A stretch of 64,000 nucleotides of DNA from a bacterium (GTDB taxonomy: Bacteria > Patescibacteriota > Microgenomatia > Daviesbacterales > UBA10151), in the NCBI GenBank assembly GCA_021786105.1, contig JAJYNW010000010.1, forward strand, positions 35,330-99,329, given 5' to 3'. Positions 1 through 64,000 of the stretch are shown one piece after another. The notes under the pieces are model-generated. The model was not told the origin of the DNA and did not search any database. It saw only the letters and a program-made list of their open reading frames with translations. Positions within the stretch are counted from its first letter, which is position 1. Each line of letters begins with the position of its first letter. The position numbers and the translations under genes were made by a program.

Positions 1-267
1 AAAGGCGGCCGAGAAGACTCAGTATTAAAGGAAGAGAGTGAGGCAAAAGTTTTAGAAAACTATTTGCCAGCCCGTCTGTCAACTGAGGAATTGACTAAAA
101 TTGTTGAGGGTACTATAAATGAGTTGGGAGCCAGTACTATGCAGGATATGGGAAGAGTGATAGGAGCGGTGATGGGTAAGGTTAAGGGTCAAGCGAGTGG
201 CGGTGCAGTATCGGCTATTGTTAAAGAAAAGTTGTCAACTCTACAAGAAGGCTCTTCGGAGCCGTAG
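1..267 (+). CDS. GatB/YqeY domain protein (5' truncated by window)
   Basis: Open frame from base 1 (KGGREDSVLKEESEAKVLENYLP...MQDMGRVIGAVMGKVKGQASG), typical YqeY C-terminus. Confidence 0.85.
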   Translation, partial: KGGREDSVLKEESEAKVLENYLPARLSTEELTKIVEGTINELGASTMQDMGRVIGAVMGKVKGQASGGAVSAIVKEKLSTLQEGSSEP

Positions 268-268
268 G

Positions 269-342
269 CCTGAGCGGTTAGCGAAGGATTGCGGTCGGAA
301 TGTGGAAGATTGCCACGTCGCCTTCGGCTTCTCGCAATGACA
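269..342. repeat. Composite palindromic repeat (CCTGAGC..GAAGGA unit + AGATTGCCACGTCGC..CTCGCAATGACA half-element)
   Basis: 307-342 matches the right arm of the copies at 11091-11124, 23840-23873 and 30647-30680; 269-288 resembles 17880-17907 and 32681-32700. Confidence 0.8.
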
Positions 343-353
343 GAGAAACATTT

Positions 354-767
354 ATGGTAAATATCATTGTAAATTCTGACCCCAGATATAATATTAATAA
401 AGACAGCATTAAGACTGCAGTATCAGAGATTTTATCCCAGCATCGTATCTCTGGTAAGGTTGAATTAGGGATTAATATTGTGGGTGACCGGAAAATGCAT
501 GAACTCAATCGTAAGTATCGCGGTTTAGACTCTACCACCAATATTTTATCTTTTGCCTTAGAAGATTCTAATCCGGCCAACTTGCAACATATTCCCAGGA
601 TTGGTTTTGTGGCAGCACCTGATAAGTGGTTGAGGTTGGGTGATATTATCATTTCCTACCCACAAGCTTTGGAAGATGCTTCAATGGACGGAATTTCGGT
701 TGATGAGGAGATTAGGGATTTAGTAGAGCATGGGTTAAACCATTTATTAGGGATTCACCACAATTAA
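354..767 (+). CDS. ybeY: rRNA maturation endoribonuclease YbeY
   Basis: LNRKYRG..TNILSF, LGDIIIS, EHGLNHLLG motifs. Start moved to ATG 354 because 300-353 is repeat-derived. Confidence 0.9.
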   Translation: MVNIIVNSDPRYNINKDSIKTAVSEILSQHRISGKVELGINIVGDRKMHELNRKYRGLDSTTNILSFALEDSNPANLQHIPRIGFVAAPDKWLRLGDIIISYPQALEDASMDGISVDEEIRDLVEHGLNHLLGIHHN

Positions 768-2320
768 TGGAAAACATTGCCTATTACTTAAAGTATCGTC
801 CCCAAACTCTTGGCGAACTGGTAGGCCAGACATCGGTAAAAAAAACTCTCCTGTCATCTTTTCAAAATAATAAGCTGTCTCACGCGTATCTTTTTGTCGG
901 TCCCCGCGGTACCGGCAAAACCTCAACCGCCAGAATCTTGGCCAAGATGGTCAATTGTTCCGCAGAGCAAAATATTCCTTGCAATAAGTGCGAAGCGTGT
1001 ATATCTATAACAGACGGATCAAACCTTGATCTTATTGAAATTGATGCTGCTTCCAATCGCGGTATCGAAGATATCAGATTGCTGCGCGACAAAATCAAAC
1101 TCGCCCCCACTAGTGCTAAAAAGAAAGTTTACATCATTGACGAAGTGCATATGCTAACCACGGAGGCTTTTAATGCGCTTTTGAAGACTTTGGAAGAACC
1201 TCCTAAACATGCTTTATTTATTCTGGCAACTACGGAGGGTAATAAAGTTCCCCCAACAATTTTGTCCCGGGTGCAGAAGTTAGATTTTAAGTTGGCCACC
1301 TCAGAAGAATTGTTAGAAGCTTTGAAAAAAATTGTCACGGTGGAAAAAATTGATATTGACGAAGAGGCTTTAAAAAACCTGGTTAAAAAATCAAACGGTT
1401 CTTTTAGGGATGGAGTGAAATTATTGGACCAAGTTTCAATGGGAGAGAAAATTACTGTAAAGCTCGTTGATGAAAGCTTAAAATCTTCCCAATTTGAAAA
1501 TATTTTGGAGTTAGTGCAAAGCCTAAAAAACAAAAATGCCGAGGCCTGTTTATTGAGCTTATCGGGGCAAATAGAAAATGGGGTTGATGTTAAAGAGCTA
1601 ATGCTGTCTTTGATGGATATTTTGAGGAATTTAGTTTTCATAAAAAATGGATTAGGTGAACAATTAGTAAAAGTCCATTTAACGGAAGATAAATATAAAC
1701 AACTGGAAGAGCTGGCGGAAAATTTTAGCCCTGATAATCTAATCAGAGCTTTAGATATTCTGCAAATCAGTCTTGAGAAAATGAAATTTGCTCCAATACC
1801 GTCATTGCCGCTGGAATTGGCAATTGTGGAAATCTGTGGGTTAGTAAATCAGCAGGTCAGAGCATCAGCAAGTCAGCAAGTCAGTGAACCAATGGATTCT
1901 GCCGATACTCCGATCTCATCTGAAACGCAGGTAGATGATCAGATTCCGGAAGCGCCTGTCTCAGGTAATGCTGATATTGCCAAACTGAAGGAAAAATGGA
2001 CTTTTGTATTAGAGACAATAAGACCCTTTAATTTTTCTCTGGAAGCATTGTTAAGATCCATTAATATTGCAGAATGCACTGAAAGTTCAGTGATCATGGA
2101 AGTGCCATACTCGTTTCATCAAAGAATTTTAGAAGCTCCAAAAAATAGGGATTTGGTGGAAGGAATTCTGTCGGATATTTTAGGAAGAAGCATTAGGATC
2201 TCTGCCGTATTGGGAAGCCGGCCGGCCAAAAAAGATGATGTTGCCAATATTGAGGTAGCCCAGGATGATGAAATTATTAGAGCAGCTGCTGAAATCTTTA
2301 ACTCTGATTCTGTTAACTAA
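767..2320 (+). CDS. dnaX: DNA polymerase III subunit gamma/tau
   Basis: KYRPQ, GPRGTGKT Walker A, EIDAASNRG, IIDEVHML, ALLKTLEEPP. Confidence 0.97.
   Translation: MENIAYYLKYRPQTLGELVGQTSVKKTLLSSFQNNKLSHAYLFVGPRGTGKTSTARILAKMVNCSAEQNIPCNKCEACISITDGSNLDLIEIDAASNRGIEDIRLLRDKIKLAPTSAKKKVYIIDEVHMLTTEAFNALLKTLEEPPKHALFILATTEGNKVPPTILSRVQKLDFKLATSEELLEALKKIVTVEKIDIDEEALKNLVKKSNGSFRDGVKLLDQVSMGEKITVKLVDESLKSSQFENILELVQSLKNKNAEACLLSLSGQIENGVDVKELMLSLMDILRNLVFIKNGLGEQLVKVHLTEDKYKQLEELAENFSPDNLIRALDILQISLEKMKFAPIPSLPLELAIVEICGLVNQQVRASASQQVSEPMDSADTPISSETQVDDQIPEAPVSGNADIAKLKEKWTFVLETIRPFNFSLEALLRSINIAECTESSVIMEVPYSFHQRILEAPKNRDLVEGILSDILGRSIRISAVLGSRPAKKDDVANIEVAQDDEIIRAAAEIFNSDSVN
1841..1888 (+). repeat. 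Degenerate 8-nt tandem repeat (TCAGCAAG-like) inside dnaX
   Basis: ttagtaaa tcagcagg tcagagca tcagcaag tcagcaag tcagtgaa. Confidence 0.7.
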
Positions 2321-2492
2321 ATCTCGGCATCTATACCATCAAAACAAGGAAGTATTCAGAATAAATATCCCTAGTATCTAGGGCTAAAAAATTGACATTC
2401 TTGAAGCTAGATTTCTTAAATTTACGTCCTTACTATTTATAATATAACTATGATTTCTGTTTTTTCTTTCATGTTGATATATAATAAAAACA

Positions 2493-2627
2493 ATGAAAAG
2501 AAGACTAGTAGGGAAAGATAAAAAATCGAAAGAGTTAATAGAATTTCTAAAAAAAGGTGGCAGGGAAAGATCAAAAGAAGATTTTAAAAAATTACTTAAA
2601 AAGGCTGTGCAGTCAATAAAGAAATAA
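2493..2627 (+). CDS. Small basic hypothetical protein (44 aa) inside the IS
   Basis: Read by hand: MKRRLVGKDKKSKELIEFLKKGGRERSKEDFKKLLKKAVQSIKK, TATAAT just upstream. Confidence 0.45.
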   Translation: MKRRLVGKDKKSKELIEFLKKGGRERSKEDFKKLLKKAVQSIKK

Positions 2628-2711
2628 CTATAGAGATATTCAAATCTTGTAATTTGGTATTTTTATTGCAATAATAAATTAATAATTACAAAATAATCAA
2701 TTTATAGATAA

Positions 2712-3239
2712 ATGGAAAAAACAGACAAAATCATTTTAGGTTTAAGAGGAAATGAAATTTTTGCGTATACATTATTTGTAGTTGTATTTGGTGGACTGCC
2801 AATAATAGGTGGTCTGATGTTTCTTCAACTTCCACAAGTCCAACTATTAGGATTAATTCTTTTAATTGTAGGTTTAGTTCTTACTGGATATTTTGTATTC
2901 CTTGTAATTCTGCAAAGCAAAAAAAGCGTTTCAATAGACAAAAAAATCTTAACATTGATGACTCCAAACTGGAATGGTTCCTGGATAAAAAAGACAGTAG
3001 ATCTATCAAAAACAAAAAGCATTGGATTTGTAAAAACAACAAGCTTACTCTATATGAAAAACGCAATAATGCCAGTGGGTATTCAGCACTTGGCTTTTAT
3101 TTACGAAGATCAAAGTATTAATCAACTACCTATAAACCAATTTAAAACCACAGATGTTAAGAAAATATTAAACTTAATTCATCAGAATAGTCCTTCTATT
3201 GGATTTGCTCCAGAAATAACTACTTATTTGAATAGCTAA
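2712..3239 (+). CDS. Hypothetical membrane protein (2 TM + soluble domain), IS passenger
   Basis: 175-aa ORF with two hydrophobic helices, lies between the IS ends. Confidence 0.7.
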   Translation: MEKTDKIILGLRGNEIFAYTLFVVVFGGLPIIGGLMFLQLPQVQLLGLILLIVGLVLTGYFVFLVILQSKKSVSIDKKILTLMTPNWNGSWIKKTVDLSKTKSIGFVKTTSLLYMKNAIMPVGIQHLAFIYEDQSINQLPINQFKTTDVKKILNLIHQNSPSIGFAPEITTYLNS

Positions 3240-3296
3240 ATAGTAGATAAAAAGCGGGTTTAAATTGTTTTTAAAAGACAGGAGGTGAAAATTTGT

Positions 3297-3455
3297 ATGA
3301 ATAACAACATCATAAAAGTGGGAGCAATTGTTTGCATAGTGACAGGATCAGGATTAGCCTTTTCAAATTTAAGTGGAAGCAATGATCATATCCCCCTACT
3401 GTACCATGGAGCGATAATTGCATTTGGTTTTTATATGCTACTAAAGAAAAATTAA
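3297..3455 (+). CDS. Small membrane protein (52 aa), IS passenger
   Basis: Strong SD GGAGGTGA at 3281; MNNNIIKVGAIVCIVTGSGLAFSNLSGSNDHIPLLYHGAIIAFGFYMLLKKN has two hydrophobic segments. Confidence 0.6.
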   Translation: MNNNIIKVGAIVCIVTGSGLAFSNLSGSNDHIPLLYHGAIIAFGFYMLLKKN

Positions 3456-3485
3456 AGTGTCAGATAAATTTACCATCCTTAAAAA

Positions 3486-3505
3486 AGTACCTACGCGTAG
3501 GTACT
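3486..3505. other. Perfect 20-bp palindrome between convergent IS genes (possible terminator or binding site)
   Basis: AGTACCTACG|CGTAGGTACT. Confidence 0.6.
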
Positions 3506-3582
3506 AAAATTTGTTGTTTTTGAGGCTGAATTTGTTAAAAACACAGACTCTTTATTCTTATATAAATATAAGATGATGCAAA

Positions 3583-4530
3583 CTAAGCAACTTTGACTTG
3601 AGAGATAACTTTTATATTAGCTATTTCACTTAGTAACTTTTCAAACATTTTATCCTGATATTTTCTGTTATTGTATCTCCAACTATATTCATCAATATAT
3701 GCCTGTAAGTATTTTTTAGATACAACTCTGTACACTCCATAAATACCTCGTTTTAGAATTGACCAAAGATTTTCAACATTCTGGGTATAAATATCACCAA
3801 CTACATAAGTTTCTTTATGTTTTACAAAATCATGTTTATAACAGTGATATTTTAATTGGGTATATCCATAATATTCATCAGTTATAACTCGGGCTTTTGC
3901 ATCGACATGATTTTTAATCTGCTCAAGCAGTGTCCATTTGCCAGTATTGGGGATATGTTTTAAATATACTTTGTTGCCTCCTGTATCTGTCCCGTTTTTG
4001 TCTTGTTCATTTCTTTGCACCATTCCCATAACGACCTCTTTTGGTATTTCATTAAAGTTTGGTTTAAAAGCTCTATTTTTTCCTTTTCCTCCAATAAAAG
4101 TTTCATCTATTTCAACTGTGCCATCAAGTAGCTCACCATTACCACCTGAGCTTTCTGTACCAATCGTATTTACCATAAGCATTCTTATTTGCTTAAACAT
4201 TCTCCAGGCAGTTTTGTAGGTTACACCAAGCATCCGTTCTAATTGTTTTGCAGAAGTACCACTCCTGGTTTGGGTCATCAGATACATGGCAAAAAACCAA
4301 AGATCAAGTGGGGTTGTAGTTTTTTCAAAAATAGTTCCAGCAAGTGGATAAATGTGATGACCGCAATTATTGCAAGCGTAAGCAGTTCTTCCTTTAACAG
4401 TATAAAACTTTTCTTTTCCTTTGCATTTGGGACATTCCATTAAGTCGGAGAAACGAAGTCTTTTAATTACCTCAAGACACTGCTCATGAGTACCATATTC
4501 TTGTCTAAATTCTTTGAGGCTAAATTTCAT
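3583..4530 (-). CDS. IS1595-family transposase
   Basis: CPKC...CNNC zinc ribbon, TYKTAWRM HTH, VEIDETFIGG, ITDEY, TQNVENLWSILKR, YIDEYSWRYN. Confidence 0.95.
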   Translation of the reverse strand: MKFSLKEFRQEYGTHEQCLEVIKRLRFSDLMECPKCKGKEKFYTVKGRTAYACNNCGHHIYPLAGTIFEKTTTPLDLWFFAMYLMTQTRSGTSAKQLERMLGVTYKTAWRMFKQIRMLMVNTIGTESSGGNGELLDGTVEIDETFIGGKGKNRAFKPNFNEIPKEVVMGMVQRNEQDKNGTDTGGNKVYLKHIPNTGKWTLLEQIKNHVDAKARVITDEYYGYTQLKYHCYKHDFVKHKETYVVGDIYTQNVENLWSILKRGIYGVYRVVSKKYLQAYIDEYSWRYNNRKYQDKMFEKLLSEIANIKVISQVKVA

Positions 4531-4632
4531 AGGATAAACTTATCTTAGCATGAATCTTCCTTGTCGTCAAGGGATAAATGCCTAAATCTCCCCTTGACAA
4601 CCGGCTTCTTGTGGTTAACAATGGTTTCTTCC

Positions 4633-5928
4633 ATGTCATCAAAGGTTTTTAAATTAATTGCAGAAGAAGCCCACCGTCAAAAGTATGGTTTGGAAATGAT
4701 CCCTTCAGAAAATTATGTTTCCAAAGATGTTTTAAGAGCTTTGGGGTCTATCCTGACTAATAAATATTCAGAAGGTTTTCCCGGCAGACGTTATTATGGC
4801 GGCAATGAAGTGATTGATAAAATTGAAAATTATGCTGTGGATTTGGCAAAGGAATTGTTCGGTGTGCCGGCCGCGTTTGTCCAATCTTATTCCGGTTCCC
4901 CGGCCAATCAGGCTATCACGATGGCAGTTTGTGAGCCGGGTGAGATAGTGATGGGGTTGGCTTTGTCTTCCGGCGGACATTTAACCCACGGTGCTAAATT
5001 AAATTTTTCCAGTATTTTCTTTAAAGCAGTTAATTATACTGTCGGTGAAGACTGGAAAATAAATTTTGGAGAACTGGAAGCTTTGGCCAAAAAACATAAA
5101 CCAAAAATGATTTGGGTGGGAACGACTGCATATCCTTTTAAGCTGGATTATAAGAAATTCAGAAAAATTGCCGATGAAGTAAATGCCACACTGGTTGCAG
5201 ATATTTCCCACATTACCGGGTTAATTATCGGCGGTGTTCACGAGTCACCAGTACCTTACGTTGACATCATTATGACAACTACCCATAAAACTTTGCGGGG
5301 TCCGAGGGGAGCCATGATTTTGGTAACTGACCGGGGATTAAAAAGGGATCCGGAAATCAAAGGAAAAATTGAAAGAGCGATAATTCCCGGGATCCAGGGC
5401 GGGCCGCATAATCATCAAACAGCCGCTATTGCAGTAAGTTTAGAAGAAGCTTTAAAACCTTCGTTTAAAAAATATGCTGCCCAAGTTGCTAAAAATGCGG
5501 CAGTGCTGGCCAGAGAATTGGGAACAGTTTCAGAAACTCATTTGATACTTTTGACTTTAACTGAATATGGTTATGGTATGGGTTATCAGGCCCAATATGC
5601 ATTGGAGGAAGCGGGGATTACAGTTAATAAAAATACGATCCCCGGAGAACCAGCTTCTCCTTTTTATCCTTCAGGTATCCGCTTGGGAACGCCGGCTTTA
5701 ACAACCAGAGGGATGAAGGAAAAAGATATGGTTAAGGTGGCCAGTTGGATTAAGATGGTTTTGGAAGAAATTAGGAGTTTGGATTTGCCGGAAGAACAGG
5801 AAAAAAGAAAAGATTTCTTAAAAGAAGTTAGAGTTAAATTGCACCAAAATAAAAATTTGAAAAAAATCAGAAAAGAAGTGGAGAAATTTGCTGGAAAATT
5901 TCCTATGCCAGGTGTAGATGATATTTAG
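4633..5928 (+). CDS. glyA: Serine hydroxymethyltransferase
   Basis: LEMIPSEN, GRRYYGG, GGHLTHG, TTTHKTLRGPRG, GIRLGTPA. Start 4633 (or 4621) since 4561-4582 is the IS end. Confidence 0.95.
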   Translation: MSSKVFKLIAEEAHRQKYGLEMIPSENYVSKDVLRALGSILTNKYSEGFPGRRYYGGNEVIDKIENYAVDLAKELFGVPAAFVQSYSGSPANQAITMAVCEPGEIVMGLALSSGGHLTHGAKLNFSSIFFKAVNYTVGEDWKINFGELEALAKKHKPKMIWVGTTAYPFKLDYKKFRKIADEVNATLVADISHITGLIIGGVHESPVPYVDIIMTTTHKTLRGPRGAMILVTDRGLKRDPEIKGKIERAIIPGIQGGPHNHQTAAIAVSLEEALKPSFKKYAAQVAKNAAVLARELGTVSETHLILLTLTEYGYGMGYQAQYALEEAGITVNKNTIPGEPASPFYPSGIRLGTPALTTRGMKEKDMVKVASWIKMVLEEIRSLDLPEEQEKRKDFLKEVRVKLHQNKNLKKIRKEVEKFAGKFPMPGVDDI

Positions 5929-5933
5929 TTTCC

Positions 5934-5971
5934 CAATCCCGGTTTGTAATTTCAAATCCAAACCCGGATTG
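5934..5971. repeat. Intergenic stem-loop (REP-like)
   Basis: CAATCCCGGTTTG (5934-5946) / CAAACCCGGATTG (5959-5971), 12 of 13 bp complementary. Confidence 0.6.
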
Positions 5972-5982
5972 TAGGTTCAATT

Positions 5983-6828
5983 ATGAAAGTATCTGGTAAA
6001 GCAGTTGCAGCAGCCATCTCCAAAAAGCTCCAAAAAAAAATTGAAAAATTAACAGTAAAACCAACCCTCGCCATTATTTTGGTCGGAGAAGATCCTTCCT
6101 CCCGGATGTATGTTGATTTTAAAATTAAGGCGGCCAAACGAATTGGGGTGGGGATAAAATTTTATGAATTTTCCGAAGATCAATACAGAGAAACTTTAAA
6201 AACCATCCAAAAGTTAAATGCCGATAAACAAGTTCACGGGATAATAATTCAATACCCAATTTATAAAAGTTGGGACTTTGATGAGCTGTTTTCAGCAGTT
6301 GATCCAGAAAAAGATGTAGATGGCTTTCATGAAAACTCTCCTTTTGGCGGGGCTACCGCCATTGGAGTTTGGGAAATGCTGACTGCTTTTGCGCTGATTG
6401 AGGGATTTAAAAAAACAGAGGAATTTTTGAAAGATAAAAAGATTGTGGTTTTAGGTAGAGGCAAAACAGCCGGCGGCCCGATTATAAAACTTTTGGGAAG
6501 TCATGGTTTGCAGGTAACGGTGGTAGCTCACGATACTGAAAATCCGCAAAGCGTAATCAAAAGCGGAGATGTGATAATCTCGGCAACCGGGGTGAAAAAT
6601 ATTGTTAATAAAACTAATCTTAAAAACGGCAGCTTTGTGATTGGAGTTGGGGTGGGTAAAGAAATAGTGGACGGGCAGTCCAAAGTTTATGGAGATATTA
6701 ATGAAGAAGATGTAGAAAAAATTGCCAAATTATATTGCCCGACCATTGGTGGGATTGGGCCTTTGACAATTGTGAGTTTGCTCGAGAATACGATAGAGGC
6801 AAGTATCAGACAACAAAAAAAAGATTAA
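5983..6828 (+). CDS. folD: Methylene-THF dehydrogenase/cyclohydrolase
   Basis: LAIILVGEDPSS..YV..K, PEKDVDGF, GGIGPLTIVSLLEN. Confidence 0.93.
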   Translation: MKVSGKAVAAAISKKLQKKIEKLTVKPTLAIILVGEDPSSRMYVDFKIKAAKRIGVGIKFYEFSEDQYRETLKTIQKLNADKQVHGIIIQYPIYKSWDFDELFSAVDPEKDVDGFHENSPFGGATAIGVWEMLTAFALIEGFKKTEEFLKDKKIVVLGRGKTAGGPIIKLLGSHGLQVTVVAHDTENPQSVIKSGDVIISATGVKNIVNKTNLKNGSFVIGVGVGKEIVDGQSKVYGDINEEDVEKIAKLYCPTIGGIGPLTIVSLLENTIEASIRQQKKD

Positions 6829-7421
6829 TACTCTTTTCTTCCTTCCAAAGCTCTGGATAAGGTTGTTTCATCAGCATATTCCAAATCAGACCCCACCGGC
6901 AAGCCTCGGGCAATCCGGGTAACTTTTACTCCCAAAGGAGAAATCAATCTTTGGATATACATGGCAGTGGCTTCTCCTTCCATAGTCGGATTGGTGGCCA
7001 AAATTATTTCTTTAACTTTGCCATTTTTGAGTCTTGGTAAAAGTTCCCTAATATGAATTTCTGAAGGACCGATATTTTCCAAGGGGGAAATTACTCCATG
7101 CAAGACATGGTAAAGCCCTTTAAAGTTGGCTTTCTCCAAAGCCAAAACATCCAAAGGATTTTCTACTACTGTAATTACGGTTTGGTCGCGGTTTTGGTCG
7201 GAACAAATTTGGCAGGGATCTTCTTCTCCAATATTAAAACAAATTGAACAGATTTTGGTTTTTTCTTTCATGCCTAATGCGGCCTCAGCCAAAGCTTTGG
7301 TTTCAGTATCCGGCGCATGCAGAAGGTAATAGGTGAGTCTTTGGGCGGTTTTTGGCCCAATGCCGGGGAGCCTTTCAAATGCCTCGATTAAATTTTGTAC
7401 TGACTTGGGGATTTGTGCCAT
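6825..7421 (-). CDS. recR: Recombination mediator RecR
   Basis: LPGIGPKTAQRL, C4 zinc finger, ATNPTMEGEATA. Confidence 0.97.
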   Translation of the reverse strand: MAQIPKSVQNLIEAFERLPGIGPKTAQRLTYYLLHAPDTETKALAEAALGMKEKTKICSICFNIGEEDPCQICSDQNRDQTVITVVENPLDVLALEKANFKGLYHVLHGVISPLENIGPSEIHIRELLPRLKNGKVKEIILATNPTMEGEATAMYIQRLISPLGVKVTRIARGLPVGSDLEYADETTLSRALEGRKEY

Positions 7422-7487
7422 GGTGGGTGAATTTTACCATTTATAGGAGACCATTGCGAGCGCTAGAGGATTGAATTGGTATAAGTT

Positions 7488-7766
7488 TTACATTCCGGGG
7501 ATGCCTAAACCGCCCATCATACCTTTCATCTCGTCAGCTGCTACTTTTTGGGATTGTTTTAAGGCTTCGTTTACTGCTTCGGTAATTTTGTCAAAATTTT
7601 GTTCACCGGAAATGGAAATTATCTTTTGGTCAGCAGTCATGATTACTGTTACGCCTTTATGTTCCACTGTAATCTTAATCCCGGCCAGCTTTTTTTGCAT
7701 TTCCAGGGCCTGATCCCGCATTTTCTTGAGGTCTCCAAGTTGTTTTAAATTATCCATTAAACCCAT
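7488..7766 (-). CDS. ybaB: YbaB/EbfC nucleoid-associated protein
   Basis: Sequence pattern and position upstream of recR. Confidence 0.85.
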   Translation of the reverse strand: MGLMDNLKQLGDLKKMRDQALEMQKKLAGIKITVEHKGVTVIMTADQKIISISGEQNFDKITEAVNEALKQSQKVAADEMKGMMGGLGIPGM

Positions 7767-7824
7767 ATGCAGGAATTATATAATATCTTGAAAGTGAAGT
7801 CGAGATTTATGTTAAGATATCTGC

Positions 7825-8253
7825 ATGAATAGCGGAGTTAAGCAATTTGCCGGGGAGGTAAAACAGGCCACGGGGGAAGTGGCTCAAGATGTGAAAGACC
7901 AGTTTGGGCAGGCGTTGGAACAGGGTGCTCAATCAATTGCCGGCAGCCAACTTACCCCGCAACAAATTCAGCAAAAACAACAGGAAGACCAAAAAAAAGA
8001 GTTAGAAAGACAAAGACAGCTGGTTTATACCAGGAAGTGGCTTAAGGATTTGGAAATGTCTCAGCAAAAAGCCAGGATGGAAAATAAACAGAAAGAACAG
8101 CAAAGATTGCAAGGCCAGCAGCGAGAGGTGCAGGAGAAAAAGATGGCGGAAATCCAAAAAACACAGGCCACCAAAAGACCTGGTGGTACTACCCAAGATG
8201 CCATTCAAAGATCTCAGGCAGAACTAAAAGTTGGAAAAGGAGTCGGAGGGTAG
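7825..8253 (+). CDS. Gln-rich coiled-coil hypothetical protein
   Basis: 142-aa Q/K/E-rich ORF ending 2 nt before cysS. Confidence 0.7.
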   Translation: MNSGVKQFAGEVKQATGEVAQDVKDQFGQALEQGAQSIAGSQLTPQQIQQKQQEDQKKELERQRQLVYTRKWLKDLEMSQQKARMENKQKEQQRLQGQQREVQEKKMAEIQKTQATKRPGGTTQDAIQRSQAELKVGKGVGG

Positions 8254-8255
8254 GG

Positions 8256-9623
8256 ATGTTAAAGCTATATAACACACTATCACGAAAAGTTGAGGACTTT
8301 GTTCCTATAAATACACCAAAGGTTGGACTTTATACTTGTGGCCCGACCGTTTATAACTTTGTCCATATCGGCAATTTAAGAACTTATATTTTTGAAGATA
8401 TTTTGCAGAGGGTTTTAGAGGCTGATAGTTATGAAGTCAACAGAGTGATAAATATTACTGATATCGAAGACAAAATTATCAAAAAAGCTGAGGAAGAAAG
8501 AGTAAGTATTGAGGTCATTACCAAGCCGTACGAGCAGGCTTTTTTGGAAAATTTACAAAAACTTAATATTAAATCAGCCAATGTTTATCCTAGGGCCACC
8601 GAGCACATTGGCAAAATGATCAAATATATTGAAGTTTTGATTGAAAAGGGTTTGGCGTATGTGGAAAAAGATGGGTCAGTGTATTTTGATATTTCCAAAT
8701 TCCCGGAATATGGGAAGTTATCTCAGCTTGATAAACGGGAAATTAAAGCCGGAGCTAGGGTAAAAGCTGATGAATATTCCAAAGAAGATGTTGTCGATTT
8801 TGCCTTATGGAAAGCAGTCGGGTCGGATGAAATTGGTTATGATTCGCCGTGGGGCAAGGGTCGGCCGGGTTGGCATATTGAATGTTCGGTGATGAGTCAG
8901 GAATATTTGGGGGATACTTTTGATATTCACGCCGGAGCGGTTGATTTAATTTTTCCTCATCATGAAAATGAGATAGCTCAGTCTGAGGGTAAAACCGGTA
9001 AGAAGTTTGCTAATTTTTTTATTGAAGGCGAGCATTTGTTGGTAGACGGCCAAAAAATGGCCAAGTCTTTGGGTAATTTTTTCACCTTGAAGGATATTGA
9101 AGCCAAAGGATTTGACCCTTTGGCTTTCAGGTATTTGGTATTAACTGCCCATTACAGGGACAAATTAAATTTCACCTGGGAATCTTTGCAGGCTGCCCAA
9201 AATGCTTTAAATAATTTAAGGGAAATTATTCGTGATTGGCCTTCTTCTGTCATTGCGAGCCCCGAAGGGGTGCGGCAATCTTATTACCAGAAATTTATGA
9301 GTGCTGTCAATAATGATTTAAATATACCCCAAGCTTTGGCGGTAATGTGGGATATGGTCAAATCTGATAATCCAACTTCTGCCAAAGCCAAATCAATTTT
9401 GGAAATGGATAAAATTTTAGGCTTAAAGTTAGATGAATATTTAGGGAAAAAACTGGAAATTCCGGAAGAAGTACAAAAGTTAGTTAACCAAAGGGAACAA
9501 GCGCGTAAATCTGGAGACTTCAAAAAATCAGATGAACTGCGCCATGAAATTAAAAAACTAGGTTTTGAAATCGAAGATACTCCTCAAGGTCCCAAAATAA
9601 AAATTGACAAACAGCCCTCCTAG
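8256..9623 (+). CDS. cysS: Cysteine--tRNA ligase
   Basis: YTCGPTVY, HIGN, GRPGWHIECS, FPHHENE, KMAKS. Confidence 0.97.
   Translation: MLKLYNTLSRKVEDFVPINTPKVGLYTCGPTVYNFVHIGNLRTYIFEDILQRVLEADSYEVNRVINITDIEDKIIKKAEEERVSIEVITKPYEQAFLENLQKLNIKSANVYPRATEHIGKMIKYIEVLIEKGLAYVEKDGSVYFDISKFPEYGKLSQLDKREIKAGARVKADEYSKEDVVDFALWKAVGSDEIGYDSPWGKGRPGWHIECSVMSQEYLGDTFDIHAGAVDLIFPHHENEIAQSEGKTGKKFANFFIEGEHLLVDGQKMAKSLGNFFTLKDIEAKGFDPLAFRYLVLTAHYRDKLNFTWESLQAAQNALNNLREIIRDWPSSVIASPEGVRQSYYQKFMSAVNNDLNIPQALAVMWDMVKSDNPTSAKAKSILEMDKILGLKLDEYLGKKLEIPEEVQKLVNQREQARKSGDFKKSDELRHEIKKLGFEIEDTPQGPKIKIDKQPS
9248..9281 (+). repeat. Palindromic-repeat half-element in frame in cysS
   Basis: TGTCATTGCGAGCCCCGAAGGGGTGCGGCAATCT encodes VIASPEGVRQS; same family as 11042 and 23840. 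Confidence 0.85.
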
Positions 9624-9642
9624 ATATAAACTATCGGATAAT

Positions 9643-10161
9643 ATGACAGCAGAGTTTGAACAATTACCGACAACCCATTTTTTAGTAAGACAAGGAATAA
9701 TTGGATCAGGAAATTCAGTGTTGCCTTGGAAAGGGCGAATTTTTGAGAGAGTTCCTATTAATGTAACAGTGAATTGGAAACCAGGAATTACAGATGTAGA
9801 AATTAGCAATCAATTTGTTGCAGAGAGATTGCAGATCAGAGAAGTATTTGCTGATATGGTTATGCTAAGGCAAAATGCGTTTGGTATAAAAGGAATCATT
9901 CTGGAGCCAGACAACAAAGATTTTGACTGGTATTTTGGTTCTTTTGACCCAAATTCTCGTGATCTTTATTTAAAAAGAGAGGGCCGCGATTGGATAACAG
10001 TACCTACAAATATTGGAAGCTTTCCACAAAGAATAGTAGCTGATATTGATAGAGAGAAAACAGAAAGATATTTACCTAAAGGGGGAACAGTGGATGAAGC
10101 TATTGAAGCATTTATGAGAATTAGAAGAATAATAGAATCTGCAATTCCGTTTACAACCTAA
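9643..10161 (+). CDS. Hypothetical protein
   Basis: ORF with own promoter (TTGACA 9604-9609, 17 bp, TAAACT 9627-9632); ATG 9643 preferred. Confidence 0.65.
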   Translation: MTAEFEQLPTTHFLVRQGIIGSGNSVLPWKGRIFERVPINVTVNWKPGITDVEISNQFVAERLQIREVFADMVMLRQNAFGIKGIILEPDNKDFDWYFGSFDPNSRDLYLKREGRDWITVPTNIGSFPQRIVADIDREKTERYLPKGGTVDEAIEAFMRIRRIIESAIPFTT

Positions 10162-10212
10162 TTTATTTCCTGATTTTTATTTTCTTCACGGCTGTGAACA
10201 TTTTGGAAATCA

Positions 10213-10329
10213 AGATTGCTTTGTCGCTTTTTGTCATCGCGAGACCAGAAGCGACAAAATAGCCAATGGTTGTGGTATATTTTGTATAAAATCCTTAGGT
10301 GTAGCTACACTTCCACCTCGGAGGTGGAA
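10213..10329. repeat. Cluster of degenerate palindromic repeats
   Basis: AGATTGCT.., stem TTTGTCGCTT/AAGCGACAAA with TGTCATCGCGAG in its loop, GTGTAGCTACAC (10299-10310), TTCCACCTCGGAGGTGGAA (10311-10329). Confidence 0.6.
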
Positions 10330-10382
10330 TCAGAATTACATAGATAGTTTTGAGCGGTTGAATTGTGGTAAACTAGATCCTT

Positions 10383-11081
10383 GTGGAAACTGAAGTTATT
10401 ACAATTGACGGGCCGACCAGTTCCGGGAAAAACAGCGTGGGTTTTTTACTGGCGCAAAAATTAGGCTACCAATATATTGATTCCGGTTCAATTTACCGGG
10501 CCGGCAGTATTTTCGTTTTGCGGAACAATATTTCCCCAGATAGCGAAAAAGTTGCGGAAGTTTTCAAAAATCTGCAAATAGAAACTAAAACTCAAGATCA
10601 TGAGGTGAGGTTTTTGGTAAATGGGGAAGATATCACAGATCATTTGCATGATCCCGAGGTGACTAAAACTGTTCCAATTGTTGCTGCTATTGGGGAGGTT
10701 AGAGAAGAGGTTAAAAAAATCCAATACAATTTAGTAAATTCTAAAAATACGGTTATGACCGGTAGGGATATCGGTTCAGAAATTTTTCCCGATGCCATGC
10801 ATAAGTTTTATTTAACTGCTTCAGTTGAAGTAAGAGCCCAAAGGCGTTTTAAGCAGTTAGTGGAAAAAGATCCAAAAGTAAAATATGAGGAAATTTTGAA
10901 GAGTATGGAAGACAGGGATGAGAAGGATATGACTAGAGAGGTGTCCCCCTTACGGATTCCGGAAGATGCGGTGGTGATAGATAACTCGGATTTAACTATT
11001 GAACAAACAGTGGAAAAGATGTTGAAGTATATACAATCAAATGTCATTGCGAACGAAGTGAAGCAATCTGGGTCGGGTTAA
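10383..11081 (+). CDS. cmk: Cytidylate kinase
   Basis: ITIDGPTSSGK, YIDSGSIYR, GRDIG, RDEKDMTREVSPL; C-terminal tail repeat-derived. Confidence 0.95.
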   Translation: METEVITIDGPTSSGKNSVGFLLAQKLGYQYIDSGSIYRAGSIFVLRNNISPDSEKVAEVFKNLQIETKTQDHEVRFLVNGEDITDHLHDPEVTKTVPIVAAIGEVREEVKKIQYNLVNSKNTVMTGRDIGSEIFPDAMHKFYLTASVEVRAQRRFKQLVEKDPKVKYEEILKSMEDRDEKDMTREVSPLRIPEDAVVIDNSDLTIEQTVEKMLKYIQSNVIANEVKQSGSG

Positions 11082-11124
11082 ACATTAACTAGATTGCTTC
11101 GTCACTCCGTTCCTCGCAATGGCA
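11042..11124. repeat. Full two-armed palindromic element spanning the cmk stop
   Basis: TGTCATTGCGAACGAAGTGAAGCAATCT...AGATTGCTTCGTCACTCCGTTCCTCGCAATGGCA. Confidence 0.9.
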
Positions 11125-11136
11125 AGGAGTAGTTCT

Positions 11137-12402
11137 ATGCATAAGATGTTTACATTAAAAAATGGCTTAACGGTGATGACCATAGATATGCCACATCTCG
11201 ATTCGTTAACTACGTTGGTAGCCATAGGAGCGGGTTCAAGGTACGAGCAAAAAAGAACCAATGGTATTTCTCATTTTTTGGAGCACATGTTTTTCAAAGG
11301 ATCGGTAAAATACCCCACCGCCGAACAGATTGCTACTTTAGTTGACGGCATCGGGGCAGTTAATAATGCTGCAACTGACAAAGAAATTACTTATTATTGG
11401 ATTAAATCATCAGCCAAAAATGTCAAGTTAGCTTCCGATCTTCTTTCTTCGATGATCAAGGAATCACTGCTTGCAGAGGAAGAAATAGAACGCGAAAAAG
11501 GAGTGATTGTGGAAGAGCTGAGGATGTACCGGGATAACCCGACCAGGTATGTTTGGGAATTGTATGAAAGATTGCAGTTTGGGAACCAGCCTTTAGGTTG
11601 GGATATCGGAGGGGATGAAAAAACAGTTACCAATATCAGCCGACAAGATTTAATTTCTTATATGGATTCGCTTTATTCCCCTAAAAATATAGCACTTATT
11701 TACGTCGGGAAATTACCAGAAGATATTAGAAAAATTGCCCAAGAGTATTTTGCAGATTTACCTGAACGGTCAGAGTATTCTCCCAAAGCCTATCAGAGGA
11801 AGAAGCAAATCGAGCCGAAAGCCAGGGCCTTTTATAAAGCTACGGATCAGGCAAACCTGGTTTTAGGAATGGAAGGTTTTGATCGTTATGATGACAAACG
11901 TTATCCTGCCAAGGTTTTAGCCTCAATCTTAGGAGAGGGAATGTCTTCGAGATTATTTATTCAGGTTAGGGAACGAAGAGGTTTGGCTTATCATATTAGT
12001 GCCCACCACAGCAGCTATAAAGATATCGGTACTTTTACTGTTTATGCCGGATTGAAACTGGAAAAAGTGTATGAAGGGTTAGAAGTAATTTTAGCAGAGT
12101 TGCAAATTTTGACTTCCGAAAAAGTGACAGATGATGAGCTTAAAAAAGCCAAGGAAATGATTAGAGGGAGAATTGCTTTGCAGTCCGAGTCCACTAATTT
12201 CTTGGCGGAATATTTTGGCACTAACTTTGTTTTGGATAGAAAAGTTGAAACCTTTGATGAAATTTTGAAAAAGGTTGACAAAACTACTAAAGAAGATATA
12301 CAAAATCTGGCGCAAGAATTATTTGTCAAAAATAAGTATAACCTGCAGGTTATCGGTCCTTTTAAAAATGCCAATAAATTTGAGATTATCTTAAACAAGT
12401 AA
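11137..12402 (+). CDS. M16 (pitrilysin-family) zinc peptidase
   Basis: HFLEH inverted zinc motif, SSRLFIQVRERRGLAY; start 11137 after AAGGAG (alternative 11119 is inside the repeat). Confidence 0.92.
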   Translation: MHKMFTLKNGLTVMTIDMPHLDSLTTLVAIGAGSRYEQKRTNGISHFLEHMFFKGSVKYPTAEQIATLVDGIGAVNNAATDKEITYYWIKSSAKNVKLASDLLSSMIKESLLAEEEIEREKGVIVEELRMYRDNPTRYVWELYERLQFGNQPLGWDIGGDEKTVTNISRQDLISYMDSLYSPKNIALIYVGKLPEDIRKIAQEYFADLPERSEYSPKAYQRKKQIEPKARAFYKATDQANLVLGMEGFDRYDDKRYPAKVLASILGEGMSSRLFIQVRERRGLAYHISAHHSSYKDIGTFTVYAGLKLEKVYEGLEVILAELQILTSEKVTDDELKKAKEMIRGRIALQSESTNFLAEYFGTNFVLDRKVETFDEILKKVDKTTKEDIQNLAQELFVKNKYNLQVIGPFKNANKFEIILNK

Positions 12403-12409
12403 ATAAAAG

Positions 12410-13657
12410 ATGAATACTTTTGACTCTGCGCTTTCAAGGCTTACGCAGGCAGCAAAATATGAGTCTTTGCCGGAGTGGTTTTTAGAAACTTTATCTGTTC
12501 CTGAAAGGACTATCCAATTAAATTTTCCAGTCAAAAGAGATTCAGGAAAAATTGAGATAATGAGTGGTTACCGGGTTCAATACAATAATTTGTTAGGTCC
12601 TTACAAAGGCGGTTTGCGTTTTCATACTAAGGTAGATATGGATGAAGTTAAGTCTTTGGCTTTTTGGATGATGATTAAAAATGCCGTAATCAATATTCCT
12701 TTTGGCGGCGGTAAGGGCGGAGTCGAAGTTAATCCGAAAGATTTATCCAAGGCAGAACTGGAAAGATTAACCAGGCAATTTACCAAAAAATTAGCTCCGA
12801 ATATTGGTCCCTATACGGATGTGCCGGCACCGGATGTGAACACCAATGCCAAAATTATGGATTGGATAACTGATGAGTTTAGAGTCAGGAGCGAAGAACT
12901 AAAAATTAAATACAATGAGAATGAATCAAAGGCAGTAGTGACGGGAAAGTCGGTAGAGAACGGCGGATCCTTAGGGCGGGAAGAGGCAACGGGACTGGGG
13001 GGATTTTTTGTGCTAGAGCAGCTGATTAAAAAGTTAGATTTTAATAAGCCGTTAACTGTGGCAGTACAGGGTTTTGGAAATGTTGGTTCGCATATGGCGG
13101 CGCTGCTTTTTGAAAATGGTTATAAAGTTGTCGGACTTTCTGATTCCAAGGGAGGAATTGTTGAACAATCGGGCAAAGGTTTTAACGTTAATTCAGTAAA
13201 AAGTTGTAAGCTAGAAAAAGGCTTAATCAGCAGTTGCTCTCCCATCAATATTTCTAATGAAGAGTTATTTGAAATGGAGGTAGATATTTTAATTCCGGCT
13301 GCTTTGGAAAATGTTATAACTTCTGAAAACGCCAATAAAATAAAAGCCAAAATTGTTTTTGAGATGGCCAACGGGCCGGTGATGGCAGAGGCTGATGAGA
13401 TTTTAAAAGAAAAGGGAATTATTGTTGTGCCGGATGTTTTGGCCAATTCCGGAGGGGTGACTGTATCGTATTTTGAATGGTTGCAGAATATTGAAGGTAA
13501 AAAGTGGACTTTGGAAGAAGTCAATAAAAAACTGCAAGAAAAAATGGAAACGGCTTTTGAAGAAGTCTGGAAGATGTATGCGGAGAAAAAAGTAGATCTG
13601 AGAACTGCAGCTTATGTTTTAGCGTTGCAAAGATTAGCGCAAAAAGCGGGCCTCTAA
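12410..13657 (+). CDS. gdhA: Glutamate dehydrogenase (Glu/Leu/Phe/Val family)
   Basis: GPYKGGLRF, GGGKGG, DVPAPDVNT, QGFGNVG, PDVLANSGGVTVSYFEW. Confidence 0.93.
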   Translation: MNTFDSALSRLTQAAKYESLPEWFLETLSVPERTIQLNFPVKRDSGKIEIMSGYRVQYNNLLGPYKGGLRFHTKVDMDEVKSLAFWMMIKNAVINIPFGGGKGGVEVNPKDLSKAELERLTRQFTKKLAPNIGPYTDVPAPDVNTNAKIMDWITDEFRVRSEELKIKYNENESKAVVTGKSVENGGSLGREEATGLGGFFVLEQLIKKLDFNKPLTVAVQGFGNVGSHMAALLFENGYKVVGLSDSKGGIVEQSGKGFNVNSVKSCKLEKGLISSCSPINISNEELFEMEVDILIPAALENVITSENANKIKAKIVFEMANGPVMAEADEILKEKGIIVVPDVLANSGGVTVSYFEWLQNIEGKKWTLEEVNKKLQEKMETAFEEVWKMYAEKKVDLRTAAYVLALQRLAQKAGL

Positions 13658-14155
13658 ATTTTTTTTGATTTGTAAGGAAATAAAGATTGCCACAATTGCT
13701 GTTACAAATCCTCCCAATATATCCAAAGGATAATGTACGCCGACAAAAATCCTTGATAGTCCTACCCAACACATGATAAACAATAAAAGCAGTGACCACC
13801 TGGATTTGAAATAAGTATAGGCAAAAGCCAATACAGCAGTAATGGCAGCATGATGGGAGGGAAAGGAGGCGCCTGCTTTTTCGGGAACAATAGGGGTGAA
13901 ATGAAAATTGGCAAAAGGTCTGGGTTCAAAAAAGAAAAGGTGGATGATAACAATCAGTAAAAGGGCTATGGGTACGCTGACTAAAATTAATAACAGGGCT
14001 TTTTTCTCGCGGATGCTGCCTTTAATTCCCAGAATTAAAACCAGTAACAGCGCCAGATAGATCAAGTAAGTGGCACCAAACACCATTAATTTATCTAGGA
14101 CTGGAAAGCGTCCGTTTAAATTAAATATTTGAAAGAAAAGGCTAACGTTGTCCAT
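13634..14155 (-). CDS. PAP2-family phosphatase (undecaprenyl-PP phosphatase-like)
   Basis: RPF, SFPSHH, SRIFVGVHYPLD motifs; adjacent to dgkA. Confidence 0.88.
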   Translation of the reverse strand: MDNVSLFFQIFNLNGRFPVLDKLMVFGATYLIYLALLLVLILGIKGSIREKKALLLILVSVPIALLLIVIIHLFFFEPRPFANFHFTPIVPEKAGASFPSHHAAITAVLAFAYTYFKSRWSLLLLFIMCWVGLSRIFVGVHYPLDILGGFVTAIVAIFISLQIKKNLEARFLR

Positions 14156-14164
14156 TATTTCGCT

Positions 14165-14530
14165 TCAGAATGACAAAATGTAAGGCCAAAAGATTATGAT
14201 CCCCAAAATTGCGGAAGTGATAGCAGCAATTAAAACTGCCCCGGCGGAAATATCTTTGGCATACTTGGCTCTCGGGTGTTCTTTGTCTGTAAATGCATCA
14301 ACTACTGCCTCGACTGCGGTATTGGTTAATTCTACGGAAATGACAAACCCGATTAAGAAGACAATAATTAACCAGTCCTGGCGGGAAAGATTTAAAATGA
14401 GAGAGACGATAATAACAGCTAATCCTGCAACAAAATGAAATTTTAAATTTGGTTCTTCTCTTAAGGCGGCAATAATTCCGGCGCAAGCATATTTAAAAGA
14501 GAGTATTCTCCTGTTTGCCAAATTTTCCAT
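14165..14530 (-). CDS. dgkA: Diacylglycerol/undecaprenol kinase
   Basis: SFKYA..G, ELTNTAVEAVVD, AKDISAGAVL. Confidence 0.92.
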   Translation of the reverse strand: MENLANRRILSFKYACAGIIAALREEPNLKFHFVAGLAVIIVSLILNLSRQDWLIIVFLIGFVISVELTNTAVEAVVDAFTDKEHPRAKYAKDISAGAVLIAAITSAILGIIIFWPYILSF

Positions 14531-14563
14531 AACCTAATTTTAGTATACCATTTTTTAATACAC

Positions 14564-14592
14564 TTGACTCATAGCTTAAATTTGGTTATATT
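14564..14592 (+). promoter_or_regulatory. Sigma70-type promoter of purF (leaderless-type)
   Basis: TTGACT 14564-14569, 17 bp, TATATT 14587-14592; ATG at 14598. Confidence 0.7.
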
Positions 14593-14597
14593 AGGCT

Positions 14598-16016
14598 ATG
14601 GGAAAGAGATTGAAAGAGAAATGTGGAATATTTGGAGTTTATGGAACGGGATTTGAGGCAGCCCGATTAGTTCACCCCGGGCTTTGGGCCTTGCAACATC
14701 GAGGCCAAGAATCTTCCGGAATTGCATCTTCTGACGGTAAAAAGATCTATCTTCATAAAGGCATGGGCTTAGTTTCTCACGTTTTCGGAGAAGAAGACTT
14801 AAAAAAATTAAAAGGATATTTAGCAATTGGTCATAATCGTTATTCCACCTCAGGCGATTCAATTGACTCCCACGCCCAACCAATTTTAGAAAAAATTAAT
14901 GCTAATAAATTCATTGCCTTAGTCCATAACGGCAACCTTCCCTCCACTCAAAAGTTAGCAGAATTCCTAAAGGATAAAAAGGTTAGTGCATCCGGTCTTA
15001 ATGATTCGGAAATGATTACTAAGGCAATTGCAGTTTTAGTCAAAGAAGGTTTAAGTTTGGAAGCGGCTATTAAAAAAGCATACCCTTTATTTACCGGTGT
15101 ATTTTGTTTGTTGATTATGAATGAGGAAAAAATAATTGCGGTCAGGGATGGTTTCGGAATCAGGCCGCTTTGTTTGGGGAAATTAAACGGAGGGTTTATT
15201 GTAGCATCTGAAACCTGTGCCTTAGACATTATCGGAGCCAAATTTTTGCGGGAGGTGAAACCTGGTGAGATGGTTATACTTGATGATAAAGGTTTACAAG
15301 GTGTCCAGATTGAAAAAGGTCAACAAAAGCTGGATGTTTTTGAATATGTCTATTTTGCCAGACCCGACAGTATAATTTTGGGAAAAAGCGTTGATGAAGT
15401 CAGACAGAATTTAGGCAAAGAATTGGCTCGGGAAAATCAGATCAAAGCTGATATGGTCATCCCGGTTCCCGATTCTGCAATACCGGCAGCCATAGGTTTT
15501 TCTAAAGAGTCAAAAATCCCTTTTGAAATGGGCCTTATTAAAAACCGCTATATTCACCGAACTTTTATTTCTCCGGAAGTACATGCCCGTCATAAAATGG
15601 TCCAATTAAAGCTTAACCCGATGCCGCATGTCCTCAAAGGGAAAAAGGTGATTATTATTGATGATTCAATAGTTAGAGGAACAACTTCAAAACAAATTAT
15701 TAAAATGATTAAAGATGCCGGGGCTAAAGAAGTTCATTTATTGGTTTCCTCGCCTCCGGTGAAATTCCCGGATTTTTATGGTATCGATACTCCTAAACAA
15801 AAGGATTTGATCGCGGCAGAAAAAAATATCAAGCAGATTGCCCAGGAGTTAGGGGTAGATTCCTTGCATTATTTATCTTATCAAGGTTTGATAAAAGCCA
15901 TTGGTTTGCCTGAAAATCTACTCTGCACCGCCCTTTTTAATGGCAATTATCCTGTGGATATCGGGGAAAGAAGGAAAGAGATAGTTTATGAAAAAAATAG
16001 CAGTTTTAATATCTAA
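14598..16016 (+). CDS. purF: Amidophosphoribosyltransferase
   Basis: KCGIFG, LQHRGQES, GHNRYST, DDSIVRGTT. Confidence 0.97.
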   Translation: MGKRLKEKCGIFGVYGTGFEAARLVHPGLWALQHRGQESSGIASSDGKKIYLHKGMGLVSHVFGEEDLKKLKGYLAIGHNRYSTSGDSIDSHAQPILEKINANKFIALVHNGNLPSTQKLAEFLKDKKVSASGLNDSEMITKAIAVLVKEGLSLEAAIKKAYPLFTGVFCLLIMNEEKIIAVRDGFGIRPLCLGKLNGGFIVASETCALDIIGAKFLREVKPGEMVILDDKGLQGVQIEKGQQKLDVFEYVYFARPDSIILGKSVDEVRQNLGKELARENQIKADMVIPVPDSAIPAAIGFSKESKIPFEMGLIKNRYIHRTFISPEVHARHKMVQLKLNPMPHVLKGKKVIIIDDSIVRGTTSKQIIKMIKDAGAKEVHLLVSSPPVKFPDFYGIDTPKQKDLIAAEKNIKQIAQELGVDSLHYLSYQGLIKAIGLPENLLCTALFNGNYPVDIGERRKEIVYEKNSSFNI

Positions 16017-17937
16017 CAAAGGTACAGGTACTAATCTACAAGCAATCATTAACGGGGTAGAAAGCGGAAAAATTCCGGCTAAAATTGCAGCGGTAATTTC
16101 TGATACACCTGAAGCGCAAGGTTTAACAAGAGCCAAAAAACACAGACTTCCAATTAAAATAGTTCCGAAAAAAGAAGGACTGTCAGCAGTATTAAAAAAG
16201 CTGAACCCTGATTATATTTGTTTGGCTGGATGGAAACAGATTATTTTGGATGAGGTGATTGAGGCATTTCCTAATCGAATTTTAAATGTTCACCCCGGGC
16301 TTATACCGGATACAATGGACGGAGTTGTTAAAAATCCGGACGGAACCAACGGTCTATGGAATAAAGGGAAAATGACCGATAAGGCCATGCAGAACTTTTT
16401 TGATAATAAGGCAACATATGCCGGTTCAAGCATTCATTTCTTAACTTTGGAATTTGATTTCGGACCGGTATTGGGTAGAGGTTTTGAAGAGATAAGACGC
16501 GGGGATACCGTTGAATCTTTATATTCTAGATTAAAAATCAAAGAGAATAAATTGTATGCAGAGGTTTTGGCAAAACTTTGTTCTTCCCAAACCGTCTTAA
16601 TTATTGATGGAGGCGGAAGAGGGTCAGTGCTGGTTGATAAATACGGGCAAAGCGAACAAATAGGGAAAATTTTAGTTATTCCCGGTAACGATCTGATGCA
16701 AATCAATACCAAAAAGCCGGTGATGACTTACCAACATTTGAAAACTACATCAGTTGACGAAATTTTAGAAATTTGCCAAAAAGAAAAAGTGGATTTAGTG
16801 GATGTAGCTCAGGATAATGCAGTGGAAGTTGGGTTAGTAGATAAGCTGCAAAAAAATAAAATACCGGTAGTTGGTCCAACCAGGTTAGCCGGACAAATCG
16901 AATGGGATAAAGGATGGTCAAGGGATTTTATGAGAAAATATCAAATTGCGCACCCTAAGTATTATGTTTTCTCAACGGAAAAGGATGGAATAAAATTTGC
17001 AGAAGAATCAGAAAACCCTAAATGGTTTGTGAAAGCGGCTGGTTTGGCAGAGGGTAAAGGGGTGATACCGGCAGAGAATAAAAAAGATGTAATTAACGCT
17101 ATCAAGCAAATGAGTAAATTTGGCAGCTCCGGCAAAACTTACTTATTGGAGGAATGGCTAACAGGTGAAGAATTCTCGGCTTTTGCAATTTGCGATGGGA
17201 AAACTTTTAAATTGGTAGGTTTTGCTCAAGACCATAAAAGGGTAGATGATGGCGATCAAGGTCCTAATACCGGAGGGATGGGTTGTGTGTCCAGTCCTTT
17301 AATAGTTGATAAAAATATTAAAAGCCAGATAGAGGAAATCTTTAAAAAAGCTATGGCAGGTTTAAAAAAAGAAAAAAGGCCATACCAAGGAGTTTTGTAT
17401 TTGGGTGGGATAGTAGTTGGAGGAAAAACTTATGTAATTGAATTTAATGCCAGGTGGGGAGATCCGGAGGCAGAAGTAATTGTGCCGTCTATCAAAAATG
17501 ATTTGTTTGATTTATCAAAGGTTATAATTTCGGGAAGGATTAAAGACTTTGATGTCAGAACAGATAACAAAGTTAGAGTGGCAGTAGCGGGTGCAGCAAA
17601 AGGTTATCCGGTTGATTATTCTAAAGTTAAAGGTAAAAAAGTGTTGGGAATTGATAAAGCTATGCAAACAGGAGTTAAAATTTATGGCGCGGGTATTAAA
17701 AAAATTGACGGAGATTTTGTAGTTAATGGTGGCAGGGTTTTATATATGGTGGCGGAAGGAAAGAATATTATGGACGCAAGAGAAAAAGCTTATAAAGCTA
17801 TGAAATTGATAAAAATTGAGGGAGATAACTTGCATTACAGAAAAGATATTGGTTGGAGGGATGTTGAGCGAATGCGAAATCCTGAGCGAGCGAAGCGAGT
17901 CGAAGGAGAAAGGCTGAAAAATGATACAAAAAGTTAG
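15988..17937 (+). CDS. purD: PurN-PurD fusion (GAR transformylase + GAR synthetase)
   Basis: N-terminal IAVLISNKGTGTNLQA..NVHP..DFGP (PurN); C-terminal GLAEGKGV, QDHKR..GPNTGGMG, EFNARWGDPE (PurD). Confidence 0.92.
   Translation: MKKIAVLISNKGTGTNLQAIINGVESGKIPAKIAAVISDTPEAQGLTRAKKHRLPIKIVPKKEGLSAVLKKLNPDYICLAGWKQIILDEVIEAFPNRILNVHPGLIPDTMDGVVKNPDGTNGLWNKGKMTDKAMQNFFDNKATYAGSSIHFLTLEFDFGPVLGRGFEEIRRGDTVESLYSRLKIKENKLYAEVLAKLCSSQTVLIIDGGGRGSVLVDKYGQSEQIGKILVIPGNDLMQINTKKPVMTYQHLKTTSVDEILEICQKEKVDLVDVAQDNAVEVGLVDKLQKNKIPVVGPTRLAGQIEWDKGWSRDFMRKYQIAHPKYYVFSTEKDGIKFAEESENPKWFVKAAGLAEGKGVIPAENKKDVINAIKQMSKFGSSGKTYLLEEWLTGEEFSAFAICDGKTFKLVGFAQDHKRVDDGDQGPNTGGMGCVSSPLIVDKNIKSQIEEIFKKAMAGLKKEKRPYQGVLYLGGIVVGGKTYVIEFNARWGDPEAEVIVPSIKNDLFDLSKVIISGRIKDFDVRTDNKVRVAVAGAAKGYPVDYSKVKGKKVLGIDKAMQTGVKIYGAGIKKIDGDFVVNGGRVLYMVAEGKNIMDAREKAYKAMKLIKIEGDNLHYRKDIGWRDVERMRNPERAKRVEGERLKNDTKS
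17880..17907 (+). repeat. Short repeat unit in frame in the PurN-PurD tail
   Basis: TCCTGAGCGAGCGAAGCGAGTCGAAGGA encodes PERAKRVEG; related to 269-288 and 32681-32700. Confidence 0.75.
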
Positions 17938-20707
17938 AGTACAAACAATAGGGCAACAAAACATTAAAGTTTATCGACTAGAGGGAATATTAGAAAAAGA
18001 CGCCAAAATTTTGGCTGAAAAATTACTATCGGAATCAATCAACCAAAGGTATGCAATTAACCGTCCAATCCACCTCGAAGGAGTTAAAGCCCACCTTCGA
18101 GGTGTGGCTGTAATAGAAATTGCTTATAAACCAGGGGTCATGAACCCGGAAGTAACATCGATTATGAAAGCTGCTTCTGATTTGGGGATTAAACTAATTG
18201 CCTGCGATAGCTCCATGGAGTACCTTAATAAAAAGGTTTCCTTTAATCCTTTAATAGAACATATAGTGACAGAAGAACCGCAAACACTTTTAATCAAAGA
18301 AAAACAAAGTCAAACTCAAATAATCCCAATCAGAAATCTTAATGATAAAGAGCTTTTGGATTTATCCAAAGATAAACTTTTCTTAAATTTGGAAGAAATG
18401 CAAACCATCCAAAAATATTTTCAAAAAATCAACAGAGATCCGACTGATTTAGAACTGGAAACTTTAGCTCAAACTTGGAGCGAGCACTCCGGTCATAAAA
18501 CTTTTAAAGCGAAATTAATTGTCGACGGCAAAGAAAAAGAACCGCTAATCCAAAGGATCAAAAAAGAGGCTTTGAAACATAATAAAAATATTGTGTCAGC
18601 ATTTGAGGATAATTCCGGGGTGATGGATTTTTATGATGGTTTCGGAATTTGCGGCAAAGTGGAAACCCACAATGCTCCGTCAGCTATTGAACCATATGGC
18701 GGGGCAATGACCGGTTCGGGTGGGGTGTTTCGCGATATCGCGGCAACCGGAAAAGGCGCAAAAAATATAGCCTCAACCGATATCTTTTGTTTTGCGCCGG
18801 TTGATTTACCTATTGAGAAATTACCTCAAGGTTGTTTGCCGCCGGAATATTTATTAAAAAGGGTGGTAGCCGGAGTGAGGGATTACGGGAATAGAATGGG
18901 AATTTCGACTAATAACGGATCAGTGCATTTCCAGGAAGATTTTCGGGCCAGACCAACAGTGATTGTGGGGGCATACGGCATAGTGCCGAAAAAATATGCT
19001 TTAAAAGACAAGCCGAAAATTGGAGATTTGATAATTTGTGTGGGCGGGCGGACAGGCAGGGATGGAATTCACGGAGCCACTTTTTCTTCCGGTGAAATGA
19101 CTGAACGGACAATTGAAGTGCATTCTTCAGCGGTGCAAATTGGCAATGCCATTGAGGAAAAAAGAATGTTTGATGCGCTCTTGGAAGCTAGAGACAGAGA
19201 TTTAATCAGGTTGATACAGGATGTCGGTGGTGGAGGATTCTCGTCAGCTGTCGGTGAAATTGGAGAAAGTTTAGGGGTATCAGTTGATATTAAAAATGCG
19301 CCGTTAAAATACCAGGGTTTAGCACCTTGGGAAATTTGGGTGTCAGAGTCCCAGGAAAGAATGGTGGTGGTTTTAGAGGAAAAGAATCTGGAAGGATTTA
19401 AAGACCTTTGCAAAAAACATAACGTGGAGATGGCAGTTTTAGGAAAGTTTGATGGCAGTAAAAAATTAAACGTGACTTTTGGAGAGGAAGTTGTCGGCGA
19501 TTTAGATATGCATTTTTTGCATAAAGGGTTACCGAAAAGAATTCTTAAAGCCACCTCTCCTGTCATTCTGAGCACAGCGAAGAATCTCGAGATTAATGAA
19601 TTTAGAGATCCTTCACTAATCGTTCAGGATGACAAAATTGAAGAGCCAAAAACAGAAAAAGAATGGATTGAAGTTTTGAAAAAGGTTTTGGGTCACGGTA
19701 ATGTTTGTTCAAAAGAGCCAATTGTCCGGATGTATGACCATTCGGTCCAGGGGACTAATGATTTGCAGCCCTTTTCCGGTGTAACTTTAGACGGGCCAAA
19801 TGATTCTCCGGTTTTGCGGCCATTCTTGGATAAAAAATATGGCATGGTAATTTCTCATGGATTAAATCCGATACTAAATAATATTGATCCATATTGGGGG
19901 AGTATTTGGGCAGCAACAGAAAGCTTATCAAATTTTGTGGCAGTGGGAGGAGACTATAAAGAAGCTTGTCTGATAAATAATTATATTTGGCCGTTTCCGG
20001 ATGAGGAATCACTTTGGTCATTGGATAGATCTGTTGATGCAGTAGTAGATTTTATGAAAGTTTTCCAAATCCCGGTAATTTCAGGCAAGGATAGTTTGTC
20101 CTCAACTTACCGGGCAGCAAACGGCACGATTATTAAAATTCCCCCAACACTTTGTATGTCAGTTTTTGGCAGAATTCTTGATGTCGATAAAACTGTCACT
20201 GCTGATTTTAAGAAAGTTGGTTCAACAATTTTGTTGGTAGGAAAAACGGATAAAAGTTTAGGCGGATCCATATATTATCAAGTAAATAATTTAGAAGGAA
20301 ATTCTTTGCCGAAAGTAGATTTGAAATTATTGTCAGAAGTTTTTACAGCAGTTAATAACGCAATAACAAATGGAAAAGCATTAGCAGTTCACGATGTATC
20401 AGAAGGGGGAATAATTTCTACAATCTTTGAAATGTGTGTGGGCGGAGGGATGGGGGCAGATATCCACCTCGAAGGAGTCAAAGCCCACCTTCGAGGTGAT
20501 CAGATTTTGTTTAACGAAACTGCAGGGTGTTTTATTGTTGAGGTGGAAAACAAAAAAGTCGCTGAGCGACTTTTTAAAAATATTCCTTATCACATCTTAG
20601 GAGAAACAAAAGTAGATCAAAAAATAGAAGTAAAAAATCTGTTTAAAGCCGACGTTAATGATTTGAAAAAAGCTTGGCAGGAACCAATGAGGAGGTGCTT
20701 CAAATGA
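17921..20707 (+). CDS. purL: FGAM synthase subunit PurL (probable N-terminal PurS-like region)
   Basis: QTWSEHSGHK, KVETHNAPSAIEP, SESQERM, GKDSL, HDVSEGG. Confidence 0.95.
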   Translation: MIQKVRVQTIGQQNIKVYRLEGILEKDAKILAEKLLSESINQRYAINRPIHLEGVKAHLRGVAVIEIAYKPGVMNPEVTSIMKAASDLGIKLIACDSSMEYLNKKVSFNPLIEHIVTEEPQTLLIKEKQSQTQIIPIRNLNDKELLDLSKDKLFLNLEEMQTIQKYFQKINRDPTDLELETLAQTWSEHSGHKTFKAKLIVDGKEKEPLIQRIKKEALKHNKNIVSAFEDNSGVMDFYDGFGICGKVETHNAPSAIEPYGGAMTGSGGVFRDIAATGKGAKNIASTDIFCFAPVDLPIEKLPQGCLPPEYLLKRVVAGVRDYGNRMGISTNNGSVHFQEDFRARPTVIVGAYGIVPKKYALKDKPKIGDLIICVGGRTGRDGIHGATFSSGEMTERTIEVHSSAVQIGNAIEEKRMFDALLEARDRDLIRLIQDVGGGGFSSAVGEIGESLGVSVDIKNAPLKYQGLAPWEIWVSESQERMVVVLEEKNLEGFKDLCKKHNVEMAVLGKFDGSKKLNVTFGEEVVGDLDMHFLHKGLPKRILKATSPVILSTAKNLEINEFRDPSLIVQDDKIEEPKTEKEWIEVLKKVLGHGNVCSKEPIVRMYDHSVQGTNDLQPFSGVTLDGPNDSPVLRPFLDKKYGMVISHGLNPILNNIDPYWGSIWAATESLSNFVAVGGDYKEACLINNYIWPFPDEESLWSLDRSVDAVVDFMKVFQIPVISGKDSLSSTYRAANGTIIKIPPTLCMSVFGRILDVDKTVTADFKKVGSTILLVGKTDKSLGGSIYYQVNNLEGNSLPKVDLKLLSEVFTAVNNAITNGKALAVHDVSEGGIISTIFEMCVGGGMGADIHLEGVKAHLRGDQILFNETAGCFIVEVENKKVAERLFKNIPYHILGETKVDQKIEVKNLFKADVNDLKKAWQEPMRRCFK
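18068..18104 (+). repeat. 37-nt hairpin repeat in frame in purL (copy 1)
   Basis: ATCCACCTCGAAGGAGTTAAAGCCCACCTTCGAGGTG, 11-bp perfect stem, encodes IHLEGVKAHLRG. Confidence 0.9.
19561..19634. repeat. Full palindromic element in frame in purL
   Basis: TGTCATTCTGAGC..GAAGAATCTC...GAGATCCTTCACTAATCGTTCAGGATGACA; last 31 nt identical to the intergenic copy 27095-27167. Confidence 0.92.
20462..20498 (+). repeat. 37-nt hairpin repeat in frame in purL (copy 2)
   Basis: One mismatch to 18068-18104; same peptide IHLEGVKAHLRG. Confidence 0.9.
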
Positions 20708-21486
20708 GACCAAAAGTTTTAGTTTTAAAAGCAGATGGAACAAACCGGGATGAAGAAATGGCTTTTGCTTTTAAGATTGCAGGTGGGGATCCGAAAATAA
20801 TTCATGTAAACGAATTGCGAAATGGATCAGAGAGAATGGAAAATTTTCAAATTTTGGCTTTACCGGGCGGGTTTGCTTATGGGGATGATATTGTGTCGGG
20901 AAAGATTTTAGCAATTGAATTAACCTCATTTTTTGCAGAAGAACTAAGGAAATTTATTGATAGGAAAGATACGGCAATTTTGGGAATTTGTAATGGATTT
21001 CAAGTTTTGGTCCGAACAGGTTTGCTTCCATTTAGAAATGTGGGAAGAATGGATGTGACTTTGACTAATAATGATTCCGGGCATTTTGAGTGCAGATGGG
21101 TGAAAGTAAAAGTTAATAAAAACAGTAGGTCTAAATTTTTGCGGGGACTTGAGGAGCGAATTATTTGGTATCCGGTGGCACACGGTGAAGGAAAATTCTT
21201 TACAGACAATAAAACTTTAAAAAAAATAGAAGATAATAATTTAGTTGCATTTAGGTATGTTGATAATAATGGGAATCAGACCCAAAATTATCCGGCAAAC
21301 CCTAACGGTTCTTTAAATGCGGTAGTAGGAATTTCTGATGAGACTGGCAGAATTTTAGGAATGATGCCGCATCCGGAGTGTTTTGTGAGAGTTGAGCAGC
21401 ACCCAAACTGGCGGCGTGGTAAAGTTAAAGTAATGGGTTTACCGCTTTTTGAAAATATAGTGGAATTCGTGAAAGGAGTAAAATGA
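20704..21486 (+). CDS. purQ: FGAM synthase glutaminase subunit
   Basis: LPGGFAYGD, GICNGFQ, AHGEG, NPNGS, MMPHPE; ATGA overlap with purL stop. Confidence 0.95.
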   Translation: MRPKVLVLKADGTNRDEEMAFAFKIAGGDPKIIHVNELRNGSERMENFQILALPGGFAYGDDIVSGKILAIELTSFFAEELRKFIDRKDTAILGICNGFQVLVRTGLLPFRNVGRMDVTLTNNDSGHFECRWVKVKVNKNSRSKFLRGLEERIIWYPVAHGEGKFFTDNKTLKKIEDNNLVAFRYVDNNGNQTQNYPANPNGSLNAVVGISDETGRILGMMPHPECFVRVEQHPNWRRGKVKVMGLPLFENIVEFVKGVK

Positions 21487-23018
21487 TAATACTTATTGAT
21501 TTTGGATCACAAACAGCACATTTAATAGCCCGAAGAATTCGGGAGCTAGGGGTAGGGTGTGAAATTGTGGTGCCGTCTGAGGCAGCTGAAACAATAAAGC
21601 AGAAAAAACCGGAAGGAATTATTTTTTCCGGTGGACCCGCTTCAGTTTACGAAGATGATTCTCCAACTATTGAAAAAGAGATTTTTGAACTAGGGATTCC
21701 GATTTTGGGAATTTGTTACGGTCAGCAATTGATGTGCCAGCTTTTAGGGGGAGAGGTAAAGCCAGGATTTAAAAAAGAATATGGACCAGCAGTTCTGGAG
21801 TCAGTGGATCAGCGGATTGGCGAATCAGGGTTATTTCATGGTATTCCAAGCGGGATAACGGTTTGGATGAGCCACGGGGATGAGGTGGTTAAAATCCCGG
21901 CAGGTTTCCAAACTTTTGCTGTGACAAAAACAATCCCACACGCCGTGATTGAAAATAAAGACAAAAAGATTTACGGCATTCAATTTCATCCGGAAGTAGT
22001 CCATACAGAATTTGGTACCGAGATCTTGGAAAACTTTATTAAGATTTGTGGATTAACCCCCAAAAGGTCAGAAATAAATGAAGAGTTTGTTAAAAATATT
22101 ATTGAAGATGTGAAAGATTCGGTGGGGGGCGAAAAAGCAATTTGTGCATTATCCGGAGGTGTTGATTCTTCTGTTGCAGCCCTCTTAGTTTTTAAAGCAA
22201 TTGGTAGGAATTTAACCTCTCTTTATATTGATTCAGGACTCATGAGGGAAGGTGAGACAGATGCTTTGCGACAAGTTTTTTCCAAACATTATGACATGAA
22301 TATAAAAGTAATAGATGCAAAAGAAGAATTTTTAAAGAATCTAAAAGAAGTTACAGATCCAGAGCAAAAAAGAAAAATAATTGGTAAAATTTTTATTGAA
22401 GTTTTTGAAAAAGCTGCCAAAGAAAATGGGGCCAAGTTTTTAGTCCAGGGAACAATTTATCCGGATGTAATCGAAAGTGCTGGCACCAAACATGCTAAAG
22501 TCATTAAATCCCACCATAACGTTGGTGGATTACCGGAAAATATGAATTTGGTTTTAATAGAACCACTCCGGAATTTTTATAAAGATGAAGTAAGAAAAAT
22601 TGGTAAAGTCTTGGGATTGCCTGAGGAAATAATTAACCGGCAGCCTTTTCCGGGACCGGGGCTGGCGGTCAGAATTATCGGTGATGTGACAGAAAAGAAA
22701 TTAGAGATTTTAAGAAAAGCGGATAAGATAATTCAGGAAGAAATCGGAAAAACTGAATGGTCAGAAAAACTTTGGCAAGTGTTTGCGGTATTTACCGGAG
22801 TAAAAACCACCGGAGTTCGGGGAGATGAACGGGCTTATGGGGAAACAATTGCCATTAGGGCAATTGAGGCTCAAGATGCCATGTCAGCCAATTTTGCCAA
22901 ATTACCCTATGAACTTTTAGAAAAAATCTCCACTAGAATTGTGAATGAAGTAAAGGAAGTAAACAGGGTAGTCTACGACATCACCAACAAGCCTCCTGCT
23001 ACCATGGAGTGGGAATAA
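21483..23018 (+). CDS. guaA: GMP synthase (glutamine-hydrolysing)
   Basis: DFGSQ, GICYGQQ, QFHPEV, SGGVDS, KSHHNVGG, KPPATMEWE. Confidence 0.97.
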   Translation: MIILIDFGSQTAHLIARRIRELGVGCEIVVPSEAAETIKQKKPEGIIFSGGPASVYEDDSPTIEKEIFELGIPILGICYGQQLMCQLLGGEVKPGFKKEYGPAVLESVDQRIGESGLFHGIPSGITVWMSHGDEVVKIPAGFQTFAVTKTIPHAVIENKDKKIYGIQFHPEVVHTEFGTEILENFIKICGLTPKRSEINEEFVKNIIEDVKDSVGGEKAICALSGGVDSSVAALLVFKAIGRNLTSLYIDSGLMREGETDALRQVFSKHYDMNIKVIDAKEEFLKNLKEVTDPEQKRKIIGKIFIEVFEKAAKENGAKFLVQGTIYPDVIESAGTKHAKVIKSHHNVGGLPENMNLVLIEPLRNFYKDEVRKIGKVLGLPEEIINRQPFPGPGLAVRIIGDVTEKKLEILRKADKIIQEEIGKTEWSEKLWQVFAVFTGVKTTGVRGDERAYGETIAIRAIEAQDAMSANFAKLPYELLEKISTRIVNEVKEVNRVVYDITNKPPATMEWE

Positions 23019-23045
23019 AGATTGATTCAATGATTCAACTCATAG

Positions 23046-23074
23046 TTGACATCTCTTTTGCCTTATAGTATGAT
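23046..23074 (+). promoter_or_regulatory. Sigma70-type promoter of orphan gene
   Basis: TTGACA 23046-23051, 17 bp, TATGAT 23069-23074; ATG at 23085. Confidence 0.7.
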
Positions 23075-23084
23075 CACAAAAATT

Positions 23085-24985
<1,901 letters not shown>

Positions 24986-24987
24986 TT

Positions 24988-26004
24988 ATGGGAATTAAAA
25001 ATTACACAATTGTAACTTTAGGTTCTCACTCCGCCCTGCAAATTTTAAAAGGGGCAAAAGACGAAGGGTTCAAAACTGCGGTCGTAGCAACTCCCAACAG
25101 AATTCCCCTTTATAAATCTTACCCAAACTTTATTGACGAAATTTTAGAGGTAAAATCCTGGAATGAGTTTCCAAAACTTGAAAGTGAGTTAGTCAAAAGA
25201 AATTGTATTGTTATTCCTCATGGATCCTTTGTGGCATATTTGGGAATGGATGAAAATAAAGAAATGAAAGTGCCTTATTTCGGAAACAAGGCAGTTTTAG
25301 ATTGGGAGGAAAACCGGAAAATGCAAAGGACTTGGATGGAAGAGTCGGGGGTAAAAGTGCCGCATAGATTCAAAAGAGGAGATAAGATAGACCGGCCGGT
25401 GATTGTAAAATCCCATGGGGCCTCTGGTGGAAAAGGCTATTTTACAGCCAGAAACCAAAAAGAATTTGATGAAAAATTAAAGAAATATAATGAGGAAAAA
25501 TTTATGGTTCAAGAATATGTGATCGGAGTACCGCTTTATTTTTCATTTTTCTATTCACCCTTAACAAAAAAAGTAGAAATAATGAGTATTGATAAACGGT
25601 ATGAAACGAACGTTGATTCCTTAGGTAGGATTCCGGCGAAAAACCAGAGAGGGTTAAATATTGAGCCATCCTTTGAGGTGGTGGCAAATATTCCATTGGC
25701 TGTTAGGGAATCAATGTTGGCGGAGGCAGTTTCAATGGCGGAAAGGGTGGTTGAAACTTCCCGGAAACTCATACCGGAGAAAGGCCTTTTTGGACCATTT
25801 TGTCTGGAAACAATTATTACATCAAGTGAGGAAATTTATGTAATTGAAATATCAGCTAGGATTGTTGCCGGAACTAATTTTTTCATAAATGGTTCGCCTT
25901 ATACATATCTTTTGTATGATGAACCGATGTCAACAGGTAGACGGATTGCCAGAGAGATTAAAAATGCAATAAACTTAAATAAATTGAAAGAGGTGTTAGA
26001 TTGA
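24988..26004 (+). CDS. purP: Formate-dependent FAICAR synthetase PurP-like (ATP-grasp, DUF1246/DUF1297)
   Basis: TLGSHSALQILKGAKDEGFKT, IPHGSFVAY, GGKGYF, EISARIVAGTN. Confidence 0.88.
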   Translation: MGIKNYTIVTLGSHSALQILKGAKDEGFKTAVVATPNRIPLYKSYPNFIDEILEVKSWNEFPKLESELVKRNCIVIPHGSFVAYLGMDENKEMKVPYFGNKAVLDWEENRKMQRTWMEESGVKVPHRFKRGDKIDRPVIVKSHGASGGKGYFTARNQKEFDEKLKKYNEEKFMVQEYVIGVPLYFSFFYSPLTKKVEIMSIDKRYETNVDSLGRIPAKNQRGLNIEPSFEVVANIPLAVRESMLAEAVSMAERVVETSRKLIPEKGLFGPFCLETIITSSEEIYVIEISARIVAGTNFFINGSPYTYLLYDEPMSTGRRIAREIKNAINLNKLKEVLD

Positions 26005-27089
26005 TGAATAATTACACAATTGCTGTTTTAGGTTCTCACTCTGCTTTAGACGTTTGCCGGGGTGCAAAAGATTTAGGATTTAGGACTTTAGTGATTTGCA
26101 AAAAGGGAAGAGAAAAAACTTACAAAGATTATTATGCTTCTAATGGCAAATTAGGTTGTGTTGATGAAGTGATTGTGCTGGATGAATTTAAAGATATTTT
26201 AAATAAAGAGATCCAAGAAGAACTCCTTAAAAAAAATTGTATTTTTGTTCCCCACCGGTCTTTTGAAGTTTACATCAATGATTACAATGCGATTGAGAAA
26301 AAATTTAAAGTGCCGATGTTTGGGAACAGGTTCTTATTAAAAGCGGAAGAACGGGGAGTCAAACCAAACCAATATGATTTATTGGATGCGGCCAAAATCC
26401 GCTACCCCAAACAATTTAAAAATCCGGAAAGTATTGACCGGCTTTGTATTGTTAAAGTTTTGGAAAAAGAACGGGGATTTGAAAGGGCATTTTTCTTTGC
26501 CGAATCTTTTGAAGAGTATAAAGTGGGAGTAGCTCATGGATTGGGTCTAGGCAAGTTTACTGAGGAGCAGATAAAAGCAGCAGTGATTGAGGAATTTATT
26601 GTGGGGGTGCAAGTAAATTTTAATTTCTTTTATTCACCAGTAAACAAACGGCTCGAACTAATTGGGACTGATACCAGAAGGCAAACTAATATTGAGGGTT
26701 TAACTAAATTACCATCTATTTACGAAGAAGAGTTAATTAAAAAGATTGGAGTCAAATATGAAGAAGCCGGACATATTGCGGTGACGGTTTTAGAATCACT
26801 TTTGGAAGATGCATTCGCAATGGGGGAAAGATTTGTAGAGGCTACTCAAAAAATGGTTAAGACCGGTGTGATTGGTCCATTTGGTTTGCAAACTATGATT
26901 ACGGCTGGTCCGCCTAAAAAAGAAATAATTGTTTTTGATGTTTCACCCAGAATGCCGGGGAGCCCGGGAATTTTTGCAACTCCGTACGGTAATTATTTAT
27001 ATGGTGAGCATTTATCGATGGGTAAAAGAGTCGCCATGGAAATAAAGGAAGCTTTAGAGAAAGGAGAGTTAGACAAAGTTTTAACTTAA
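26001..27089 (+). CDS. purP: Second PurP-like paralog
   Basis: VLGSHSALDVCRGAKDLGFRT, VPHRSF, ERAFF, DVSPRMPGSP. Confidence 0.82.
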   Translation: MMNNYTIAVLGSHSALDVCRGAKDLGFRTLVICKKGREKTYKDYYASNGKLGCVDEVIVLDEFKDILNKEIQEELLKKNCIFVPHRSFEVYINDYNAIEKKFKVPMFGNRFLLKAEERGVKPNQYDLLDAAKIRYPKQFKNPESIDRLCIVKVLEKERGFERAFFFAESFEEYKVGVAHGLGLGKFTEEQIKAAVIEEFIVGVQVNFNFFYSPVNKRLELIGTDTRRQTNIEGLTKLPSIYEEELIKKIGVKYEEAGHIAVTVLESLLEDAFAMGERFVEATQKMVKTGVIGPFGLQTMITAGPPKKEIIVFDVSPRMPGSPGIFATPYGNYLYGEHLSMGKRVAMEIKEALEKGELDKVLT

Positions 27090-27094
27090 CATAT

Positions 27095-27167
27095 TGTCAT
27101 TCTGAGGCGTAGCCGAAGAATCTCAAGATTTAGTCCAGAGATCCTTCACTAATCGTTCAGGATGACA
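27095..27167. repeat. Intergenic full palindromic element
   Basis: TGTCATTCTGAGGCGTAGCCGAAGAATCTC...GAGATCCTTCACTAATCGTTCAGGATGACA, 7 nt before the purH ATG. Confidence 0.92.
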
Positions 27168-27174
27168 GAAACAT

Positions 27175-28713
27175 ATGAAAACTGATAAACGATTCGCCTT
27201 GCTGAGTGTTTATGATAAAACCGGAATTGCTGATTTTGCTAAAGTGCTCCAAAAGTTAGAATATACCATCATTTCCACAGGCGGCACACTAAATGTTCTA
27301 GAAGAAAACGGCGTTAAGGTAATACCGATTGATGAAATTACCGGTAACCCTAGGGATTCGTTTGACGGCCGGATGAAAACCATTAGTTTCCAAATTGAGT
27401 CAGGTATTTTATTTGATAGAAAAAATTTCAAGCATGTGACAGAAGCTAATAAACTGAATGTGCCGCAAATCGATATGGTGGTTTGTAATCTTTACCCGTT
27501 TGAAGAAAAACCCGGTATTGAAACAATTGATGTGGGTGGTCCAACTATGATCAGGGCAGCTGCCAAAAATCATAGCAATGTTTTAGTTGTAGTTAGCCCG
27601 GATGATTATGGATTAGTAGCTGATGCTTTGGAGAAAGGAAAGGTAACTGATAAATTAAGAAAGGAATTAGCATCAAGAGCCTTTTACCATTTATCGTTTT
27701 ATGATTCCCAAATTGGCAACTTTTTCTCTGATAAAAAATTTCCTAAGGAATTAACAGTACCACTTAGAAGATTAAGCGTTTTGCGGTATGGGGAAAACCC
27801 GCACCAGGCCGGTGCTTTATATTTAATGCCAAAGGCTAATTCTCCTTTAGGTAAATTGAAACATCTTTGGGGTAGGGAATTATCCGGTACAAATATCGGA
27901 GATATCTATACCGGCTTGGAAACTGTTAGGCAATTTAGCGAACCGGCGGCAGCAGTGATGAAACATTTGAGTCCTTGCGGGATAGCTACCGGTAAGACGG
28001 CCGAAGAAGCATTAGACAGAGCAGTAAAAGCAGATCCGGTTTCCGCCTTTGGCGGGGTAGTTGTTTTGAATAAACCAATGGACTTGAAGGCGGCCAAAAT
28101 TATTGCCACTTTTAAAAACGAAAAAGAAGGTAATACGGATATCGTGGCAGTGCCGGAAATTTCTGCAGATGCTTTGGAGCTTTTGAAAAAAGTTAGAAAA
28201 ACTATGGGAGTTTATACCTTTGGTAAGATTCCTGCAAACAGGACTGAAAATTGGGATTTGAAATATTTTGCCGGGGCAGTACTGTTGCAGGATTATGATG
28301 ATAATGTAGAAAAAAGTTTTGCTAGTTGGAAAGTCGTGACTAAGAAAAAGCCAACTCAAAAACAGCTGGAGCTAATGCATTTTGGTTTTAAGGCAGTAAA
28401 GGCGGTTAAATCAAATTCTGTTTTGGTGGTGGATAAAAATATCCCAATGACGCGAGGAATTGGTTCCGGACAAACTTCCCGGATTGGAGCTACTAAAATT
28501 GCTTTGGAACAAGCCGGGGATTTGGCCAAAAGTGGTATTCTAATAAGTGACAGCTTTTTTCCGTTTGATGATAGCGTTAAGATGGCGGTGAAATTTGGCA
28601 TTGGGGTAATCGCGGAACAGGGCGGATCGATAAATGACCAGATGTCCGTGATAGCTGCTGATGAGGCTGGTATTGCAATGGTGTTTACCGGAAGGAGGGC
28701 ATTCAGACACTAA
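27175..28713 (+). CDS. purH: Bifunctional AICAR transformylase/IMP cyclohydrolase
   Basis: ALLSVYDKTG, STGGT, IDVGGPTMIRAAAKN, LRYGENPHQ, FTGRRAFRH. Confidence 0.93.
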   Translation: MKTDKRFALLSVYDKTGIADFAKVLQKLEYTIISTGGTLNVLEENGVKVIPIDEITGNPRDSFDGRMKTISFQIESGILFDRKNFKHVTEANKLNVPQIDMVVCNLYPFEEKPGIETIDVGGPTMIRAAAKNHSNVLVVVSPDDYGLVADALEKGKVTDKLRKELASRAFYHLSFYDSQIGNFFSDKKFPKELTVPLRRLSVLRYGENPHQAGALYLMPKANSPLGKLKHLWGRELSGTNIGDIYTGLETVRQFSEPAAAVMKHLSPCGIATGKTAEEALDRAVKADPVSAFGGVVVLNKPMDLKAAKIIATFKNEKEGNTDIVAVPEISADALELLKKVRKTMGVYTFGKIPANRTENWDLKYFAGAVLLQDYDDNVEKSFASWKVVTKKKPTQKQLELMHFGFKAVKAVKSNSVLVVDKNIPMTRGIGSGQTSRIGATKIALEQAGDLAKSGILISDSFFPFDDSVKMAVKFGIGVIAEQGGSINDQMSVIAADEAGIAMVFTGRRAFRH

Positions 28714-30122
28714 TGGAAAATCAAAAATCAAAAATCAAAAATCAAAAATATGATAGTTATCAAAGCCCATTTTCCTGGAGATATGGCTCAGAAGAAATGA
28801 GAGGAATATTCTCTGAGGAAAATAAATACAAACTTTGGAGAAAAGTTTGGGTAGCATTGGCTCGGGCAGAACATAGGGAAGGTTTGGTATCAAAGGAAGA
28901 ACTGGAAGATTTAGAAAAAAATCAAGATAACATCGATATAGCAAGAATTTGGGAAATTGAAAAAGATACCCGGCATGACGTGGTGGCGGCCATCAGGGAG
29001 TTTTCCGAAAAAGCCAAAATCGGCGGGGGAAAAATCCACCTTGGCGCCACATCAATGGATATTTCTGATAATGCAGAAACGATCAGAATCTTAGAAGCAT
29101 TAGGATTGGTGGAAGATGGGTTAAAAAGACTGCTTAAAACTTTTAGTGCAAAAATAGAGAAATATGCTGATTTTTCTTGTATGGGTTATACGCATTTGCA
29201 GCCGGCAGAACCAACTACTTTGGGTTACCGGTTTGCTTTTTATGCTCAAGATCTTTTGATGGATTTAGAGCTTTTGCAATTTGTTAAAGAGAGCTTAAAA
29301 AGCAAGGGGGTTAAAGGTGCAGTGGGAACTTCAGCCAGTTATGTAAAATTGCTGGATGAGACAAAAGCCAAAGAAATGGAAAATGGAATAATGGAGGAAT
29401 TAGGGGTGGAGGCATTTGAAATTACTAATCAGACAGCTCCCCGAAAGATTGAATTTTGGTTGGGAAGTTTACTTTCCTCAATTGCAGAGAGTCTTAATAA
29501 ATTTGCTTTTGATTTAAGGATTATGCAGTCGCCGGGATTCGGAGAATGGCAGGAATCATTTGGCAGTTCACAGATTGGTTCGTCCGCTATGCCTTTTAAG
29601 AAGAATCCCATTAAGGCTGAACAAATTTGTTCATTGGCGAGGCTGGTGGTTAACCTGTCAAAAACTGCCTGGGATAATGCCGCATATATGCTTTTGGAAA
29701 GGACACTGGATGATTCAGCTAATAGAAGAGTGGTGACTCCGGAAATGTTTTTGGCAGTGGACGAGATGCTAAATTCTTCTATAAAAATTGTTGATGGATT
29801 AATTATTAATGAAAGCAGGATACATAAAAATCTGGAAACCTATTGGCCTTTTTCTGCAACTGAGGGAATTATCCTGGAATCAGTGAAAAAGGGGGCAGAC
29901 CGGCAACAGATGCATGAGATACTCCGGGAGATTTCCATGAAAGCTTGGGAAACTATTTCCGGAGGTAATCCTAATCCAATGGAGAATTTATTAGAAGAGA
30001 ACCCTATTATCAGGCTCTACTTAAAACCAATTGAAGTTGAAGAAATTTTAGATGCCAAAAATCATATTGGAAATGCCAAAGAAAAAGCTTTGAAGATTGC
30101 TGATATAATTAAAAAATTATGA
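28713..30122 (+). CDS. purB: Adenylosuccinate lyase
   Basis: RHDV, HLGATS, THLQPA, GSSAMPFKKNP. Confidence 0.95.
   Translation: MENQKSKIKNQKYDSYQSPFSWRYGSEEMRGIFSEENKYKLWRKVWVALARAEHREGLVSKEELEDLEKNQDNIDIARIWEIEKDTRHDVVAAIREFSEKAKIGGGKIHLGATSMDISDNAETIRILEALGLVEDGLKRLLKTFSAKIEKYADFSCMGYTHLQPAEPTTLGYRFAFYAQDLLMDLELLQFVKESLKSKGVKGAVGTSASYVKLLDETKAKEMENGIMEELGVEAFEITNQTAPRKIEFWLGSLLSSIAESLNKFAFDLRIMQSPGFGEWQESFGSSQIGSSAMPFKKNPIKAEQICSLARLVVNLSKTAWDNAAYMLLERTLDDSANRRVVTPEMFLAVDEMLNSSIKIVDGLIINESRIHKNLETYWPFSATEGIILESVKKGADRQQMHEILREISMKAWETISGGNPNPMENLLEENPIIRLYLKPIEVEEILDAKNHIGNAKEKALKIADIIKKL
28717..28744 (+). repeat. Perfect 7-nt tandem repeat (AAAATCA x4) in the purB 5' end
   Basis: Encodes ENQKSKIKNQK. 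Confidence 0.9.
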
Positions 30123-30613
30123 CAAAAGTAATGATCATAACTGGTTCTGATTCTGATTTGCCGGTGATGAAGGAGGTGGCAAAAGTTATGGAGGAATTTG
30201 GGGTAAGTTTCGAAATGACAATTTCTTCAGCGCACCGATCACCGGAAAGAACCAAGGAGCTAGTGGAAAATGCCAAAAGCAGCGGAATAAAAGTAATTAT
30301 TGCCGGGGCGGGAATGGCAGCACATCTTGCCGGCGTATTGGCGGCAGAATTTCCTTTGCCGGTGATTGGAGTACCTCTCCAAAGCGGAGTTTTGCATGGG
30401 ATAGATGCTTTACTTTCGACAATGCAAATGCCCTCGGGGATTCCGGTAGCAACTGTAGCGATAAACGGAACAAAAAATGCCGGGATTTTGGCAGTGCAAA
30501 TTTTAGCAACTTCGGATAAAAGTTTGGAAGAAAAGCTGGTGGAATACAAAAAGAAATTAGCTGAAGGTGTTTTAGAAAAGGCAAAAAAATTGGCACAAGA
30601 AATGTCGTCCTGA
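30119..30613 (+). CDS. purE: PurE (N5-CAIR mutase / AIR carboxylase)
   Basis: GSDSD, SAHRSPE, AGMAAHLAGV, QMPSGIPVATV. Confidence 0.95.
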   Translation: MTKVMIITGSDSDLPVMKEVAKVMEEFGVSFEMTISSAHRSPERTKELVENAKSSGIKVIIAGAGMAAHLAGVLAAEFPLPVIGVPLQSGVLHGIDALLSTMQMPSGIPVATVAINGTKNAGILAVQILATSDKSLEEKLVEYKKKLAEGVLEKAKKLAQEMSS

Positions 30614-30680
30614 GTGATTAGCCGAAAGATTTCCCACGGACTGGGAAGATTGCCACGTCGCTACGCTCCTCGCAATGACA
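30603..30680. repeat. Hybrid palindromic element supplying the purE stop codon
   Basis: TGTCGTCCTGAG..GCCGAAAGATTTCCC...GGGAAGATTGCCACGTCGCTACGCTCCTCGCAATGACA. Confidence 0.85.
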
Positions 30681-30686
30681 AGGTAT

Positions 30687-31667
30687 ATGGTTGATGAAAA
30701 AACTGTTATCGCAAATATTCATAATGTTTTAAAAACTGTAAATCTGTCTGGTTTTGGTAAAAAGCATTCCGGTAAAGTCCGCGATAGCTATGAATTGGAC
30801 GGTAAGCGGATTATCATTACCACTGATCGCCAATCCGCTTTTGATAAAATTCTCGGTTTCATTCCTTTTAAAGGACAAGTGTTAACAAAACTTTCAGAAT
30901 TTTGGTTTAAAAAAACAGCAGATATTATCCAAAATCATTTAATTTCCGTCCCTGATCCCAATGTTATGGTAGTAAAAAATTGCCAGGTAATCCCAATTGA
31001 AATGGTGGTTCGCGGTTACATTACCGGCGTGACCGATACTTCGATTTGGGGATCATATGAAAAAAGGGAAAGGGTAATTTACGGCATTAAATTTCCGGAG
31101 GGTTTGCGAAAAAATCAAAAATTAGCAAGCCCGGTAATCACCCCAACCACCAAAGCGGAAAAAGGACATGATGAAAGGTTAACTGAAAAAGAAATTATCC
31201 AAAGAAAAATTGTGACTCCGGCAATTTGGAAACAAATGAAGAAGGTAGCTTTAGAACTTTTTGAAAAGGGACAAAAAGTTTGTGAAAAGGCGGGAATAAT
31301 TTTGGTGGATACAAAGTATGAGTTTGGCTTGGATGAAAAGGGGAAACTAATTTTAGTTGATGAAATACATACTCCTGATTCTTCCAGGTACTGGGTTAAA
31401 AAAACTTATCAGGCAAGATTTAAAAAAGGGTTAGAGCCGGAAAGTTATGACAAAGAACCGTTAAGGATTTGGTTTAAAACTCATGGTTACACCGGCAAAG
31501 GAAAAATTCCTCAAATGCCCCCGGAGTTTATTGCCAAAATGAGCAGGCTTTATATGGGAATTTATGAAAAAATCACCGGCCAAAAGATTATCCCGGATAC
31601 AACTAAAGACGCTGATAATAGAATCAAAAATAATCTGTTAAAATCTGAGTTTGCAAAAGATCGATAA
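30687..31667 (+). CDS. purC: SAICAR synthetase
   Basis: GKVRD, TDRQSAFD, EMVVRGY, DTKYEFG, DEIHTPDSSR; ATG 30675 lies inside the repeat. Confidence 0.95.
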   Translation: MVDEKTVIANIHNVLKTVNLSGFGKKHSGKVRDSYELDGKRIIITTDRQSAFDKILGFIPFKGQVLTKLSEFWFKKTADIIQNHLISVPDPNVMVVKNCQVIPIEMVVRGYITGVTDTSIWGSYEKRERVIYGIKFPEGLRKNQKLASPVITPTTKAEKGHDERLTEKEIIQRKIVTPAIWKQMKKVALELFEKGQKVCEKAGIILVDTKYEFGLDEKGKLILVDEIHTPDSSRYWVKKTYQARFKKGLEPESYDKEPLRIWFKTHGYTGKGKIPQMPPEFIAKMSRLYMGIYEKITGQKIIPDTTKDADNRIKNNLLKSEFAKDR

Positions 31668-31693
31668 GACAGATATAATTTAATATAAGCTTT

Positions 31694-32677
31694 ATGGCAA
31701 GTAGCAACGGTTTTGTATTATTAACAGGAACTGCAAATTTAAAGCTGGCAAGAGATATTGCTAAAGCTTTAGGTAAAGATGCTGACGAAACCGTGACGGT
31801 TTTTTCTGACGGCGAAAAAAGAGTTATCATCCCCGAGAATTTACGTAAACGCGATGTTTTCATTATCCAACCAACCTGTCCGCCGGTTGATGCTAATATC
31901 GTCGAGCTTCTTTTAATCATTGATGCAGCCAAAAGGTCATCCGCCAATGAAGTTTCTGCAGTTATTCCTTATTTCGGTTATTCAAGACAAGACAGAAAAG
32001 ACAGGCCTAGGGTCCCGATATCTGCATCTTTAATTGCCAGATTAATAGAATTTGCTGGTGCAGATCGGATTATTTCAGTTGATATCCATAGTGAACAAGA
32101 GCCGGGTTTTGTCGAAATCCCCTGGGATGTCTTATATGGAAGCTATGCACTTCTGCCGGAGCTAAAAAAGAATTTTCCTGATGGAGATTTAGTGATAGCA
32201 TCACCGGATAAAGGCGGGGTTCCTAAGGCCACCTTTTATGCGGATTTACTTAAAGCGTCAGGCGTGGCCATTGTTTATAAGGAAAGAGATGTGATGAAAG
32301 CAAACGAGAGTCAGGTGATGGATATGATAGGTGATGTTAAGGGTAAAAATGTATTAATTGTTGATGACATGATTGATACAGCCGGCACTATTTGCAACGC
32401 TGCCCAACTAATTAGGGAAAGAGGAGCAAAAAGCGTATCTGCTGCAGCCACTCACGGGATTTTCTCCGGTTCGGCGCCCGAAAGAATCAAGGCTGCTGAT
32501 TTTGATAAAATTTTTATCACTGATACTGTGCCAATCAGAAAAGAAATGATGGATAATCCGAAGTTGACAGTAGTTTCTATCGCTAATCTTTTAGCAGAAG
32601 CTATTAAACGTATTTATCAAGGTGATTCGCTTTCTGAAGAATTAATTCCCAAAGGCCATAAAGAAGAAAGAAACTGA
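31694..32677 (+). CDS. prs: Ribose-phosphate pyrophosphokinase
   Basis: FSDGE, PYFGYSRQDRK, SPDKGG, VDDMIDTAGT. Confidence 0.96.
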   Translation: MASSNGFVLLTGTANLKLARDIAKALGKDADETVTVFSDGEKRVIIPENLRKRDVFIIQPTCPPVDANIVELLLIIDAAKRSSANEVSAVIPYFGYSRQDRKDRPRVPISASLIARLIEFAGADRIISVDIHSEQEPGFVEIPWDVLYGSYALLPELKKNFPDGDLVIASPDKGGVPKATFYADLLKASGVAIVYKERDVMKANESQVMDMIGDVKGKNVLIVDDMIDTAGTICNAAQLIRERGAKSVSAAATHGIFSGSAPERIKAADFDKIFITDTVPIRKEMMDNPKLTVVSIANLLAEAIKRIYQGDSLSEELIPKGHKEERN

Positions 32678-32680
32678 AAA

Positions 32681-32700
32681 TTCTGAGCAACGTCGAAGGA
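32681..32700 (+). repeat. Short repeat remnant between convergent prs and purM
   Basis: TTCTGAGCAACGTCGAAGGA resembles 17880-17907 and 269-288. Confidence 0.55.
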
Positions 32701-33861
32701 TTAACGTAAATCCAAAGTTTCGCCCCCAAAGGTAATATTTTTTGACTTGATAACAACTTGTCTTTTTCCTTCTTCCAAATATCCAGCGTCCAAGCTTTCA
32801 AAACCATTTTCCTTGATAATTTCTTGAGCTTTTTCGACATCCTCAGTCGGTAAGAATATTGCATAATCTTGCCCCATGTTATAAGTGCCGTACATTTCCT
32901 CATCGGACAAATTGCTGTGTTTCTGAATAAAAGCAAATAATTCCGGGGCGGGATAAACCTTTTCTATCACGTAAACGAAATCTTGAGGCGCCCGCATAAC
33001 TTTGCGAAGTCCATGGCCGGTTATATTGGAGATGTAATGGATATTCACCCATTGATCAAGTAAGCTCTGGATTAATTTGACATAAATATTAGTTTTGGAA
33101 AGAAGTGCTTCGCCGTACAATTGTCCGCTGGGAAGTTTGGTTGCGTATCCATCAGGTAATTCTTTAGCAACTGCTCTGGCCAGCGAAACTCCATTAGCAT
33201 TAATGCCGTTGCTTTTTAAGAAAATAATTCTGTCTCCTTTTTGTAAATTCCCGGCTTTGATTAACCGGCCATTTTTAATGGTTCCTATGGCTGATCCGGC
33301 CAGATCAACAGTTCCTTCCTTAATAATTCCTTTAAGCGTAGGTGTTTCTCCGCCGCCCCAAGCTACTCCTGACTCATTACAAGCATTTTTCCAGCCTTGG
33401 ATTAAATCTTTCATTCTTTCTTCGTCCTGCAGCCAGCTGTTATCCTCGATGGCCCAATAGGCATGCAACACAAACGGCTTAGCTCCTGAGGTAATAAGGT
33501 CGTTTATTATTGTAGCCACGGTATCATGGGCGATAATATCGTAATAAGTTTTCTTGGTGATTGTTCTCATCTCGTCCGCCACTAAGTTTTTTGTCCCCAA
33601 TCCTTCAATTACCGAAGCCATGAAGGTTTTTTCATCAACTTGCCAAACAAAGGCTGATTCGCCCCGGCTGTCTGATATTTCTTTATAATTAATTGCTGCT
33701 AAATTTTTAGCGGTTTGGGCTGCCGCGGTTTGGGCTAATTTTTTAATCGGATCTTTGGTGCCGTAGTTGTCTCCGACTTGAGAATAAGTCAAGCTTGTCG
33801 CTGCGCGATAAGTGATAGATTGTTTATTACGAAGTGACAAACTTGTTTTATCTTGTGCCAT
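32701..33861 (-). CDS. purM: AIR synthetase (divergent PurM)
   Basis: EGLGTK, GGETP, SNGINANG, NITGHG, TYNMG; likely start ATG 33861. Confidence 0.88.
   Translation of the reverse strand: MAQDKTSLSLRNKQSITYRAATSLTYSQVGDNYGTKDPIKKLAQTAAAQTAKNLAAINYKEISDSRGESAFVWQVDEKTFMASVIEGLGTKNLVADEMRTITKKTYYDIIAHDTVATIINDLITSGAKPFVLHAYWAIEDNSWLQDEERMKDLIQGWKNACNESGVAWGGGETPTLKGIIKEGTVDLAGSAIGTIKNGRLIKAGNLQKGDRIIFLKSNGINANGVSLARAVAKELPDGYATKLPSGQLYGEALLSKTNIYVKLIQSLLDQWVNIHYISNITGHGLRKVMRAPQDFVYVIEKVYPAPELFAFIQKHSNLSDEEMYGTYNMGQDYAIFLPTEDVEKAQEIIKENGFESLDAGYLEEGKRQVVIKSKNITFGGETLDLR
33792..33843. repeat. Degenerate hairpin in the purM N-terminus
   Basis: AGCTTGTCGCT/AGTGACAAACT stem; minus strand TGTCACTTCG..AAACAATCT resembles TGTCATTGCG..GCAATCT. 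Confidence 0.55.
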
Positions 33862-33895
33862 TTGTGTGATTAATATACCATATTTATTACTCTCA

Positions 33896-34750
33896 ATGAA
33901 ATTGAAATTGTCCAAAGAAAATAAATTACGCTCCGCAAAACACCACACCCGTTTATTATTAATTTTTCTTCTGGCATGTTCAGTTTTACTTTTAGTTACA
34001 GTATTGGATTACCAAGAGCTAATCTATCCGCCTCCTCACGAGAATCAGGTTTCCCCTAAGCAATATATTAACGGTAAAGCGGAAGTAGTTGAGCATGGCC
34101 CCAGGGATAAAAAAAGAATAGCATTAACTTTTGATGCCGATATGACTCCGGGGATGTACCTACTTTTAGAAAAGGGGATTGTTAAATCTTGGTATAACAA
34201 GCCCATCAAAGAAACATTAGATCGCGAGCGGGTAAAAGCCACGGTATTTTTAGGAGGTCTTTGGACAAAAGCGTATCCCAAGGAAGCGTATAATTTGGCC
34301 CATGATTCACTGATAGAAATAGGAAACCATTCTTATAGCCATTATGCATTTACCAAAAACTGCTTTGGATTAAGTGTTTTGAAAGATGGGGGGCATACGG
34401 ATGATGTAGGGGCTGCGCAAAGAGAAATTTTTAAGGCTACGGGGATTATCCCCAGGTACTTCCGTTTTCCCGGCGGTTGTTTTAATCAGGTTGATGTAGA
34501 AGCATTAGCTAAAAGAGGTTTGAAGGTGGTTCATTGGGATGTGATAGCCGGAGATGGATTTAATCAAAATGCCGATTCGATCGTGAGAAAAGTAGAAGGA
34601 AATGTGCAAAACGGGTCGATTGTAGTTTTCCATATCCATGATGGTCCTTATGCGCCCAAGACAAATGATGCTCTAATAAGAATTATCCCGGATTTAAAAA
34701 AAAGAGGTTTTGAATTTGTGACAATTTCTGAGATGATAGGAGATAGCTAA
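33896..34750 (+). CDS. Polysaccharide deacetylase (NodB/CE4), N-terminal TM
   Basis: IALTFDAD, GNHSYSH, FRFPGG, IVVFH. Confidence 0.88.
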   Translation: MKLKLSKENKLRSAKHHTRLLLIFLLACSVLLLVTVLDYQELIYPPPHENQVSPKQYINGKAEVVEHGPRDKKRIALTFDADMTPGMYLLLEKGIVKSWYNKPIKETLDRERVKATVFLGGLWTKAYPKEAYNLAHDSLIEIGNHSYSHYAFTKNCFGLSVLKDGGHTDDVGAAQREIFKATGIIPRYFRFPGGCFNQVDVEALAKRGLKVVHWDVIAGDGFNQNADSIVRKVEGNVQNGSIVVFHIHDGPYAPKTNDALIRIIPDLKKRGFEFVTISEMIGDS

Positions 34751-34828
34751 ATGATAAATTGGCCATTAAATCCTTAGTTTACCCTGGCTTAATCACAGCA
34801 AACTTTGGTATAATTTTTTTTAAACCTA

Positions 34829-35710
34829 ATGAGTAAACGTCATGTCCGTCATTTTCCCGTCTCCGTAATTTTAATCCTTTTATTTTTGTCGATCGTTTCA
34901 ACTTTTAAAGCATCAAATTTCAAAAAATCTATTCCTGATGTTGTTGAAATGCCCAAAGACGTTAAGGAGTCGATTAAAAATACCAAACCGCAAAAAGTTT
35001 TATATGTACCGATTTTGATGTATCACTATGTTGAGTATGTTAAAGATCAGGGCGATACCATCAGGAAATCACTAAATATCATGCCATATACATTTGATTT
35101 AGAAATAAAGACTTTAAAAGATGCCGGTTTTCATTTTATTACTACTGCTGATTTGGCAGAGGCTTTAGATGATAAAAAAACCTTGCCTCCAAAATCTATA
35201 ATTTTAACTTTTGATGACGGTTACCGGGATTTCTATACGGATGTATTTCCGATTTTGAAAAAATACCAAGCCAAGGCAGTGTCGTATGTCGTGCCCAACT
35301 TTTTAGATAAACCAAATAATTTAACAACTAGGCAGCTTAAAGAAATTGCTAAAAGCGGTTTGGTAGAAATCGGAGCGCATACAATGGATCATACTTATTT
35401 AGCCGGTTTGCCTTTGCATCGGGTGGAGTATGAAGTTGATCAAAGCAAAAAGACTCTTGAAAAATTATTAGGTATACCGGTGGTATCATTTGCTTATCCA
35501 TATGGAGCGTTTGATAACCAGGCAATTGGTGTGGTGAAAAAAGCCGGTTTTAAATCTGCCGTCACCACTTTGCCCGGAATTTATACCTTGGATATTAACA
35601 GATTTTTCCTTTACCGGATTCGGCCGGGCGGCAGGATAGGAGAGATGCTTTTGGATTTATTTAAATCTGAATCTTTGAAAACAAGTAGCTCCCCAGCACA
35701 AATAAAATAG
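34829..35710 (+). CDS. Polysaccharide deacetylase (IcaB/PgaB-like CE4)
   Basis: PILMYH, LTFDDGY, GAHTMDH, FAYPYG. Confidence 0.9.
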   Translation: MSKRHVRHFPVSVILILLFLSIVSTFKASNFKKSIPDVVEMPKDVKESIKNTKPQKVLYVPILMYHYVEYVKDQGDTIRKSLNIMPYTFDLEIKTLKDAGFHFITTADLAEALDDKKTLPPKSIILTFDDGYRDFYTDVFPILKKYQAKAVSYVVPNFLDKPNNLTTRQLKEIAKSGLVEIGAHTMDHTYLAGLPLHRVEYEVDQSKKTLEKLLGIPVVSFAYPYGAFDNQAIGVVKKAGFKSAVTTLPGIYTLDINRFFLYRIRPGGRIGEMLLDLFKSESLKTSSSPAQIK

Positions 35711-36407
35711 CAGTTAAAACACCTAAGACTGTTAAGTCTAAGGATAATCCAAAGTGAGATGACCCGGTCAAAGTCTGTCTGAGGCCGTCGATGCCAAAAG
35801 ACAGCGGGTTAACTTTAGAGATCGTCTGCAAAAAAGGAGGAGCGGATTGAAGGGGAAACAGGGCCCCGGACAGGAAAAACAAGGGCATTACCAGAAAATT
35901 CATAATCAGTTGAAATCCCTGGAAGTCTTCGAGGGTAGAGGCAATGGCAGTGCCTAAAGCTGTAAAAAGCAGGGCAATTAAAAACATAATAAAAATTGCT
36001 CCCGGCACGGCCCATAAATTATTTGGCCTAAAGCCAACTAATAAAGTTAAAATTAAAACAATGACTCCCTGTATGGTAGCAATGGTAGCCCCGCCCAAAG
36101 TTCTGCCGATCATGATTTCCAATCTGGAAACCGGGGCAACTAACGTTTCTTTCAAAAATCCAAACTGCCGGTCCCAAATTAGCTCAATTCCGGAAAAGAT
36201 GGCAGTAAAAAGAATACCTTGGGCAATGACTCCCGGGCCTAAAAATTCGATATAATTTCCGCCGCCGGCTTTTTGGAAAATCGGGCCGAATCCGAAACCA
36301 AGCGCCACTAGGAAAAGCAGAGGTTGTCCTAGTGATCCGATTATTCTGGATTTGGATCTAAGGTATCTTTTTATTTGTCTTAACCAAAGAATATAAATTG
36401 TTGACAT
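35661..36407 (-). CDS. ABC-2 type exporter permease
   Basis: DRQFGFLKETLVAPVSR, FLSGALFP, NPLS. Confidence 0.9.
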   Translation of the reverse strand: MSTIYILWLRQIKRYLRSKSRIIGSLGQPLLFLVALGFGFGPIFQKAGGGNYIEFLGPGVIAQGILFTAIFSGIELIWDRQFGFLKETLVAPVSRLEIMIGRTLGGATIATIQGVIVLILTLLVGFRPNNLWAVPGAIFIMFLIALLFTALGTAIASTLEDFQGFQLIMNFLVMPLFFLSGALFPLQSAPPFLQTISKVNPLSFGIDGLRQTLTGSSHFGLSLDLTVLGVLTAILFVLGSYLFSKIQI

Positions 36408-37210
36408 TATCGTCTTCCTGTAAACATTCTTCTTCTCATTCTCAAACGGTCAACTCCGCTGACTTCTTCTTCCCGGATTTTGCGGCCGGTTAAGGATAGG
36501 AAGGCTTCTTCCAAAGAGTTGGTTTTGGTTTGTTTCTCAAGTTGATTTGATGTGCCTTGGGCAACAATTTTGCCGTGGTCAATAATGGCAATCCTTTGAG
36601 CTACTTTTTCTGCTTCTTCCATATAATGAGTGGTGAAAAAAATGGTAATTTGTTCTGATTTGTTTAAATTTTGGATATATGACCACATTTGATTTCTGGT
36701 TTGCGGATCCAAGCCGATGGTCGGTTCATCCAGAAAAAAAACTTTCGGGTGGTGAAGTAGGCCGCGGGCAATTTCCAGTCGTCTTTTCATGCCACCGGAG
36801 AAAGTTTTTACCAAATCATTCTTGCGGTCCCAAAGGTCAACTATCTCCAAAAGTTCTTTAATGCGGGATCTCCGTAAAGTACCGGAGACTTTATACAAAA
36901 TGCCATGGAAATCCATGTTTTCGTATGCGGTTAACTCGTCGTCTAAACTTGGATCTTGGAAAACAATCCCAAAAGATTTTCTGGCTTGGTCTTGTTGGGT
37001 TTTTGGGTCAAAGCCATTGACCTCCATGCGGCCGCTGGTGGGAGACAGTAGAGTGGTCAGCATTTTAATGGTGGTGGATTTGCCAGCGCCGTTTGGTCCT
37101 AAAAAGGCAAAAATTTCTCCCTTTTTGACTTCAAAACTGATATTATCAACAGCGGTAAAATCGCCGAATTTTTTAGTGAGATCCTTAACTTCAATTGCTA
37201 AATCTGTCAT
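36407..37210 (-). CDS. ABC exporter ATP-binding protein (DrrA-like)
   Basis: GPNGAGKST, FSGGMKRR, LDEPTIGLD. Confidence 0.93.
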   Translation of the reverse strand: MTDLAIEVKDLTKKFGDFTAVDNISFEVKKGEIFAFLGPNGAGKSTTIKMLTTLLSPTSGRMEVNGFDPKTQQDQARKSFGIVFQDPSLDDELTAYENMDFHGILYKVSGTLRRSRIKELLEIVDLWDRKNDLVKTFSGGMKRRLEIARGLLHHPKVFFLDEPTIGLDPQTRNQMWSYIQNLNKSEQITIFFTTHYMEEAEKVAQRIAIIDHGKIVAQGTSNQLEKQTKTNSLEEAFLSLTGRKIREEEVSGVDRLRMRRRMFTGRR

Positions 37211-37229
37211 TTTTTTTTGCAGAATTATC

Positions 37230-38798
37230 TTAATCTAATTTCTCTTGATTGGTCAACATAAATTTTTGTACAGTAAAACCACCAATGGTTTTTTGTTCAA
37301 TCAATTTGCCATGATCTTGAGCCCAGGTTCTGCCTTTATTTTTAAAAACCTCGGGAATCCTGCCGGTTTCAGAAATCAATAAATAAAAGTACTTTTCTTT
37401 ATTCGTGGCCTTGGGAAGCAAATCGTAGGGGTGGAGCTGGTCTCCGCCTAACCAGCCCGGCACATACCCAAAGTGATTTTTGCCGTACCAATTATACAAA
37501 TAAGCCCACATGCCGTTATAGTAAAGAGGATAAGTAACGGCGTTGATGGCAAACGGTTCTCCGTTGGATTGTTGATAAGTAAAATCTATGACTTGTAACT
37601 GGGAATTAAGGTCTGTGGTTGAATCATAGACATTATCAAACAACTCGTAATTTTTATGGGATCTTGCAAGTATTAAATTAGTATTACCCCAGACAATCAA
37701 CAAAAGAACCGGCAGGATTAAAATAAGTTTTTTGAGTCTATAAAGTGCATATCCGGTAATTAAGGCGATGGCTCCCGGTAAACCAATCAAAAACCAGGGT
37801 TTTTGGTGATATCCCAAAATGAGAGTGACCAGAGGGGAAAATAAATATAGCAATAAAAAATAAATGCCGCGCTTCTCCTCTTTTATTGTTTTGCGCTGAA
37901 TTAGGGGATAGACAGAAAGGAGAATTACTGTGACTGCAAACAATAGGCCTAAATCCAATCTCTGGGGATAGAGATTTAAAGAAAACTGCTTGCCAAAATC
38001 ATGAATGAAAAAATTCAAACGTTCCGGGTAAGTAAACCTGGCTTCCGGAGAATTGGCAGACAAAGTTAGAATGGTTTTAACTCCGGAAAAATTTAACTTA
38101 ATCTCCGTTAAGATCATAGTAGAAACTGATAGAGTAAAAGCTATCAAGCTTAAAATAGTTAGTTTCAAACCGGGGATTTTGGGTTTGAAGATAAGCCAAA
38201 AGATTAAAGTTATGGGAATTAAGTAAATAAAAGATATAGAACTTTCTATAGATAATCCTAAGAAAATTGCCGAAAGTACCAACCCCCATTTTTTGTTTTT
38301 AAAGTAGCTCCATAAACCAAAATAAAACAAGGGCACCGTGGTAAAGGCTGTGGTTTCATTAAACAATAAACCAGCAAACTTGATGGCTTCAAATGAAACG
38401 GCAGCTAAGATAGCCGTTAAAAGGGCGGGAAGTTTTTTCCCAAAAATTGATTTTGATAGGAAAAATAAAATAACTGCAGAGAGTAAATTAAAAAAACTAT
38501 TCCAGTAAGCGCTTGCTATCAGATCTCCGCCAGAGAAAAAGAAGGGGATAACATTGTAGTAAAAAAATAACACGCCGTGATGAAGTCTGGGATCACCATA
38601 GATAGCGCGCCCGATAATTGGCAGTTGGTGATCAACGGTGATCTTGTAGGTATAAAAGGCGTCCTCGATTTGATCAAAATCAAAAACTAAATTAAATCCC
38701 CGGATATTTTCGTATCTTAACCAACCACCTAAAGCTAAAAGGCTTAGTAGAATTAGAATGATTACTATTGTATGTTTTTTAAAACCGATTTTAAGCAC
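37230..38798 (-). CDS. GT-C fold membrane glycosyltransferase (ArnT/PMT-like)
   Basis: Multi-TM protein with FDFDQ acidic loop after the first TM. Confidence 0.7.
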   Translation of the reverse strand: MLKIGFKKHTIVIILILLSLLALGGWLRYENIRGFNLVFDFDQIEDAFYTYKITVDHQLPIIGRAIYGDPRLHHGVLFFYYNVIPFFFSGGDLIASAYWNSFFNLLSAVILFFLSKSIFGKKLPALLTAILAAVSFEAIKFAGLLFNETTAFTTVPLFYFGLWSYFKNKKWGLVLSAIFLGLSIESSISFIYLIPITLIFWLIFKPKIPGLKLTILSLIAFTLSVSTMILTEIKLNFSGVKTILTLSANSPEARFTYPERLNFFIHDFGKQFSLNLYPQRLDLGLLFAVTVILLSVYPLIQRKTIKEEKRGIYFLLLYLFSPLVTLILGYHQKPWFLIGLPGAIALITGYALYRLKKLILILPVLLLIVWGNTNLILARSHKNYELFDNVYDSTTDLNSQLQVIDFTYQQSNGEPFAINAVTYPLYYNGMWAYLYNWYGKNHFGYVPGWLGGDQLHPYDLLPKATNKEKYFYLLISETGRIPEVFKNKGRTWAQDHGKLIEQKTIGGFTVQKFMLTNQEKLD

Positions 38799-38867
38799 AG
38801 AATTTATTATATACTTTTCTTAAAGGAGACTATAACTTATTTTGTTTCGAGGATCGCTTAGGGAAGA

Positions 38868-39800
38868 TTAAAAAGAGATTAGCTTAATTAAGTTAGCTAG
38901 CAGGGATTGTTCTTGCGTTACTAAGTTACCTGATTCCGCTGAAACAAAAGCTGTGACCGGCGTGGAAATAGGTATAAACCCTAATACTTTATATTCTTTC
39001 TCACCATTTACTTTATAGACTACCGTTTGATCTTTTACCTCCAGTTTAATTGTTCCGTTGATATTTCCAAGTTTCGCAGATGGAGAGGCATTTGCTATTT
39101 GCCCTTGAATTTTGTTGATGATATTGGCGGAAAGAAGTGTTTGGATTGCTTGGTCAGGCAAAACTGTAACAGCTTTTTGACCGTTTGGCGTGGTCACGGT
39201 TAGTTGTCGGGTAGCGATATCAACTGATAAGGGAAAATCTATTTCGGCCTTGATATTATTTTTGGTAATTACTGGTTTACCGCTCTCCGTGGAGATTTTA
39301 ATGCCTTCATTTTCCAACTTATTATCAATATCTTCTTGAGCTTTTTCCATTCCATCATCTTTTAATTCCACTTTTTTTCCATTCTTGTTTTCAGCGTCTA
39401 TCTTAACTTGTCCGTTTTCTGATTCATATTTCAGTTTCAGCTTATCTTGTTCAATCTCTATCTTAGTTGCGCCATTATCCTCAACTTTGGTTTTTATTTT
39501 TTGGCCACTTAATGTTTCTGTTTCTGTTTCACTCTTTTGATTTGATTCTTTTTGTTGCTCCTGTTGTTTTTGTTGGGTTTCTTGCTGTTGTTCGGAGATT
39601 TTTTTAGCTGTTTCTTGGGCTTGTTCATTATTCTTATCTGTGTCTTCGCCTAGAACATATTGGGAGGTAGAAGTAGGGAATTGTTGTGTAGTAGTAATAT
39701 TGGCTGAGGCAATAAGGCCTGTGGCCACTAAAACAGCTATTAAAAGCAGGATATGGCTAAATCCTTCTTCGTTTGAACAGTGGAGCGGTGATTTAGACAT
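38868..39800 (-). CDS. Secreted/surface hypothetical protein with prepilin-like N-terminus
   Basis: NEEGF followed by hydrophobic stretch, Q/E-rich linker; start 39800 preferred. Confidence 0.65.
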   Translation of the reverse strand: MSKSPLHCSNEEGFSHILLLIAVLVATGLIASANITTTQQFPTSTSQYVLGEDTDKNNEQAQETAKKISEQQQETQQKQQEQQKESNQKSETETETLSGQKIKTKVEDNGATKIEIEQDKLKLKYESENGQVKIDAENKNGKKVELKDDGMEKAQEDIDNKLENEGIKISTESGKPVITKNNIKAEIDFPLSVDIATRQLTVTTPNGQKAVTVLPDQAIQTLLSANIINKIQGQIANASPSAKLGNINGTIKLEVKDQTVVYKVNGEKEYKVLGFIPISTPVTAFVSAESGNLVTQEQSLLANLIKLISF

Positions 39801-39887
39801 TAAAATAACATTAAAGTATTGGCCAATATTTGTCAATTGATTAATGCTAATTTGACAAGACAGCTTGGCAGTGGGATAGTAAAATTA

Positions 39888-41012
39888 ATGAATCAAAAAG
39901 GCCTTGCCCCTATCTTTTTGATAGTTGCTGTTTTGGTTGTATCTGTAGTAGCTTTTTTGGGTTTATCAAAGTTTAATGGACAAAGATTTGGTCCCCCTCA
40001 AAACAATCCAGGTTGGGGCCAAAAGCCTGGAGGGGCCCAAGATTTTGGCGGGCCTCCTTCTACCATTCAAAAGCAGCGTTGGAACGGCCCAATTCCAAAT
40101 CCTCCCAAAAATAAAATTACCTATTATAAAGGGCTTTGGGGAGCTGGCTGGTTTTATCCTGAAGAATTTACTGGTTTAAAATTTGATCCCCAAAAATATG
40201 AAAAATGGGGAGTAAACATTGTTATGCTTCAGCCTGGTTTTGAGATCAACAGTAATGGTGATGTGCGATATCCTCCTGACTTTCCCACCTATGTAGATAT
40301 GGATGCCAGGATTGGGGAGCTAGCAACAAAGTTTTATCAGGCAAATGTACATATAGGCTTAACTCTGATTCTTACTTATAAAAAGGAATTTTCAAATGGA
40401 GGACAAGGAGATATGTGGGCCGGAGAACCGCAACCTTTTCCCAAGGAAATTGTGGAAAAACCCGGCTACTTTGATAAATTTAACAAGGTGGTTGAGGATA
40501 TGGCTAAGATTGCCGAAAAATACCATGTTTATATGTTTGCTCCCATGGGAGAAGCGGATGGAATTTTTGGTATGAAGGTGGCACCCTTCCTGACCCAGCA
40601 AATGGTACCTTTGGTCAGAAAATATTATACAGGCAAGCTGTATTATAAAGGGGATTTACATAATGGCGAGGGAGATAAGATGAATTTTAAAGGTTATGAT
40701 GTATTAGGATTTGTCATAGGTCCTTCTGACCGTATTACTAATACAGAAGACTTAAGAAAGTTTTTTGATTCTAGTATGGACAGGGCTGTAGCTTGGGCAA
40801 AACGCGACAATATTCCGGAGGTGGTCGTTTCCGAACATGGATATATAGGGAATAATCAAATGGCATCCGCAGAAAATATCGGGTTAGCCTTAGAAGAAGG
40901 CAATAAAAAATTAAATGGCGTATTTTTGACAGAACCAATCCCTGATGTTTTTAAAACAGCCCAAGGGGATGAAATAGTAGAGCAAATGAAAAAGTGGTTT
41001 TTAGCCAACTAA
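39888..41012 (+). CDS. Secreted glycoside hydrolase-like (TIM barrel) protein with prepilin-like N-terminus
   Basis: MNQKGL + hydrophobic stretch; PMGEAD and VVVSEHG resemble GH-A clan acidic sites. Confidence 0.55.
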   Translation: MNQKGLAPIFLIVAVLVVSVVAFLGLSKFNGQRFGPPQNNPGWGQKPGGAQDFGGPPSTIQKQRWNGPIPNPPKNKITYYKGLWGAGWFYPEEFTGLKFDPQKYEKWGVNIVMLQPGFEINSNGDVRYPPDFPTYVDMDARIGELATKFYQANVHIGLTLILTYKKEFSNGGQGDMWAGEPQPFPKEIVEKPGYFDKFNKVVEDMAKIAEKYHVYMFAPMGEADGIFGMKVAPFLTQQMVPLVRKYYTGKLYYKGDLHNGEGDKMNFKGYDVLGFVIGPSDRITNTEDLRKFFDSSMDRAVAWAKRDNIPEVVVSEHGYIGNNQMASAENIGLALEEGNKKLNGVFLTEPIPDVFKTAQGDEIVEQMKKWFLAN

Positions 41013-41087
41013 CTTATTAATTTCCCTCGGTACACTTTTGGCTTATTGTTGTATAATAGCTCATTCAAACTAAAGGGAGGTGAGGAG

Positions 41088-41234
41088 ATGTTAAATCGAA
41101 GAGTAATTATTCCGGTAGTGGCAGCTGCGGTCGTTACAGCAACTATTATTTTCGGTATTACCCATTCAAGAGTCAAAAATAGTCATCTGTTGTCTGGACT
41201 AGTTGGTATGGTAACTCAGCAGTATCATAAATAG
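41088..41234 (+). CDS. Small single-TM protein (48 aa)
   Basis: SD GGAGGTGA upstream; signal-like N-terminus. Confidence 0.5.
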   Translation: MLNRRVIIPVVAAAVVTATIIFGITHSRVKNSHLLSGLVGMVTQQYHK

Positions 41235-41270
41235 TAACCGGTTTGGTATGATGGATAATAAAACTAACGG

Positions 41271-42203
41271 ATGAGTAGAAAATACCACAAAGTCACCCTC
41301 TTCCTGCCAATTGCCTATTTTGTAATTGTCAGCATCTTTTTAATCCGGCATGGAACTTGGCTTTCTCCTGACCTTTTTTTCTTAGTTGCGCTTTTTATTA
41401 CTCTCATTCTGGGCAGAACTAAGCAATTTATACATGATTGGTCTATCCCGATATTACTTTTGCTTAGTTATGATTATCTTCGGGGGTTGGCGCCAAAGCT
41501 GACGCAGGCGGCCAATATTTATCCGATGATTAATTTCGACAAAGCGCTTTTTGGAAGCCTGCCGACAAATAGCTTGCAAAGTGCATTATTTTCTGACGGT
41601 TTAGTTCACTGGTATGACTATTTAGGAACGGCTTTATATATGTCGCATTTTATAGCCCCCATGATAATCGGTTTCATTTTTTGGTTAAAAGATAAAGAAT
41701 ACTTTCGCCGATTTTTTCTGGCGTTACTGCTACTTTCCTATGCTGCTTTTTTTACTTATGTAATTTTTCCGGCCACGCCGCCCTGGATGGCAGCTCAGCA
41801 AGGATTAATTCCGCCGGTTCACAAGGTGATGGATCAGGTGTTTGTTAATCTTCCGCATTCAATTAATCTGCCTTCAGTTTATAAATTTATCGGCGTTAAT
41901 TTGGTAGCTGCAGTTCCCTCGCTTCATGCAGCTTATCCGTTTCTTATTCTGCTCTTTTTAGTCCGGAAATATAAAGCTAAAGGGTTGTTATTCTTGCCGT
42001 ATATGCTAGGCGTTTGGTTTTCAATTGTCTATTTTGGGGAACATTATGTTTTTGATATTGTAGTAGGGGTTATATATGCCGTAGTAATTTTTAGTTTAGT
42101 AATAAATGCAGAAAAACTTTGGCAAAGATTGATGATGCCATTTTACAAAATTAATTTCAGGTATAATGAGAAAATATGGAATTTGATCCGGAGAAGGATT
42201 TAG
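41271..42203 (+). CDS. PAP2-superfamily membrane protein (AUR1/IPC synthase-like)
   Basis: FPATPPW, AVPSLHAAY, EHYVFD. Confidence 0.85.
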   Translation: MSRKYHKVTLFLPIAYFVIVSIFLIRHGTWLSPDLFFLVALFITLILGRTKQFIHDWSIPILLLLSYDYLRGLAPKLTQAANIYPMINFDKALFGSLPTNSLQSALFSDGLVHWYDYLGTALYMSHFIAPMIIGFIFWLKDKEYFRRFFLALLLLSYAAFFTYVIFPATPPWMAAQQGLIPPVHKVMDQVFVNLPHSINLPSVYKFIGVNLVAAVPSLHAAYPFLILLFLVRKYKAKGLLFLPYMLGVWFSIVYFGEHYVFDIVVGVIYAVVIFSLVINAEKLWQRLMMPFYKINFRYNEKIWNLIRRRI

Positions 42204-43075
42204 AAATCTTCAGGCCAGTATTTGGTAAACGGCCGGAAGTGTCCAAAGAAGTTTTGAAGCAGGATTTGAACAGATATTATCTGCCGTACATTCAAAAGTT
42301 AATTGAGGTCAAACAAAAAAAAGGCAATTCAATTGGTTTGATCGTTGGTGTTTCTGCCATCCAGGGTACCGGTAAAACTACCCAAGGCGAGATTTTGGAA
42401 ATTTTACTTAAGCACCTGGGCCATTCTTCAATTTCTTTATCGATTGATGATCATTACCTGACTCATGCCGAATTAAATGAACTTCGCCAAAAAGACCCCC
42501 GTTATATTAGACGCGGTGTTACTCATGATATTACTTTAGCCATCCAAAACTTAAAGGACCTGCAAGTTATGCAGAATGGAATGGAAGTAAAGATACCAAT
42601 ATATGACAAAGGGGCAGAGAGCGGAGATGGGGACAGGGTGGGTTGGAAAAGTGTTACCCAAAAACCGGATTTTATTTTTTATGACGGCTGGATGCTGGGG
42701 GCCAGGCGGGTGGAAGATGAATCAGTATTTGAGAGTGGTTTACCTGCTTTAGATACTCCGGAGCATATCCAGTTTGCCAAAGATATTAATAAAAAGTTGG
42801 ATGAATATTTGTCTTTGTGGGATTTGATTGAATTTATGAATGTTTTATATGTGCCGAATTATCAAATTTCTTTAGAATGGAGGGATCAGGCTGAAGAGGT
42901 GTTGCGAAAGCAGGGAAAGGGTATGAGCAAAGAGGAAATCCGGGAATTTGTTTACTATTTTTGGCGGTCTGTCCACCCTGCCATCCAGATTAAAAATTTA
43001 GCTCATGATTCTGCCCATGCCCAGCAAGTCACTGTTATCAATGATGACCATTCGATAAAAGAGGTTCGGAATTGA
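42176..43075 (+). CDS. P-loop kinase, glycerate 3-kinase (GLYK)-like
   Basis: VGVSAIQGTGKTT, SIDDHYLT, RGVTHD, PIYDKGA..GDGDR, DGWMLG, WRDQAE. Confidence 0.75.
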   Translation: MEFDPEKDLEIFRPVFGKRPEVSKEVLKQDLNRYYLPYIQKLIEVKQKKGNSIGLIVGVSAIQGTGKTTQGEILEILLKHLGHSSISLSIDDHYLTHAELNELRQKDPRYIRRGVTHDITLAIQNLKDLQVMQNGMEVKIPIYDKGAESGDGDRVGWKSVTQKPDFIFYDGWMLGARRVEDESVFESGLPALDTPEHIQFAKDINKKLDEYLSLWDLIEFMNVLYVPNYQISLEWRDQAEEVLRKQGKGMSKEEIREFVYYFWRSVHPAIQIKNLAHDSAHAQQVTVINDDHSIKEVRN

Positions 43076-43850
43076 TGAATAAACTTTTTTCCTCAGAAAA
43101 CAACAAACTTATCTTTATCCTGGTTACCATGTTTTTAAACTTTCTGGGGTTTAGCATTCTTTTTCCCATCCTGCCGTTTATGGTGGAACAATATGTCCCA
43201 AATCCACACGAAATTGCTTTATATGTCGGATTACTTTTGTCTGTATATGCCTTTTGCCAATTTTTTGCTGCACCGGGTTTAGGGGCGCTAAGCGACAGAT
43301 TCGGCAGAAAGCCAATTCTTTTGATTAGTTTATTTGGTTCAGCCATCGGTTATATTTTGTTGGGGATAGGCGGAGCATTGTGGGTATTATTTTTAGGCCG
43401 GATTATTGATGGGTTAACGGGCGGGAATATCAGCACTATTTTTCCCAGGGGTTTTTAATCAATAAATTATTGCCAAAACTCGGTGAAATAAGAGTGGCGA
43501 TATTGGGATTAGTGTTGACTTTTGTTGGATTTGTAATTGTAGCATCAACTGCTTTTTTTGCTTCTGTAATCTTGATTTATTTGGGTTTAATTATTCTCAA
43601 TATCGGTGATGGTTTGTTTGAACCGGCAGAGGCTAGTTTAATTTCTGCCGCAGTCGGTCCCCAGATGCAGGGTAGGGTTTCGGGAGCAAATCAGGGCATG
43701 CAGTCAGTTGCCAGGATCATTGGTCCGTTTTTTGCCGCCTACATTTACCGTTACTTTAGGGGTTTGCCCTATATGTCGGAAGCAGTGCTGGTGAGCTTAT
43801 CTTTATTGGTATTTATTTTTTCTTTCTCCGTAATTCGAAGGAAAGCTTAA
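43072..43850 (+). pseudogene. TetA-like MFS transporter with internal deletion and frameshift
   Basis: N-terminal TMs with GALSDRFGRKP joined near 43443 out of frame to C-terminal QGFLINKLLPKLGE...QGRVSG. Confidence 0.8.
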
Positions 43851-43908
43851 AGAAAACAAAAACAATACTTTATTAATTGAAATAAATTAGGCTACAATAA
43901 GATTAGGT

Positions 43909-46281
43909 ATGTCTGAGGGTTACATCAAACACTTTGAAGAGATTGATATTGGTGATGTTCCTGAGGTGGGAGGGAAAAATGCTTCTTTAGGGGAAATGAT
44001 TCAGAGCTTTAAGGGGACGGATATTAATATTCCGGGCGGATTTGTGGTTACAGCGACTGCTTATAAACACTTCTTGTCGCAAACCGGACTCGCTGATTAT
44101 ATTAAAGAACAACTAAAGGACTTAAATACCAAGAATTTAGAAAACCTGCAAAACCGGGGCAAAAATATCCGGGAAAAAATTAAAAGTACTAATTTACCGG
44201 AAGATTTAAAACAAGCCATCAAAGTTGCTTTCGAAAAAGCTGAAAAACAGTACGGTAAGAATACTGCTTTTGCGGTTCGGTCATCTGCTACGGCTGAAGA
44301 TTTGCCGGAAGCTTCCTTTGCCGGAGAGCAGGAAACCTTCTTAAATATTAGGGGGGTGGAAAATATTATGGAAGGGATTCGGGCTTGTATGGCTTCTTTG
44401 TTTACGGACCGGGCAATTTCCTACCGGGTTGATAAGGGGTTTGATCATCTGAAGGTTTATTTATCGGTTGGGGTGCAAAAAATGGTCCGTTCGGATTTGG
44501 CTTGTTCCGGAGTGATGTTTACGCTTGATACTGAAACAGGTTTTCCTAATGTGGTTTTGATCAATGGTTCCTGGGGGTTGGGGGAAATGATTGTTCAAGG
44601 GGAAGTTATCCCAGATGAGTTTTTGGTCTTTAAAAAAACCTCCTCCATCATCGAGAAAAAGCTGGGAACCAAAATGAGAAAGATGGTTTATGGCCAGGAC
44701 AGGCCGACTAAAATAGTGGAAACTTCGGATAAAGAAAAAGAATCATTTACTTTAACCGATGCGGAAATTTTAAAGTTGGCTAGTTGGGGGATGAAAATTG
44801 AAGAGCATTACAGCAAGAAAAAAGGCAAATGGACGCCAATGGATACCGAGTGGGCTAAAGACGGAGTGGACAGCAAGCTTTACATGATTCAGGCCAGGCC
44901 GGAAACAGTGCATGCGGTTAGGGATTTTTCGAAAATCCGCGAATATGTGTTAATAGGTAGCGGTGAAAAAATAGTCAGCGGGTCATCAGTTGGTAATAAA
45001 ATAGCCAGTGGCCAAGCCAAAGTTATTTTGGATCCCAAAGATATTGAGTCGTTTAAAGAGGGGGAGGTGTTGGTAACAAAGATGACTGACCCCGATTGGG
45101 AGCCGATTATGAAAATTGCCTCAGCGATTGTGACTGATCAAGGCGGACGGACTTCTCATGCGGCGATAGTTTCCCGGGAGTTGGGGATTCCGGCAGTTGT
45201 TGGCTGTGTTCACGCTACAACGAAAATCAAAAGCGGTGAGGAGATTACAGTTGATTGTTCCGGTACTGAAGGAGTAGTTTATCAAGGGAAATTGCATTTT
45301 AAGGTGGTGGAGCACGATGCCTCAAAAATTCCGGAAACTAAAACTCATATTATGATTAACATTGCTACTCCGGAAACCGCTTTTGAAAAATCCTTTCTGC
45401 CCAATAAAGGAGTGGGGCTGGCCCGTGAAGAATTTATTATTGCGTCTAATATCGGCATTCATCCGCTAACTTTAATTAATTATGAGAAACTGCCGCCAAA
45501 AGTTAAAGCTGCAGTTAATAAAAAAACTGAAGGATATCCTGATAAGAAAAAATTTTATGTTGAAAAACTGGCTTACGGCATTGCCAAAATTTCCGCGAGT
45601 TTTTATCCCAACCCGGTGATTGTTCGTTTTTCTGATTTTAAAACTAATGAATACAGGTCTTTGTTAGGCGGATATTTATTTGAACCGGTTGAAGAAAATC
45701 CGATGATTGGTTGGAGGGGGGCATCCCGCTATTATTCACCCGAGTTTGCCCGAGCTTTCGTTTTGGAAATTGGAGCGATCAAAAAGGTGATCGGGGAAAT
45801 GGGTTTAAATAATACCATGGTGATGGTGCCGTTTTGTCGGACTGCGGAAGAAGGTAGAAAAGTTATCAAATTAATGGAAGACAATGGTTTGACTAAGAAT
45901 AAGTTCCCCAAACTTAAAGTTTATGTAATGTGTGAGATTCCGGCCAACGTAATACTGGCTGATAAATTTTTGGATGTGTTTGACGGGATGAGTATCGGCA
46001 GCAATGATTTGACTCAACTAACTTTAGGAATTGACCGGGACGGTAATGAAAAAATTAAAGGTATTGCCAATGAAAATGATGAAAGTGTAAAAGGTTTGAT
46101 TACTCAAGTAATAAAAAAATGTAAAGCCCGGGGCAAATACATTGGCATTTGCGGTCAAGCGCCATCTGATTACCCTGATTTTGTGGAATTTTTAGTCAAA
46201 GCCGGTATTGACAGTATTTCCTTAAACCCTGATACTCTTATCCAAACTACTCTCGCTGTCCACAAATTAGAACGAAGTTGA
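43909..46281 (+). CDS. ppsA: Phosphoenolpyruvate synthase (pyruvate,water dikinase)
   Basis: GGKNASLGEM, VRSSATAED, GGRTSHAAIVSRELG, SIGSNDLTQ. Confidence 0.96.
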   Translation: MSEGYIKHFEEIDIGDVPEVGGKNASLGEMIQSFKGTDINIPGGFVVTATAYKHFLSQTGLADYIKEQLKDLNTKNLENLQNRGKNIREKIKSTNLPEDLKQAIKVAFEKAEKQYGKNTAFAVRSSATAEDLPEASFAGEQETFLNIRGVENIMEGIRACMASLFTDRAISYRVDKGFDHLKVYLSVGVQKMVRSDLACSGVMFTLDTETGFPNVVLINGSWGLGEMIVQGEVIPDEFLVFKKTSSIIEKKLGTKMRKMVYGQDRPTKIVETSDKEKESFTLTDAEILKLASWGMKIEEHYSKKKGKWTPMDTEWAKDGVDSKLYMIQARPETVHAVRDFSKIREYVLIGSGEKIVSGSSVGNKIASGQAKVILDPKDIESFKEGEVLVTKMTDPDWEPIMKIASAIVTDQGGRTSHAAIVSRELGIPAVVGCVHATTKIKSGEEITVDCSGTEGVVYQGKLHFKVVEHDASKIPETKTHIMINIATPETAFEKSFLPNKGVGLAREEFIIASNIGIHPLTLINYEKLPPKVKAAVNKKTEGYPDKKKFYVEKLAYGIAKISASFYPNPVIVRFSDFKTNEYRSLLGGYLFEPVEENPMIGWRGASRYYSPEFARAFVLEIGAIKKVIGEMGLNNTMVMVPFCRTAEEGRKVIKLMEDNGLTKNKFPKLKVYVMCEIPANVILADKFLDVFDGMSIGSNDLTQLTLGIDRDGNEKIKGIANENDESVKGLITQVIKKCKARGKYIGICGQAPSDYPDFVEFLVKAGIDSISLNPDTLIQTTLAVHKLERS

Positions 46282-46282
46282 G

Positions 46283-47464
46283 ATGAAGATTGGTCAAGTT
46301 AATCTAAAGATAATAAACGACTCCCGTAAAGAGCCAACGCTGGAAGCGGAATTGGTGGTGGATGGAGTACAGGGTGCTGCCAGTGTACCATCAGGCAAAA
46401 GCAAAGGTTCTAATGAGGTATTTGTTTTAGATCCTCAAGCAGTCATCCAAAAATTGGATGAGATAAAACCTAAGTTAATTCGGGATTTTAATTCATTGGA
46501 AGAATTTGACCAATTTTTGATTCAATTGGATGGAACTCCAAAGAAAGAAAATTTAGGTGGTAATTTAATTTTAGCCCTAAGTATTGCTTTTGTTAGGGCT
46601 TGGGCTAAACTGCAAAATCTGGAAACTTTTCAACTGATTTCCAAAATTTCTAAACAAGAGACAAAATTGCCCTTATGTTTTTTTAATTTAATAGAAGGCG
46701 GGGTGCATGCTGAAAACTCCTTGCCCTTTCAGGAATACTTATTTATTCCCCAAACAAATTCACCAAAGGAAAGTTTAAATATGGTTGGGGAATTTATTAA
46801 AGCATTGGCAGAATATGAACATGAAGAATTTGGCAAATTAAAAATGGGAGATGAGGGTGGATTTACTGTGCCTTCTAAAGATCCGGAAATTGGCCTAAGA
46901 ATTTTGCAGGAAGTGATGGGCAAAATAACTGGAAATGCAAAATCGGGGCTTGATATTGCTGCTTCAACTTTTTTGGAAAATGATTCATATAATGTTAGCG
47001 GAAAGATTATGGATAGAGATGACTTAATCTCTTACTACCAGCTACTTGCTGTTAACTACCAACTACTTTCCATAGAGGATCCTTTCGCGGAAAATGACTG
47101 GGAAGGGTTTGAAAAAATCATGACCAATTTAGGTGAAAAAGTTTGGATTGTGGGCGATGATTTAACAACAACTAACGTAGAAAGTATTAAGCTGGCCTAT
47201 GAGAGAAATGCTGTTAATGCCGTAATTATTAAACCCAATCAAATTGGTTCGGTAACAGAAGCGATCAATGCGGCAGTTTTGGCTAAAAGTTATGGTTGGA
47301 AAATTATTGTCTCTCATCGGTCCGGAGAAACTATGGATAATTTTATTGCCGATTTCGCAGCGGGGTTAGGGGCAGACGGATTAAAATCCGGCTGCCCTTT
47401 ACAGCAGGAAAGGTTAGTTAAATATCGAAGACTGGAGGAGATTGAAAAAATATGGCGTATCTAA
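46283..47464 (+). CDS. eno: Enolase
   Basis: SVPSGKS, GDEGGF, IEDPF, VGDDL, IKPNQIG, SHRSGET. Confidence 0.93.
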   Translation: MKIGQVNLKIINDSRKEPTLEAELVVDGVQGAASVPSGKSKGSNEVFVLDPQAVIQKLDEIKPKLIRDFNSLEEFDQFLIQLDGTPKKENLGGNLILALSIAFVRAWAKLQNLETFQLISKISKQETKLPLCFFNLIEGGVHAENSLPFQEYLFIPQTNSPKESLNMVGEFIKALAEYEHEEFGKLKMGDEGGFTVPSKDPEIGLRILQEVMGKITGNAKSGLDIAASTFLENDSYNVSGKIMDRDDLISYYQLLAVNYQLLSIEDPFAENDWEGFEKIMTNLGEKVWIVGDDLTTTNVESIKLAYERNAVNAVIIKPNQIGSVTEAINAAVLAKSYGWKIIVSHRSGETMDNFIADFAAGLGADGLKSGCPLQQERLVKYRRLEEIEKIWRI

Positions 47465-48060
47465 TTTTGGCAAGACATGGAATAACTGAGTGGAATGCAG
47501 CTGGTAAGTGGCAAGGATTAACGGATATTCCCTTAAGCGAAGAAGGCAAAAGGCAGGCCAAAGAAATGGCAGGGTCTTTAAAAGGAATAAGAATTGATTT
47601 AGTTTATACCTCTGAGCTTAGCAGGGTTAAGCAGACCTCTGAAGAGATTTGTAATAGTTTAGGTTTGATTTGTCCGGTTGCAGCCAATCCGGCTTTAAAT
47701 GAACGGGATTATGGAATATATACGGGTAAGAATAAATGGGAGATGGAAAATGAATTGGGACAGGAAAGGTTTACCCGCTTAAGGAGAGGTTGGGATTTTC
47801 CGGTGCCGGAGGGTGAAACCTTAAAGGATGTTTATAACAGGGTAGTGCCTTTTTACAGGGAAAAAATCTTGCCGGATTTACAAAAAGGCAAAAATGTTTT
47901 AGCGGTGGCGCATGGAAATTCTTTGCGGGCATTGGTTAAATTTCTGGAAAATATTTCCGATGAAAATATTGCTAAACTGGAAATCCCGATCGGCCAAATT
48001 TTAGTTTATTCAGTTGATAATAGTGGGAAAATTATTGATAAACAGATTTTAAACTCCTGA
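47452..48060 (+). CDS. gpmA: 2,3-BPG-dependent phosphoglycerate mutase
   Basis: RHG, LNERDYG, AHGNSLRAL; downstream of eno. Confidence 0.88.
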   Translation: MAYLILARHGITEWNAAGKWQGLTDIPLSEEGKRQAKEMAGSLKGIRIDLVYTSELSRVKQTSEEICNSLGLICPVAANPALNERDYGIYTGKNKWEMENELGQERFTRLRRGWDFPVPEGETLKDVYNRVVPFYREKILPDLQKGKNVLAVAHGNSLRALVKFLENISDENIAKLEIPIGQILVYSVDNSGKIIDKQILNS

Positions 48061-49092
48061 CTACTTTAAATATTTATCAAAAAAAGATATTGCTTGTGAC
48101 ATGACCTGGGAAAGACTGGGAGTTAAGTTGTGATCAGCGCCGGGGTACTCAATATAATCAACATTTTTGCTGGAGCTTTTCAGTTTGCCACTCAATGATG
48201 AGGAAAAGTTGGGTGGCACCGTATCATCAGCAGAGCCTACTTGGATCTGAATAGGAGTTGTAATATCGGTAATGAATTGGGTCGGATCAATTGCATTCCA
48301 AAAGGTCGGATTTTCTTTTGGCAAACCCCGCTCTTTGATTATTTGTTGGATAGCATAATATGTATCTAAATCATTGCCCGTAATCGTTTGGGCGGCAAAG
48401 CGTTGGTTCCACCAATTTAAGATATCAGTTTCATTTCCCACCACCCCGGAAATAATTTCCGCCGCTTTAAAATCATGGGTTACGACTAACTCATGCAAAG
48501 TAACATTGCCGCCCATCGAATGACCAAAAACGCCGATTTTATTAGGATCAGCATCAGGATATTTTTTTATTGATGCCAAGGCATTCATGCTGTCGGTGAC
48601 ATAGCTTGGTGAGATATAAGGCTGCTCAGGTTTTCCTTGTGAGGAGCCGTTGCCCCGGTAATCAGGCTTGAAAACAATATATCCGGCGCTGGCAAGCGGT
48701 TCAACCATAACTGCATAACTTTCAGCAGTGGAGTATTGTGCTGGCGGGATATAGCCATGGTTAAAAATGATCACCGGCCAGCCGCCATTTGGTTTTTGTC
48801 CTTGGGGAACAGTTAAAAGGGCAAATTGTTTTAAGCCTTCTGATTGATAGGAAACTATATATTGATTGTAAATCGCGCCGGGCGTCAAAGTTTGCTCGAT
48901 GGTGATATTGCTGCCTGGATAGGATTTTTGTTGCATGGCAGCAATGGTCAGCGGAGACTGGTTGGTGACCGGGGCTGAGGGTGCGGAAGAAGGGGAAACT
49001 GTTGGGGACGGAGCGGGTTTTTTAAGCCGGAGGTATAGGCCTAGCCCTAAAAAGATGACGATCAACAAGGTTATTACGGCCGCTAGTTTCAT
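48061..49092 (-). CDS. Membrane-anchored alpha/beta hydrolase (S9 peptidase-like)
   Basis: NHGYI, PDYRG, GHSMGG, DDTVP, ADHN. Confidence 0.85.
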   Translation of the reverse strand: MKLAAVITLLIVIFLGLGLYLRLKKPAPSPTVSPSSAPSAPVTNQSPLTIAAMQQKSYPGSNITIEQTLTPGAIYNQYIVSYQSEGLKQFALLTVPQGQKPNGGWPVIIFNHGYIPPAQYSTAESYAVMVEPLASAGYIVFKPDYRGNGSSQGKPEQPYISPSYVTDSMNALASIKKYPDADPNKIGVFGHSMGGNVTLHELVVTHDFKAAEIISGVVGNETDILNWWNQRFAAQTITGNDLDTYYAIQQIIKERGLPKENPTFWNAIDPTQFITDITTPIQIQVGSADDTVPPNFSSSLSGKLKSSSKNVDYIEYPGADHNLTPSLSQVMSQAISFFDKYLK

Positions 49093-49104
49093 AGTCCAAT
49101 TATT

Positions 49105-49132
49105 TCTTCCTTATTTATTACAGTGATTTTAC
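49105..49132 (+). promoter_or_regulatory. 11-bp-period direct-repeat box
   Basis: TCTTCC 49105, TATTAC 49116, TTTTAC 49127. Confidence 0.45.
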
Positions 49133-49170
49133 CAAAAACTAGATAAATCTTTTGTAAGATTAAAAACACT

Positions 49171-49938
49171 ATGCCAAATGTCGGAACATCTGTGGTTGCA
49201 ACTGTCACTGATACTTTTAATAGGATCATTTTGTTTATTCCGCAGTTTATAGCCGGGTTGGTTATTTTAGTGATTGGTTGGGCGTTGGCGGTGATTTTAA
49301 AATATGTTGCCAAAAGGCTGTTTGACTGGATCGGGCTGGATAGGTTTTTGACCAGGGTAGGTTTGGAGGAAAAAACCGGGACTCACCACATTTGGACGGA
49401 GATTGCTTCCCAGGTGGTTTTCTGGTTTGTCTTTTTAGCTTTTCTGATCCCGGCATTTAATGCCTGGCAGCTTACCAATGTGACGGCTCTTTTAAATCAA
49501 ATTCTGTTTTACATTCCTAACGTCTTTGCGGCAGTGGTAATTGGGTTTATTGGTTATGTTATTGCCAATATTGCTTATAATTTAGTGAAGAATGCCGCGA
49601 GCGGAGCAGGGACTGCGGGCGCTAGCCTGCTTGGTCAGGTGGCCAAATATGCTTTGTATATTTTTACTGCCCTGGTGGTTTTAAATCAGTTGCAAATTGC
49701 TTCTAATTTGATCCAGCTGTTTGTAGCAGGATTGGTGGCTATGGCGGCTTTAGCCGGAGGGTTAGCTTTTGGTTTAGGCGGGCAAGACGTTGCCAGGGAT
49801 ATGCTTAATCGGTTGTCCGGTTTAAAAGCAGCCCGTCAAATTGGTGGACAGGCTGGCAGGCAGGCAGTTTATGCCAGCCAGGTTCGTCCGGGCAAAACTT
49901 CAAAGCATTCTCAAAACAAAGAAGAAAAGAAAGCATAA
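49171..49938 (+). CDS. TM-helix repeat protein (MscS-associated, CmpX-like)
   Basis: Repeated IP motifs before TM helices, GLAFGLGG. Confidence 0.8.
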   Translation: MPNVGTSVVATVTDTFNRIILFIPQFIAGLVILVIGWALAVILKYVAKRLFDWIGLDRFLTRVGLEEKTGTHHIWTEIASQVVFWFVFLAFLIPAFNAWQLTNVTALLNQILFYIPNVFAAVVIGFIGYVIANIAYNLVKNAASGAGTAGASLLGQVAKYALYIFTALVVLNQLQIASNLIQLFVAGLVAMAALAGGLAFGLGGQDVARDMLNRLSGLKAARQIGGQAGRQAVYASQVRPGKTSKHSQNKEEKKA

Positions 49939-49943
49939 TTTCT

Positions 49944-50810
49944 TTAAGTGCGAAGCCACTCGATAATTATTGATTTCAGTTCATCTTCATATCTTCTGAA
50001 CCAATGATCGGCATTGTCAATTAATTTTGTGGTGACTGCTGGTAGTTGTTGGCTAAGGATTTCTAAGGCAGAAGCAGGGTTTTCCTGGTATTGGGTTTTT
50101 GCTCCATACACAGCTAGTATAGGGCAATTAATTCTTTTTAATTCATTTAAATCATCACTAAAATGGAAAAGCTGGCCTTCTGCGGACTTTGGATCCGCCA
50201 AACTTAAAAACCGTTGGGCACTCAGCTCCACCCCGAAAGGAATCCAGTCAGGCATGGCTTTTTGGGGATTTCCTGAATCAATATATTCCCGGGCTATTCC
50301 TAAAGCCTCTTTGTACCGGCTACCCAAATCCTTTTTGGTTACGGCCGGATCATCAGTCGGTTCCAAAAGAATTAAACCTTTGATATCTGTTTTTGTTTGA
50401 GATGCATAGTAAGCTGCTTTTTGGGAACCAGTGCTGTGGCCTTGCAGATAAAGGTTGTTGTAGCCTAGGCTTTGCATAAAATTAACAGCGGATTCGATGT
50501 CGATTAAGCAGTCTTCGAAGCGCTCCAAACTTCCGCCCAGTTTGGCATACTCAATATTCGAGCCATTCTTTTTCATAAATTCCTGCACAAATCCAGCTCC
50601 CCGGTTATTAAAAGTCAGAAAGGAAAAGCTTTTATCAATTAATCCCTGGGCAATATGCTCCAGGAAAATATTTTCATAAAAATTGCCGGTCCAACCATGG
50701 ATATGGATGACAGCACTTTTGGTTGGTTGTTCCGTTTCAAATAGCAAACCTTGCAGCTCTAAGTTATCTTTGGTTTGCAGTCTAACTATTTTTGCTTTTA
50801 ATTTAGCCAT
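49944..50810 (-). CDS. Alpha/beta hydrolase (DUF1749-like)
   Basis: HIHGWTGNFY, NNRG, GHSTG, ADHWF; start 50810. Confidence 0.8.
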   Translation of the reverse strand: MAKLKAKIVRLQTKDNLELQGLLFETEQPTKSAVIHIHGWTGNFYENIFLEHIAQGLIDKSFSFLTFNNRGAGFVQEFMKKNGSNIEYAKLGGSLERFEDCLIDIESAVNFMQSLGYNNLYLQGHSTGSQKAAYYASQTKTDIKGLILLEPTDDPAVTKKDLGSRYKEALGIAREYIDSGNPQKAMPDWIPFGVELSAQRFLSLADPKSAEGQLFHFSDDLNELKRINCPILAVYGAKTQYQENPASALEILSQQLPAVTTKLIDNADHWFRRYEDELKSIIIEWLRT

Positions 50811-50845
50811 TGGGTTTATTATATACATTTTGTTATTATTGGGGT

Positions 50846-51706
50846 ATGTCAGATGTGAGCTTAAATGAAACTTCGTATGTTTGGAAACAAATCGCCCAAA
50901 GTTGGGGGACTTATTTTGATTCTCCCAGCCGGCCCTCAAAAATGGAAGTGGACCAATACAAAAAATGGCTGAAAAATATTTCCGAAGGCAAAACCGGACT
51001 AAAGGGATTGGTATTAGGGGCTACGCCGGAACTGCGGGATGCACTGGTTGAAAGCAACTTTAATTCCTGCATAATTGATATTAATTGGGAAATGATTTTG
51101 GCCATGACTGAACTTTTAAAGACCAAAAATCCCAATGAGGTGATTATCAAAGCCAACTGGTTAAATAACCCTTTACAGAACGGGTATTTTGATGTGGTGT
51201 TAGGAGATGCTGTTTTGCCGAATCTGCCGTGGGAAAAAAGGGATGAGTTTTATTGTGAGATTAAAAGATTGTTGAAAACAGGCGGCTATTTTATGAATCG
51301 GGCGTTTTTTGTGCCGGAAAAGAAGCCTTTTGCTAATATTGATGAATTACTAAAAGCTTTTGCACAAAAGCCAGCTTCGAATAAAACTGCTTTAGAGTTG
51401 GTTTTTGAAATCCAAATTCTGACCCACTCAGAAACTGATCATCTGGGATCAATGGAAAAAGTAGTGGCAGTGGTGGAAAAACTACGGGGCAACAACGGAT
51501 TCAATTTTGACAGCGAAGAGCTTAATAAAACACTGGATATCGTGTGGGATTACTGGTTAAAGACTGCCCGTCAGAAGATTTGGATTTATCCCTTTGAAAG
51601 GGAGGAAGAGGCAGAGTATAAAAAGTATTTTGAAACCGAGGCCAAATTTTGCTCCACCGATCACCCTTACGGCAAAATTACCCCAATGTATCTGCTGAAA
51701 TCATAA
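50846..51706 (+). CDS. Class I SAM-dependent methyltransferase-like protein
   Basis: LVLGATPE, FDVVLGD, LLKTGG. Confidence 0.75.
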   Translation: MSDVSLNETSYVWKQIAQSWGTYFDSPSRPSKMEVDQYKKWLKNISEGKTGLKGLVLGATPELRDALVESNFNSCIIDINWEMILAMTELLKTKNPNEVIIKANWLNNPLQNGYFDVVLGDAVLPNLPWEKRDEFYCEIKRLLKTGGYFMNRAFFVPEKKPFANIDELLKAFAQKPASNKTALELVFEIQILTHSETDHLGSMEKVVAVVEKLRGNNGFNFDSEELNKTLDIVWDYWLKTARQKIWIYPFEREEEAEYKKYFETEAKFCSTDHPYGKITPMYLLKS

Positions 51707-51922
51707 CTGCAGCTCAAATACTTTATATTTTGATTTGGCTCCGGAAATAAGCTTCACATTTGATTTACTGGTTTTAAAATAATCTGCCAAAGCTTCACGG
51801 GTAGCTTTATTGGCTTTACCCTCCAAAGGCGGCTGGTTAACGTAAACATGCAAGGTTCCCAGTAAATCTTTTTCTATCCTTTCCCGTCTGGCTCCGGGAT
51901 GAACAATAACGGTAATTTTCAT
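51701..51922 (-). CDS. DUF167/YggU family protein
   Basis: VHPGA, PPLEGKAN, SGAKSKYK. Confidence 0.88.
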   Translation of the reverse strand: MKITVIVHPGARRERIEKDLLGTLHVYVNQPPLEGKANKATREALADYFKTSKSNVKLISGAKSKYKVFELQL

Positions 51923-51942
51923 GATTTGATCATACATCAATT

Positions 51943-51959
51943 TCTTACCAAAATCTTCC
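51943..51959 (+). promoter_or_regulatory. 11-bp-period direct-repeat box
   Basis: TCTTAC 51943, TCTTCC 51954. Confidence 0.45.
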
Positions 51960-52008
51960 GGGATACTGATGGGGGATTATTACAGATTTGTTAAGGTTAA
52001 GCTTCAAA

Positions 52009-52578
52009 ATGAAAAGGAGGATTATTTTGGGAATATTTACCAGGCATGGAGATGCTGATAAGGCTTTGTTACGTTTAAGAAAAGAAGGAATAGAAGTCAA
52101 AGAGATTTCAGTTATTGTCAGGCAAGACATAGTAAGCAGCTATCGTTCACCCAAAAATGAATCAGAGGGGATTCTGACAGGGAGTGTTTTAGGAGGCTTG
52201 GCCGGTCTTTTAATCGGTCTGACCCCGGTGATTTTGCCGGGGATAGGTGCAGTTTTGGTGGTTGGACCACTGACGATGTTAACGACTACCTTAATGGGAG
52301 TTTTGGCCGGCGGGTTAATCGGCACGCTGGTGGAAATAGGCGTGCCGGAGCGTTCGGCCAAAATTTTTGAAAAAAGCATCAAAAAAGGGGGAGTTTTACT
52401 GGCTGTTACAGCTAATTACAAAAATGAGAAGCAGGTGCGGCAAATTTTGGACATGCATGATGTTAAGGACTTAACTATTATCCCTTCCGCTAGAAAGGTC
52501 AGCGGGCAACTGTTGGAACAACAAATCAGTGTAGCTTACCCAAGCAGGATTGCCAAGCCTGTCAGAAGAAAGGAGTAA
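52009..52578 (+). CDS. General stress protein-like membrane protein (YflT/Gly-zipper type)
   Basis: GIF...A...L...G...EISVI, Gly-rich hydrophobic core with PGIG..GPL, GGVLLAV. Confidence 0.75.
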   Translation: MKRRIILGIFTRHGDADKALLRLRKEGIEVKEISVIVRQDIVSSYRSPKNESEGILTGSVLGGLAGLLIGLTPVILPGIGAVLVVGPLTMLTTTLMGVLAGGLIGTLVEIGVPERSAKIFEKSIKKGGVLLAVTANYKNEKQVRQILDMHDVKDLTIIPSARKVSGQLLEQQISVAYPSRIAKPVRRKE

Positions 52579-52589
52579 GGTAAATAGTA

Positions 52590-52805
52590 ATGACGCAACT
52601 GGCTGTTCCGGTGGGAAAAGATGACCATACTTTAGGAAATCCTAAAGCTACGGTGATATTGTTGGAGTATGGGGATTTTGAATGCCCTAATTGCGGAGAA
52701 GCTTTTCCGGTTGTGCAGGTTGAGGAGCGGATACACCAGAATTTTATTAGCGGTGTTGAAAGTGGGGTTAATGGCACGCCAACCTTTCTTATAAATGGAG
52801 GCTGA
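52590..52805 (+). pseudogene. DsbA-family oxidoreductase with large in-frame internal deletion
   Basis: EYGDFECPNC directly fused to GVNGTPTFLING; only 71 aa. Confidence 0.7.
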
Positions 52806-52860
52806 AAAAACTAGAATTTTAATCTTCCAGAAAGTATAATTTTCAAGCCGGAATTTTTGG

Positions 52861-53778
52861 ATGGATAATAATTATATTGTTGGTTTGAAATTAAAGCCGC
52901 AAAGACAAAAGAAAAAGGTATGGGCTTGGATACTATTGCTGATCCTTGTGGCGATTGGTATATCCGGAGTTTTTAAGCGGTCTCCGGAATTGATCAGTCC
53001 ATTAAGTAGAATAAACAATTCCCTAAGAAATATCGTAGATGAATCTTTAACAGGAGCCAGGGGTACATATGGGATTGCTATAAAAAACTTAAAAAGTGGT
53101 GAAAGTTATTATTTTAATGAGCATAGAGTTTTTGAAACCGGAAGTCTTTATAAATTATGGATTATGGCCACGGTTTTTAAACAAATTCAAGACGGTGGGT
53201 TAACCGAAGACCAAGTTTTGAGTGAGGATATCGCCGCTTTAAATGAAAAATTTAACATCGATCCTGATTCGGCAGAGCTTAAGGAAGGGACAGTAACTTT
53301 GACAGTACATGATGCGTTATTGCAGATGATTGCTATTTCCCATAACTATGCAGCTTTGCTCCTGACTGAAAAAGTTAAATTATCTTCTGTGGCTGCTTTT
53401 TTGAAAGAAAATGGCTTTAGTGAATCATCTGTTGGAACTGATGGCGACCCGCCGAAATCTACCCCTGCCGATATCGCCCTTTTTTATGAAAGGCTATACA
53501 AAGGTGAATTAGCTAATCAGCAATATACACAGGAGATGGCTGATTTATTAAAGAATCAACAATCCGATGATGGGTTACCTAAATATTTGCCGGATGAAGT
53601 ACCCGTCGCTAACAAAACCGGGGATATTGGTTGGTTTAAGCATGATGCCGGGATCATTTACACCGGTAATGGAGATTACATAATAACCATCATGTCAGAA
53701 AGTGATTATCCCCCGGGAGCCCAGGAAAGAATAGCCATGATTTCTAAAGAGGTTTATGAATACTTCACTAAAAAGTAA
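52861..53778 (+). CDS. Class A beta-lactamase-like serine hydrolase, N-terminal TM
   Basis: SLYK, SHN, KTG, HDAG motifs. Confidence 0.88.
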   Translation: MDNNYIVGLKLKPQRQKKKVWAWILLLILVAIGISGVFKRSPELISPLSRINNSLRNIVDESLTGARGTYGIAIKNLKSGESYYFNEHRVFETGSLYKLWIMATVFKQIQDGGLTEDQVLSEDIAALNEKFNIDPDSAELKEGTVTLTVHDALLQMIAISHNYAALLLTEKVKLSSVAAFLKENGFSESSVGTDGDPPKSTPADIALFYERLYKGELANQQYTQEMADLLKNQQSDDGLPKYLPDEVPVANKTGDIGWFKHDAGIIYTGNGDYIITIMSESDYPPGAQERIAMISKEVYEYFTKK

Positions 53779-53788
53779 CTAAGCAACT

Positions 53789-54505
53789 TCATATCTCTAA
53801 GATCATATATGGTTGGTGGGGTGAGATTCTGGAGAGCAGGGGGAAAGAGACATTGTAAACCGGAACACCTCGGGCAGTTTTACCCTTCGGACTGCCGTGA
53901 TGAGCATGGCCATGAAAGACTGCTGTTACGCCAAAATTTTCAATCGGTTCAATCAATCGGCTGCTTCCTAACATCGGGTAGATTTCTAAAGATTCACCCA
54001 CCACTGTTTGACGGATGGGGGAATAGTGAAGCAGGACAACCTTTTTGTCAGTCTCCAGTCTTATTAAGGATTCCTCTAACTTTATGGATTCATTGACTGC
54101 TTCATAAACAAATTGTTTAAGGACTCGTTCTCCAAAGGGGTCGGTTTGGTGATTATCAAAACCGCCGCAAAAGCCTTTGACACCGGCAAAACCGATTCCT
54201 TTATAAATATAGGGGTGATTTCCTAAAAGAAATAAATGTTCGGCCGAAAGAATTTTTTTAATTTCCTCATGTTGGTTATTTTCGTGATCGTGATTTCCCA
54301 ATACTCCGACCATCGGTATTTTGCAAAAGCTTAACTCCTCAGCCAACACTTTCGCCTCAGAAACCAAGCCTTCGTTGGTTAAGTCTCCGCAAATTAATAA
54401 GATATCAGCCTTCCCGGAGACTTCTTCAAAGACTTGTCTGAAAGCTCCTACGTTTTCTTCTTGAGTATGTAAATCAGCCATGGCGGCAATACGGACTTTG
54501 GTCAT
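53789..54505 (-). CDS. Calcineurin-like metallophosphoesterase
   Basis: DLH, GDLT, GNHD, HGHAH. Confidence 0.9.
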   Translation of the reverse strand: MTKVRIAAMADLHTQEENVGAFRQVFEEVSGKADILLICGDLTNEGLVSEAKVLAEELSFCKIPMVGVLGNHDHENNQHEEIKKILSAEHLFLLGNHPYIYKGIGFAGVKGFCGGFDNHQTDPFGERVLKQFVYEAVNESIKLEESLIRLETDKKVVLLHYSPIRQTVVGESLEIYPMLGSSRLIEPIENFGVTAVFHGHAHHGSPKGKTARGVPVYNVSFPLLSRISPHQPYMILEI

Positions 54506-55221
54506 GCTAAAACTTCAAATCCCAACTCAGTAATATCAAACTTATATTGGGTTCGGGAAAGCAGTGGCCCCCGGCAAATTTTATCCTGGGGGATTGGATT
54601 TTGGATTTGGTACTTTACGCGGGAAATGAGTTCTTCCAGGAGCCAGTTGGGGATAATATCCCTTTCTGAAGGGTAAACAAAGCGGAAGTTAAGGATCAGT
54701 GATAAAAGTATTTCCCAGTGATTTTCCATGCGGACGAGTAGTCTTTTCCAATTTAACTGCCTGCCGGTTATTAAAATAAGGTGGTTGATATCAGCGCCGT
54801 CATAATGATCGCGGTCTTGGATATACGCTTTGCACCAAATTAATTCTTCTTTTGGGATAAGTTTGACCTGGTAGCCCAGAAGCTTAATATAAACGGCATT
54901 TTCAAACCAGGAATCGTCAACAGTGATGATATAGTTTGGTGAAGAAAACAATATGTCAACATGATCCTTGGCTTCTATCACCTGCGCCAGCCACCTTTCA
55001 TCCAATATTTTGATATCTATGCCGGTTTGTTTGAGGATTGCCACAATTTTGGGAAAATCCCCGGCTTTACAAAAAACATCAAGGTCGTTAGTCGGGCGGT
55101 TAAAGCTTGTATATTCATATACTGCAAATCCTCCTCCAATCACAAAAGGAACACCGGTTTTGATAATAATACTCAAAATCCTGCCATAAAAATCCCTGGC
55201 AGCAGACTGGTTTTTCGGCAC
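54502..55221 (-). CDS. Nucleotidyltransferase family protein
   Basis: IGGGFA, RPTNDLDV, RDHYDGAD; overlaps the phosphoesterase start. Confidence 0.85.
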   Translation of the reverse strand: MPKNQSAARDFYGRILSIIIKTGVPFVIGGGFAVYEYTSFNRPTNDLDVFCKAGDFPKIVAILKQTGIDIKILDERWLAQVIEAKDHVDILFSSPNYIITVDDSWFENAVYIKLLGYQVKLIPKEELIWCKAYIQDRDHYDGADINHLILITGRQLNWKRLLVRMENHWEILLSLILNFRFVYPSERDIIPNWLLEELISRVKYQIQNPIPQDKICRGPLLSRTQYKFDITELGFEVLA

Positions 55222-55289
55222 GAGGTAACGATAAGACTGTACTGTTATAAGGTTATTAAAATTTGGTAATAATCATGAAAGTAATTTCG

Positions 55290-55346
55290 GTATCTTCCAT
55301 AGTTCTTACTCAGTTCTGACTTAGTTATGACTCTTAATTTAAATCC
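55290..55346 (+). promoter_or_regulatory. 11-bp tandem direct-repeat operator-like site
   Basis: AGTTCTTACTC AGTTCTGACTT AGTTATGACTC (55301-55333), followed by TTAATTTAAATCC; near-copy at 63457-63502. Confidence 0.7.
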
Positions 55347-55375
55347 GGCTGTTAGGATGAAAGGTATTTGAAGAT

Positions 55376-56365
55376 GTGAAATTACTTTTTATTGGCGACG
55401 TTATGTTAGGTCGATTAGTGAATGAGGTTTTAAAAAAAGAATCTCCCGAATATCCGTGGGGAGATACTTTGGATATTTTTCAGCAGGCTGATTATAGAAT
55501 CTGTAATTTAGAATGTGTTATCTCTGACAAAGGTCAGCCCTGGACCATTACTCCCAAAGCTTTCCATTTTCGGTCAGACAGCAAGAATATCGCCGTGTTA
55601 GAAAAAGCCCGGATTGATATGGTGTCTTTGGCCAATAACCATGTTTTGGATTATGAGGATGAAGCTATGATGGATATGCTGGAAATTTTGGATGACGGAG
55701 AGGTGGCCTACGCCGGAGCCGGTATGATTTTTGTTGAGGCTTCTGCCCCGACAATTTTAACAACTCAAAAAGAAAAGCTCAAAATTGGCTTGATTGCTTT
55801 TACAGACAACGAGCCGGAATGGGAAGCCTCCGGAGATGATGACCCTGGAGTTTTTTATGTACCAGTGGATTTGGCGGATAAGCGGGCGGAATACTTAATG
55901 CATCAGGTTCAGGAAGCAAAAAAAGAGGCAAATTTCTTAATTGTGTCTGCTCATTGGGGACCTAATTGGGGACACCGGCCTCAACCGGAACATATTCCTT
56001 TTGCTAAGGCCTTGATTGATGCCGGAGCAGATTTAATTTTTGGTCACTCAGCCCATGTTTTTCAGGGAATTGAGATTTATAAAGGAAAACCAATTCTATA
56101 TTCCACTGGAGATTTTGTAGATGATTATGCGGTGGATGAAATCGAGAGAAATGATCAGTCGTTTATTTTTGAGGTTGAGGTTGATGAAAAAGGCGGATTA
56201 AGAGGGATAAAACTTTACCCGACTGTTATTAGGAATATGCAGGCCAGAATTGCTCAGGAGCCGGAGCTTAAGGATATTGTTTTTAAAATGATTGAGCTTT
56301 GTGATGAGTTTAATACCAAAAGTACTTGGTTGGAAAGTGAGCATTGCTTGGAAATACGAACATGA
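55376..56365 (+). CDS. CapA/PGA_cap family metallophosphoesterase
   Basis: GDVML, NLE, ANNHVLD, HWG, GHSAH. Confidence 0.9.
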   Translation: MKLLFIGDVMLGRLVNEVLKKESPEYPWGDTLDIFQQADYRICNLECVISDKGQPWTITPKAFHFRSDSKNIAVLEKARIDMVSLANNHVLDYEDEAMMDMLEILDDGEVAYAGAGMIFVEASAPTILTTQKEKLKIGLIAFTDNEPEWEASGDDDPGVFYVPVDLADKRAEYLMHQVQEAKKEANFLIVSAHWGPNWGHRPQPEHIPFAKALIDAGADLIFGHSAHVFQGIEIYKGKPILYSTGDFVDDYAVDEIERNDQSFIFEVEVDEKGGLRGIKLYPTVIRNMQARIAQEPELKDIVFKMIELCDEFNTKSTWLESEHCLEIRT

Positions 56366-57186
56366 ATGGTATTATTGAAGCTAAATTGCTGGATCCATAT
56401 AAAAATCAGCCAATTGCCTTAAAGGTGGTTTCTGCCGGTGATTTGGAAATTACTCCGCACGCCAGAAAGCCCAGTGATTTCCACATTAAGCGCTTAATTC
56501 ACTCTATTGAGAAGCTTGGTTTCCTTGTTCCACTAATCGTAGTGGAGGATCCGCAAAAGGCGGGTAAATATCAAATTATCGACGGTCAGCATCGTTTTAT
56601 CGCTGCTACCATGATGCAGATTAATAAACTGCCGGTAATTGTAGTTCCTTCGTATTTGGCCGAAAGCTTGATGAATTTTAATACGGAAAAAGAGATGAAC
56701 ATTAGGGAAAGGTCAGCTATTGCCTTGTCAATTTACCGGCATTACTTATCTACTAAACCGGGGATGTTGGAAGCGGCGGCGGAAATTATTAATGCTTTAG
56801 AACATGCGTATTTAGTGACATTAGGATTAGGGTATGAAAGGACTGAAGATTTATCCGGATCAGCTTTTGAGAGTGTACTGTCCAAATGTGATTTCTTTTT
56901 AAGCACTCCCCTCAAAATTGCTCATAAAATCAGGGAAGATAGAGCCCAGTCGGTTTTGACTGCGAATACCCTGATCAAAAATATTTCTGAGCGGCTGCGG
57001 GAACTAGGACAGTGGCATCCTTATGTGTACCAGCAGATTGTAACCTGGGCGAACCCTTTTAAAAGGAAAAGGATGACAGTTGAGTTTGATGAACTCTTTC
57101 CGCCCCTTTTAGAAAACCTGGAGAAATTAAGTAAAGACCCCAAGCCTTTCATTGAAGAGGTTTTAAAAGAAGAAGAGGAGGGTTAA
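56362..57186 (+). CDS. ParB/Srx N-terminal domain protein
   Basis: GFLVPLIV, IIDGQHR. Confidence 0.8.
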   Translation: MNGIIEAKLLDPYKNQPIALKVVSAGDLEITPHARKPSDFHIKRLIHSIEKLGFLVPLIVVEDPQKAGKYQIIDGQHRFIAATMMQINKLPVIVVPSYLAESLMNFNTEKEMNIRERSAIALSIYRHYLSTKPGMLEAAAEIINALEHAYLVTLGLGYERTEDLSGSAFESVLSKCDFFLSTPLKIAHKIREDRAQSVLTANTLIKNISERLRELGQWHPYVYQQIVTWANPFKRKRMTVEFDELFPPLLENLEKLSKDPKPFIEEVLKEEEEG

Positions 57187-57187
57187 T

Positions 57188-58225
57188 CTGAAAATAGCCC
57201 AAATCGCTACCATCATTGAACGGGTGCCGCCGAAAAAATATGGCGGTTCGGAACGGATTGTTTATACTTTAACAGAGGAGCTAATAAAAAGAGGGCACGA
57301 AGTAACTCTTTTTGCCAGCGGCGACTCGCAAACTTCAGCCAAGCTTGTTTCGGTGTACCCAAGATCACTGCGGGAAGCAAAGATAAAGGATATGTATGAT
57401 TTGAACGACTTGACACTGCTTCATCTCGGTACACCATATACCATGGAAGATCAGTTTGACATTGTCCATGACCATATTGGTGTATTTAGTTTGCCGGTGG
57501 CTCAAAAATCCAAAACTCCGGTTTTGATGACTTTGCATGGTCCGTTTACCGCGACTAACAGGCGTCTATACAGTACGTTTCGAAACCCTTATCTGGCGGC
57601 AATTTCCCGCTCCCAGGTTAAATTTGCTCCACCGGTCGCCACTGTGGCCGGTGTTGTTTATAACGGGCTGGCCATGGATGGGTATCCGTATTCTTCGGAA
57701 AACGACGGGTATTTACTTTTTGTTGGGAGGATTTCAATGGAGAAAGGAACCCATCATGCGATAGAAGTGGCGCAAAATCTTGATCTGCCGCTGATTATTG
57801 CTGCAAAGCTGGATCTAACTGACGTAGCTTATTTTAATGAGTATGTCGGGCCGCAGCTTTCCGATGATCGGATCCGCTGGATCGGTGAAGTAGACGAGGT
57901 AGAAAGGAATAAACTGATGAGCCGGGCGCTTTGCTTGCTACACCCCATTACCTGGAGGGAGCCGTTTGGATTAACGATGATTGAGGCAATGGCTTGCGGT
58001 TGTCCGGTTATTGCCTTCAATAAAGGGTCAATTCTGGAAATCGTTGTTGATGGTAAAACCGGATTTATTGTTGAGGATTTGGAAGGGATGATTGAAGCGG
58101 TAAGTAAGGTAGGATCCATTGACCGGTCATTCTGTCGAAGGTATGCGTTGGACAATTTTAATGCCGGTAGAATGACTGACGGATATGAAGATATCTACCG
58201 TCGGATATTAGAAAACAAAAAATGA
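57188..58225 (+). CDS. GT4 glycosyltransferase (probable CTG start)
   Basis: KIAQIA..ERVPPKKYGGSE, GRISMEKG, EPFGLTMIEAMACG. Confidence 0.88.
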   Translation: MKIAQIATIIERVPPKKYGGSERIVYTLTEELIKRGHEVTLFASGDSQTSAKLVSVYPRSLREAKIKDMYDLNDLTLLHLGTPYTMEDQFDIVHDHIGVFSLPVAQKSKTPVLMTLHGPFTATNRRLYSTFRNPYLAAISRSQVKFAPPVATVAGVVYNGLAMDGYPYSSENDGYLLFVGRISMEKGTHHAIEVAQNLDLPLIIAAKLDLTDVAYFNEYVGPQLSDDRIRWIGEVDEVERNKLMSRALCLLHPITWREPFGLTMIEAMACGCPVIAFNKGSILEIVVDGKTGFIVEDLEGMIEAVSKVGSIDRSFCRRYALDNFNAGRMTDGYEDIYRRILENKK

Positions 58226-59481
58226 ATTTCCAAGGATTACAAAAAGTTGATTATCAACCAAAATCGTTTTTGGAATACACAAAACTGATGCCTGAGGTTG
58301 TTAAAGAAATTCAAAGTGTAGCCAAGGATTTGAAGGGGTTAAGGGTAGTTCATCTTAATGCTACGGCAGTGGGCGGAGGAGTGGCGGAAATACTTCGTTC
58401 AGAGGTACCTTTGCAAACAGATACAGGGTTGGATGAAAGTTGGTATGTAATTCCTCCGAACATGGAATTTTTTGAAGTGACCAAAAAGATCCATAACTTA
58501 ATGCAGGGGAAGCCGGGCAGATTAAAAACACAGGAGAAAAAGATCTATATCCAATACAACAAATTTATTGCCCAGGCTCTGAGCGAGCTGCAGCCACAGC
58601 CTCAGATTCTGATCATTCATGACCCGCAGCCGGCTGCCTTGATTAGCTTTTTAAGTGAGGAAAGACCAGATTTTGTGATTTGGCGCTGCCACATTGATAC
58701 TTCTTCTCCTAATCCGGCTATGTGGCAATTCCTGCTACCTTATCTTAAATGTTTTGACCATTTTATTTTTACCCTGCCGGAATATACACATAAAGATTTT
58801 CCGCCCCCAAACCAAAGCAGTTTTTTTACTCCGGTGATTGACCCTTTTTCTGCTAAAAATATATTAATGGATAAAGGCCAAGCCAAAGAATATACTAAAA
58901 AATTTGGCATAGATATTGTTAAACCACTGGTTACCCAAGTCTCGCGTCTTGATCCCTGGAAAGATCCCTTGGGAGTAATTGATGCCTATCGGTTGGCAAA
59001 AAAGGAAATTCCTACTCTGCAACTGGCACTGGTAGCCCAATCAGCCACCGATGACCCGGAAGGGGAAGTTTTGTATACCAAAGTGAGAGATTATATTGGA
59101 GGTGAAAAAGGAATTTTTTTGCTGGTAAACCTAAGAAATAACGATAAAGCAGTCAATGCCTTCCAAACCGCCTCAAGTATTATCTTGCAGAAATCGATCC
59201 GGGAAGGGTTTGGTCTGACGGTTACTGAAGCGATGTGGAAAGGTGCGGTTGTCATAGGCGGGAATGTGGGCGGCATAAAACTGCAGATTAAAGATGGTGT
59301 TAACGGTTTTGTGGTCAACTCGCCTATCGAGGCCGCCCGGAAAATTATATATGTGCTTAATAATCCGCAGGTACAGGAAAAGATCTCCCAAAACGCCCAT
59401 GAATCCGTCAAAAATAAATTTTTAATGCCACACGCAATTATCAACTATCTCAACTTATTTAAAACATTATTAAACAGATGA
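58222..59481 (+). CDS. treT: Trehalose synthase TreT-like GT4
   Basis: NATAVGGGVAEIL, HDPQP, WRCHID, SRLDPWKD, EGFGLTVTEAMWK. Confidence 0.85.
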   Translation: MNFQGLQKVDYQPKSFLEYTKLMPEVVKEIQSVAKDLKGLRVVHLNATAVGGGVAEILRSEVPLQTDTGLDESWYVIPPNMEFFEVTKKIHNLMQGKPGRLKTQEKKIYIQYNKFIAQALSELQPQPQILIIHDPQPAALISFLSEERPDFVIWRCHIDTSSPNPAMWQFLLPYLKCFDHFIFTLPEYTHKDFPPPNQSSFFTPVIDPFSAKNILMDKGQAKEYTKKFGIDIVKPLVTQVSRLDPWKDPLGVIDAYRLAKKEIPTLQLALVAQSATDDPEGEVLYTKVRDYIGGEKGIFLLVNLRNNDKAVNAFQTASSIILQKSIREGFGLTVTEAMWKGAVVIGGNVGGIKLQIKDGVNGFVVNSPIEAARKIIYVLNNPQVQEKISQNAHESVKNKFLMPHAIINYLNLFKTLLNR

Positions 59482-59491
59482 AGCTGGATTT

Positions 59492-61552
59492 ATGAGAAGA
59501 AGCAATCTTGTTATCAGCAGCGGAAATATTTTTATGATTTCAAATTTTACCGGTGATATTGTGGCTCAGGATTATCAGGGCCTATTTTCTGCTGATGTTA
59601 GACACCTGAGCAAACTAGAACTGCTTATTAATAATAGTCCTCTCGAGGCTTTGTCATCTCAGGAGACAGGTTTTCATAGCGCTTCCATAGTTTTAGGCAA
59701 TTATCCGACCAAAGACCTTTCAAGGTTTGATTTAACTATCATCCGTAAACGTACCATTACTAAAATATTCCACGAAGATATAGAAGTAAAGAATAATACT
59801 CAAAAGCAGTTAAGTTTTCTGCTGGGTTTAAAGTTCGATACTGATTTTTCCGATATATTTGAGATTAGAGCCTTAACTCGCGGAGGAAACCAGGAGCATC
59901 CTAATAAACGTTTCATTACAAAAAACTTTAGGAAAAAACATCTGCTGATTTTTTCCTATGCCAGAGATGCTTTTAGAAGAACTACCGTCATCCATTTTAG
60001 TCAACCAGTTCAGTTAAAAGGCAATATTGTTAATCTTTCCGTTTCGCTTCAACCGAAACAACGGCTTACTTTTTCGTTTTCAATTGCTTTCTTGGCAGGG
60101 AGAAAAACAATTACGGTCAGAAGGTTGGAAAAAATAAAAAAAGAAGCAGAGATTTTAAAGGAGTGGCACTGGTCAAAATTGACGCTGCAGACTGACTGGG
60201 ATGATTTCGAGCAGGCAATTAGCCAAAGTCTAAGCGACCTAGCAGCACTTCGTATCTACCAGGAAGAAATGCCTGGGAAAATTACTTCGCTGCCTGCTGC
60301 CGGTATCCCTTGGTTCGTGGCAATTTTTGGCCGGGATAGTTTAATAACTGCTTATCAAACCATAATCTTTGGATTAGAGTTAGCAATTTCAACTCTTAAA
60401 TTTTTGGCAAAATACCAGGGGAAAGAAGTAAACCCCTTGCGGGATGAGCAGCCGGGAAAAATTTTGCACGAAATGCGCTTTGGCGAGACGGCCTATTTTA
60501 GGAATTGGGTGCCGTTTCCTTATTATGGAGCTGTAGATACCACGCCGCTTTTTTTGATACTTTTATCCGAGGTTTACCGATTCGGAGCCTCAGTTGGGTT
60601 CATTAAAGAGATGAAGGATTCAGCTCTTAAGGCGCTAAAATGGATTGATGAGTATGGTGATATGGATCAGGATGGCTTTGTGGAGTATCAAAGGGGGTCA
60701 GAAAGGGGGCTTAAAAATCAAAACTGGCGCGATTCCTGGGATTCAATGATTTTTAGAAACGGAGAAATAGCCCAAACCCCGATTACCTCAAGTGATGTCC
60801 AGGGTTATGTCTATGATGCAAAAATGCGCATTGCCGAGATTGCCAGATCTGTTTGGCAGGACATCTCTCTGGCAGTAAGGCTGGAACAAGAAGCAGCCGA
60901 GCTTAAAGGTAGGTTTAACGAAGCCTTTTGGATTAAAAGTAAGGGCTATTTTGCTTTAGGATTGGATAGAAACAAAAGACAGATTGACTCACTTTCTTCT
61001 GGTATCGGCCAGTTGCTTTGGAGTGATATTGTAAACGAAGAAAAGATCCCGCGAGTAGTAAGTCTTCTTTTTTCAAATGGGTTATACAGCGGGTGGGGAG
61101 TGAGAACTATCAGCAAAGATGATAAAGGATATAATCCGTTGATTTACCATCGGGGAACGGTTTGGCCGCATGATAATAGTTTGATTGCAGCCGGATTGGT
61201 TAAGGCCGGACAAAGAGAGAAAGCTTTGCAGATAATTCTTGATACGATTACAGCCAGCTCCTTTTTTAATTACCGATTGCCGGAAGTATTTGCCGGCTTT
61301 GACCGGTCTGAAATTCCGTTTCCGGTCCAATACCCCACCGCTGCCAGTCCGCAAGCCTGGTCAGCCGGAGCCCCAATCCTTTTCCTGCGTCTGCTTTTAG
61401 GGATAGAGCCTGATATCAAACGTCAAACATTGCGGATAAATCCGATGTTACCGCCAAATATGGATTACCTTACCGTCGATGGTATTTCTGCCTTCAGAAA
61501 ATATTTTTCCATTAGGGCTGGCAAAGACGGGTCAAAGATTGTACCGCAGTAA
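59492..61552 (+). CDS. Amylo-alpha-1,6-glucosidase / glycogen debranching family glycoside hydrolase
   Basis: AGIPWF..FGRDSL, PGKILHE, YHRGTVWPHDN, PQAWS. Confidence 0.88.
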   Translation: MRRSNLVISSGNIFMISNFTGDIVAQDYQGLFSADVRHLSKLELLINNSPLEALSSQETGFHSASIVLGNYPTKDLSRFDLTIIRKRTITKIFHEDIEVKNNTQKQLSFLLGLKFDTDFSDIFEIRALTRGGNQEHPNKRFITKNFRKKHLLIFSYARDAFRRTTVIHFSQPVQLKGNIVNLSVSLQPKQRLTFSFSIAFLAGRKTITVRRLEKIKKEAEILKEWHWSKLTLQTDWDDFEQAISQSLSDLAALRIYQEEMPGKITSLPAAGIPWFVAIFGRDSLITAYQTIIFGLELAISTLKFLAKYQGKEVNPLRDEQPGKILHEMRFGETAYFRNWVPFPYYGAVDTTPLFLILLSEVYRFGASVGFIKEMKDSALKALKWIDEYGDMDQDGFVEYQRGSERGLKNQNWRDSWDSMIFRNGEIAQTPITSSDVQGYVYDAKMRIAEIARSVWQDISLAVRLEQEAAELKGRFNEAFWIKSKGYFALGLDRNKRQIDSLSSGIGQLLWSDIVNEEKIPRVVSLLFSNGLYSGWGVRTISKDDKGYNPLIYHRGTVWPHDNSLIAAGLVKAGQREKALQIILDTITASSFFNYRLPEVFAGFDRSEIPFPVQYPTAASPQAWSAGAPILFLRLLLGIEPDIKRQTLRINPMLPPNMDYLTVDGISAFRKYFSIRAGKDGSKIVPQ

Positions 61553-61567
61553 AGGATGAATTAAATT

Positions 61568-62005
61568 TTATCTGCCGTATGTTCCGATAATTTGAGCTGC
61601 ATCAATAACATGGCCTTCTATTGCTTCCAGGATTTCTTCGGCTGTTGCGCCTGCTTCTAAATCCAATGGTCCGTCTAAAGCATAAAGGGTGAAGATGTAT
61701 TTGTGAATACCCGAAGGAGGGCAAGGGCCGCTGTATTCTGAGTGTTCAGAATCATTTTTCCCCTCTATTGCTGTTGACGGTACGCTATCTTCGTCAATAT
61801 GGTCGGTGCCTGGATCCATATTGAATAATAACCAATGATAAAAGGTCTTGCCCGGTGCATCAGGATCAGAAACTATTAAGGCTAAGCTTGCCGCCTCGCT
61901 TGGAATATCTTCAAACTTTAAGGGAGGGTTAATATCTTCACCGTCACAAGTATATTTTTGAGGAATTTTTCCATTGTTTTCAAAAACCGGACTGGTTATT
62001 TCCAT
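61568..62005 (-). CDS. YbhB/YbcL (PEBP) family protein
   Basis: YTCDG, DPDAP, HW, GPCPP, YALD. Confidence 0.93.
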   Translation of the reverse strand: MEITSPVFENNGKIPQKYTCDGEDINPPLKFEDIPSEAASLALIVSDPDAPGKTFYHWLLFNMDPGTDHIDEDSVPSTAIEGKNDSEHSEYSGPCPPSGIHKYIFTLYALDGPLDLEAGATAEEILEAIEGHVIDAAQIIGTYGR

Positions 62006-62039
62006 TTTAGTAGTTACTTTTTAAATATACGTTTAAAAG

Positions 62040-62105
62040 TTAAGATCTGAGACAAAGAAAAGTAAGCTTACTGCAAGAATTATTTGAATCTTACAGATTT
62101 TTAAC
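62040..62105. promoter_or_regulatory. Direct-repeat boxes in divergent intergenic region
   Basis: Plus strand TCTTAC 62089 and TTTAAC 62100; minus-oriented TTAAG 62040, GTAAG 62062, GCAAG 62073. Confidence 0.5.
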
Positions 62106-62166
62106 GCCTTTTTGCCCGAAATCTATTAAAAAAGAAGTAGCATGAAAGTGAAAGAGGGCGAGTAAA

Positions 62167-62457
62167 GTGGCAGGAGAGTCAAAGACAACCACAAACCATG
62201 AGGAGATTAAGAAGTGGGTTGAACAGCGGGGTGGCCGTCCAGCTATTGTTAGGGGTACGGAAAAAACCGGAGAGGGAATAGGTCTTTTGCGGATAGATTT
62301 TCAGGGAGACGGGGAAGGGCCGGATCCATCACTACGCCCCATATCCTGGGAAGAATTTTTCCAAACATTTGATGGGAAAAATTTAGCCTTTTTATATCAG
62401 GATCAAACGGCAGAAGGAAAAGAAAGCAGATTCTTTAAACTAGTCAGCAGAACTTAG
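62167..62457 (+). CDS. Conserved small hypothetical protein (TTTxHxEIxxW family)
   Basis: TTTNHEEIKKWVEQRGGRPA, LRIDF, SWEEFF. Confidence 0.75.
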   Translation: MAGESKTTTNHEEIKKWVEQRGGRPAIVRGTEKTGEGIGLLRIDFQGDGEGPDPSLRPISWEEFFQTFDGKNLAFLYQDQTAEGKESRFFKLVSRT

Positions 62458-62465
62458 GTGATTAG

Positions 62466-63107
62466 ATGTTTTTTCAAAATCGTCAGGAAGCAGGGAAAAA
62501 GTTAGCTTCTGAAATCTTTAAATACCGGAAGGAAAATCCTTTTGTTTTAGCCATACCCAAAGGGGGTGTGCCGATTGGTTATGAAATTGCTGAGGTTTTG
62601 CTAGCCCCCTTAGAGGTGTTGGTGGTAAGGAAAATTGTTCTATCGGGAGATAAAGATTTTGGGATAGGCGTTATTGCCGAGGGGGGGATAAAAATTTTGG
62701 ATCAAACTACCATTGAGGTTTTAGGTATTGATGATGTGGAGTTGAAAGATACGATTGATTTGGAAGAAAAAGAACTGGAAAAGCGGGTGGAAATTTACCG
62801 GGGCGGGGAGCTGCCGAGTTTAACCGGCAAGACGGTAATTTTGGCAGATGACGGAATGGCTACGAGCATGACAGCCAAAGCAGCAGTTGAAGCGGTTAAG
62901 AAGCTAGATCCGAAAAAGATAATTTTTGCCACTCCGGTTTGCGTTTTGGATATGGCGGAGAATCTGCGCCGACTAATAGATGATGTTATTTGTCTGGCAG
63001 CGCCGGCTGAATTTATGGCTGAAAAGTTCTGGTATGACAATTTTACCCAAATGTCTGATGAAGAAATATTAAGGTTGCTGGAGGAAAATAGAAAAAGGAA
63101 TGGTTAA
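62466..63107 (+). CDS. Phosphoribosyltransferase-family protein
   Basis: FQNRQEAG, PKGGVP, ADDGMAT. Confidence 0.88.
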   Translation: MFFQNRQEAGKKLASEIFKYRKENPFVLAIPKGGVPIGYEIAEVLLAPLEVLVVRKIVLSGDKDFGIGVIAEGGIKILDQTTIEVLGIDDVELKDTIDLEEKELEKRVEIYRGGELPSLTGKTVILADDGMATSMTAKAAVEAVKKLDPKKIIFATPVCVLDMAENLRRLIDDVICLAAPAEFMAEKFWYDNFTQMSDEEILRLLEENRKRNG

Positions 63108-63114
63108 TTTAAAA

Positions 63115-63378
63115 TTATTGTTTGCCTTCTTTTCCCTGGATTCTTTTTTTGCTTTCTAAATCCGGCTCATTGCTATGAACGTCGCCGCTGCTGACTCCTG
63201 GAGTGTGCATGGCAGACGAATCGCTGTATTCCAAATCATTAGGCTCTTTGGGAGTTTCGGTGCCTTTGTCGTCGGTGTCGTCATACATGACATGCCCGGT
63301 TTTCTTGATGTGTTCGTCCAACTCCGTCTCGTTTTTTGCAATAAAACCGCAAACAGGACATTTCCAAGGTTTAGCCAT
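63115..63378 (-). CDS. Small C2H2 zinc-finger protein with acidic tail
   Basis: WKCPVCG...LDEHIKKTGH; start 63378. Confidence 0.65.
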   Translation of the reverse strand: MAKPWKCPVCGFIAKNETELDEHIKKTGHVMYDDTDDKGTETPKEPNDLEYSDSSAMHTPGVSSGDVHSNEPDLESKKRIQGKEGKQ

Positions 63379-63426
63379 CTTTAACTCCAGCTTAATACTT
63401 TTGAATAAAAACCGAATCATTAAAGC

Positions 63427-63502
63427 GTAAGGAAAAAGTAAGATATTTTTTTCAATCAGTCTTTCATAGTTCTTACTTTGTTTTAACTCTTAATTCAAAC
63501 CC
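63427..63502. promoter_or_regulatory. Direct-repeat boxes in divergent intergenic region
   Basis: GTAAG 63427 and 63438 (minus-oriented); AGTTCTTACTT TGTTTTAACTC 63468-63489 followed by TTAATTCAAACCC. Confidence 0.65.
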
Positions 63503-63521
63503 AATTAGTAGTATATAGAGA

Positions 63522-63857
63522 ATGGAAGAGGCGATCAGGAATAGTTTAGATTGTTACAGAATCTGTGAAGAAACCATTGCTTATTGCTTGAAAATGGGCG
63601 GTAGGTACGTAGAGCCTGATCATGTGCAGATTGTGGTCGATTGTGCCCAGATGTGTAATCTTCATGCTTCATTTATGATCAGAAATTCCAATTTTGCGGG
63701 CCGGACTGCCGAACTTTGTGCTGATATTTGTGAGAAATGTGCAGCCAGTTGCGAAGCGGTAGACCCGGAAGATACGCAGCTGAAAACCTGTGCTGAGATG
63801 TGCAGAAAGTGTGCCGCCTCTTGTAGAAAAGTGGAACAAAGAACAGAAGTAGTATAA
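63522..63857 (+). CDS. Cys-rich four-helix-bundle copper storage protein (DUF326/YhjQ-like)
   Basis: Repeated CxxxCxxC motifs (CADICEKCAASC, CAEMCRKCAASC). Confidence 0.9.
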   Translation: MEEAIRNSLDCYRICEETIAYCLKMGGRYVEPDHVQIVVDCAQMCNLHASFMIRNSNFAGRTAELCADICEKCAASCEAVDPEDTQLKTCAEMCRKCAASCRKVEQRTEVV

Positions 63858-64000
63858 GAACCTCTTTAATTCCCCGCAATGTCCCCGTAAATATCCGACA
63901 CTAACTCCTCTCTAAGGGTGGTCTCATGCCTTTGTTAATATGTGGCCTGTGATAATGATATCTGTCTAAGAACTGGTTAACAACTAGGGTAAGTTGAGGT

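Follow-up and report, generated by a model that had tools for sequence, protein, structure and literature searches.

The window examined here (the whole 64-kb stretch of DNA that was analysed) belongs to a CPR genome of about 1 Mb and is rich in short hairpin repeats. With a probability of about 80%, they comprise two systems: a superfamily of tagged hairpins linked to genes of small GIY-YIG nucleases, and an independent hairpin family linked to RAYT-like genes, copies of both surviving in frame as translated loops of core proteins. The initial annotation had divided the repeats into four families, A to D. Its places hold what was described in 17 of 18 cases, the exception being position 33792, where the closing stem is absent and which is not counted as a unit; the three peptides that it quoted read as stated.

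A superfamily of tagged hairpins

Families A, B and C, previously taken as three, form one superfamily of oriented hairpins with the general structure (T/C)GTCAT-stem-loop-stem-ATC(T). Each unit has an unpaired (T/C)GTC tag and a stem beginning in AT, in most cases a tandem G.A mismatch as well, and closes with ATC(T). The inner stem-loop is variable in length and sometimes nested. Units of the GAACTTGTTTC type have a stem of 8-9 bp and a loop of 4-5 nt, and those of the GAG..GAAG type have a 5-bp stem, the tandem G.A, an inner stem and loops of 3 to more than 12 nt.

Depending on the scan, the genome contains 85-91 canonical copies, compared with 0-5 in random genomes, and the expected genome-wide enrichment is thereby borne out. 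The strict scan found 85 matches, against 0, 0, 2, 1, 0, 0, 5, 0, 0 and 3 in ten Markov-1 random genomes; with G-U pairs permitted, 91 were found against 5 in the random control. The reversed pattern gave 0 forward matches and 1 reverse match, compared with 42 and 42 for the true pattern. A relaxed scan allowing one deviation (129 matches, control 105) was discarded as too noisy.

The stems covary. Among 99 sites chosen by the 5' decamer GTCAT[TC][GC][CT]GA alone, 81 are followed within 60 nt by a perfect complement of their own AT+3-nt stem and then by a C. These belong to the classes ATCCT (24), ATTGC (23), ATTCT (14), ATTCC (10), ATCCC (9) and ATCGC (1), and five stem variants, each with its own complement, are present. 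In the 48 rows of alignment A3, the tag is TGTC in 38, CGTC in 9 and AGTC in 1, and the tail T is found in at least 90%; columns A5 and T6 are invariant, but an AT at this place was demanded by the selection pattern. In the MAFFT alignments A1 and A2, the ATTGC family was misaligned by one column. A covariance model from the other families (A3, R1) returned 73 matches at E ≤ 1; most of these were the sequences on which it had been built, and almost the whole ATTGC family escaped it. Explicit pattern scans were therefore used.

The family C core, YCTGAGS..SGAAGRA, occurs 31 times in the genome, compared with 2-4 times in five random genomes. A GTCA(T) tag is borne by 21 of these cores, and all three copies in the window are among the 10 untagged ones. 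Family C is made up of decayed, tag-less cores of A/B-type units.

Pairing is strictly ordered: in all 24 adjacent pairs, which take up 48 of the 91 units, a (+) unit is followed by a (-) unit with the tags pointing outwards, and other arrangements number 0. This is the geometry of the flanks of Ssn-type nuclease genes, with no gene between. The unit thus occurs in three forms: it bounds two intact Ssn-type genes, it makes up 24 inverted pairs that enclose no gene, and it stands alone.

Units in the window

The window contains 10 canonical units, all before 31 kb: four inside genes (one in cysS, two in purL and one in purA), one that forms the C-terminal tail of cmk, and five in intergenic regions. 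The earlier estimate was that about half of the repeats lie inside ORFs; of family D, two of the three copies in the window are in purL.

At the left end, a decayed, tag-less family C unit (264..291, +) overlaps the yqeY stop and is the left partner of a canonical ATTGC-type unit (308..341, -) between yqeY and ybeY; the Pfam YbeY match begins at residue 34 of the ORF 300-767. A rearranged, decayed ATCGC/ATTGC-type copy is intergenic (10213..10262, +). The inverted pair at 11043..11123 has outward tags on both strands; its (+) unit (11043-11068) supplies the final codons of the cmk ORF, and its (-) unit (11092-11123), with the tag GCCAT, precedes an M16 peptidase gene. Another inverted pair (27096..27166, both strands) separates purH from the second purP-like gene, with units at 27096-27122(+) and 27140-27166(-), and its right unit is 97% identical over 34 nt to that of the pair in purL, which points to recent copying. 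Between purE and purC lies a canonical ATTGC-type unit (30648..30679, -), whose ATGAC tag provides the first ATG of the listed purC ORF. Two further decayed, tag-less family C cores are found in the C-terminal tail of the purN-purD fusion, past its last Pfam domain (17880..17915, +), and between prs and purM (32681..32702, +). No tRNA was found in the window. An IS1595 DDE transposase is also present within it.

Half of the canonical window units (5 of 10) lie exactly at gene boundaries, and the superfamily may be kept mainly for a host function, as terminators, mRNA stabilisers or NTS-like limits on the uptake or recombination of ssDNA. Most REPs are found 3' of genes, possibly with a role at the RNA level (PMC3733652), and NTS together with SsnA lower the integration of transforming DNA in Neisseria (PMC11893778). 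However, 34 of the 91 units (~37%) lie inside genes, 24 in number, where a terminator would harm, and because the two members of a pair point in opposite directions, any transcript through a pair reads one of them in antisense. Close congeners differ in the presence of units at the same site. The distribution over the phylum is patchy, with at least one match in 100 of 151 genomes and at least 10 in about 40 of 150 (hand count), and Rfam gave no match in the window at its gathering threshold. Host function as the main reason for the repeats is therefore improbable.

Ssn-type nuclease genes

As the initial annotation had stated for the window, no candidate mobiliser is at hand there: the window's entire contig carries neither a GIY-YIG nor a Y1 transposase gene. 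Elsewhere in the genome, where it had proposed to look for them, two Ssn-type genes lie between tagged units and four RAYT-like genes between D-type hairpins. The GIY-YIG ORFs C3:5297-5587 and C9:18117-18413 each have a (+) unit upstream and a (-) unit downstream, so that two of the three small GIY-YIG genes of the genome have repeats on both sides. Their products score 59-65 bits with Pfam GIY-YIG, and their protein profile matches the UPF0213 structures 1zg2 and 1ywl. Both are predicted to be Ssn-type nucleases, with putative membership of cd10448 and putative cleavage of ssDNA.

The link between nuclease and repeat extends beyond this genome. Ssn-type homologues are present in 19 of 19 genomes of the genus, and the best loci (17) have tagged units on both sides in 15 cases, upstream only in one and tag-less cores only in one. 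Across phyla, oriented tagged hairpins occupy both sides of 49 of the best 80 loci, the upstream side only of 10 and the downstream side only of 10, and 11 have none; the opposite orientation was counted at 21 and 25 of the 80, which is not a clean null, since pairs are common. Several of the cross-phylum homologues, which share 49-58% identity with the query, have in their flanks GTCATTCCCGCGAAGGCGGGAATC, a sequence that agrees with the NTS consensus of Neisseria as given in PMC11893778.

Family D and RAYT-like genes

Family D is a real repeat, as previously described, but it is a separate, low-copy hairpin that belongs to a different system than A to C. Its long form is a 37-nt repeat found at two of the insert sites of purL, site 1 (18068..18104, +), which reads IHLEGVKAHLRG, and site 3 (20462..20498, +); the two are 97% alike, and both are in frame. 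The genome contains three long copies, all in frame inside genes (purL twice, topA). A scan for the long stem gave 27 matches against 16-26 by chance, only 3 of which are the true 34-nt element, and a scan for the short form gave 10 against 1-6 by chance. Solo hairpins are located at C21:57693 and in the window at 10311..10329, where an intergenic TTCCACCTCGGAGGTGGAA represents the type seen at the flanks of RAYT-like genes.

The four RAYT-like genes of the genome are diverged copies (congeners have 0-9), and a D-type hairpin is present on both sides of all four. Within the genus, at least 24 of 26 RAYT-like loci show the same hairpin and tail on both sides. In the present genome the flanks consist of TTCCACC..GGTGGAA followed by GTATTGACACC, and across the genus the hairpin varies between gene lineages; the flank of one lineage, CACCTCGAAGGTG+TAAAGCT, is closely similar to the long D element in its left arm and loop. 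A GTAG tag 5' of the hairpin is absent from these flanks, and only the C20 copy has a GGTAG, inside the stem. The proteins contain HFH and YIHLNP motifs and score 33-36 bits with Pfam Y1_Tnp (cut-off 23) and 43-60 bits with NCBIfam NF047646 REP_Tyr_transpos, under its curated cut-off of 80; a search by sequence found no PDB structure for them.

REPs are known as inverted doublets mobilised by RAYTs (PMC3116915, PMC3337134), and with four RAYT-like genes in the genome, one of them (C26) only 220 nt from a GTCAT unit, all four families could be REP/REPIN sequences copied by RAYT-like transposases, with the GIY-YIG genes as bystanders. The unit at C26, however, belongs to a truncated Ssn-type gene remnant that adjoins the RAYT-like element. 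At the loci counted above, RAYT-like genes are flanked by D-type hairpins and not by GTCAT units, which instead flank the GIY-YIG genes, both in the genus and across phyla. A single RAYT-driven origin is thus very improbable.

Repeats inside genes

The units inside genes are not spread evenly over the reading frames. The 17 forward units are read in the VI.. frame (10) or the RH/CH.. frame (7) and never in the third, and 16 of the 17 reverse units are read in the ..ND frame, with one in the hydrophobic ..AMT frame. The host genes include those for RecG, UvrA, PolA, a RecF-like protein, CysS and PheT.

In cysS, a 48-nt cassette (9240..9287, +) is inserted in frame. It is composed of the 9-nt leader CCTTCTTCT, a hairpin (9249-9280) and the tail TTATTAC, is translated as PSSVIASPEGVRQSYY, and takes the place of a 33-nt native segment. 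The purA cassette (23834..23881, -), also of 48 nt and in frame, contains a hairpin at 23841-23872, is read as 16 residues and takes the place of 12 nt of native sequence. The inverted pair in purL (19562..19633) consists of an ATTCT unit (19562-19586, +) and an ATCCT unit (19607-19633, -) and reads, in frame, VILSTAKNLEINEFRDPSLIVQDD. The mapped cassettes replace 12-33 nt of native sequence with no target duplication, which is not what simple cut-and-paste predicts.

Comparison with orthologues, as had been proposed, found the insertions to be lineage-specific. Among 17 purA genes, the site is filled in 3 and empty in 14 (13 congeners and one genome of another family). Of 18 genomes, 3 carry this same cassette at the cysS site, 2 have different repeat cassettes there and 13 have none; the three insert sites of purL are variably filled among congeners. 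The same loops of PurL and CysS carry, in different congeners, different repeat families or the same family reversed. This genome has the cysS cassette in common with the genomes G013 and G007, and it is missing from the two closest relatives. By sliding-window identity the gene is a mosaic, the first ~850 nt being near G015 and G018 and the remainder about equally near all, a pattern compatible with shared descent, exchange or independent gain of the cassette. By these alignments, the inserts are lineage-specific additions to the proteins. The earlier proposal of a mobile repeat system agrees with the presence and absence of copies among congeners and with the near-identical copies; mobility is inferred from these patterns, and neither transposition nor excision nor a read of an empty site was observed. 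A PurA model from a 15-sequence alignment (mean pLDDT 65.9, pTM 0.69) places the insert between strands 341-349 and 381-388; the insert is of low confidence in a poor model, as are many other segments, and nothing firm was drawn from it.

The cysS cassette aligns gap-free to a native stretch of a solved CysRS, and the shared peptides might accordingly be selected protein motifs or ancient conserved loops instead of inserted DNA. This explanation is already contradicted and has next to no probability left: the same DNA units are also found outside genes, in either orientation, and are read in four frames, the purA insert is absent from solved PurA homologues and from 13 of 16 congeners, and 13 of 18 genomes of the genus have a conserved native cysS segment that differs from the cassette.

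An assembly or binning artefact that joined foreign repeats into host genes is the least probable explanation and practically negligible: Logan contigs do break at units, and the purA unit is matched in each run by 17-42 contigs whose flanks differ, but the cysS cassette (X1 and X3) and the purA cassette (X4) are spanned by independent contigs, which come from two studies, separately assembled congeners bear the same cassettes at the same sites, and all host reading frames remain open. No Logan contig showed a joint that removes an element exactly, a weak test, as these contigs drop rare variants.

Possible origin of the copies

In the preferred reading of two hairpin systems, Ssn-type nucleases would copy the A to C hairpins via single-stranded DNA, and family D would derive from the hairpin and tail that flank the four RAYT-like genes, whose HUH tyrosine-transposase products would copy it. 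New copies would appear from time to time, and, because about 89% of the genome is coding, many would land in genes. Selection alone would account for the in-frame copies: those that survive would keep the frame, avoid the frame that bears stops, encode a polar peptide and lie in a permissive loop. In CysS, PurA, PurL and about 20 further core proteins, the survivors would form translated loops that are particular to the lineage.

It is conceivable, though doubtful, that cassettes enter genes by replacement and not by clean transposition. An excised single-stranded hairpin might be captured at a gap or break, or short patches might be exchanged between co-living congeners. This idea draws on the replacement of 12-33 nt without target duplication, on the different or reversed repeat families in the PurL and CysS loops, and on the almost identical cysS cassette in non-sister alleles of a mosaic gene.

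Significance

In a 1-Mb CPR genome, at least 20 core enzymes are documented here to carry nuclease-linked hairpin repeats as translated sequence, and the case illustrates that GIY-YIG-linked and HUH-Y1-linked hairpins, which are unrelated systems, can colonise one gene. Such inserts break metagenome assemblies, inflate the number of "lineage-specific" loops and can give false start codons, so these repeats should be masked or flagged in CPR genomes. The five co-resident stem variants are candidate enzyme-site pairs for single-stranded DNA tools. If the replacement route were true, the two systems would act as a source, recurrent and exchangeable, from which essential CPR enzymes gain new surface loops.

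Comparison with known systems

A hairpin-repeat/nuclease system of this kind is already in print, and the copies described here are a variant of it. Chenal et al. 2025 (PMC11893778) describe NTS and Ssn-related hairpins as ssDNA substrates that small GIY-YIG Ssn nucleases bind and cut, and put these nucleases forward as tools for single-stranded DNA. The superfamily resembles NTS/SRM sequences in its GTCAT tag 5' of an oriented 20-50 nt hairpin closing with ATC, in its tens to hundreds of copies, and in the repeat-gene-repeat arrangement around a small, single-domain GIY-YIG gene. It differs in its AT-rich 5-bp stems with tandem G.A and nested inner hairpins, where NTS stems are GC-rich and 8-9 bp long, and in its share of in-gene units, for which 2% is stated for N. 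meningitidis (PMC11893778). The SRM string of that paper, HGTCWYN(0-2)YYVSBRHN(0-5)WNVSBRGN(0-2)RNCYNB, fits 0 of the 91 canonical units, for which reason the superfamily is called a variant; it matches 8 other sites of the genome, against 3, 1, 3, 1 and 0 in five random genomes. The published string therefore misses whole classes of Ssn-associated hairpins, which also flank Ssn homologues in many phyla. The genome and motif lists in Supplementary Data 3-5 of PMC11893778 may already cover CPR genomes or the stem variants described here.

The literature search found no paper linking CPR or Patescibacteria with REP, RAYT, SsnA or GIY-YIG repeats; in the available text of PMC12455944, a GIY-YIG protein is merely named among transferred genes. 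A full-text search with four 11-nt motifs gave only unrelated primer matches among the matches listed.

The likeness to RPE- and REP-type repeats seen in the initial annotation can be made more specific: the units are built like the CGTC/TGTC-tagged REPs, a group to which Neisseria dRS3 and Rickettsia RPE-4 and RPE-6 belong (Di Nocera, De Gregorio and Rocco 2013, PMC3733652). Common features are the unpaired C/TGTC tag, AT-initial stems, a short tail, a majority of inverted dimers, and some copies in genes, notably those for DNA replication and repair and tRNA synthetases. The families of PMC3733652 have stems of 8-9 bp and loops of 4-5 nt, whereas many units here are mismatched or nested, with the wider range of loops given above. 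PMC3733652 reports no dedicated enzyme for CGTC repeats, and the present host phylum is not named in the sections consulted.

Rickettsia palindromic elements are comparable in that palindromes lie in frame in essential genes and are read as extra peptide. Ogata and colleagues are said to have described in 2000 their in-frame insertion in protein genes. RPE-1 is about 100-150 bp long, whereas the units here measure 25-48 nt, or 70-80 nt as pairs, and have candidate enzymes in the same genome. Rickettsia in-frame palindromic elements are also mentioned in PMC3733652.

Family D is closest to the REP/RAYT and IS200/IS605 systems (PMC3116915, PMC5581495, PMC3479197, PMC6006769). It differs from REP/RAYT in that the GTAG tag is missing, four gene copies are present instead of one, solo hairpins are few, the proteins fall short of the NCBIfam RAYT cut-off, and all long copies lie in frame in genes. 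It shares with these systems a Y1 HUH gene between its own hairpins, a hairpin and gene that change together between lineages, and scattered solo hairpins.

A superfamily of tagged hairpins

The palindromic elements reported in the window (G000:C6:35330-99329) by the initial annotation were borne out by a repeat finder and by direct reading. The source genome has 1.04 Mb in 26 contigs and 40% G+C, and selection by the 5' decamer GTCAT[TC][GC][CT]GA alone gave 99 sites in it. Nearly all of these consist of (T/C)GTC, AT plus three nucleotides, GA, an inner stem-loop, the complement of the three nucleotides plus AT, and C(T). Genome-wide searching, the check proposed initially, placed the units in excess over random sequence. 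The strict scan, which required GTC, then a 5-nt stem that starts with AT, then GA and, within 60 nt, the exact complement with C after it, found 85 units in the genome, compared with 0, 0, 2, 1, 0, 0, 5, 0, 0 and 3 in ten Markov-1 random genomes; with G-U pairs permitted, there were 91 units versus 5 in the random control. A separate pattern search gave 42 + 42 matches, and the reversed pattern 0 + 1.

The stem classes of the strict scan are ATCCT (24), ATTGC (23), ATTCT (14), ATTCC (10) and ATCCC (9), and each is closed by its own complement. This closure indicates hairpin covariation and unites families A and B of the initial annotation. Families A, B and C are thus real, but not distinct: stem covariation and a shared core make them one superfamily. 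Most units have an outer 5-bp stem, then GA on both strands, which reads as tandem G.A, and then the inner stem; others have the GA in Watson-Crick pairs (GAAC...GTTTC). GCGAAGC, the common core, forms a very stable DNA mini-hairpin. The tag-less version of the core makes up family C. Such cores number 31 in the genome versus 2-4 by chance, 21 of them tagged and 10 untagged, the latter including all three family C copies of the window. In longer units the theme recurs or a second core is nested, as in ATTGC units on contigs C3 and C18 and in the loop of the purA cassette of the congener G018. About half of the units (48/91) are paired, and all 24 adjacent pairs are arranged as (+) then (-), with the tags outward and a spacing of 6-48 nt.

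Ssn-type GIY-YIG genes flanked by the units

The contig of the window is without a small GIY-YIG gene or RAYT-like gene. The suggestion that repeat-flanked GIY-YIG genes might lie elsewhere in the genome proved fruitful: of three small GIY-YIG ORFs, two (C3:5297-5587 and C9:18117-18413) are preceded by a (+) unit and followed by a (-) unit. The C9 copy is an insertion that separates gatC from gatA. These Ssn-type proteins retain the GIY-YIG hallmarks (invariant Tyr, Tyr, Gly, Arg, His, Glu and Asn in the protein alignment), and their profile matches two UPF0213 structures.

Homologues occur in all 19 genus genomes; at the 17 best loci, tagged units lie on both sides in 15, upstream only in one, and one has tag-less cores only. 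More than 577 relatives turned up when species-representative genomes were scanned, and the best 80 span Proteobacteria, Bacteroidota, Cyanobacteria, Firmicutes, Actinobacteria, Planctomycetes, several CPR groups and others. Of these 80, 49 are enclosed by tagged hairpins in the expected orientation; another 10 have them only upstream and 10 only downstream, and 11 lack them. Several homologues in this set that share 49-58% identity with the query are bordered by GTCATTCCCGCGAAGGCGGGAATC, a sequence that agrees with the consensus for NTS, the Neisseria repeat cut by SsnA, in the accessible text of PMC11893778. G.A-type stems like those of this genome also lie beside homologues in Gammaproteobacteria and Cyanobacteria.

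A second hairpin system

Family D, initially grouped with A-C, belongs to a different system, tied to the flanks of RAYT-like genes. Besides one IS200-type TnpA, the genome encodes four diverged Y1 HUH ORFs of 216-231 aa; their matches to the NCBIfam RAYT model stay under its cut-off, and a sequence search returned no solved structure for them. The search for repeat-flanked TnpA(REP) genes suggested at the outset thus ends at these four RAYT-like genes, all outside the window: each has a short TTCCACCTCGGGGGTGGA-type hairpin on both sides in the same orientation, the upstream copy being followed by GTATTGACACC. The window hairpin at 10311 is of the TTCCACCTCGGGGGTGGA type. RAYT-like genes occur in 17 of 19 genus genomes (0-9 copies each), and the same hairpin plus tail is found on both sides at at least 24 of 26 inspected genus loci, the hairpin varying between gene lineages.

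CACCTCGAAGGTG plus TAAAGCT, the flank of one lineage, closely resembles the long D element (CACCTCGAAGG-AGTCAAAGCC-CACCTTCGAGGTG) in its left arm and loop. Among congeners, the element retains its loop while its stems covary, and it lies at the same two purL sites in both orientations; at one of these, site 3, G008 has a 13-nt collapsed form. The genome has only three long D copies, each of them in frame: purL has two, and topA has the third (G000:C6:13164-13197), which lies outside the window. The topA copy reads STSEESKPTSEV, a peptide also present at purL site 1 in G013 and G007.

At G000:C26:8905-9804 (L065/L250), a RAYT-like gene and both its hairpins directly adjoin a truncated Ssn-type remnant (C26:9600-9692), which is followed by its (-) GTCAT unit. 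Here, one of the two systems may have landed in the other.

Units in the window

Ten canonical units, nine exact and one with a GCCAT tag, lie in the window, all upstream of 31 kb; the unit scan found none from 31 to 64 kb. Four are interior to genes, namely one in cysS (9249-9280), an inverted pair in purL (19562-19633) and one in purA (23841-23872). Another forms the last codons of cmk, and five are intergenic, often abutting a stop or possible start codon. Of the places initially assigned to family A, the copy at 10213 is present in rearranged form, and there is no stem at 33792. As listed, the M16 peptidase (11119) and purC (30675) ORFs take their first start from the ATG of a reverse unit's ATGAC tag. 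Since their Pfam matches begin only at residues 19 and 31, respectively, both listed starts may be false, with the units in 5' leaders.

By Pfam, the first 35 kb are a purine-synthesis and housekeeping gene cluster. A purN-purD fusion lies at 15988-17937, purL (17921-20707) has an N-terminal extension of about 150 aa with a PurS-like look (KPGVMNPEV), and two tandem archaeal-type PurP-like genes (DUF1246/DUF1297) adjoin a purH at 24988-27089. The initial view that the window holds no mobiliser overlooked an intact IS1595-family DDE transposase gene with an ISXO2-like domain and a zinc ribbon at 3583-4530 (-), but nothing ties this gene to the hairpins.

Units inside genes

Across the genome, 36 of the 91 units lie within an ORF of at least 100 aa that extends 20 codons or more to either side. 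With two antisense ORFs and two ORFs lacking a Pfam match left out, the retained set comprises 34 units in 24 ORFs, one of which has only a weak DUF5457 match. The hosts are RecG, GlmS, MurT, PheT, L4, a class I tRNA synthetase, UvrA, a 6PGD-type enzyme, FemAB, MurB, YchF, an M1 peptidase, CarB, a RecF-like protein, PolA, the CCA-adding enzyme, a SpoU methylase, CysS, PurL, PurA and others. Two of the 34 units, with long AT-rich loops, are probably chance matches. Long ORFs cover about 89% of the genome, so unit density is roughly tenfold higher outside genes, which fits purifying selection.

In-gene orientation is balanced (17 forward, 17 reverse). Forward units are read as VI.. (10) or RH/CH.. 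(7) and never in the third frame, which has TGA in most variants; reverse units are read as ..ND (16) or the hydrophobic ..AMT (1). This bias, in small numbers (17 + 17), fits a filter on the encoded peptide.

Variable cassettes in purA, cysS and purL

Comparison of host proteins with orthologs, another check proposed initially, revealed lineage-specific inserts, as purA, cysS and purL are variably filled among congeners. Among 17 purA genes, those of the source genome, G018 and G017 carry the cassette, and those of 13 further congeners and of one genome from a different family lack it; solved PurA homologues are also without the insert. In the DNA of filled alleles, a 48-nt cassette composed of a 9-nt pyrimidine leader, a 32-nt hairpin and a 7-nt tail takes the place of the 12 nt seen in empty ones.

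A near-identical 48-nt cassette is found in cysS of the source genome, G013 and G007 among 18 genomes. G001 and G002 have other repeat cassettes in the same place, and in the other 13 it is taken up by a conserved native segment of 33 nt that encodes EEPKIGCAEFE. In the first ~850 nt of cysS (L113-L130), the source genome is 0.7-0.88 identical to G015/G018 and only 0.45-0.65 to the others; thereafter, identity is 0.75-0.86 among all. This change in the identity pattern suggests past recombination in cysS within the genus. Because the two closest relatives of the source genome are empty at the site and the gene is mosaic, the shared cassette may reflect descent, exchange or repeated gain alike. 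A second cysS-like gene, 40% identical, lies at G000:C20:9428-10540.

In purL, the inverted-pair site is a linker that holds differing repeats in different congeners, and occupancy of the two D sites varies. In relatives (L098-L111), the same loops of purL also house further repeat families, with peptides such as EFRVQSSEFRV and HLGGVTSSHLRGDRMGSSEV.

Independent Logan contigs, drawn from two studies, run through the cysS and purA cassettes. Other Logan contigs break at units, and dozens with other flanks match units. Across window 8001-28000 in sequencing runs X1 and X3-X5, nearly every unit coincides with Logan contig ends, and the bins that contain units show a 10- to 40-fold rise in word depth. 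These contig ends and the raised depth imply that the same hairpins are common in other members of the mine-drainage/tailings communities.

Distribution and mode of spread

In the phylum sample, 100 of 151 genomes, including the source genome, have at least one pattern match. By hand count, about 40 of 150 have at least 10, and the source genome, with 84, is among the richest. This patchy distribution fits a mobile or repeatedly expanding element. The genomes show the repeat, its structure, its partner genes and its variable presence. Judging from the published biochemistry of SsnA, Ssn-type proteins would recognise tag and hairpin on single-stranded DNA, and the shared geometry suggests that gene-less pairs may derive from repeat-gene-repeat units. 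At the few readable in-gene sites, all in variable loops, 12-33 nt of native sequence are replaced with no target duplication; capture or patch repair fits these junctions better than cut-and-paste.

Relation to known systems

The initial observation was sound and its interpretation right in kind, and the system is already described in print, to judge from the accessible text of PMC3733652 and PMC11893778. Di Nocera et al. (2013, PMC3733652) describe CGTC/TGTC-tagged REPs with AT-starting stems, mainly inverted dimers, among them Neisseria dRS3 and Rickettsia RPE-4 and RPE-6. Some lie in genes, often those for DNA repair and tRNA synthetases; no dedicated enzyme was found for these repeats in that study. 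According to Chenal et al. (2025, PMC11893778), the small GIY-YIG nuclease SsnA binds and cuts the Neisseria NTS CGTCATTCCCGCGMAVGCGGGAATCYRG as single-stranded DNA, and its homologues across phyla are flanked by Ssn-related motifs (SRM). The repeat-gene-repeat layout of ssnA loci is insertion sequence-like, and 2% of NTS in N. meningitidis are in genes.

None of the 91 units matches the degenerate SRM string in the accessible text of that paper, which speaks against simple SRM membership. The units appear to behave like Ssn-linked repeats and to travel with Ssn-type genes, yet they fall outside the published motif definition. A literature search, covering PMC11893778 in its main text, brought up no publication that deals with these repeats in CPR genes. 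Relative to the accessible text of the two studies, the present case adds stem classes that escape the published motif, a high in-gene share of units in a CPR genome, two hairpin systems co-resident in one gene, and replacement-type junctions.

Follow-up and report, generated by a model that had tools for sequence, protein, structure and literature searches.

The stretch of DNA analysed here (64,000 nucleotides, called the window) lies on contig C6 of a 1.04-Mb bacterial genome that is 92% complete (G000). Its last 15 kb contain eight array-bearing promoters, in which units of the type GTTCTTACT are repeated two to four times with an 11-bp period upstream of stress genes. (Gene calls are crude, having been taken as the longest ORFs of at least 80 aa.) On the plus strand, a 3-unit array (TTCTTCC / TTATTAC / ATTTTAC; 49104..49136, 11-bp period) precedes an MscS-like (CmpX-like) small mechanosensitive channel gene (49171..49938; PF05552, 71.6 bits). 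The plus-strand site at 51942..51998 consists of two unit pairs, TTCTTAC / ATCTTCC (51942) and TTATTAC / TTGTTAA (51977), which are 35 nt apart, that is, 2 out of phase. It stands 5' of a YflT-like general-stress protein gene called at 51988..52578 (plus strand; PF11181, 22.3 bits, under the 26.2 cut-off), whose true start is probably ATG 52009 or TTG 52027, past an AAGGAGG. The plus-strand array at 55292..55346 contains a degenerate ATCTTCC, then TTCTTAC (55303), TTCTGAC (55314), TTATGAC (55325) and TAATTTAAATCC, and is followed by a five-gene operon (55376..61552, plus strand) for PGA_cap, ParB_N-like, GT4 glycosyltransferase, TreT trehalose synthase and GDE-type glycoside hydrolase proteins.

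Beyond this operon the arrays occur on both strands. A minus-strand array (62040..62079; TTCTTGC / AGCTTAC / .. / ATCTTAA), with TATATT (62029-62024) 10 nt past it, precedes a YbhB/PEBP-family gene (61568..62005, minus strand), and a plus-strand pair (62088..62105; ATCTTAC / TTTTAAC) lies 5' of a 96-aa ORF that has no family match and a phosphoribosyltransferase gene (PF00156; 62167..63107 together, plus strand). The minus-strand pair ATCTTAC / TCCTTAC (63427..63444) is 5' of a gene for a small zinc-finger-like protein (63115..63420, minus strand; PF12756, 24.2 bits, under cut-off), the true start of which is likely ATG 63378, past a GGAG. Finally, the plus-strand array at 63459..63502 (a degenerate GTCTTTC, TTCTTAC at 63470, TTTTAAC at 63481, then TAATTCAAACCC) precedes a gene for a Cys-rich four-helix-bundle protein of the Csp1-like copper-storage type (63522..63857, plus strand; TIGR04401, 33.3 bits, under cut-off). 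Besides two near copies, the first-pass annotation had listed hexamers at 11-bp spacing that correspond to the weaker sites at 49104, 51942 and 62088, on the minus strand at 62079-62040 and 63444-63427, and near 63967 on the minus strand, and these exist. At the contig end, the doubtful minus-strand units AACTTAC, TTGTTAA and TTCTTAG (63955..63995) have spacings of 12 and 11 and contain a sigma-70-like TTGTTA-N17-TATCAT, and no gene lies 3' of them; this site is weak.

That annotation had also described 55298-55346 and 63465-63502 as near copies, and they are found just there. The first reads CATA GTTCTTACTca GTTCTGACTta GTTATGACTct TAATTTAAATCC and the second CATA GTTCTTACTtt GTTTTAACTct TAATTCAAACCC; they have in common a 5' 13-mer and a 3' ACTCTTAATTYAAAYCC, separated by an inner gap of 19 versus 8 nt, and the extra degenerate units lie at the 5' side of each. 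When the two arrays are aligned without gaps from a 3'-end anchor, 49 of 79 columns are invariant. At equal distance 3' of the two arrays are hexamers that may serve as -10 elements: TAGGAT (55353..55358, plus strand), 21 nt past the C of the last strong unit, and TAGTAT (63509..63514, plus strand), 21 nt past the last strong unit and 7 nt 5' of the ATG. The sequence at the -35 place of the 55353 promoter, ACTCTT, is not -35-like, and no canonical -35/-10 match (9/12) was found in any of the window's five array-bearing intergenic regions.

Because the two near copies share flanks beyond the units (CATA and TAATTYAAAYCC), they might represent one promoter duplicated by descent, with the remaining arrays being noise from T-rich intergenic DNA and no regulon behind them. 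Some arrays are indeed expected by chance, since a 5/7 unit match yields 4-12 genome-wide at periods of 8, 9, 10, 12, 13 and 14, and an iterated matrix drifted into T-rich sequence. However, the same search gives 30 intergenic arrays at period 11/22, about 8 of which would be expected by chance at this match level. Around the 70 intergenic occurrences of TT[CA]TTAC, a match of at least 5/7 lies at -11 in 20, at +11 in 17 and at +22 in 13, compared with 0-7 at other offsets, while the 398 coding occurrences have no offset peak; the 11-bp periodicity is confined to intergenic DNA, with sharp peaks only at offsets 11 and 22. A matrix built from five window units finds 15 pairs at spacing 11 with both units of at least 7 bits (3 of the 15 being the seeds) versus 0-6 at each of 18 other spacings between 7 and 25; at 8 bits or more, there are 8 pairs versus 0-2. 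Likewise, a count of T[CT]T[AGT]AC pairs in crudely defined intergenic DNA gives 11 for spacing 11 and 6 for spacing 22, and 0-5 for any other spacing from 6 to 33. As described below, a pair is also held at a fixed distance in the GlsB promoters of 8 genomes and is present at a regulator gene in 13 loci, and distant families possessing this regulator show enrichment of the motif. Descent plus noise is therefore a very improbable account of the arrays.

Six of the 30 arrays are on contig C6, all within 49104-63459 of the window. Eighteen lie in divergent regions; where the flanking genes share a strand, 8 arrays are oriented like the genes and 3 the other way. In addition to the genes for the MscS-like channel, two YflT proteins, the PGA_cap-TreT operon, PEBP and the Csp-like protein, arrays precede genes for Lon, DUF308, GlsB-like, BON and DUF2267 proteins, as would be predicted from the earlier suggestion of a stress-gene regulon. 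The predicted regulon has roughly 20 promoters, mostly of general-stress, osmotic and envelope-protection genes, and would include that of the regulator itself. OmpR/PhoB-family regulators bind direct repeats one helical turn apart, and the arrays (core TTCTTAC; other strand GTAAGAA / TGTAAKA) are most likely the binding sites of one such regulator.

A regulator of this family had been anticipated outside the window, and the best candidate is indeed encoded on another contig (C20:6376-7047). The genome has 2 REC+Trans_reg_C proteins, 1 atypical Trans_reg_C protein, 3 single REC proteins and 3 sigma-70-family proteins, two of them ECF-like. Both the C20 protein and that encoded at C14:16946-17620 match PF00072 and PF00486 above cut-offs and are canonical OmpR/PhoB regulators. 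Converging on the C20 gene is a minus-strand gene (C20:7037-8212) for a soluble GAF-HisKA-HATPase histidine kinase, an ortholog of which (at least 50% identity) adjoins the regulator in only 5 of 20 other loci.

The C20 regulator's own promoter carries a reversed pair, TGTAAGA-N4-TGTAATA(A) in G000, just 5' of a TTGAAn/TTGAGT-type -35 and a TATAAT-like -10. The pair is kept in 12 of the 20 other ortholog loci (G001, G003, G006, G009, G010, G011, G012, G014, G016, G018, G036 and L106); no clear pair was seen at the gene in G005, G020, G022, G023, G028, G033, G035 and L107. The site is oriented opposite to the gene, a point against the explanation favoured below. The relatives' sites upstream of the regulator have A after TAC and often read TTATTAC, while the window units have T after TAC. 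A matrix made from these sites does not recover the window arrays at its threshold, and with it spacing 11 is not clearly enriched (7 pairs versus 0-6).

Recognition of direct repeats spaced by about one helical turn is common to all OmpR-family proteins. The arrays could instead be read by the C14 regulator, by a 399-aa Trans_reg_C protein (C8:15883) or by an unrelated factor, and the site beside the C20 regulator gene might belong to the divergent GlsB gene. This is quite unlikely. The region upstream of the C14 regulator has a different 11-bp repeat, TCTCAGGT twice, followed by TAAAAT; the reversed pair stays at C20-type regulator genes that have no GlsB neighbour (G003, G009, G012, G011); and genomes in which the motif is not enriched, for example G002, have matches at 38-44% identity (that of the C14 paralogue, of which they are putative orthologs).

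Across 40 relatives, orthologs of the C20 regulator (at least 60% identity) are present in 17. These 17 genomes contain 115 matches to TCTDAC-N5-TYTDAC (6.8 each), compared with 55 in the other 23 (2.4 each), counts that were summed by hand and, the genomes being kin, are not independent. A period-13 control gives 46 (2.7 each) and 56 (2.4 each), respectively. With the pattern reversed as a control, the 17 genomes contain 91 matches and the remaining 23 contain 114, about 5 per genome either way, so that the raw excess over it in the ortholog-bearing genomes is small. Enrichment extends to other families of the class (9 matches in G036 and 7 in G033); in G036, seven of the nine read TCTTAC-N5-CTCTTAC and lie 5' of small ORFs, including one for a BON protein. 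The exceptions are G018, G023 and G035, which have the ortholog but 2-3 matches, and G015, which has 7 matches without it. (G015 is 88% complete, and its contig ends 215 nt from the GlsB gene, in the direction in which the regulator would be expected.)

The GlsB-like gene, which is divergent from the regulator in G000, G001, G010, G014, G006 and L106, occurs in 12 of the 17 relatives with the regulator ortholog versus 3 of the 23 without it. In all eight genus genomes examined, its promoter has a unit pair with TAnnnT 32 nt (33 in G009) past the proximal unit. Other recurrent targets are Lon (G000, G003, G009), BON (G000, G036) and trehalose synthesis, through different enzymes (the TreT operon in G000, a GT20 OtsA-like gene in G010). 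Few orthologs of the window island genes exist in the relatives, with good scores for PGA_cap in 1/40 and for the Csp-like protein in 1/40, and the G012 ortholog of PGA_cap has no array directly 5'. Consequently, the conservation in relatives is borne out mainly for other regulon members: GlsB, the regulator gene and Lon.

Stress regulons are often driven by sigma factors, so the units might be promoter elements of an alternative ECF-type sigma rather than transcription-factor sites. The genome has two ECF-like sigma genes, neither with a close ortholog in five motif-poor members of the genus. However, two to four units at a fixed 11-bp period, with the distance to the -10 changing in steps of 11, are unlike a -35/-10 pair, and neither sigma tracks the arrays. 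Nine of the 17 ortholog-bearing relatives (G003, G006, G009, G010, G014, G016, G022, G033 and G036) lack a match to the C26 sigma at E<=1e-25, yet G017, which has no regulator ortholog, does have one; matches to the C8 sigma are confined to G016, G018 and G040. We regard a sigma-factor origin of the units as highly improbable.

Taken together, the repeats, the co-occurrence and the regulator's promoter are best explained jointly if the C20 regulator binds the arrays and activates the predicted stress regulon, which we consider probable. The motif with its period, phasing and intergenic confinement, its retention at orthologous promoters and its co-occurrence with the regulator are observed; the binding, the activation rather than repression, and the signal are what we infer. 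In the proposed mechanism, a cytoplasmic stress signal would lead the GAF kinase to phosphorylate the C20 regulator, which would then bind head-to-tail to two to four units on one helix face. Counted from a TAnnnT hexamer that resembles a -10 and has no -35 box, the last base of each unit would lie near -56, -45, -34 and -23, and the bound regulator would recruit RNA polymerase, much like PhoB at pho boxes.

The same regulator could also act on the arrays as a repressor, with units at -34/-23 occluding RNA polymerase until stress relieves binding. The window-array units do overlap the -35 region and spacer, and in many relatives an extra GTAAGAA just past the regulator gene's -10 is at a typical operator position. 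Nevertheless, the array-bearing promoters lack a -35 box, a hallmark of activator dependence, and the strongest units are the distal ones with their ends at -45 and -56, which the GlsB promoters show as well. In L067 and L095, moreover, the pair is just 5' of a good TTGAC-N17-TAnAAT promoter, the position of a class-I activator. Repression is thus unlikely.

A broader and tentative proposal can be made: the GAF-kinase/OmpR-type pair and its approximately 20 promoters may possibly form a master general-stress switch, an accessory package of a set of Microgenomates-group CPR bacteria. If so, the switch would cover osmotic, desiccation, metal and envelope stress, doing the job that sigma-B or EcfG does elsewhere, and each species of one genus would have or lack the package of regulator, GlsB and arrays as a unit. 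Its promoters lack -35 boxes, and with the -10-like hexamer 6-11 nt before the start codon, several of their mRNAs would be leaderless or nearly so. To our knowledge, almost nothing is known of transcriptional control in the CPR/Patescibacteria, which cannot be grown alone, and literature searches turned up no publication describing this regulon. The motif is now defined, a candidate regulator can be named and about 20 promoters are listed, and all of these can be tested without cultivation, giving a rare and directly testable view of gene control in an uncultured, tiny-genome bacterium of a poorly known group. The gene list indicates what these ultra-small cells may use jointly when stressed (trehalose synthesis, mechanosensitive channel, Lon, BON, YflT, GlsB and Csp-like) and places several genes without an assigned function in a stress context.

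The mechanism is conventional for the OmpR family. In Firmicutes, the WalR/VicR (YycF) box is given as TGTWAH-N5-TGTWAH, refined in S. mutans to TGTWAHA-N4-TGTWAHA (PMC4168254). As in that description, the system here would pair an OmpR-family regulator with two hexamer direct repeats of 11-bp period. Set against the VicR consensus as quoted there, TGTAAGA-N4-TGTAATA has one exact half and one with G at the H position, and the window units read AGTAAG, with A rather than the WalR/VicR T before GTAAG. The C20 regulator is not a YycF/WalR equivalog (NF040534, 172.4 bits versus a 340 cut-off), and the neighbouring kinase is not of the WalK membrane type (HK_WalK, 135.3 bits versus a 725 cut-off). 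Unlike WalK, the kinase is a soluble GAF + HisKA + HATPase protein (Pfam) with no PAS or transmembrane architecture, and, unlike those of WalR, the targets are stress proteins and not mainly cell-wall hydrolases.

At E. coli PhoB-dependent promoters, helical-turn direct repeats replace the -35 box of weak promoters, several dimers bind in phase, and the operon is autoregulated. The arrays resemble this arrangement in their phased direct repeats in place of a -35 box and in the putative site at the regulator's own gene. The unit sequence differs from the pho-box unit, no pst or pho gene is among the annotated array targets, and the C20 regulator is not a PhoB equivalog (TIGR02154, 212.9 bits versus a 296.2 cut-off). 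Cyanobacterial RpaB (HLR1 repeats, 10 bp) and Deinococcus DrRRA are also OmpR-family regulators of broad stress regulons. Like RpaB, the system has TTAC-containing direct repeats; it differs in lineage, period and targets, and the C20 regulator scores 184.9 with the RpaB model, whose cut-off is 330. The Bacillus sigma-B general stress regulon places YflT-type, BON/OsmY-like and GlsB/YeaQ-like proteins, a protease and compatible-solute synthesis under one switch. The same kinds of protein recur here, but the switch would be a predicted two-component regulator acting on repeats rather than an alternative sigma factor.

The arrays considered here consist of 2-4 TTCTTAC-like units with an 11-bp period. 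The first-pass annotation had described two near copies of such an array, and both are present on the plus strand: the array at window positions 55298-55346 reads CATA, GTTCTTACTca, GTTCTGACTta, GTTATGACTct, TAATTTAAATCC, and that at 63465-63502 reads CATA, GTTCTTACTtt, GTTTTAACTct, TAATTCAAACCC. When the copies are aligned with the 3' side as anchor, 49 of 79 columns are invariant, each copy has one extra degenerate unit 5', and TAGGAT (55298 copy) or TAGTAT (63465 copy) lies 21 nt past the C of the last strong unit. The weaker sites at 49104, 51942/51977, and 62088, and on the minus strand at 62079-62040 and 63444-63427, are also true matches with 11-bp spacing. The minus-strand array proposed near 63967 fared less well: it has unit-like words, but this site is doubtful because the spacings are 12 and 11 and a gene downstream is missing. 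Together with these words, a TTGTTA-N17-TATCAT within 63955-63995 on the same strand is directed leftward, toward the 3' part of the Csp-like gene, and no ORF follows it; it may be meaningless, or else a promoter for an antisense or small RNA. The window (C6:35330-99329) extends to the contig end. The nearby zinc-finger-like ORF (minus strand) probably starts at its second ATG, 63378, which sits 6 nt past GGAG, rather than at the listed 63420, which is 7 nt from the units.

On four whole-genome tests the 11-bp period is beyond chance. Across the source genome (G000; 1,037,274 bases in 26 contigs, ~40% G+C, rated 92% complete), a matrix made from five window units yields 15 pairs at spacing 11, whereas other spacings between 7 and 25 give 0-6 each, and with a stricter cut 8 pairs versus 0-2; three of its spacing-11 pairs are its own seeds. 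Intergenic T[CT]T[AGT]AC words, as defined by crude gene calls made for this analysis that leave 9.3% of the genome non-coding, form 11 pairs at spacing 11 and 6 at spacing 22, with 0-5 for any other spacing between 6 and 33. Among 70 intergenic TT[CA]TTAC words, a match of at least 5/7 is present for 20 at -11, 17 at +11, and 13 at +22, versus 0-7 at each remaining offset from 7 to 33; the 398 such words inside ORFs have no offset peak. (An iterated matrix search drifted into T-rich sequence, and fixed-core tests were preferred.) When units are clustered, 30 intergenic arrays emerge at period 11/22 versus 4-12 at periods 8, 9, 10, 12, 13, and 14, which puts about 20 arrays above background. 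Divergent intergenic regions contain 18 of the 30; in same-strand regions, 8 arrays are oriented with the genes and 3 against. The contig that carries the window has six, all inside window 49104-63459, which supports the earlier impression that such arrays are lacking at the housekeeping promoters elsewhere in the window. An origin of the arrays by chance or mere promoter duplication is contradicted by the intergenic-only peaks at 11 and 22, by the excess of arrays at this period, and by the unit pair at a regulator gene and the conservation of GlsB promoters described below. The arrays are a real family of phased cis-elements.

Within the window, the arrays lie upstream of genes for an MscS-like channel, a YflT-like protein whose score is under the Pfam cut-off, a YbhB/PEBP protein, a small protein of zinc-finger type, and a Csp1-like Cys-rich protein, of a 96-aa ORF followed by a phosphoribosyltransferase gene, and of a PGA_cap / ParB_N-like / GT4 / TreT / GDE operon. 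Targets elsewhere in the genome are Lon, a DUF308/HdeD-like protein, a GlsB/YeaQ-like protein (Transgly_assoc), a second YflT (46.7 bits), BON and DUF2267 proteins, a GmhB-like HAD phosphatase, GT4 and GT9 transferases, a bactofilin-like membrane protein, a class-A PBP, and several proteins that match no family. In composition, this list is that of a regulon for general stress and envelope protection, and the stress regulon first proposed from the window genes is plausible with the wider set of targets included. DNA near-identical to window 54900-63990 (86-99% of sampled words) is present in mine-drainage and mine-tailings metagenomes (five runs, two studies). Two of these runs may have yielded this assembly, and no RNA run was listed as containing that stretch.

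The first-pass annotation had inferred a regulator encoded outside the window and suggested OmpR-family or alternative sigma genes as candidates. In the genome there are two REC+Trans_reg_C regulators and an atypical Trans_reg_C protein, as well as three single REC proteins and three proteins of the sigma-70 family. The candidate is the OmpR/PhoB-family response regulator encoded at C20:6376-7047, on another contig. Upstream of its gene, TTTGTAATAAC-TTTGTAATAAA forms two units when read on the opposite strand, and the divergent GlsB-like gene (C20:5710-5961) has TTCTTGC-N4-TTCTTAC upstream. The same reversed pair, TGTAAGA-N4-TGTAATA, recurs upstream of the gene in 12 of the 20 other loci displayed that carry an ortholog, where it directly precedes that gene's TTGAAn/TTGAGT-type -35 and TATAAT-like -10; the pair stays at the regulator gene also where the neighbor is not GlsB. 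The C20 protein is no equivalog of any named regulator (best scores MtrA, PhoB, and YycF with 214.9/300, 212.9/296, and 172/340 bits/cut-off, respectively); among proteins of solved structure, PhoP, MtrA, and RegX3 of M. tuberculosis are closest to it. Convergent with its gene, C20:7037-8212 encodes a GAF-HisKA-HATPase kinase, whose ortholog adjoins the regulator ortholog in 5 of the 20 other loci. A public-genome search with the regulator returned two close relatives among the best 80 loci listed; the sole named close one among the matches listed is a 'Candidatus Levyibacteriota' MAG (54% identity). A locus titled 'uncultured Gammaproteobacteria' (CAZYBP010000018.1) encodes the regulator (79% identity) along with the GlsB-like protein and the GAF kinase and has the repeat pair too; the taxonomic label of this MAG looks wrong.

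A different regulator may read the arrays. However, the gene of the C14 regulator (C14:16946-17620) is preceded, at 16872-16945, by a different 11-bp direct repeat, TCTCAGGT twice and then directly TAAAAT, which is probably its own autoregulatory site; the best model for this protein is the heavy-metal CztR/SilR/CopR (241 bits, under the 279 cut-off). Orthologs of the C20 regulator (at least 60% identity) are found in 17 of 40 relatives, and, by hand sums of per-genome counts over genomes that are kin rather than independent, TCTDAC-N5-TYTDAC occurs 115 times in these 17 (6.8 each) versus 55 times in the remaining 23 genomes (2.4 each), with 12 matches in the source genome itself. The same words at period 13 occur 46 (2.7 each) and 56 (2.4 each) times. 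Against the association, the backward-read control pattern occurs 91 and 114 times, about 5 per genome in both groups. The GlsB-like gene is present in 12 of the 17 versus 3 of the 23. As exceptions, G018, G023, and G035 have the ortholog yet few matches, and G015, which is 88% complete, has 7 matches without it; only 215 nt separate the GlsB gene of G015 from a contig end, and the regulator would be on that side. Other families of the class also show the association: in G036 there are 9 matches, 7 of which are TCTTAC-N5-CTCTTAC before small ORFs (one of them BON), and G033 has 7, three of them no more than 5 kb from its regulator gene.

Were the arrays instead elements of an ECF-like sigma, they might be expected to follow one of the two such genes of the source genome. 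However, at E<=1e-25 the C26 sigma goes unmatched in 9 of the 17 ortholog-bearing relatives yet is matched in G017, and the C8 sigma is confined to G016, G018, and G040; the two sigmas and the arrays do not track each other. In addition, the number and distance of the units vary in steps of 11, which is compatible with a phased transcription factor but not with a sigma-factor element.

Conservation upstream of orthologs is seen in part: the motif is kept at the regulator gene and at GlsB, but the only PGA_cap ortholog, in G012, is within an operon without an array directly upstream. In the GlsB comparison, which covered 8 of 18 GlsB loci (genus members except G010, where the arrangement differs), all eight promoters have TAnnnT 32 nt past the proximal strong unit (33 in G009) and 6-11 nt before the ATG. 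For the targets inside the window, relatives have too few orthologs for a conservation test; the Csp-like ortholog is found only in G014, with units upstream on both strands. A PGA_cap paralogue in the source genome (C26:34435-35430, 58% identity) has no array upstream. Forty loci around selected TCTDAC-N5-TYTDAC matches contain 43 matches, of which 36 have the start of an ORF of at least 50 aa within 400 nt and several are clearly intragenic. Of 29 nearby ORFs scanned, 17 lack a Pfam family and 12 have one: Lon (G003, G009), GlsB-like (G006, G009), GreA, GSDH, GT20 OtsA-like (G010), cupredoxin, HisG, PMT_2, a weak HAD, and PaaX_M. A matrix from the relatives' regulator-upstream sites alone proved too narrow and missed the window arrays; with all 11 positions it found 7 pairs at spacing 11 versus 0-6 elsewhere, and with the 7-nt core 3 pairs, all intergenic. 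In G010 (C20:6500-8810), TCTTAC-N5-TTCTTAC precedes the GT20 trehalose-phosphate synthase, which has a 270-aa N-terminal extension beginning with a hydrophobic stretch; given the TreT operon of the source genome, trehalose synthesis thus seems to be under one motif in two species through unrelated enzymes. Separately, an ORF of 88-128 aa without a Pfam match encodes a small protein directly 3' of a tRNA gene at L067, L091, L095, and C14:75220 of the source genome, with a unit pair and a good TTGAC-N17-TAnAAT in G001, G014, and G015 and a weaker form in the source genome.

Read by eye, the last bases of the units fall at about -23, -34, -45, and -56 (±1) from the -10-like hexamer at the window arrays, the GlsB promoters, C14:22991, C14:27794, and C20:25054. 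The -35 place in both window copies is ACTCTT. A sigma-70 consensus scan found no such promoter in any of the window's five array-bearing intergenic regions; with 28 sites versus 31.6 expected over 49000-64000, it is uninformative overall. In some relatives (L067, L095) the pair is just 5' of a good TTGAC-N17-TAnAAT promoter. Repression by the C20 regulator is possible, given that units overlap the -35 and that the regulator gene of relatives has an extra unit after the -10, but the missing -35 boxes at the arrays favor activation. At window 63509-63521 and at the GlsB promoters (L198-L206), the -10-like hexamers lie 6-11 nt before start codons with no Shine-Dalgarno between, and several regulon mRNAs may therefore be leaderless or near-leaderless.

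Judged from sequence, the arrays plausibly define a regulon in a CPR lineage, controlled by a new member of the OmpR family; listings and abstracts of the literature gave no description of the motif or of any CPR regulon. On the opposite strand, the units read TGTAAKA-N4-TGTAAKA and closely resemble the WalR/VicR box, given as TGTWAH-N5-TGTWAH and later refined to TGTWAHA-N4-TGTWAHA (PMC4168254). However, the regulator, kinase, and targets here all lie outside the definition of WalRK. The promoter logic resembles that of PhoB at pho boxes, and the gene content resembles that of the sigma-B general stress regulon. The mechanism is ordinary for the OmpR family, and the value of the finding lies in the organism and the gene list.
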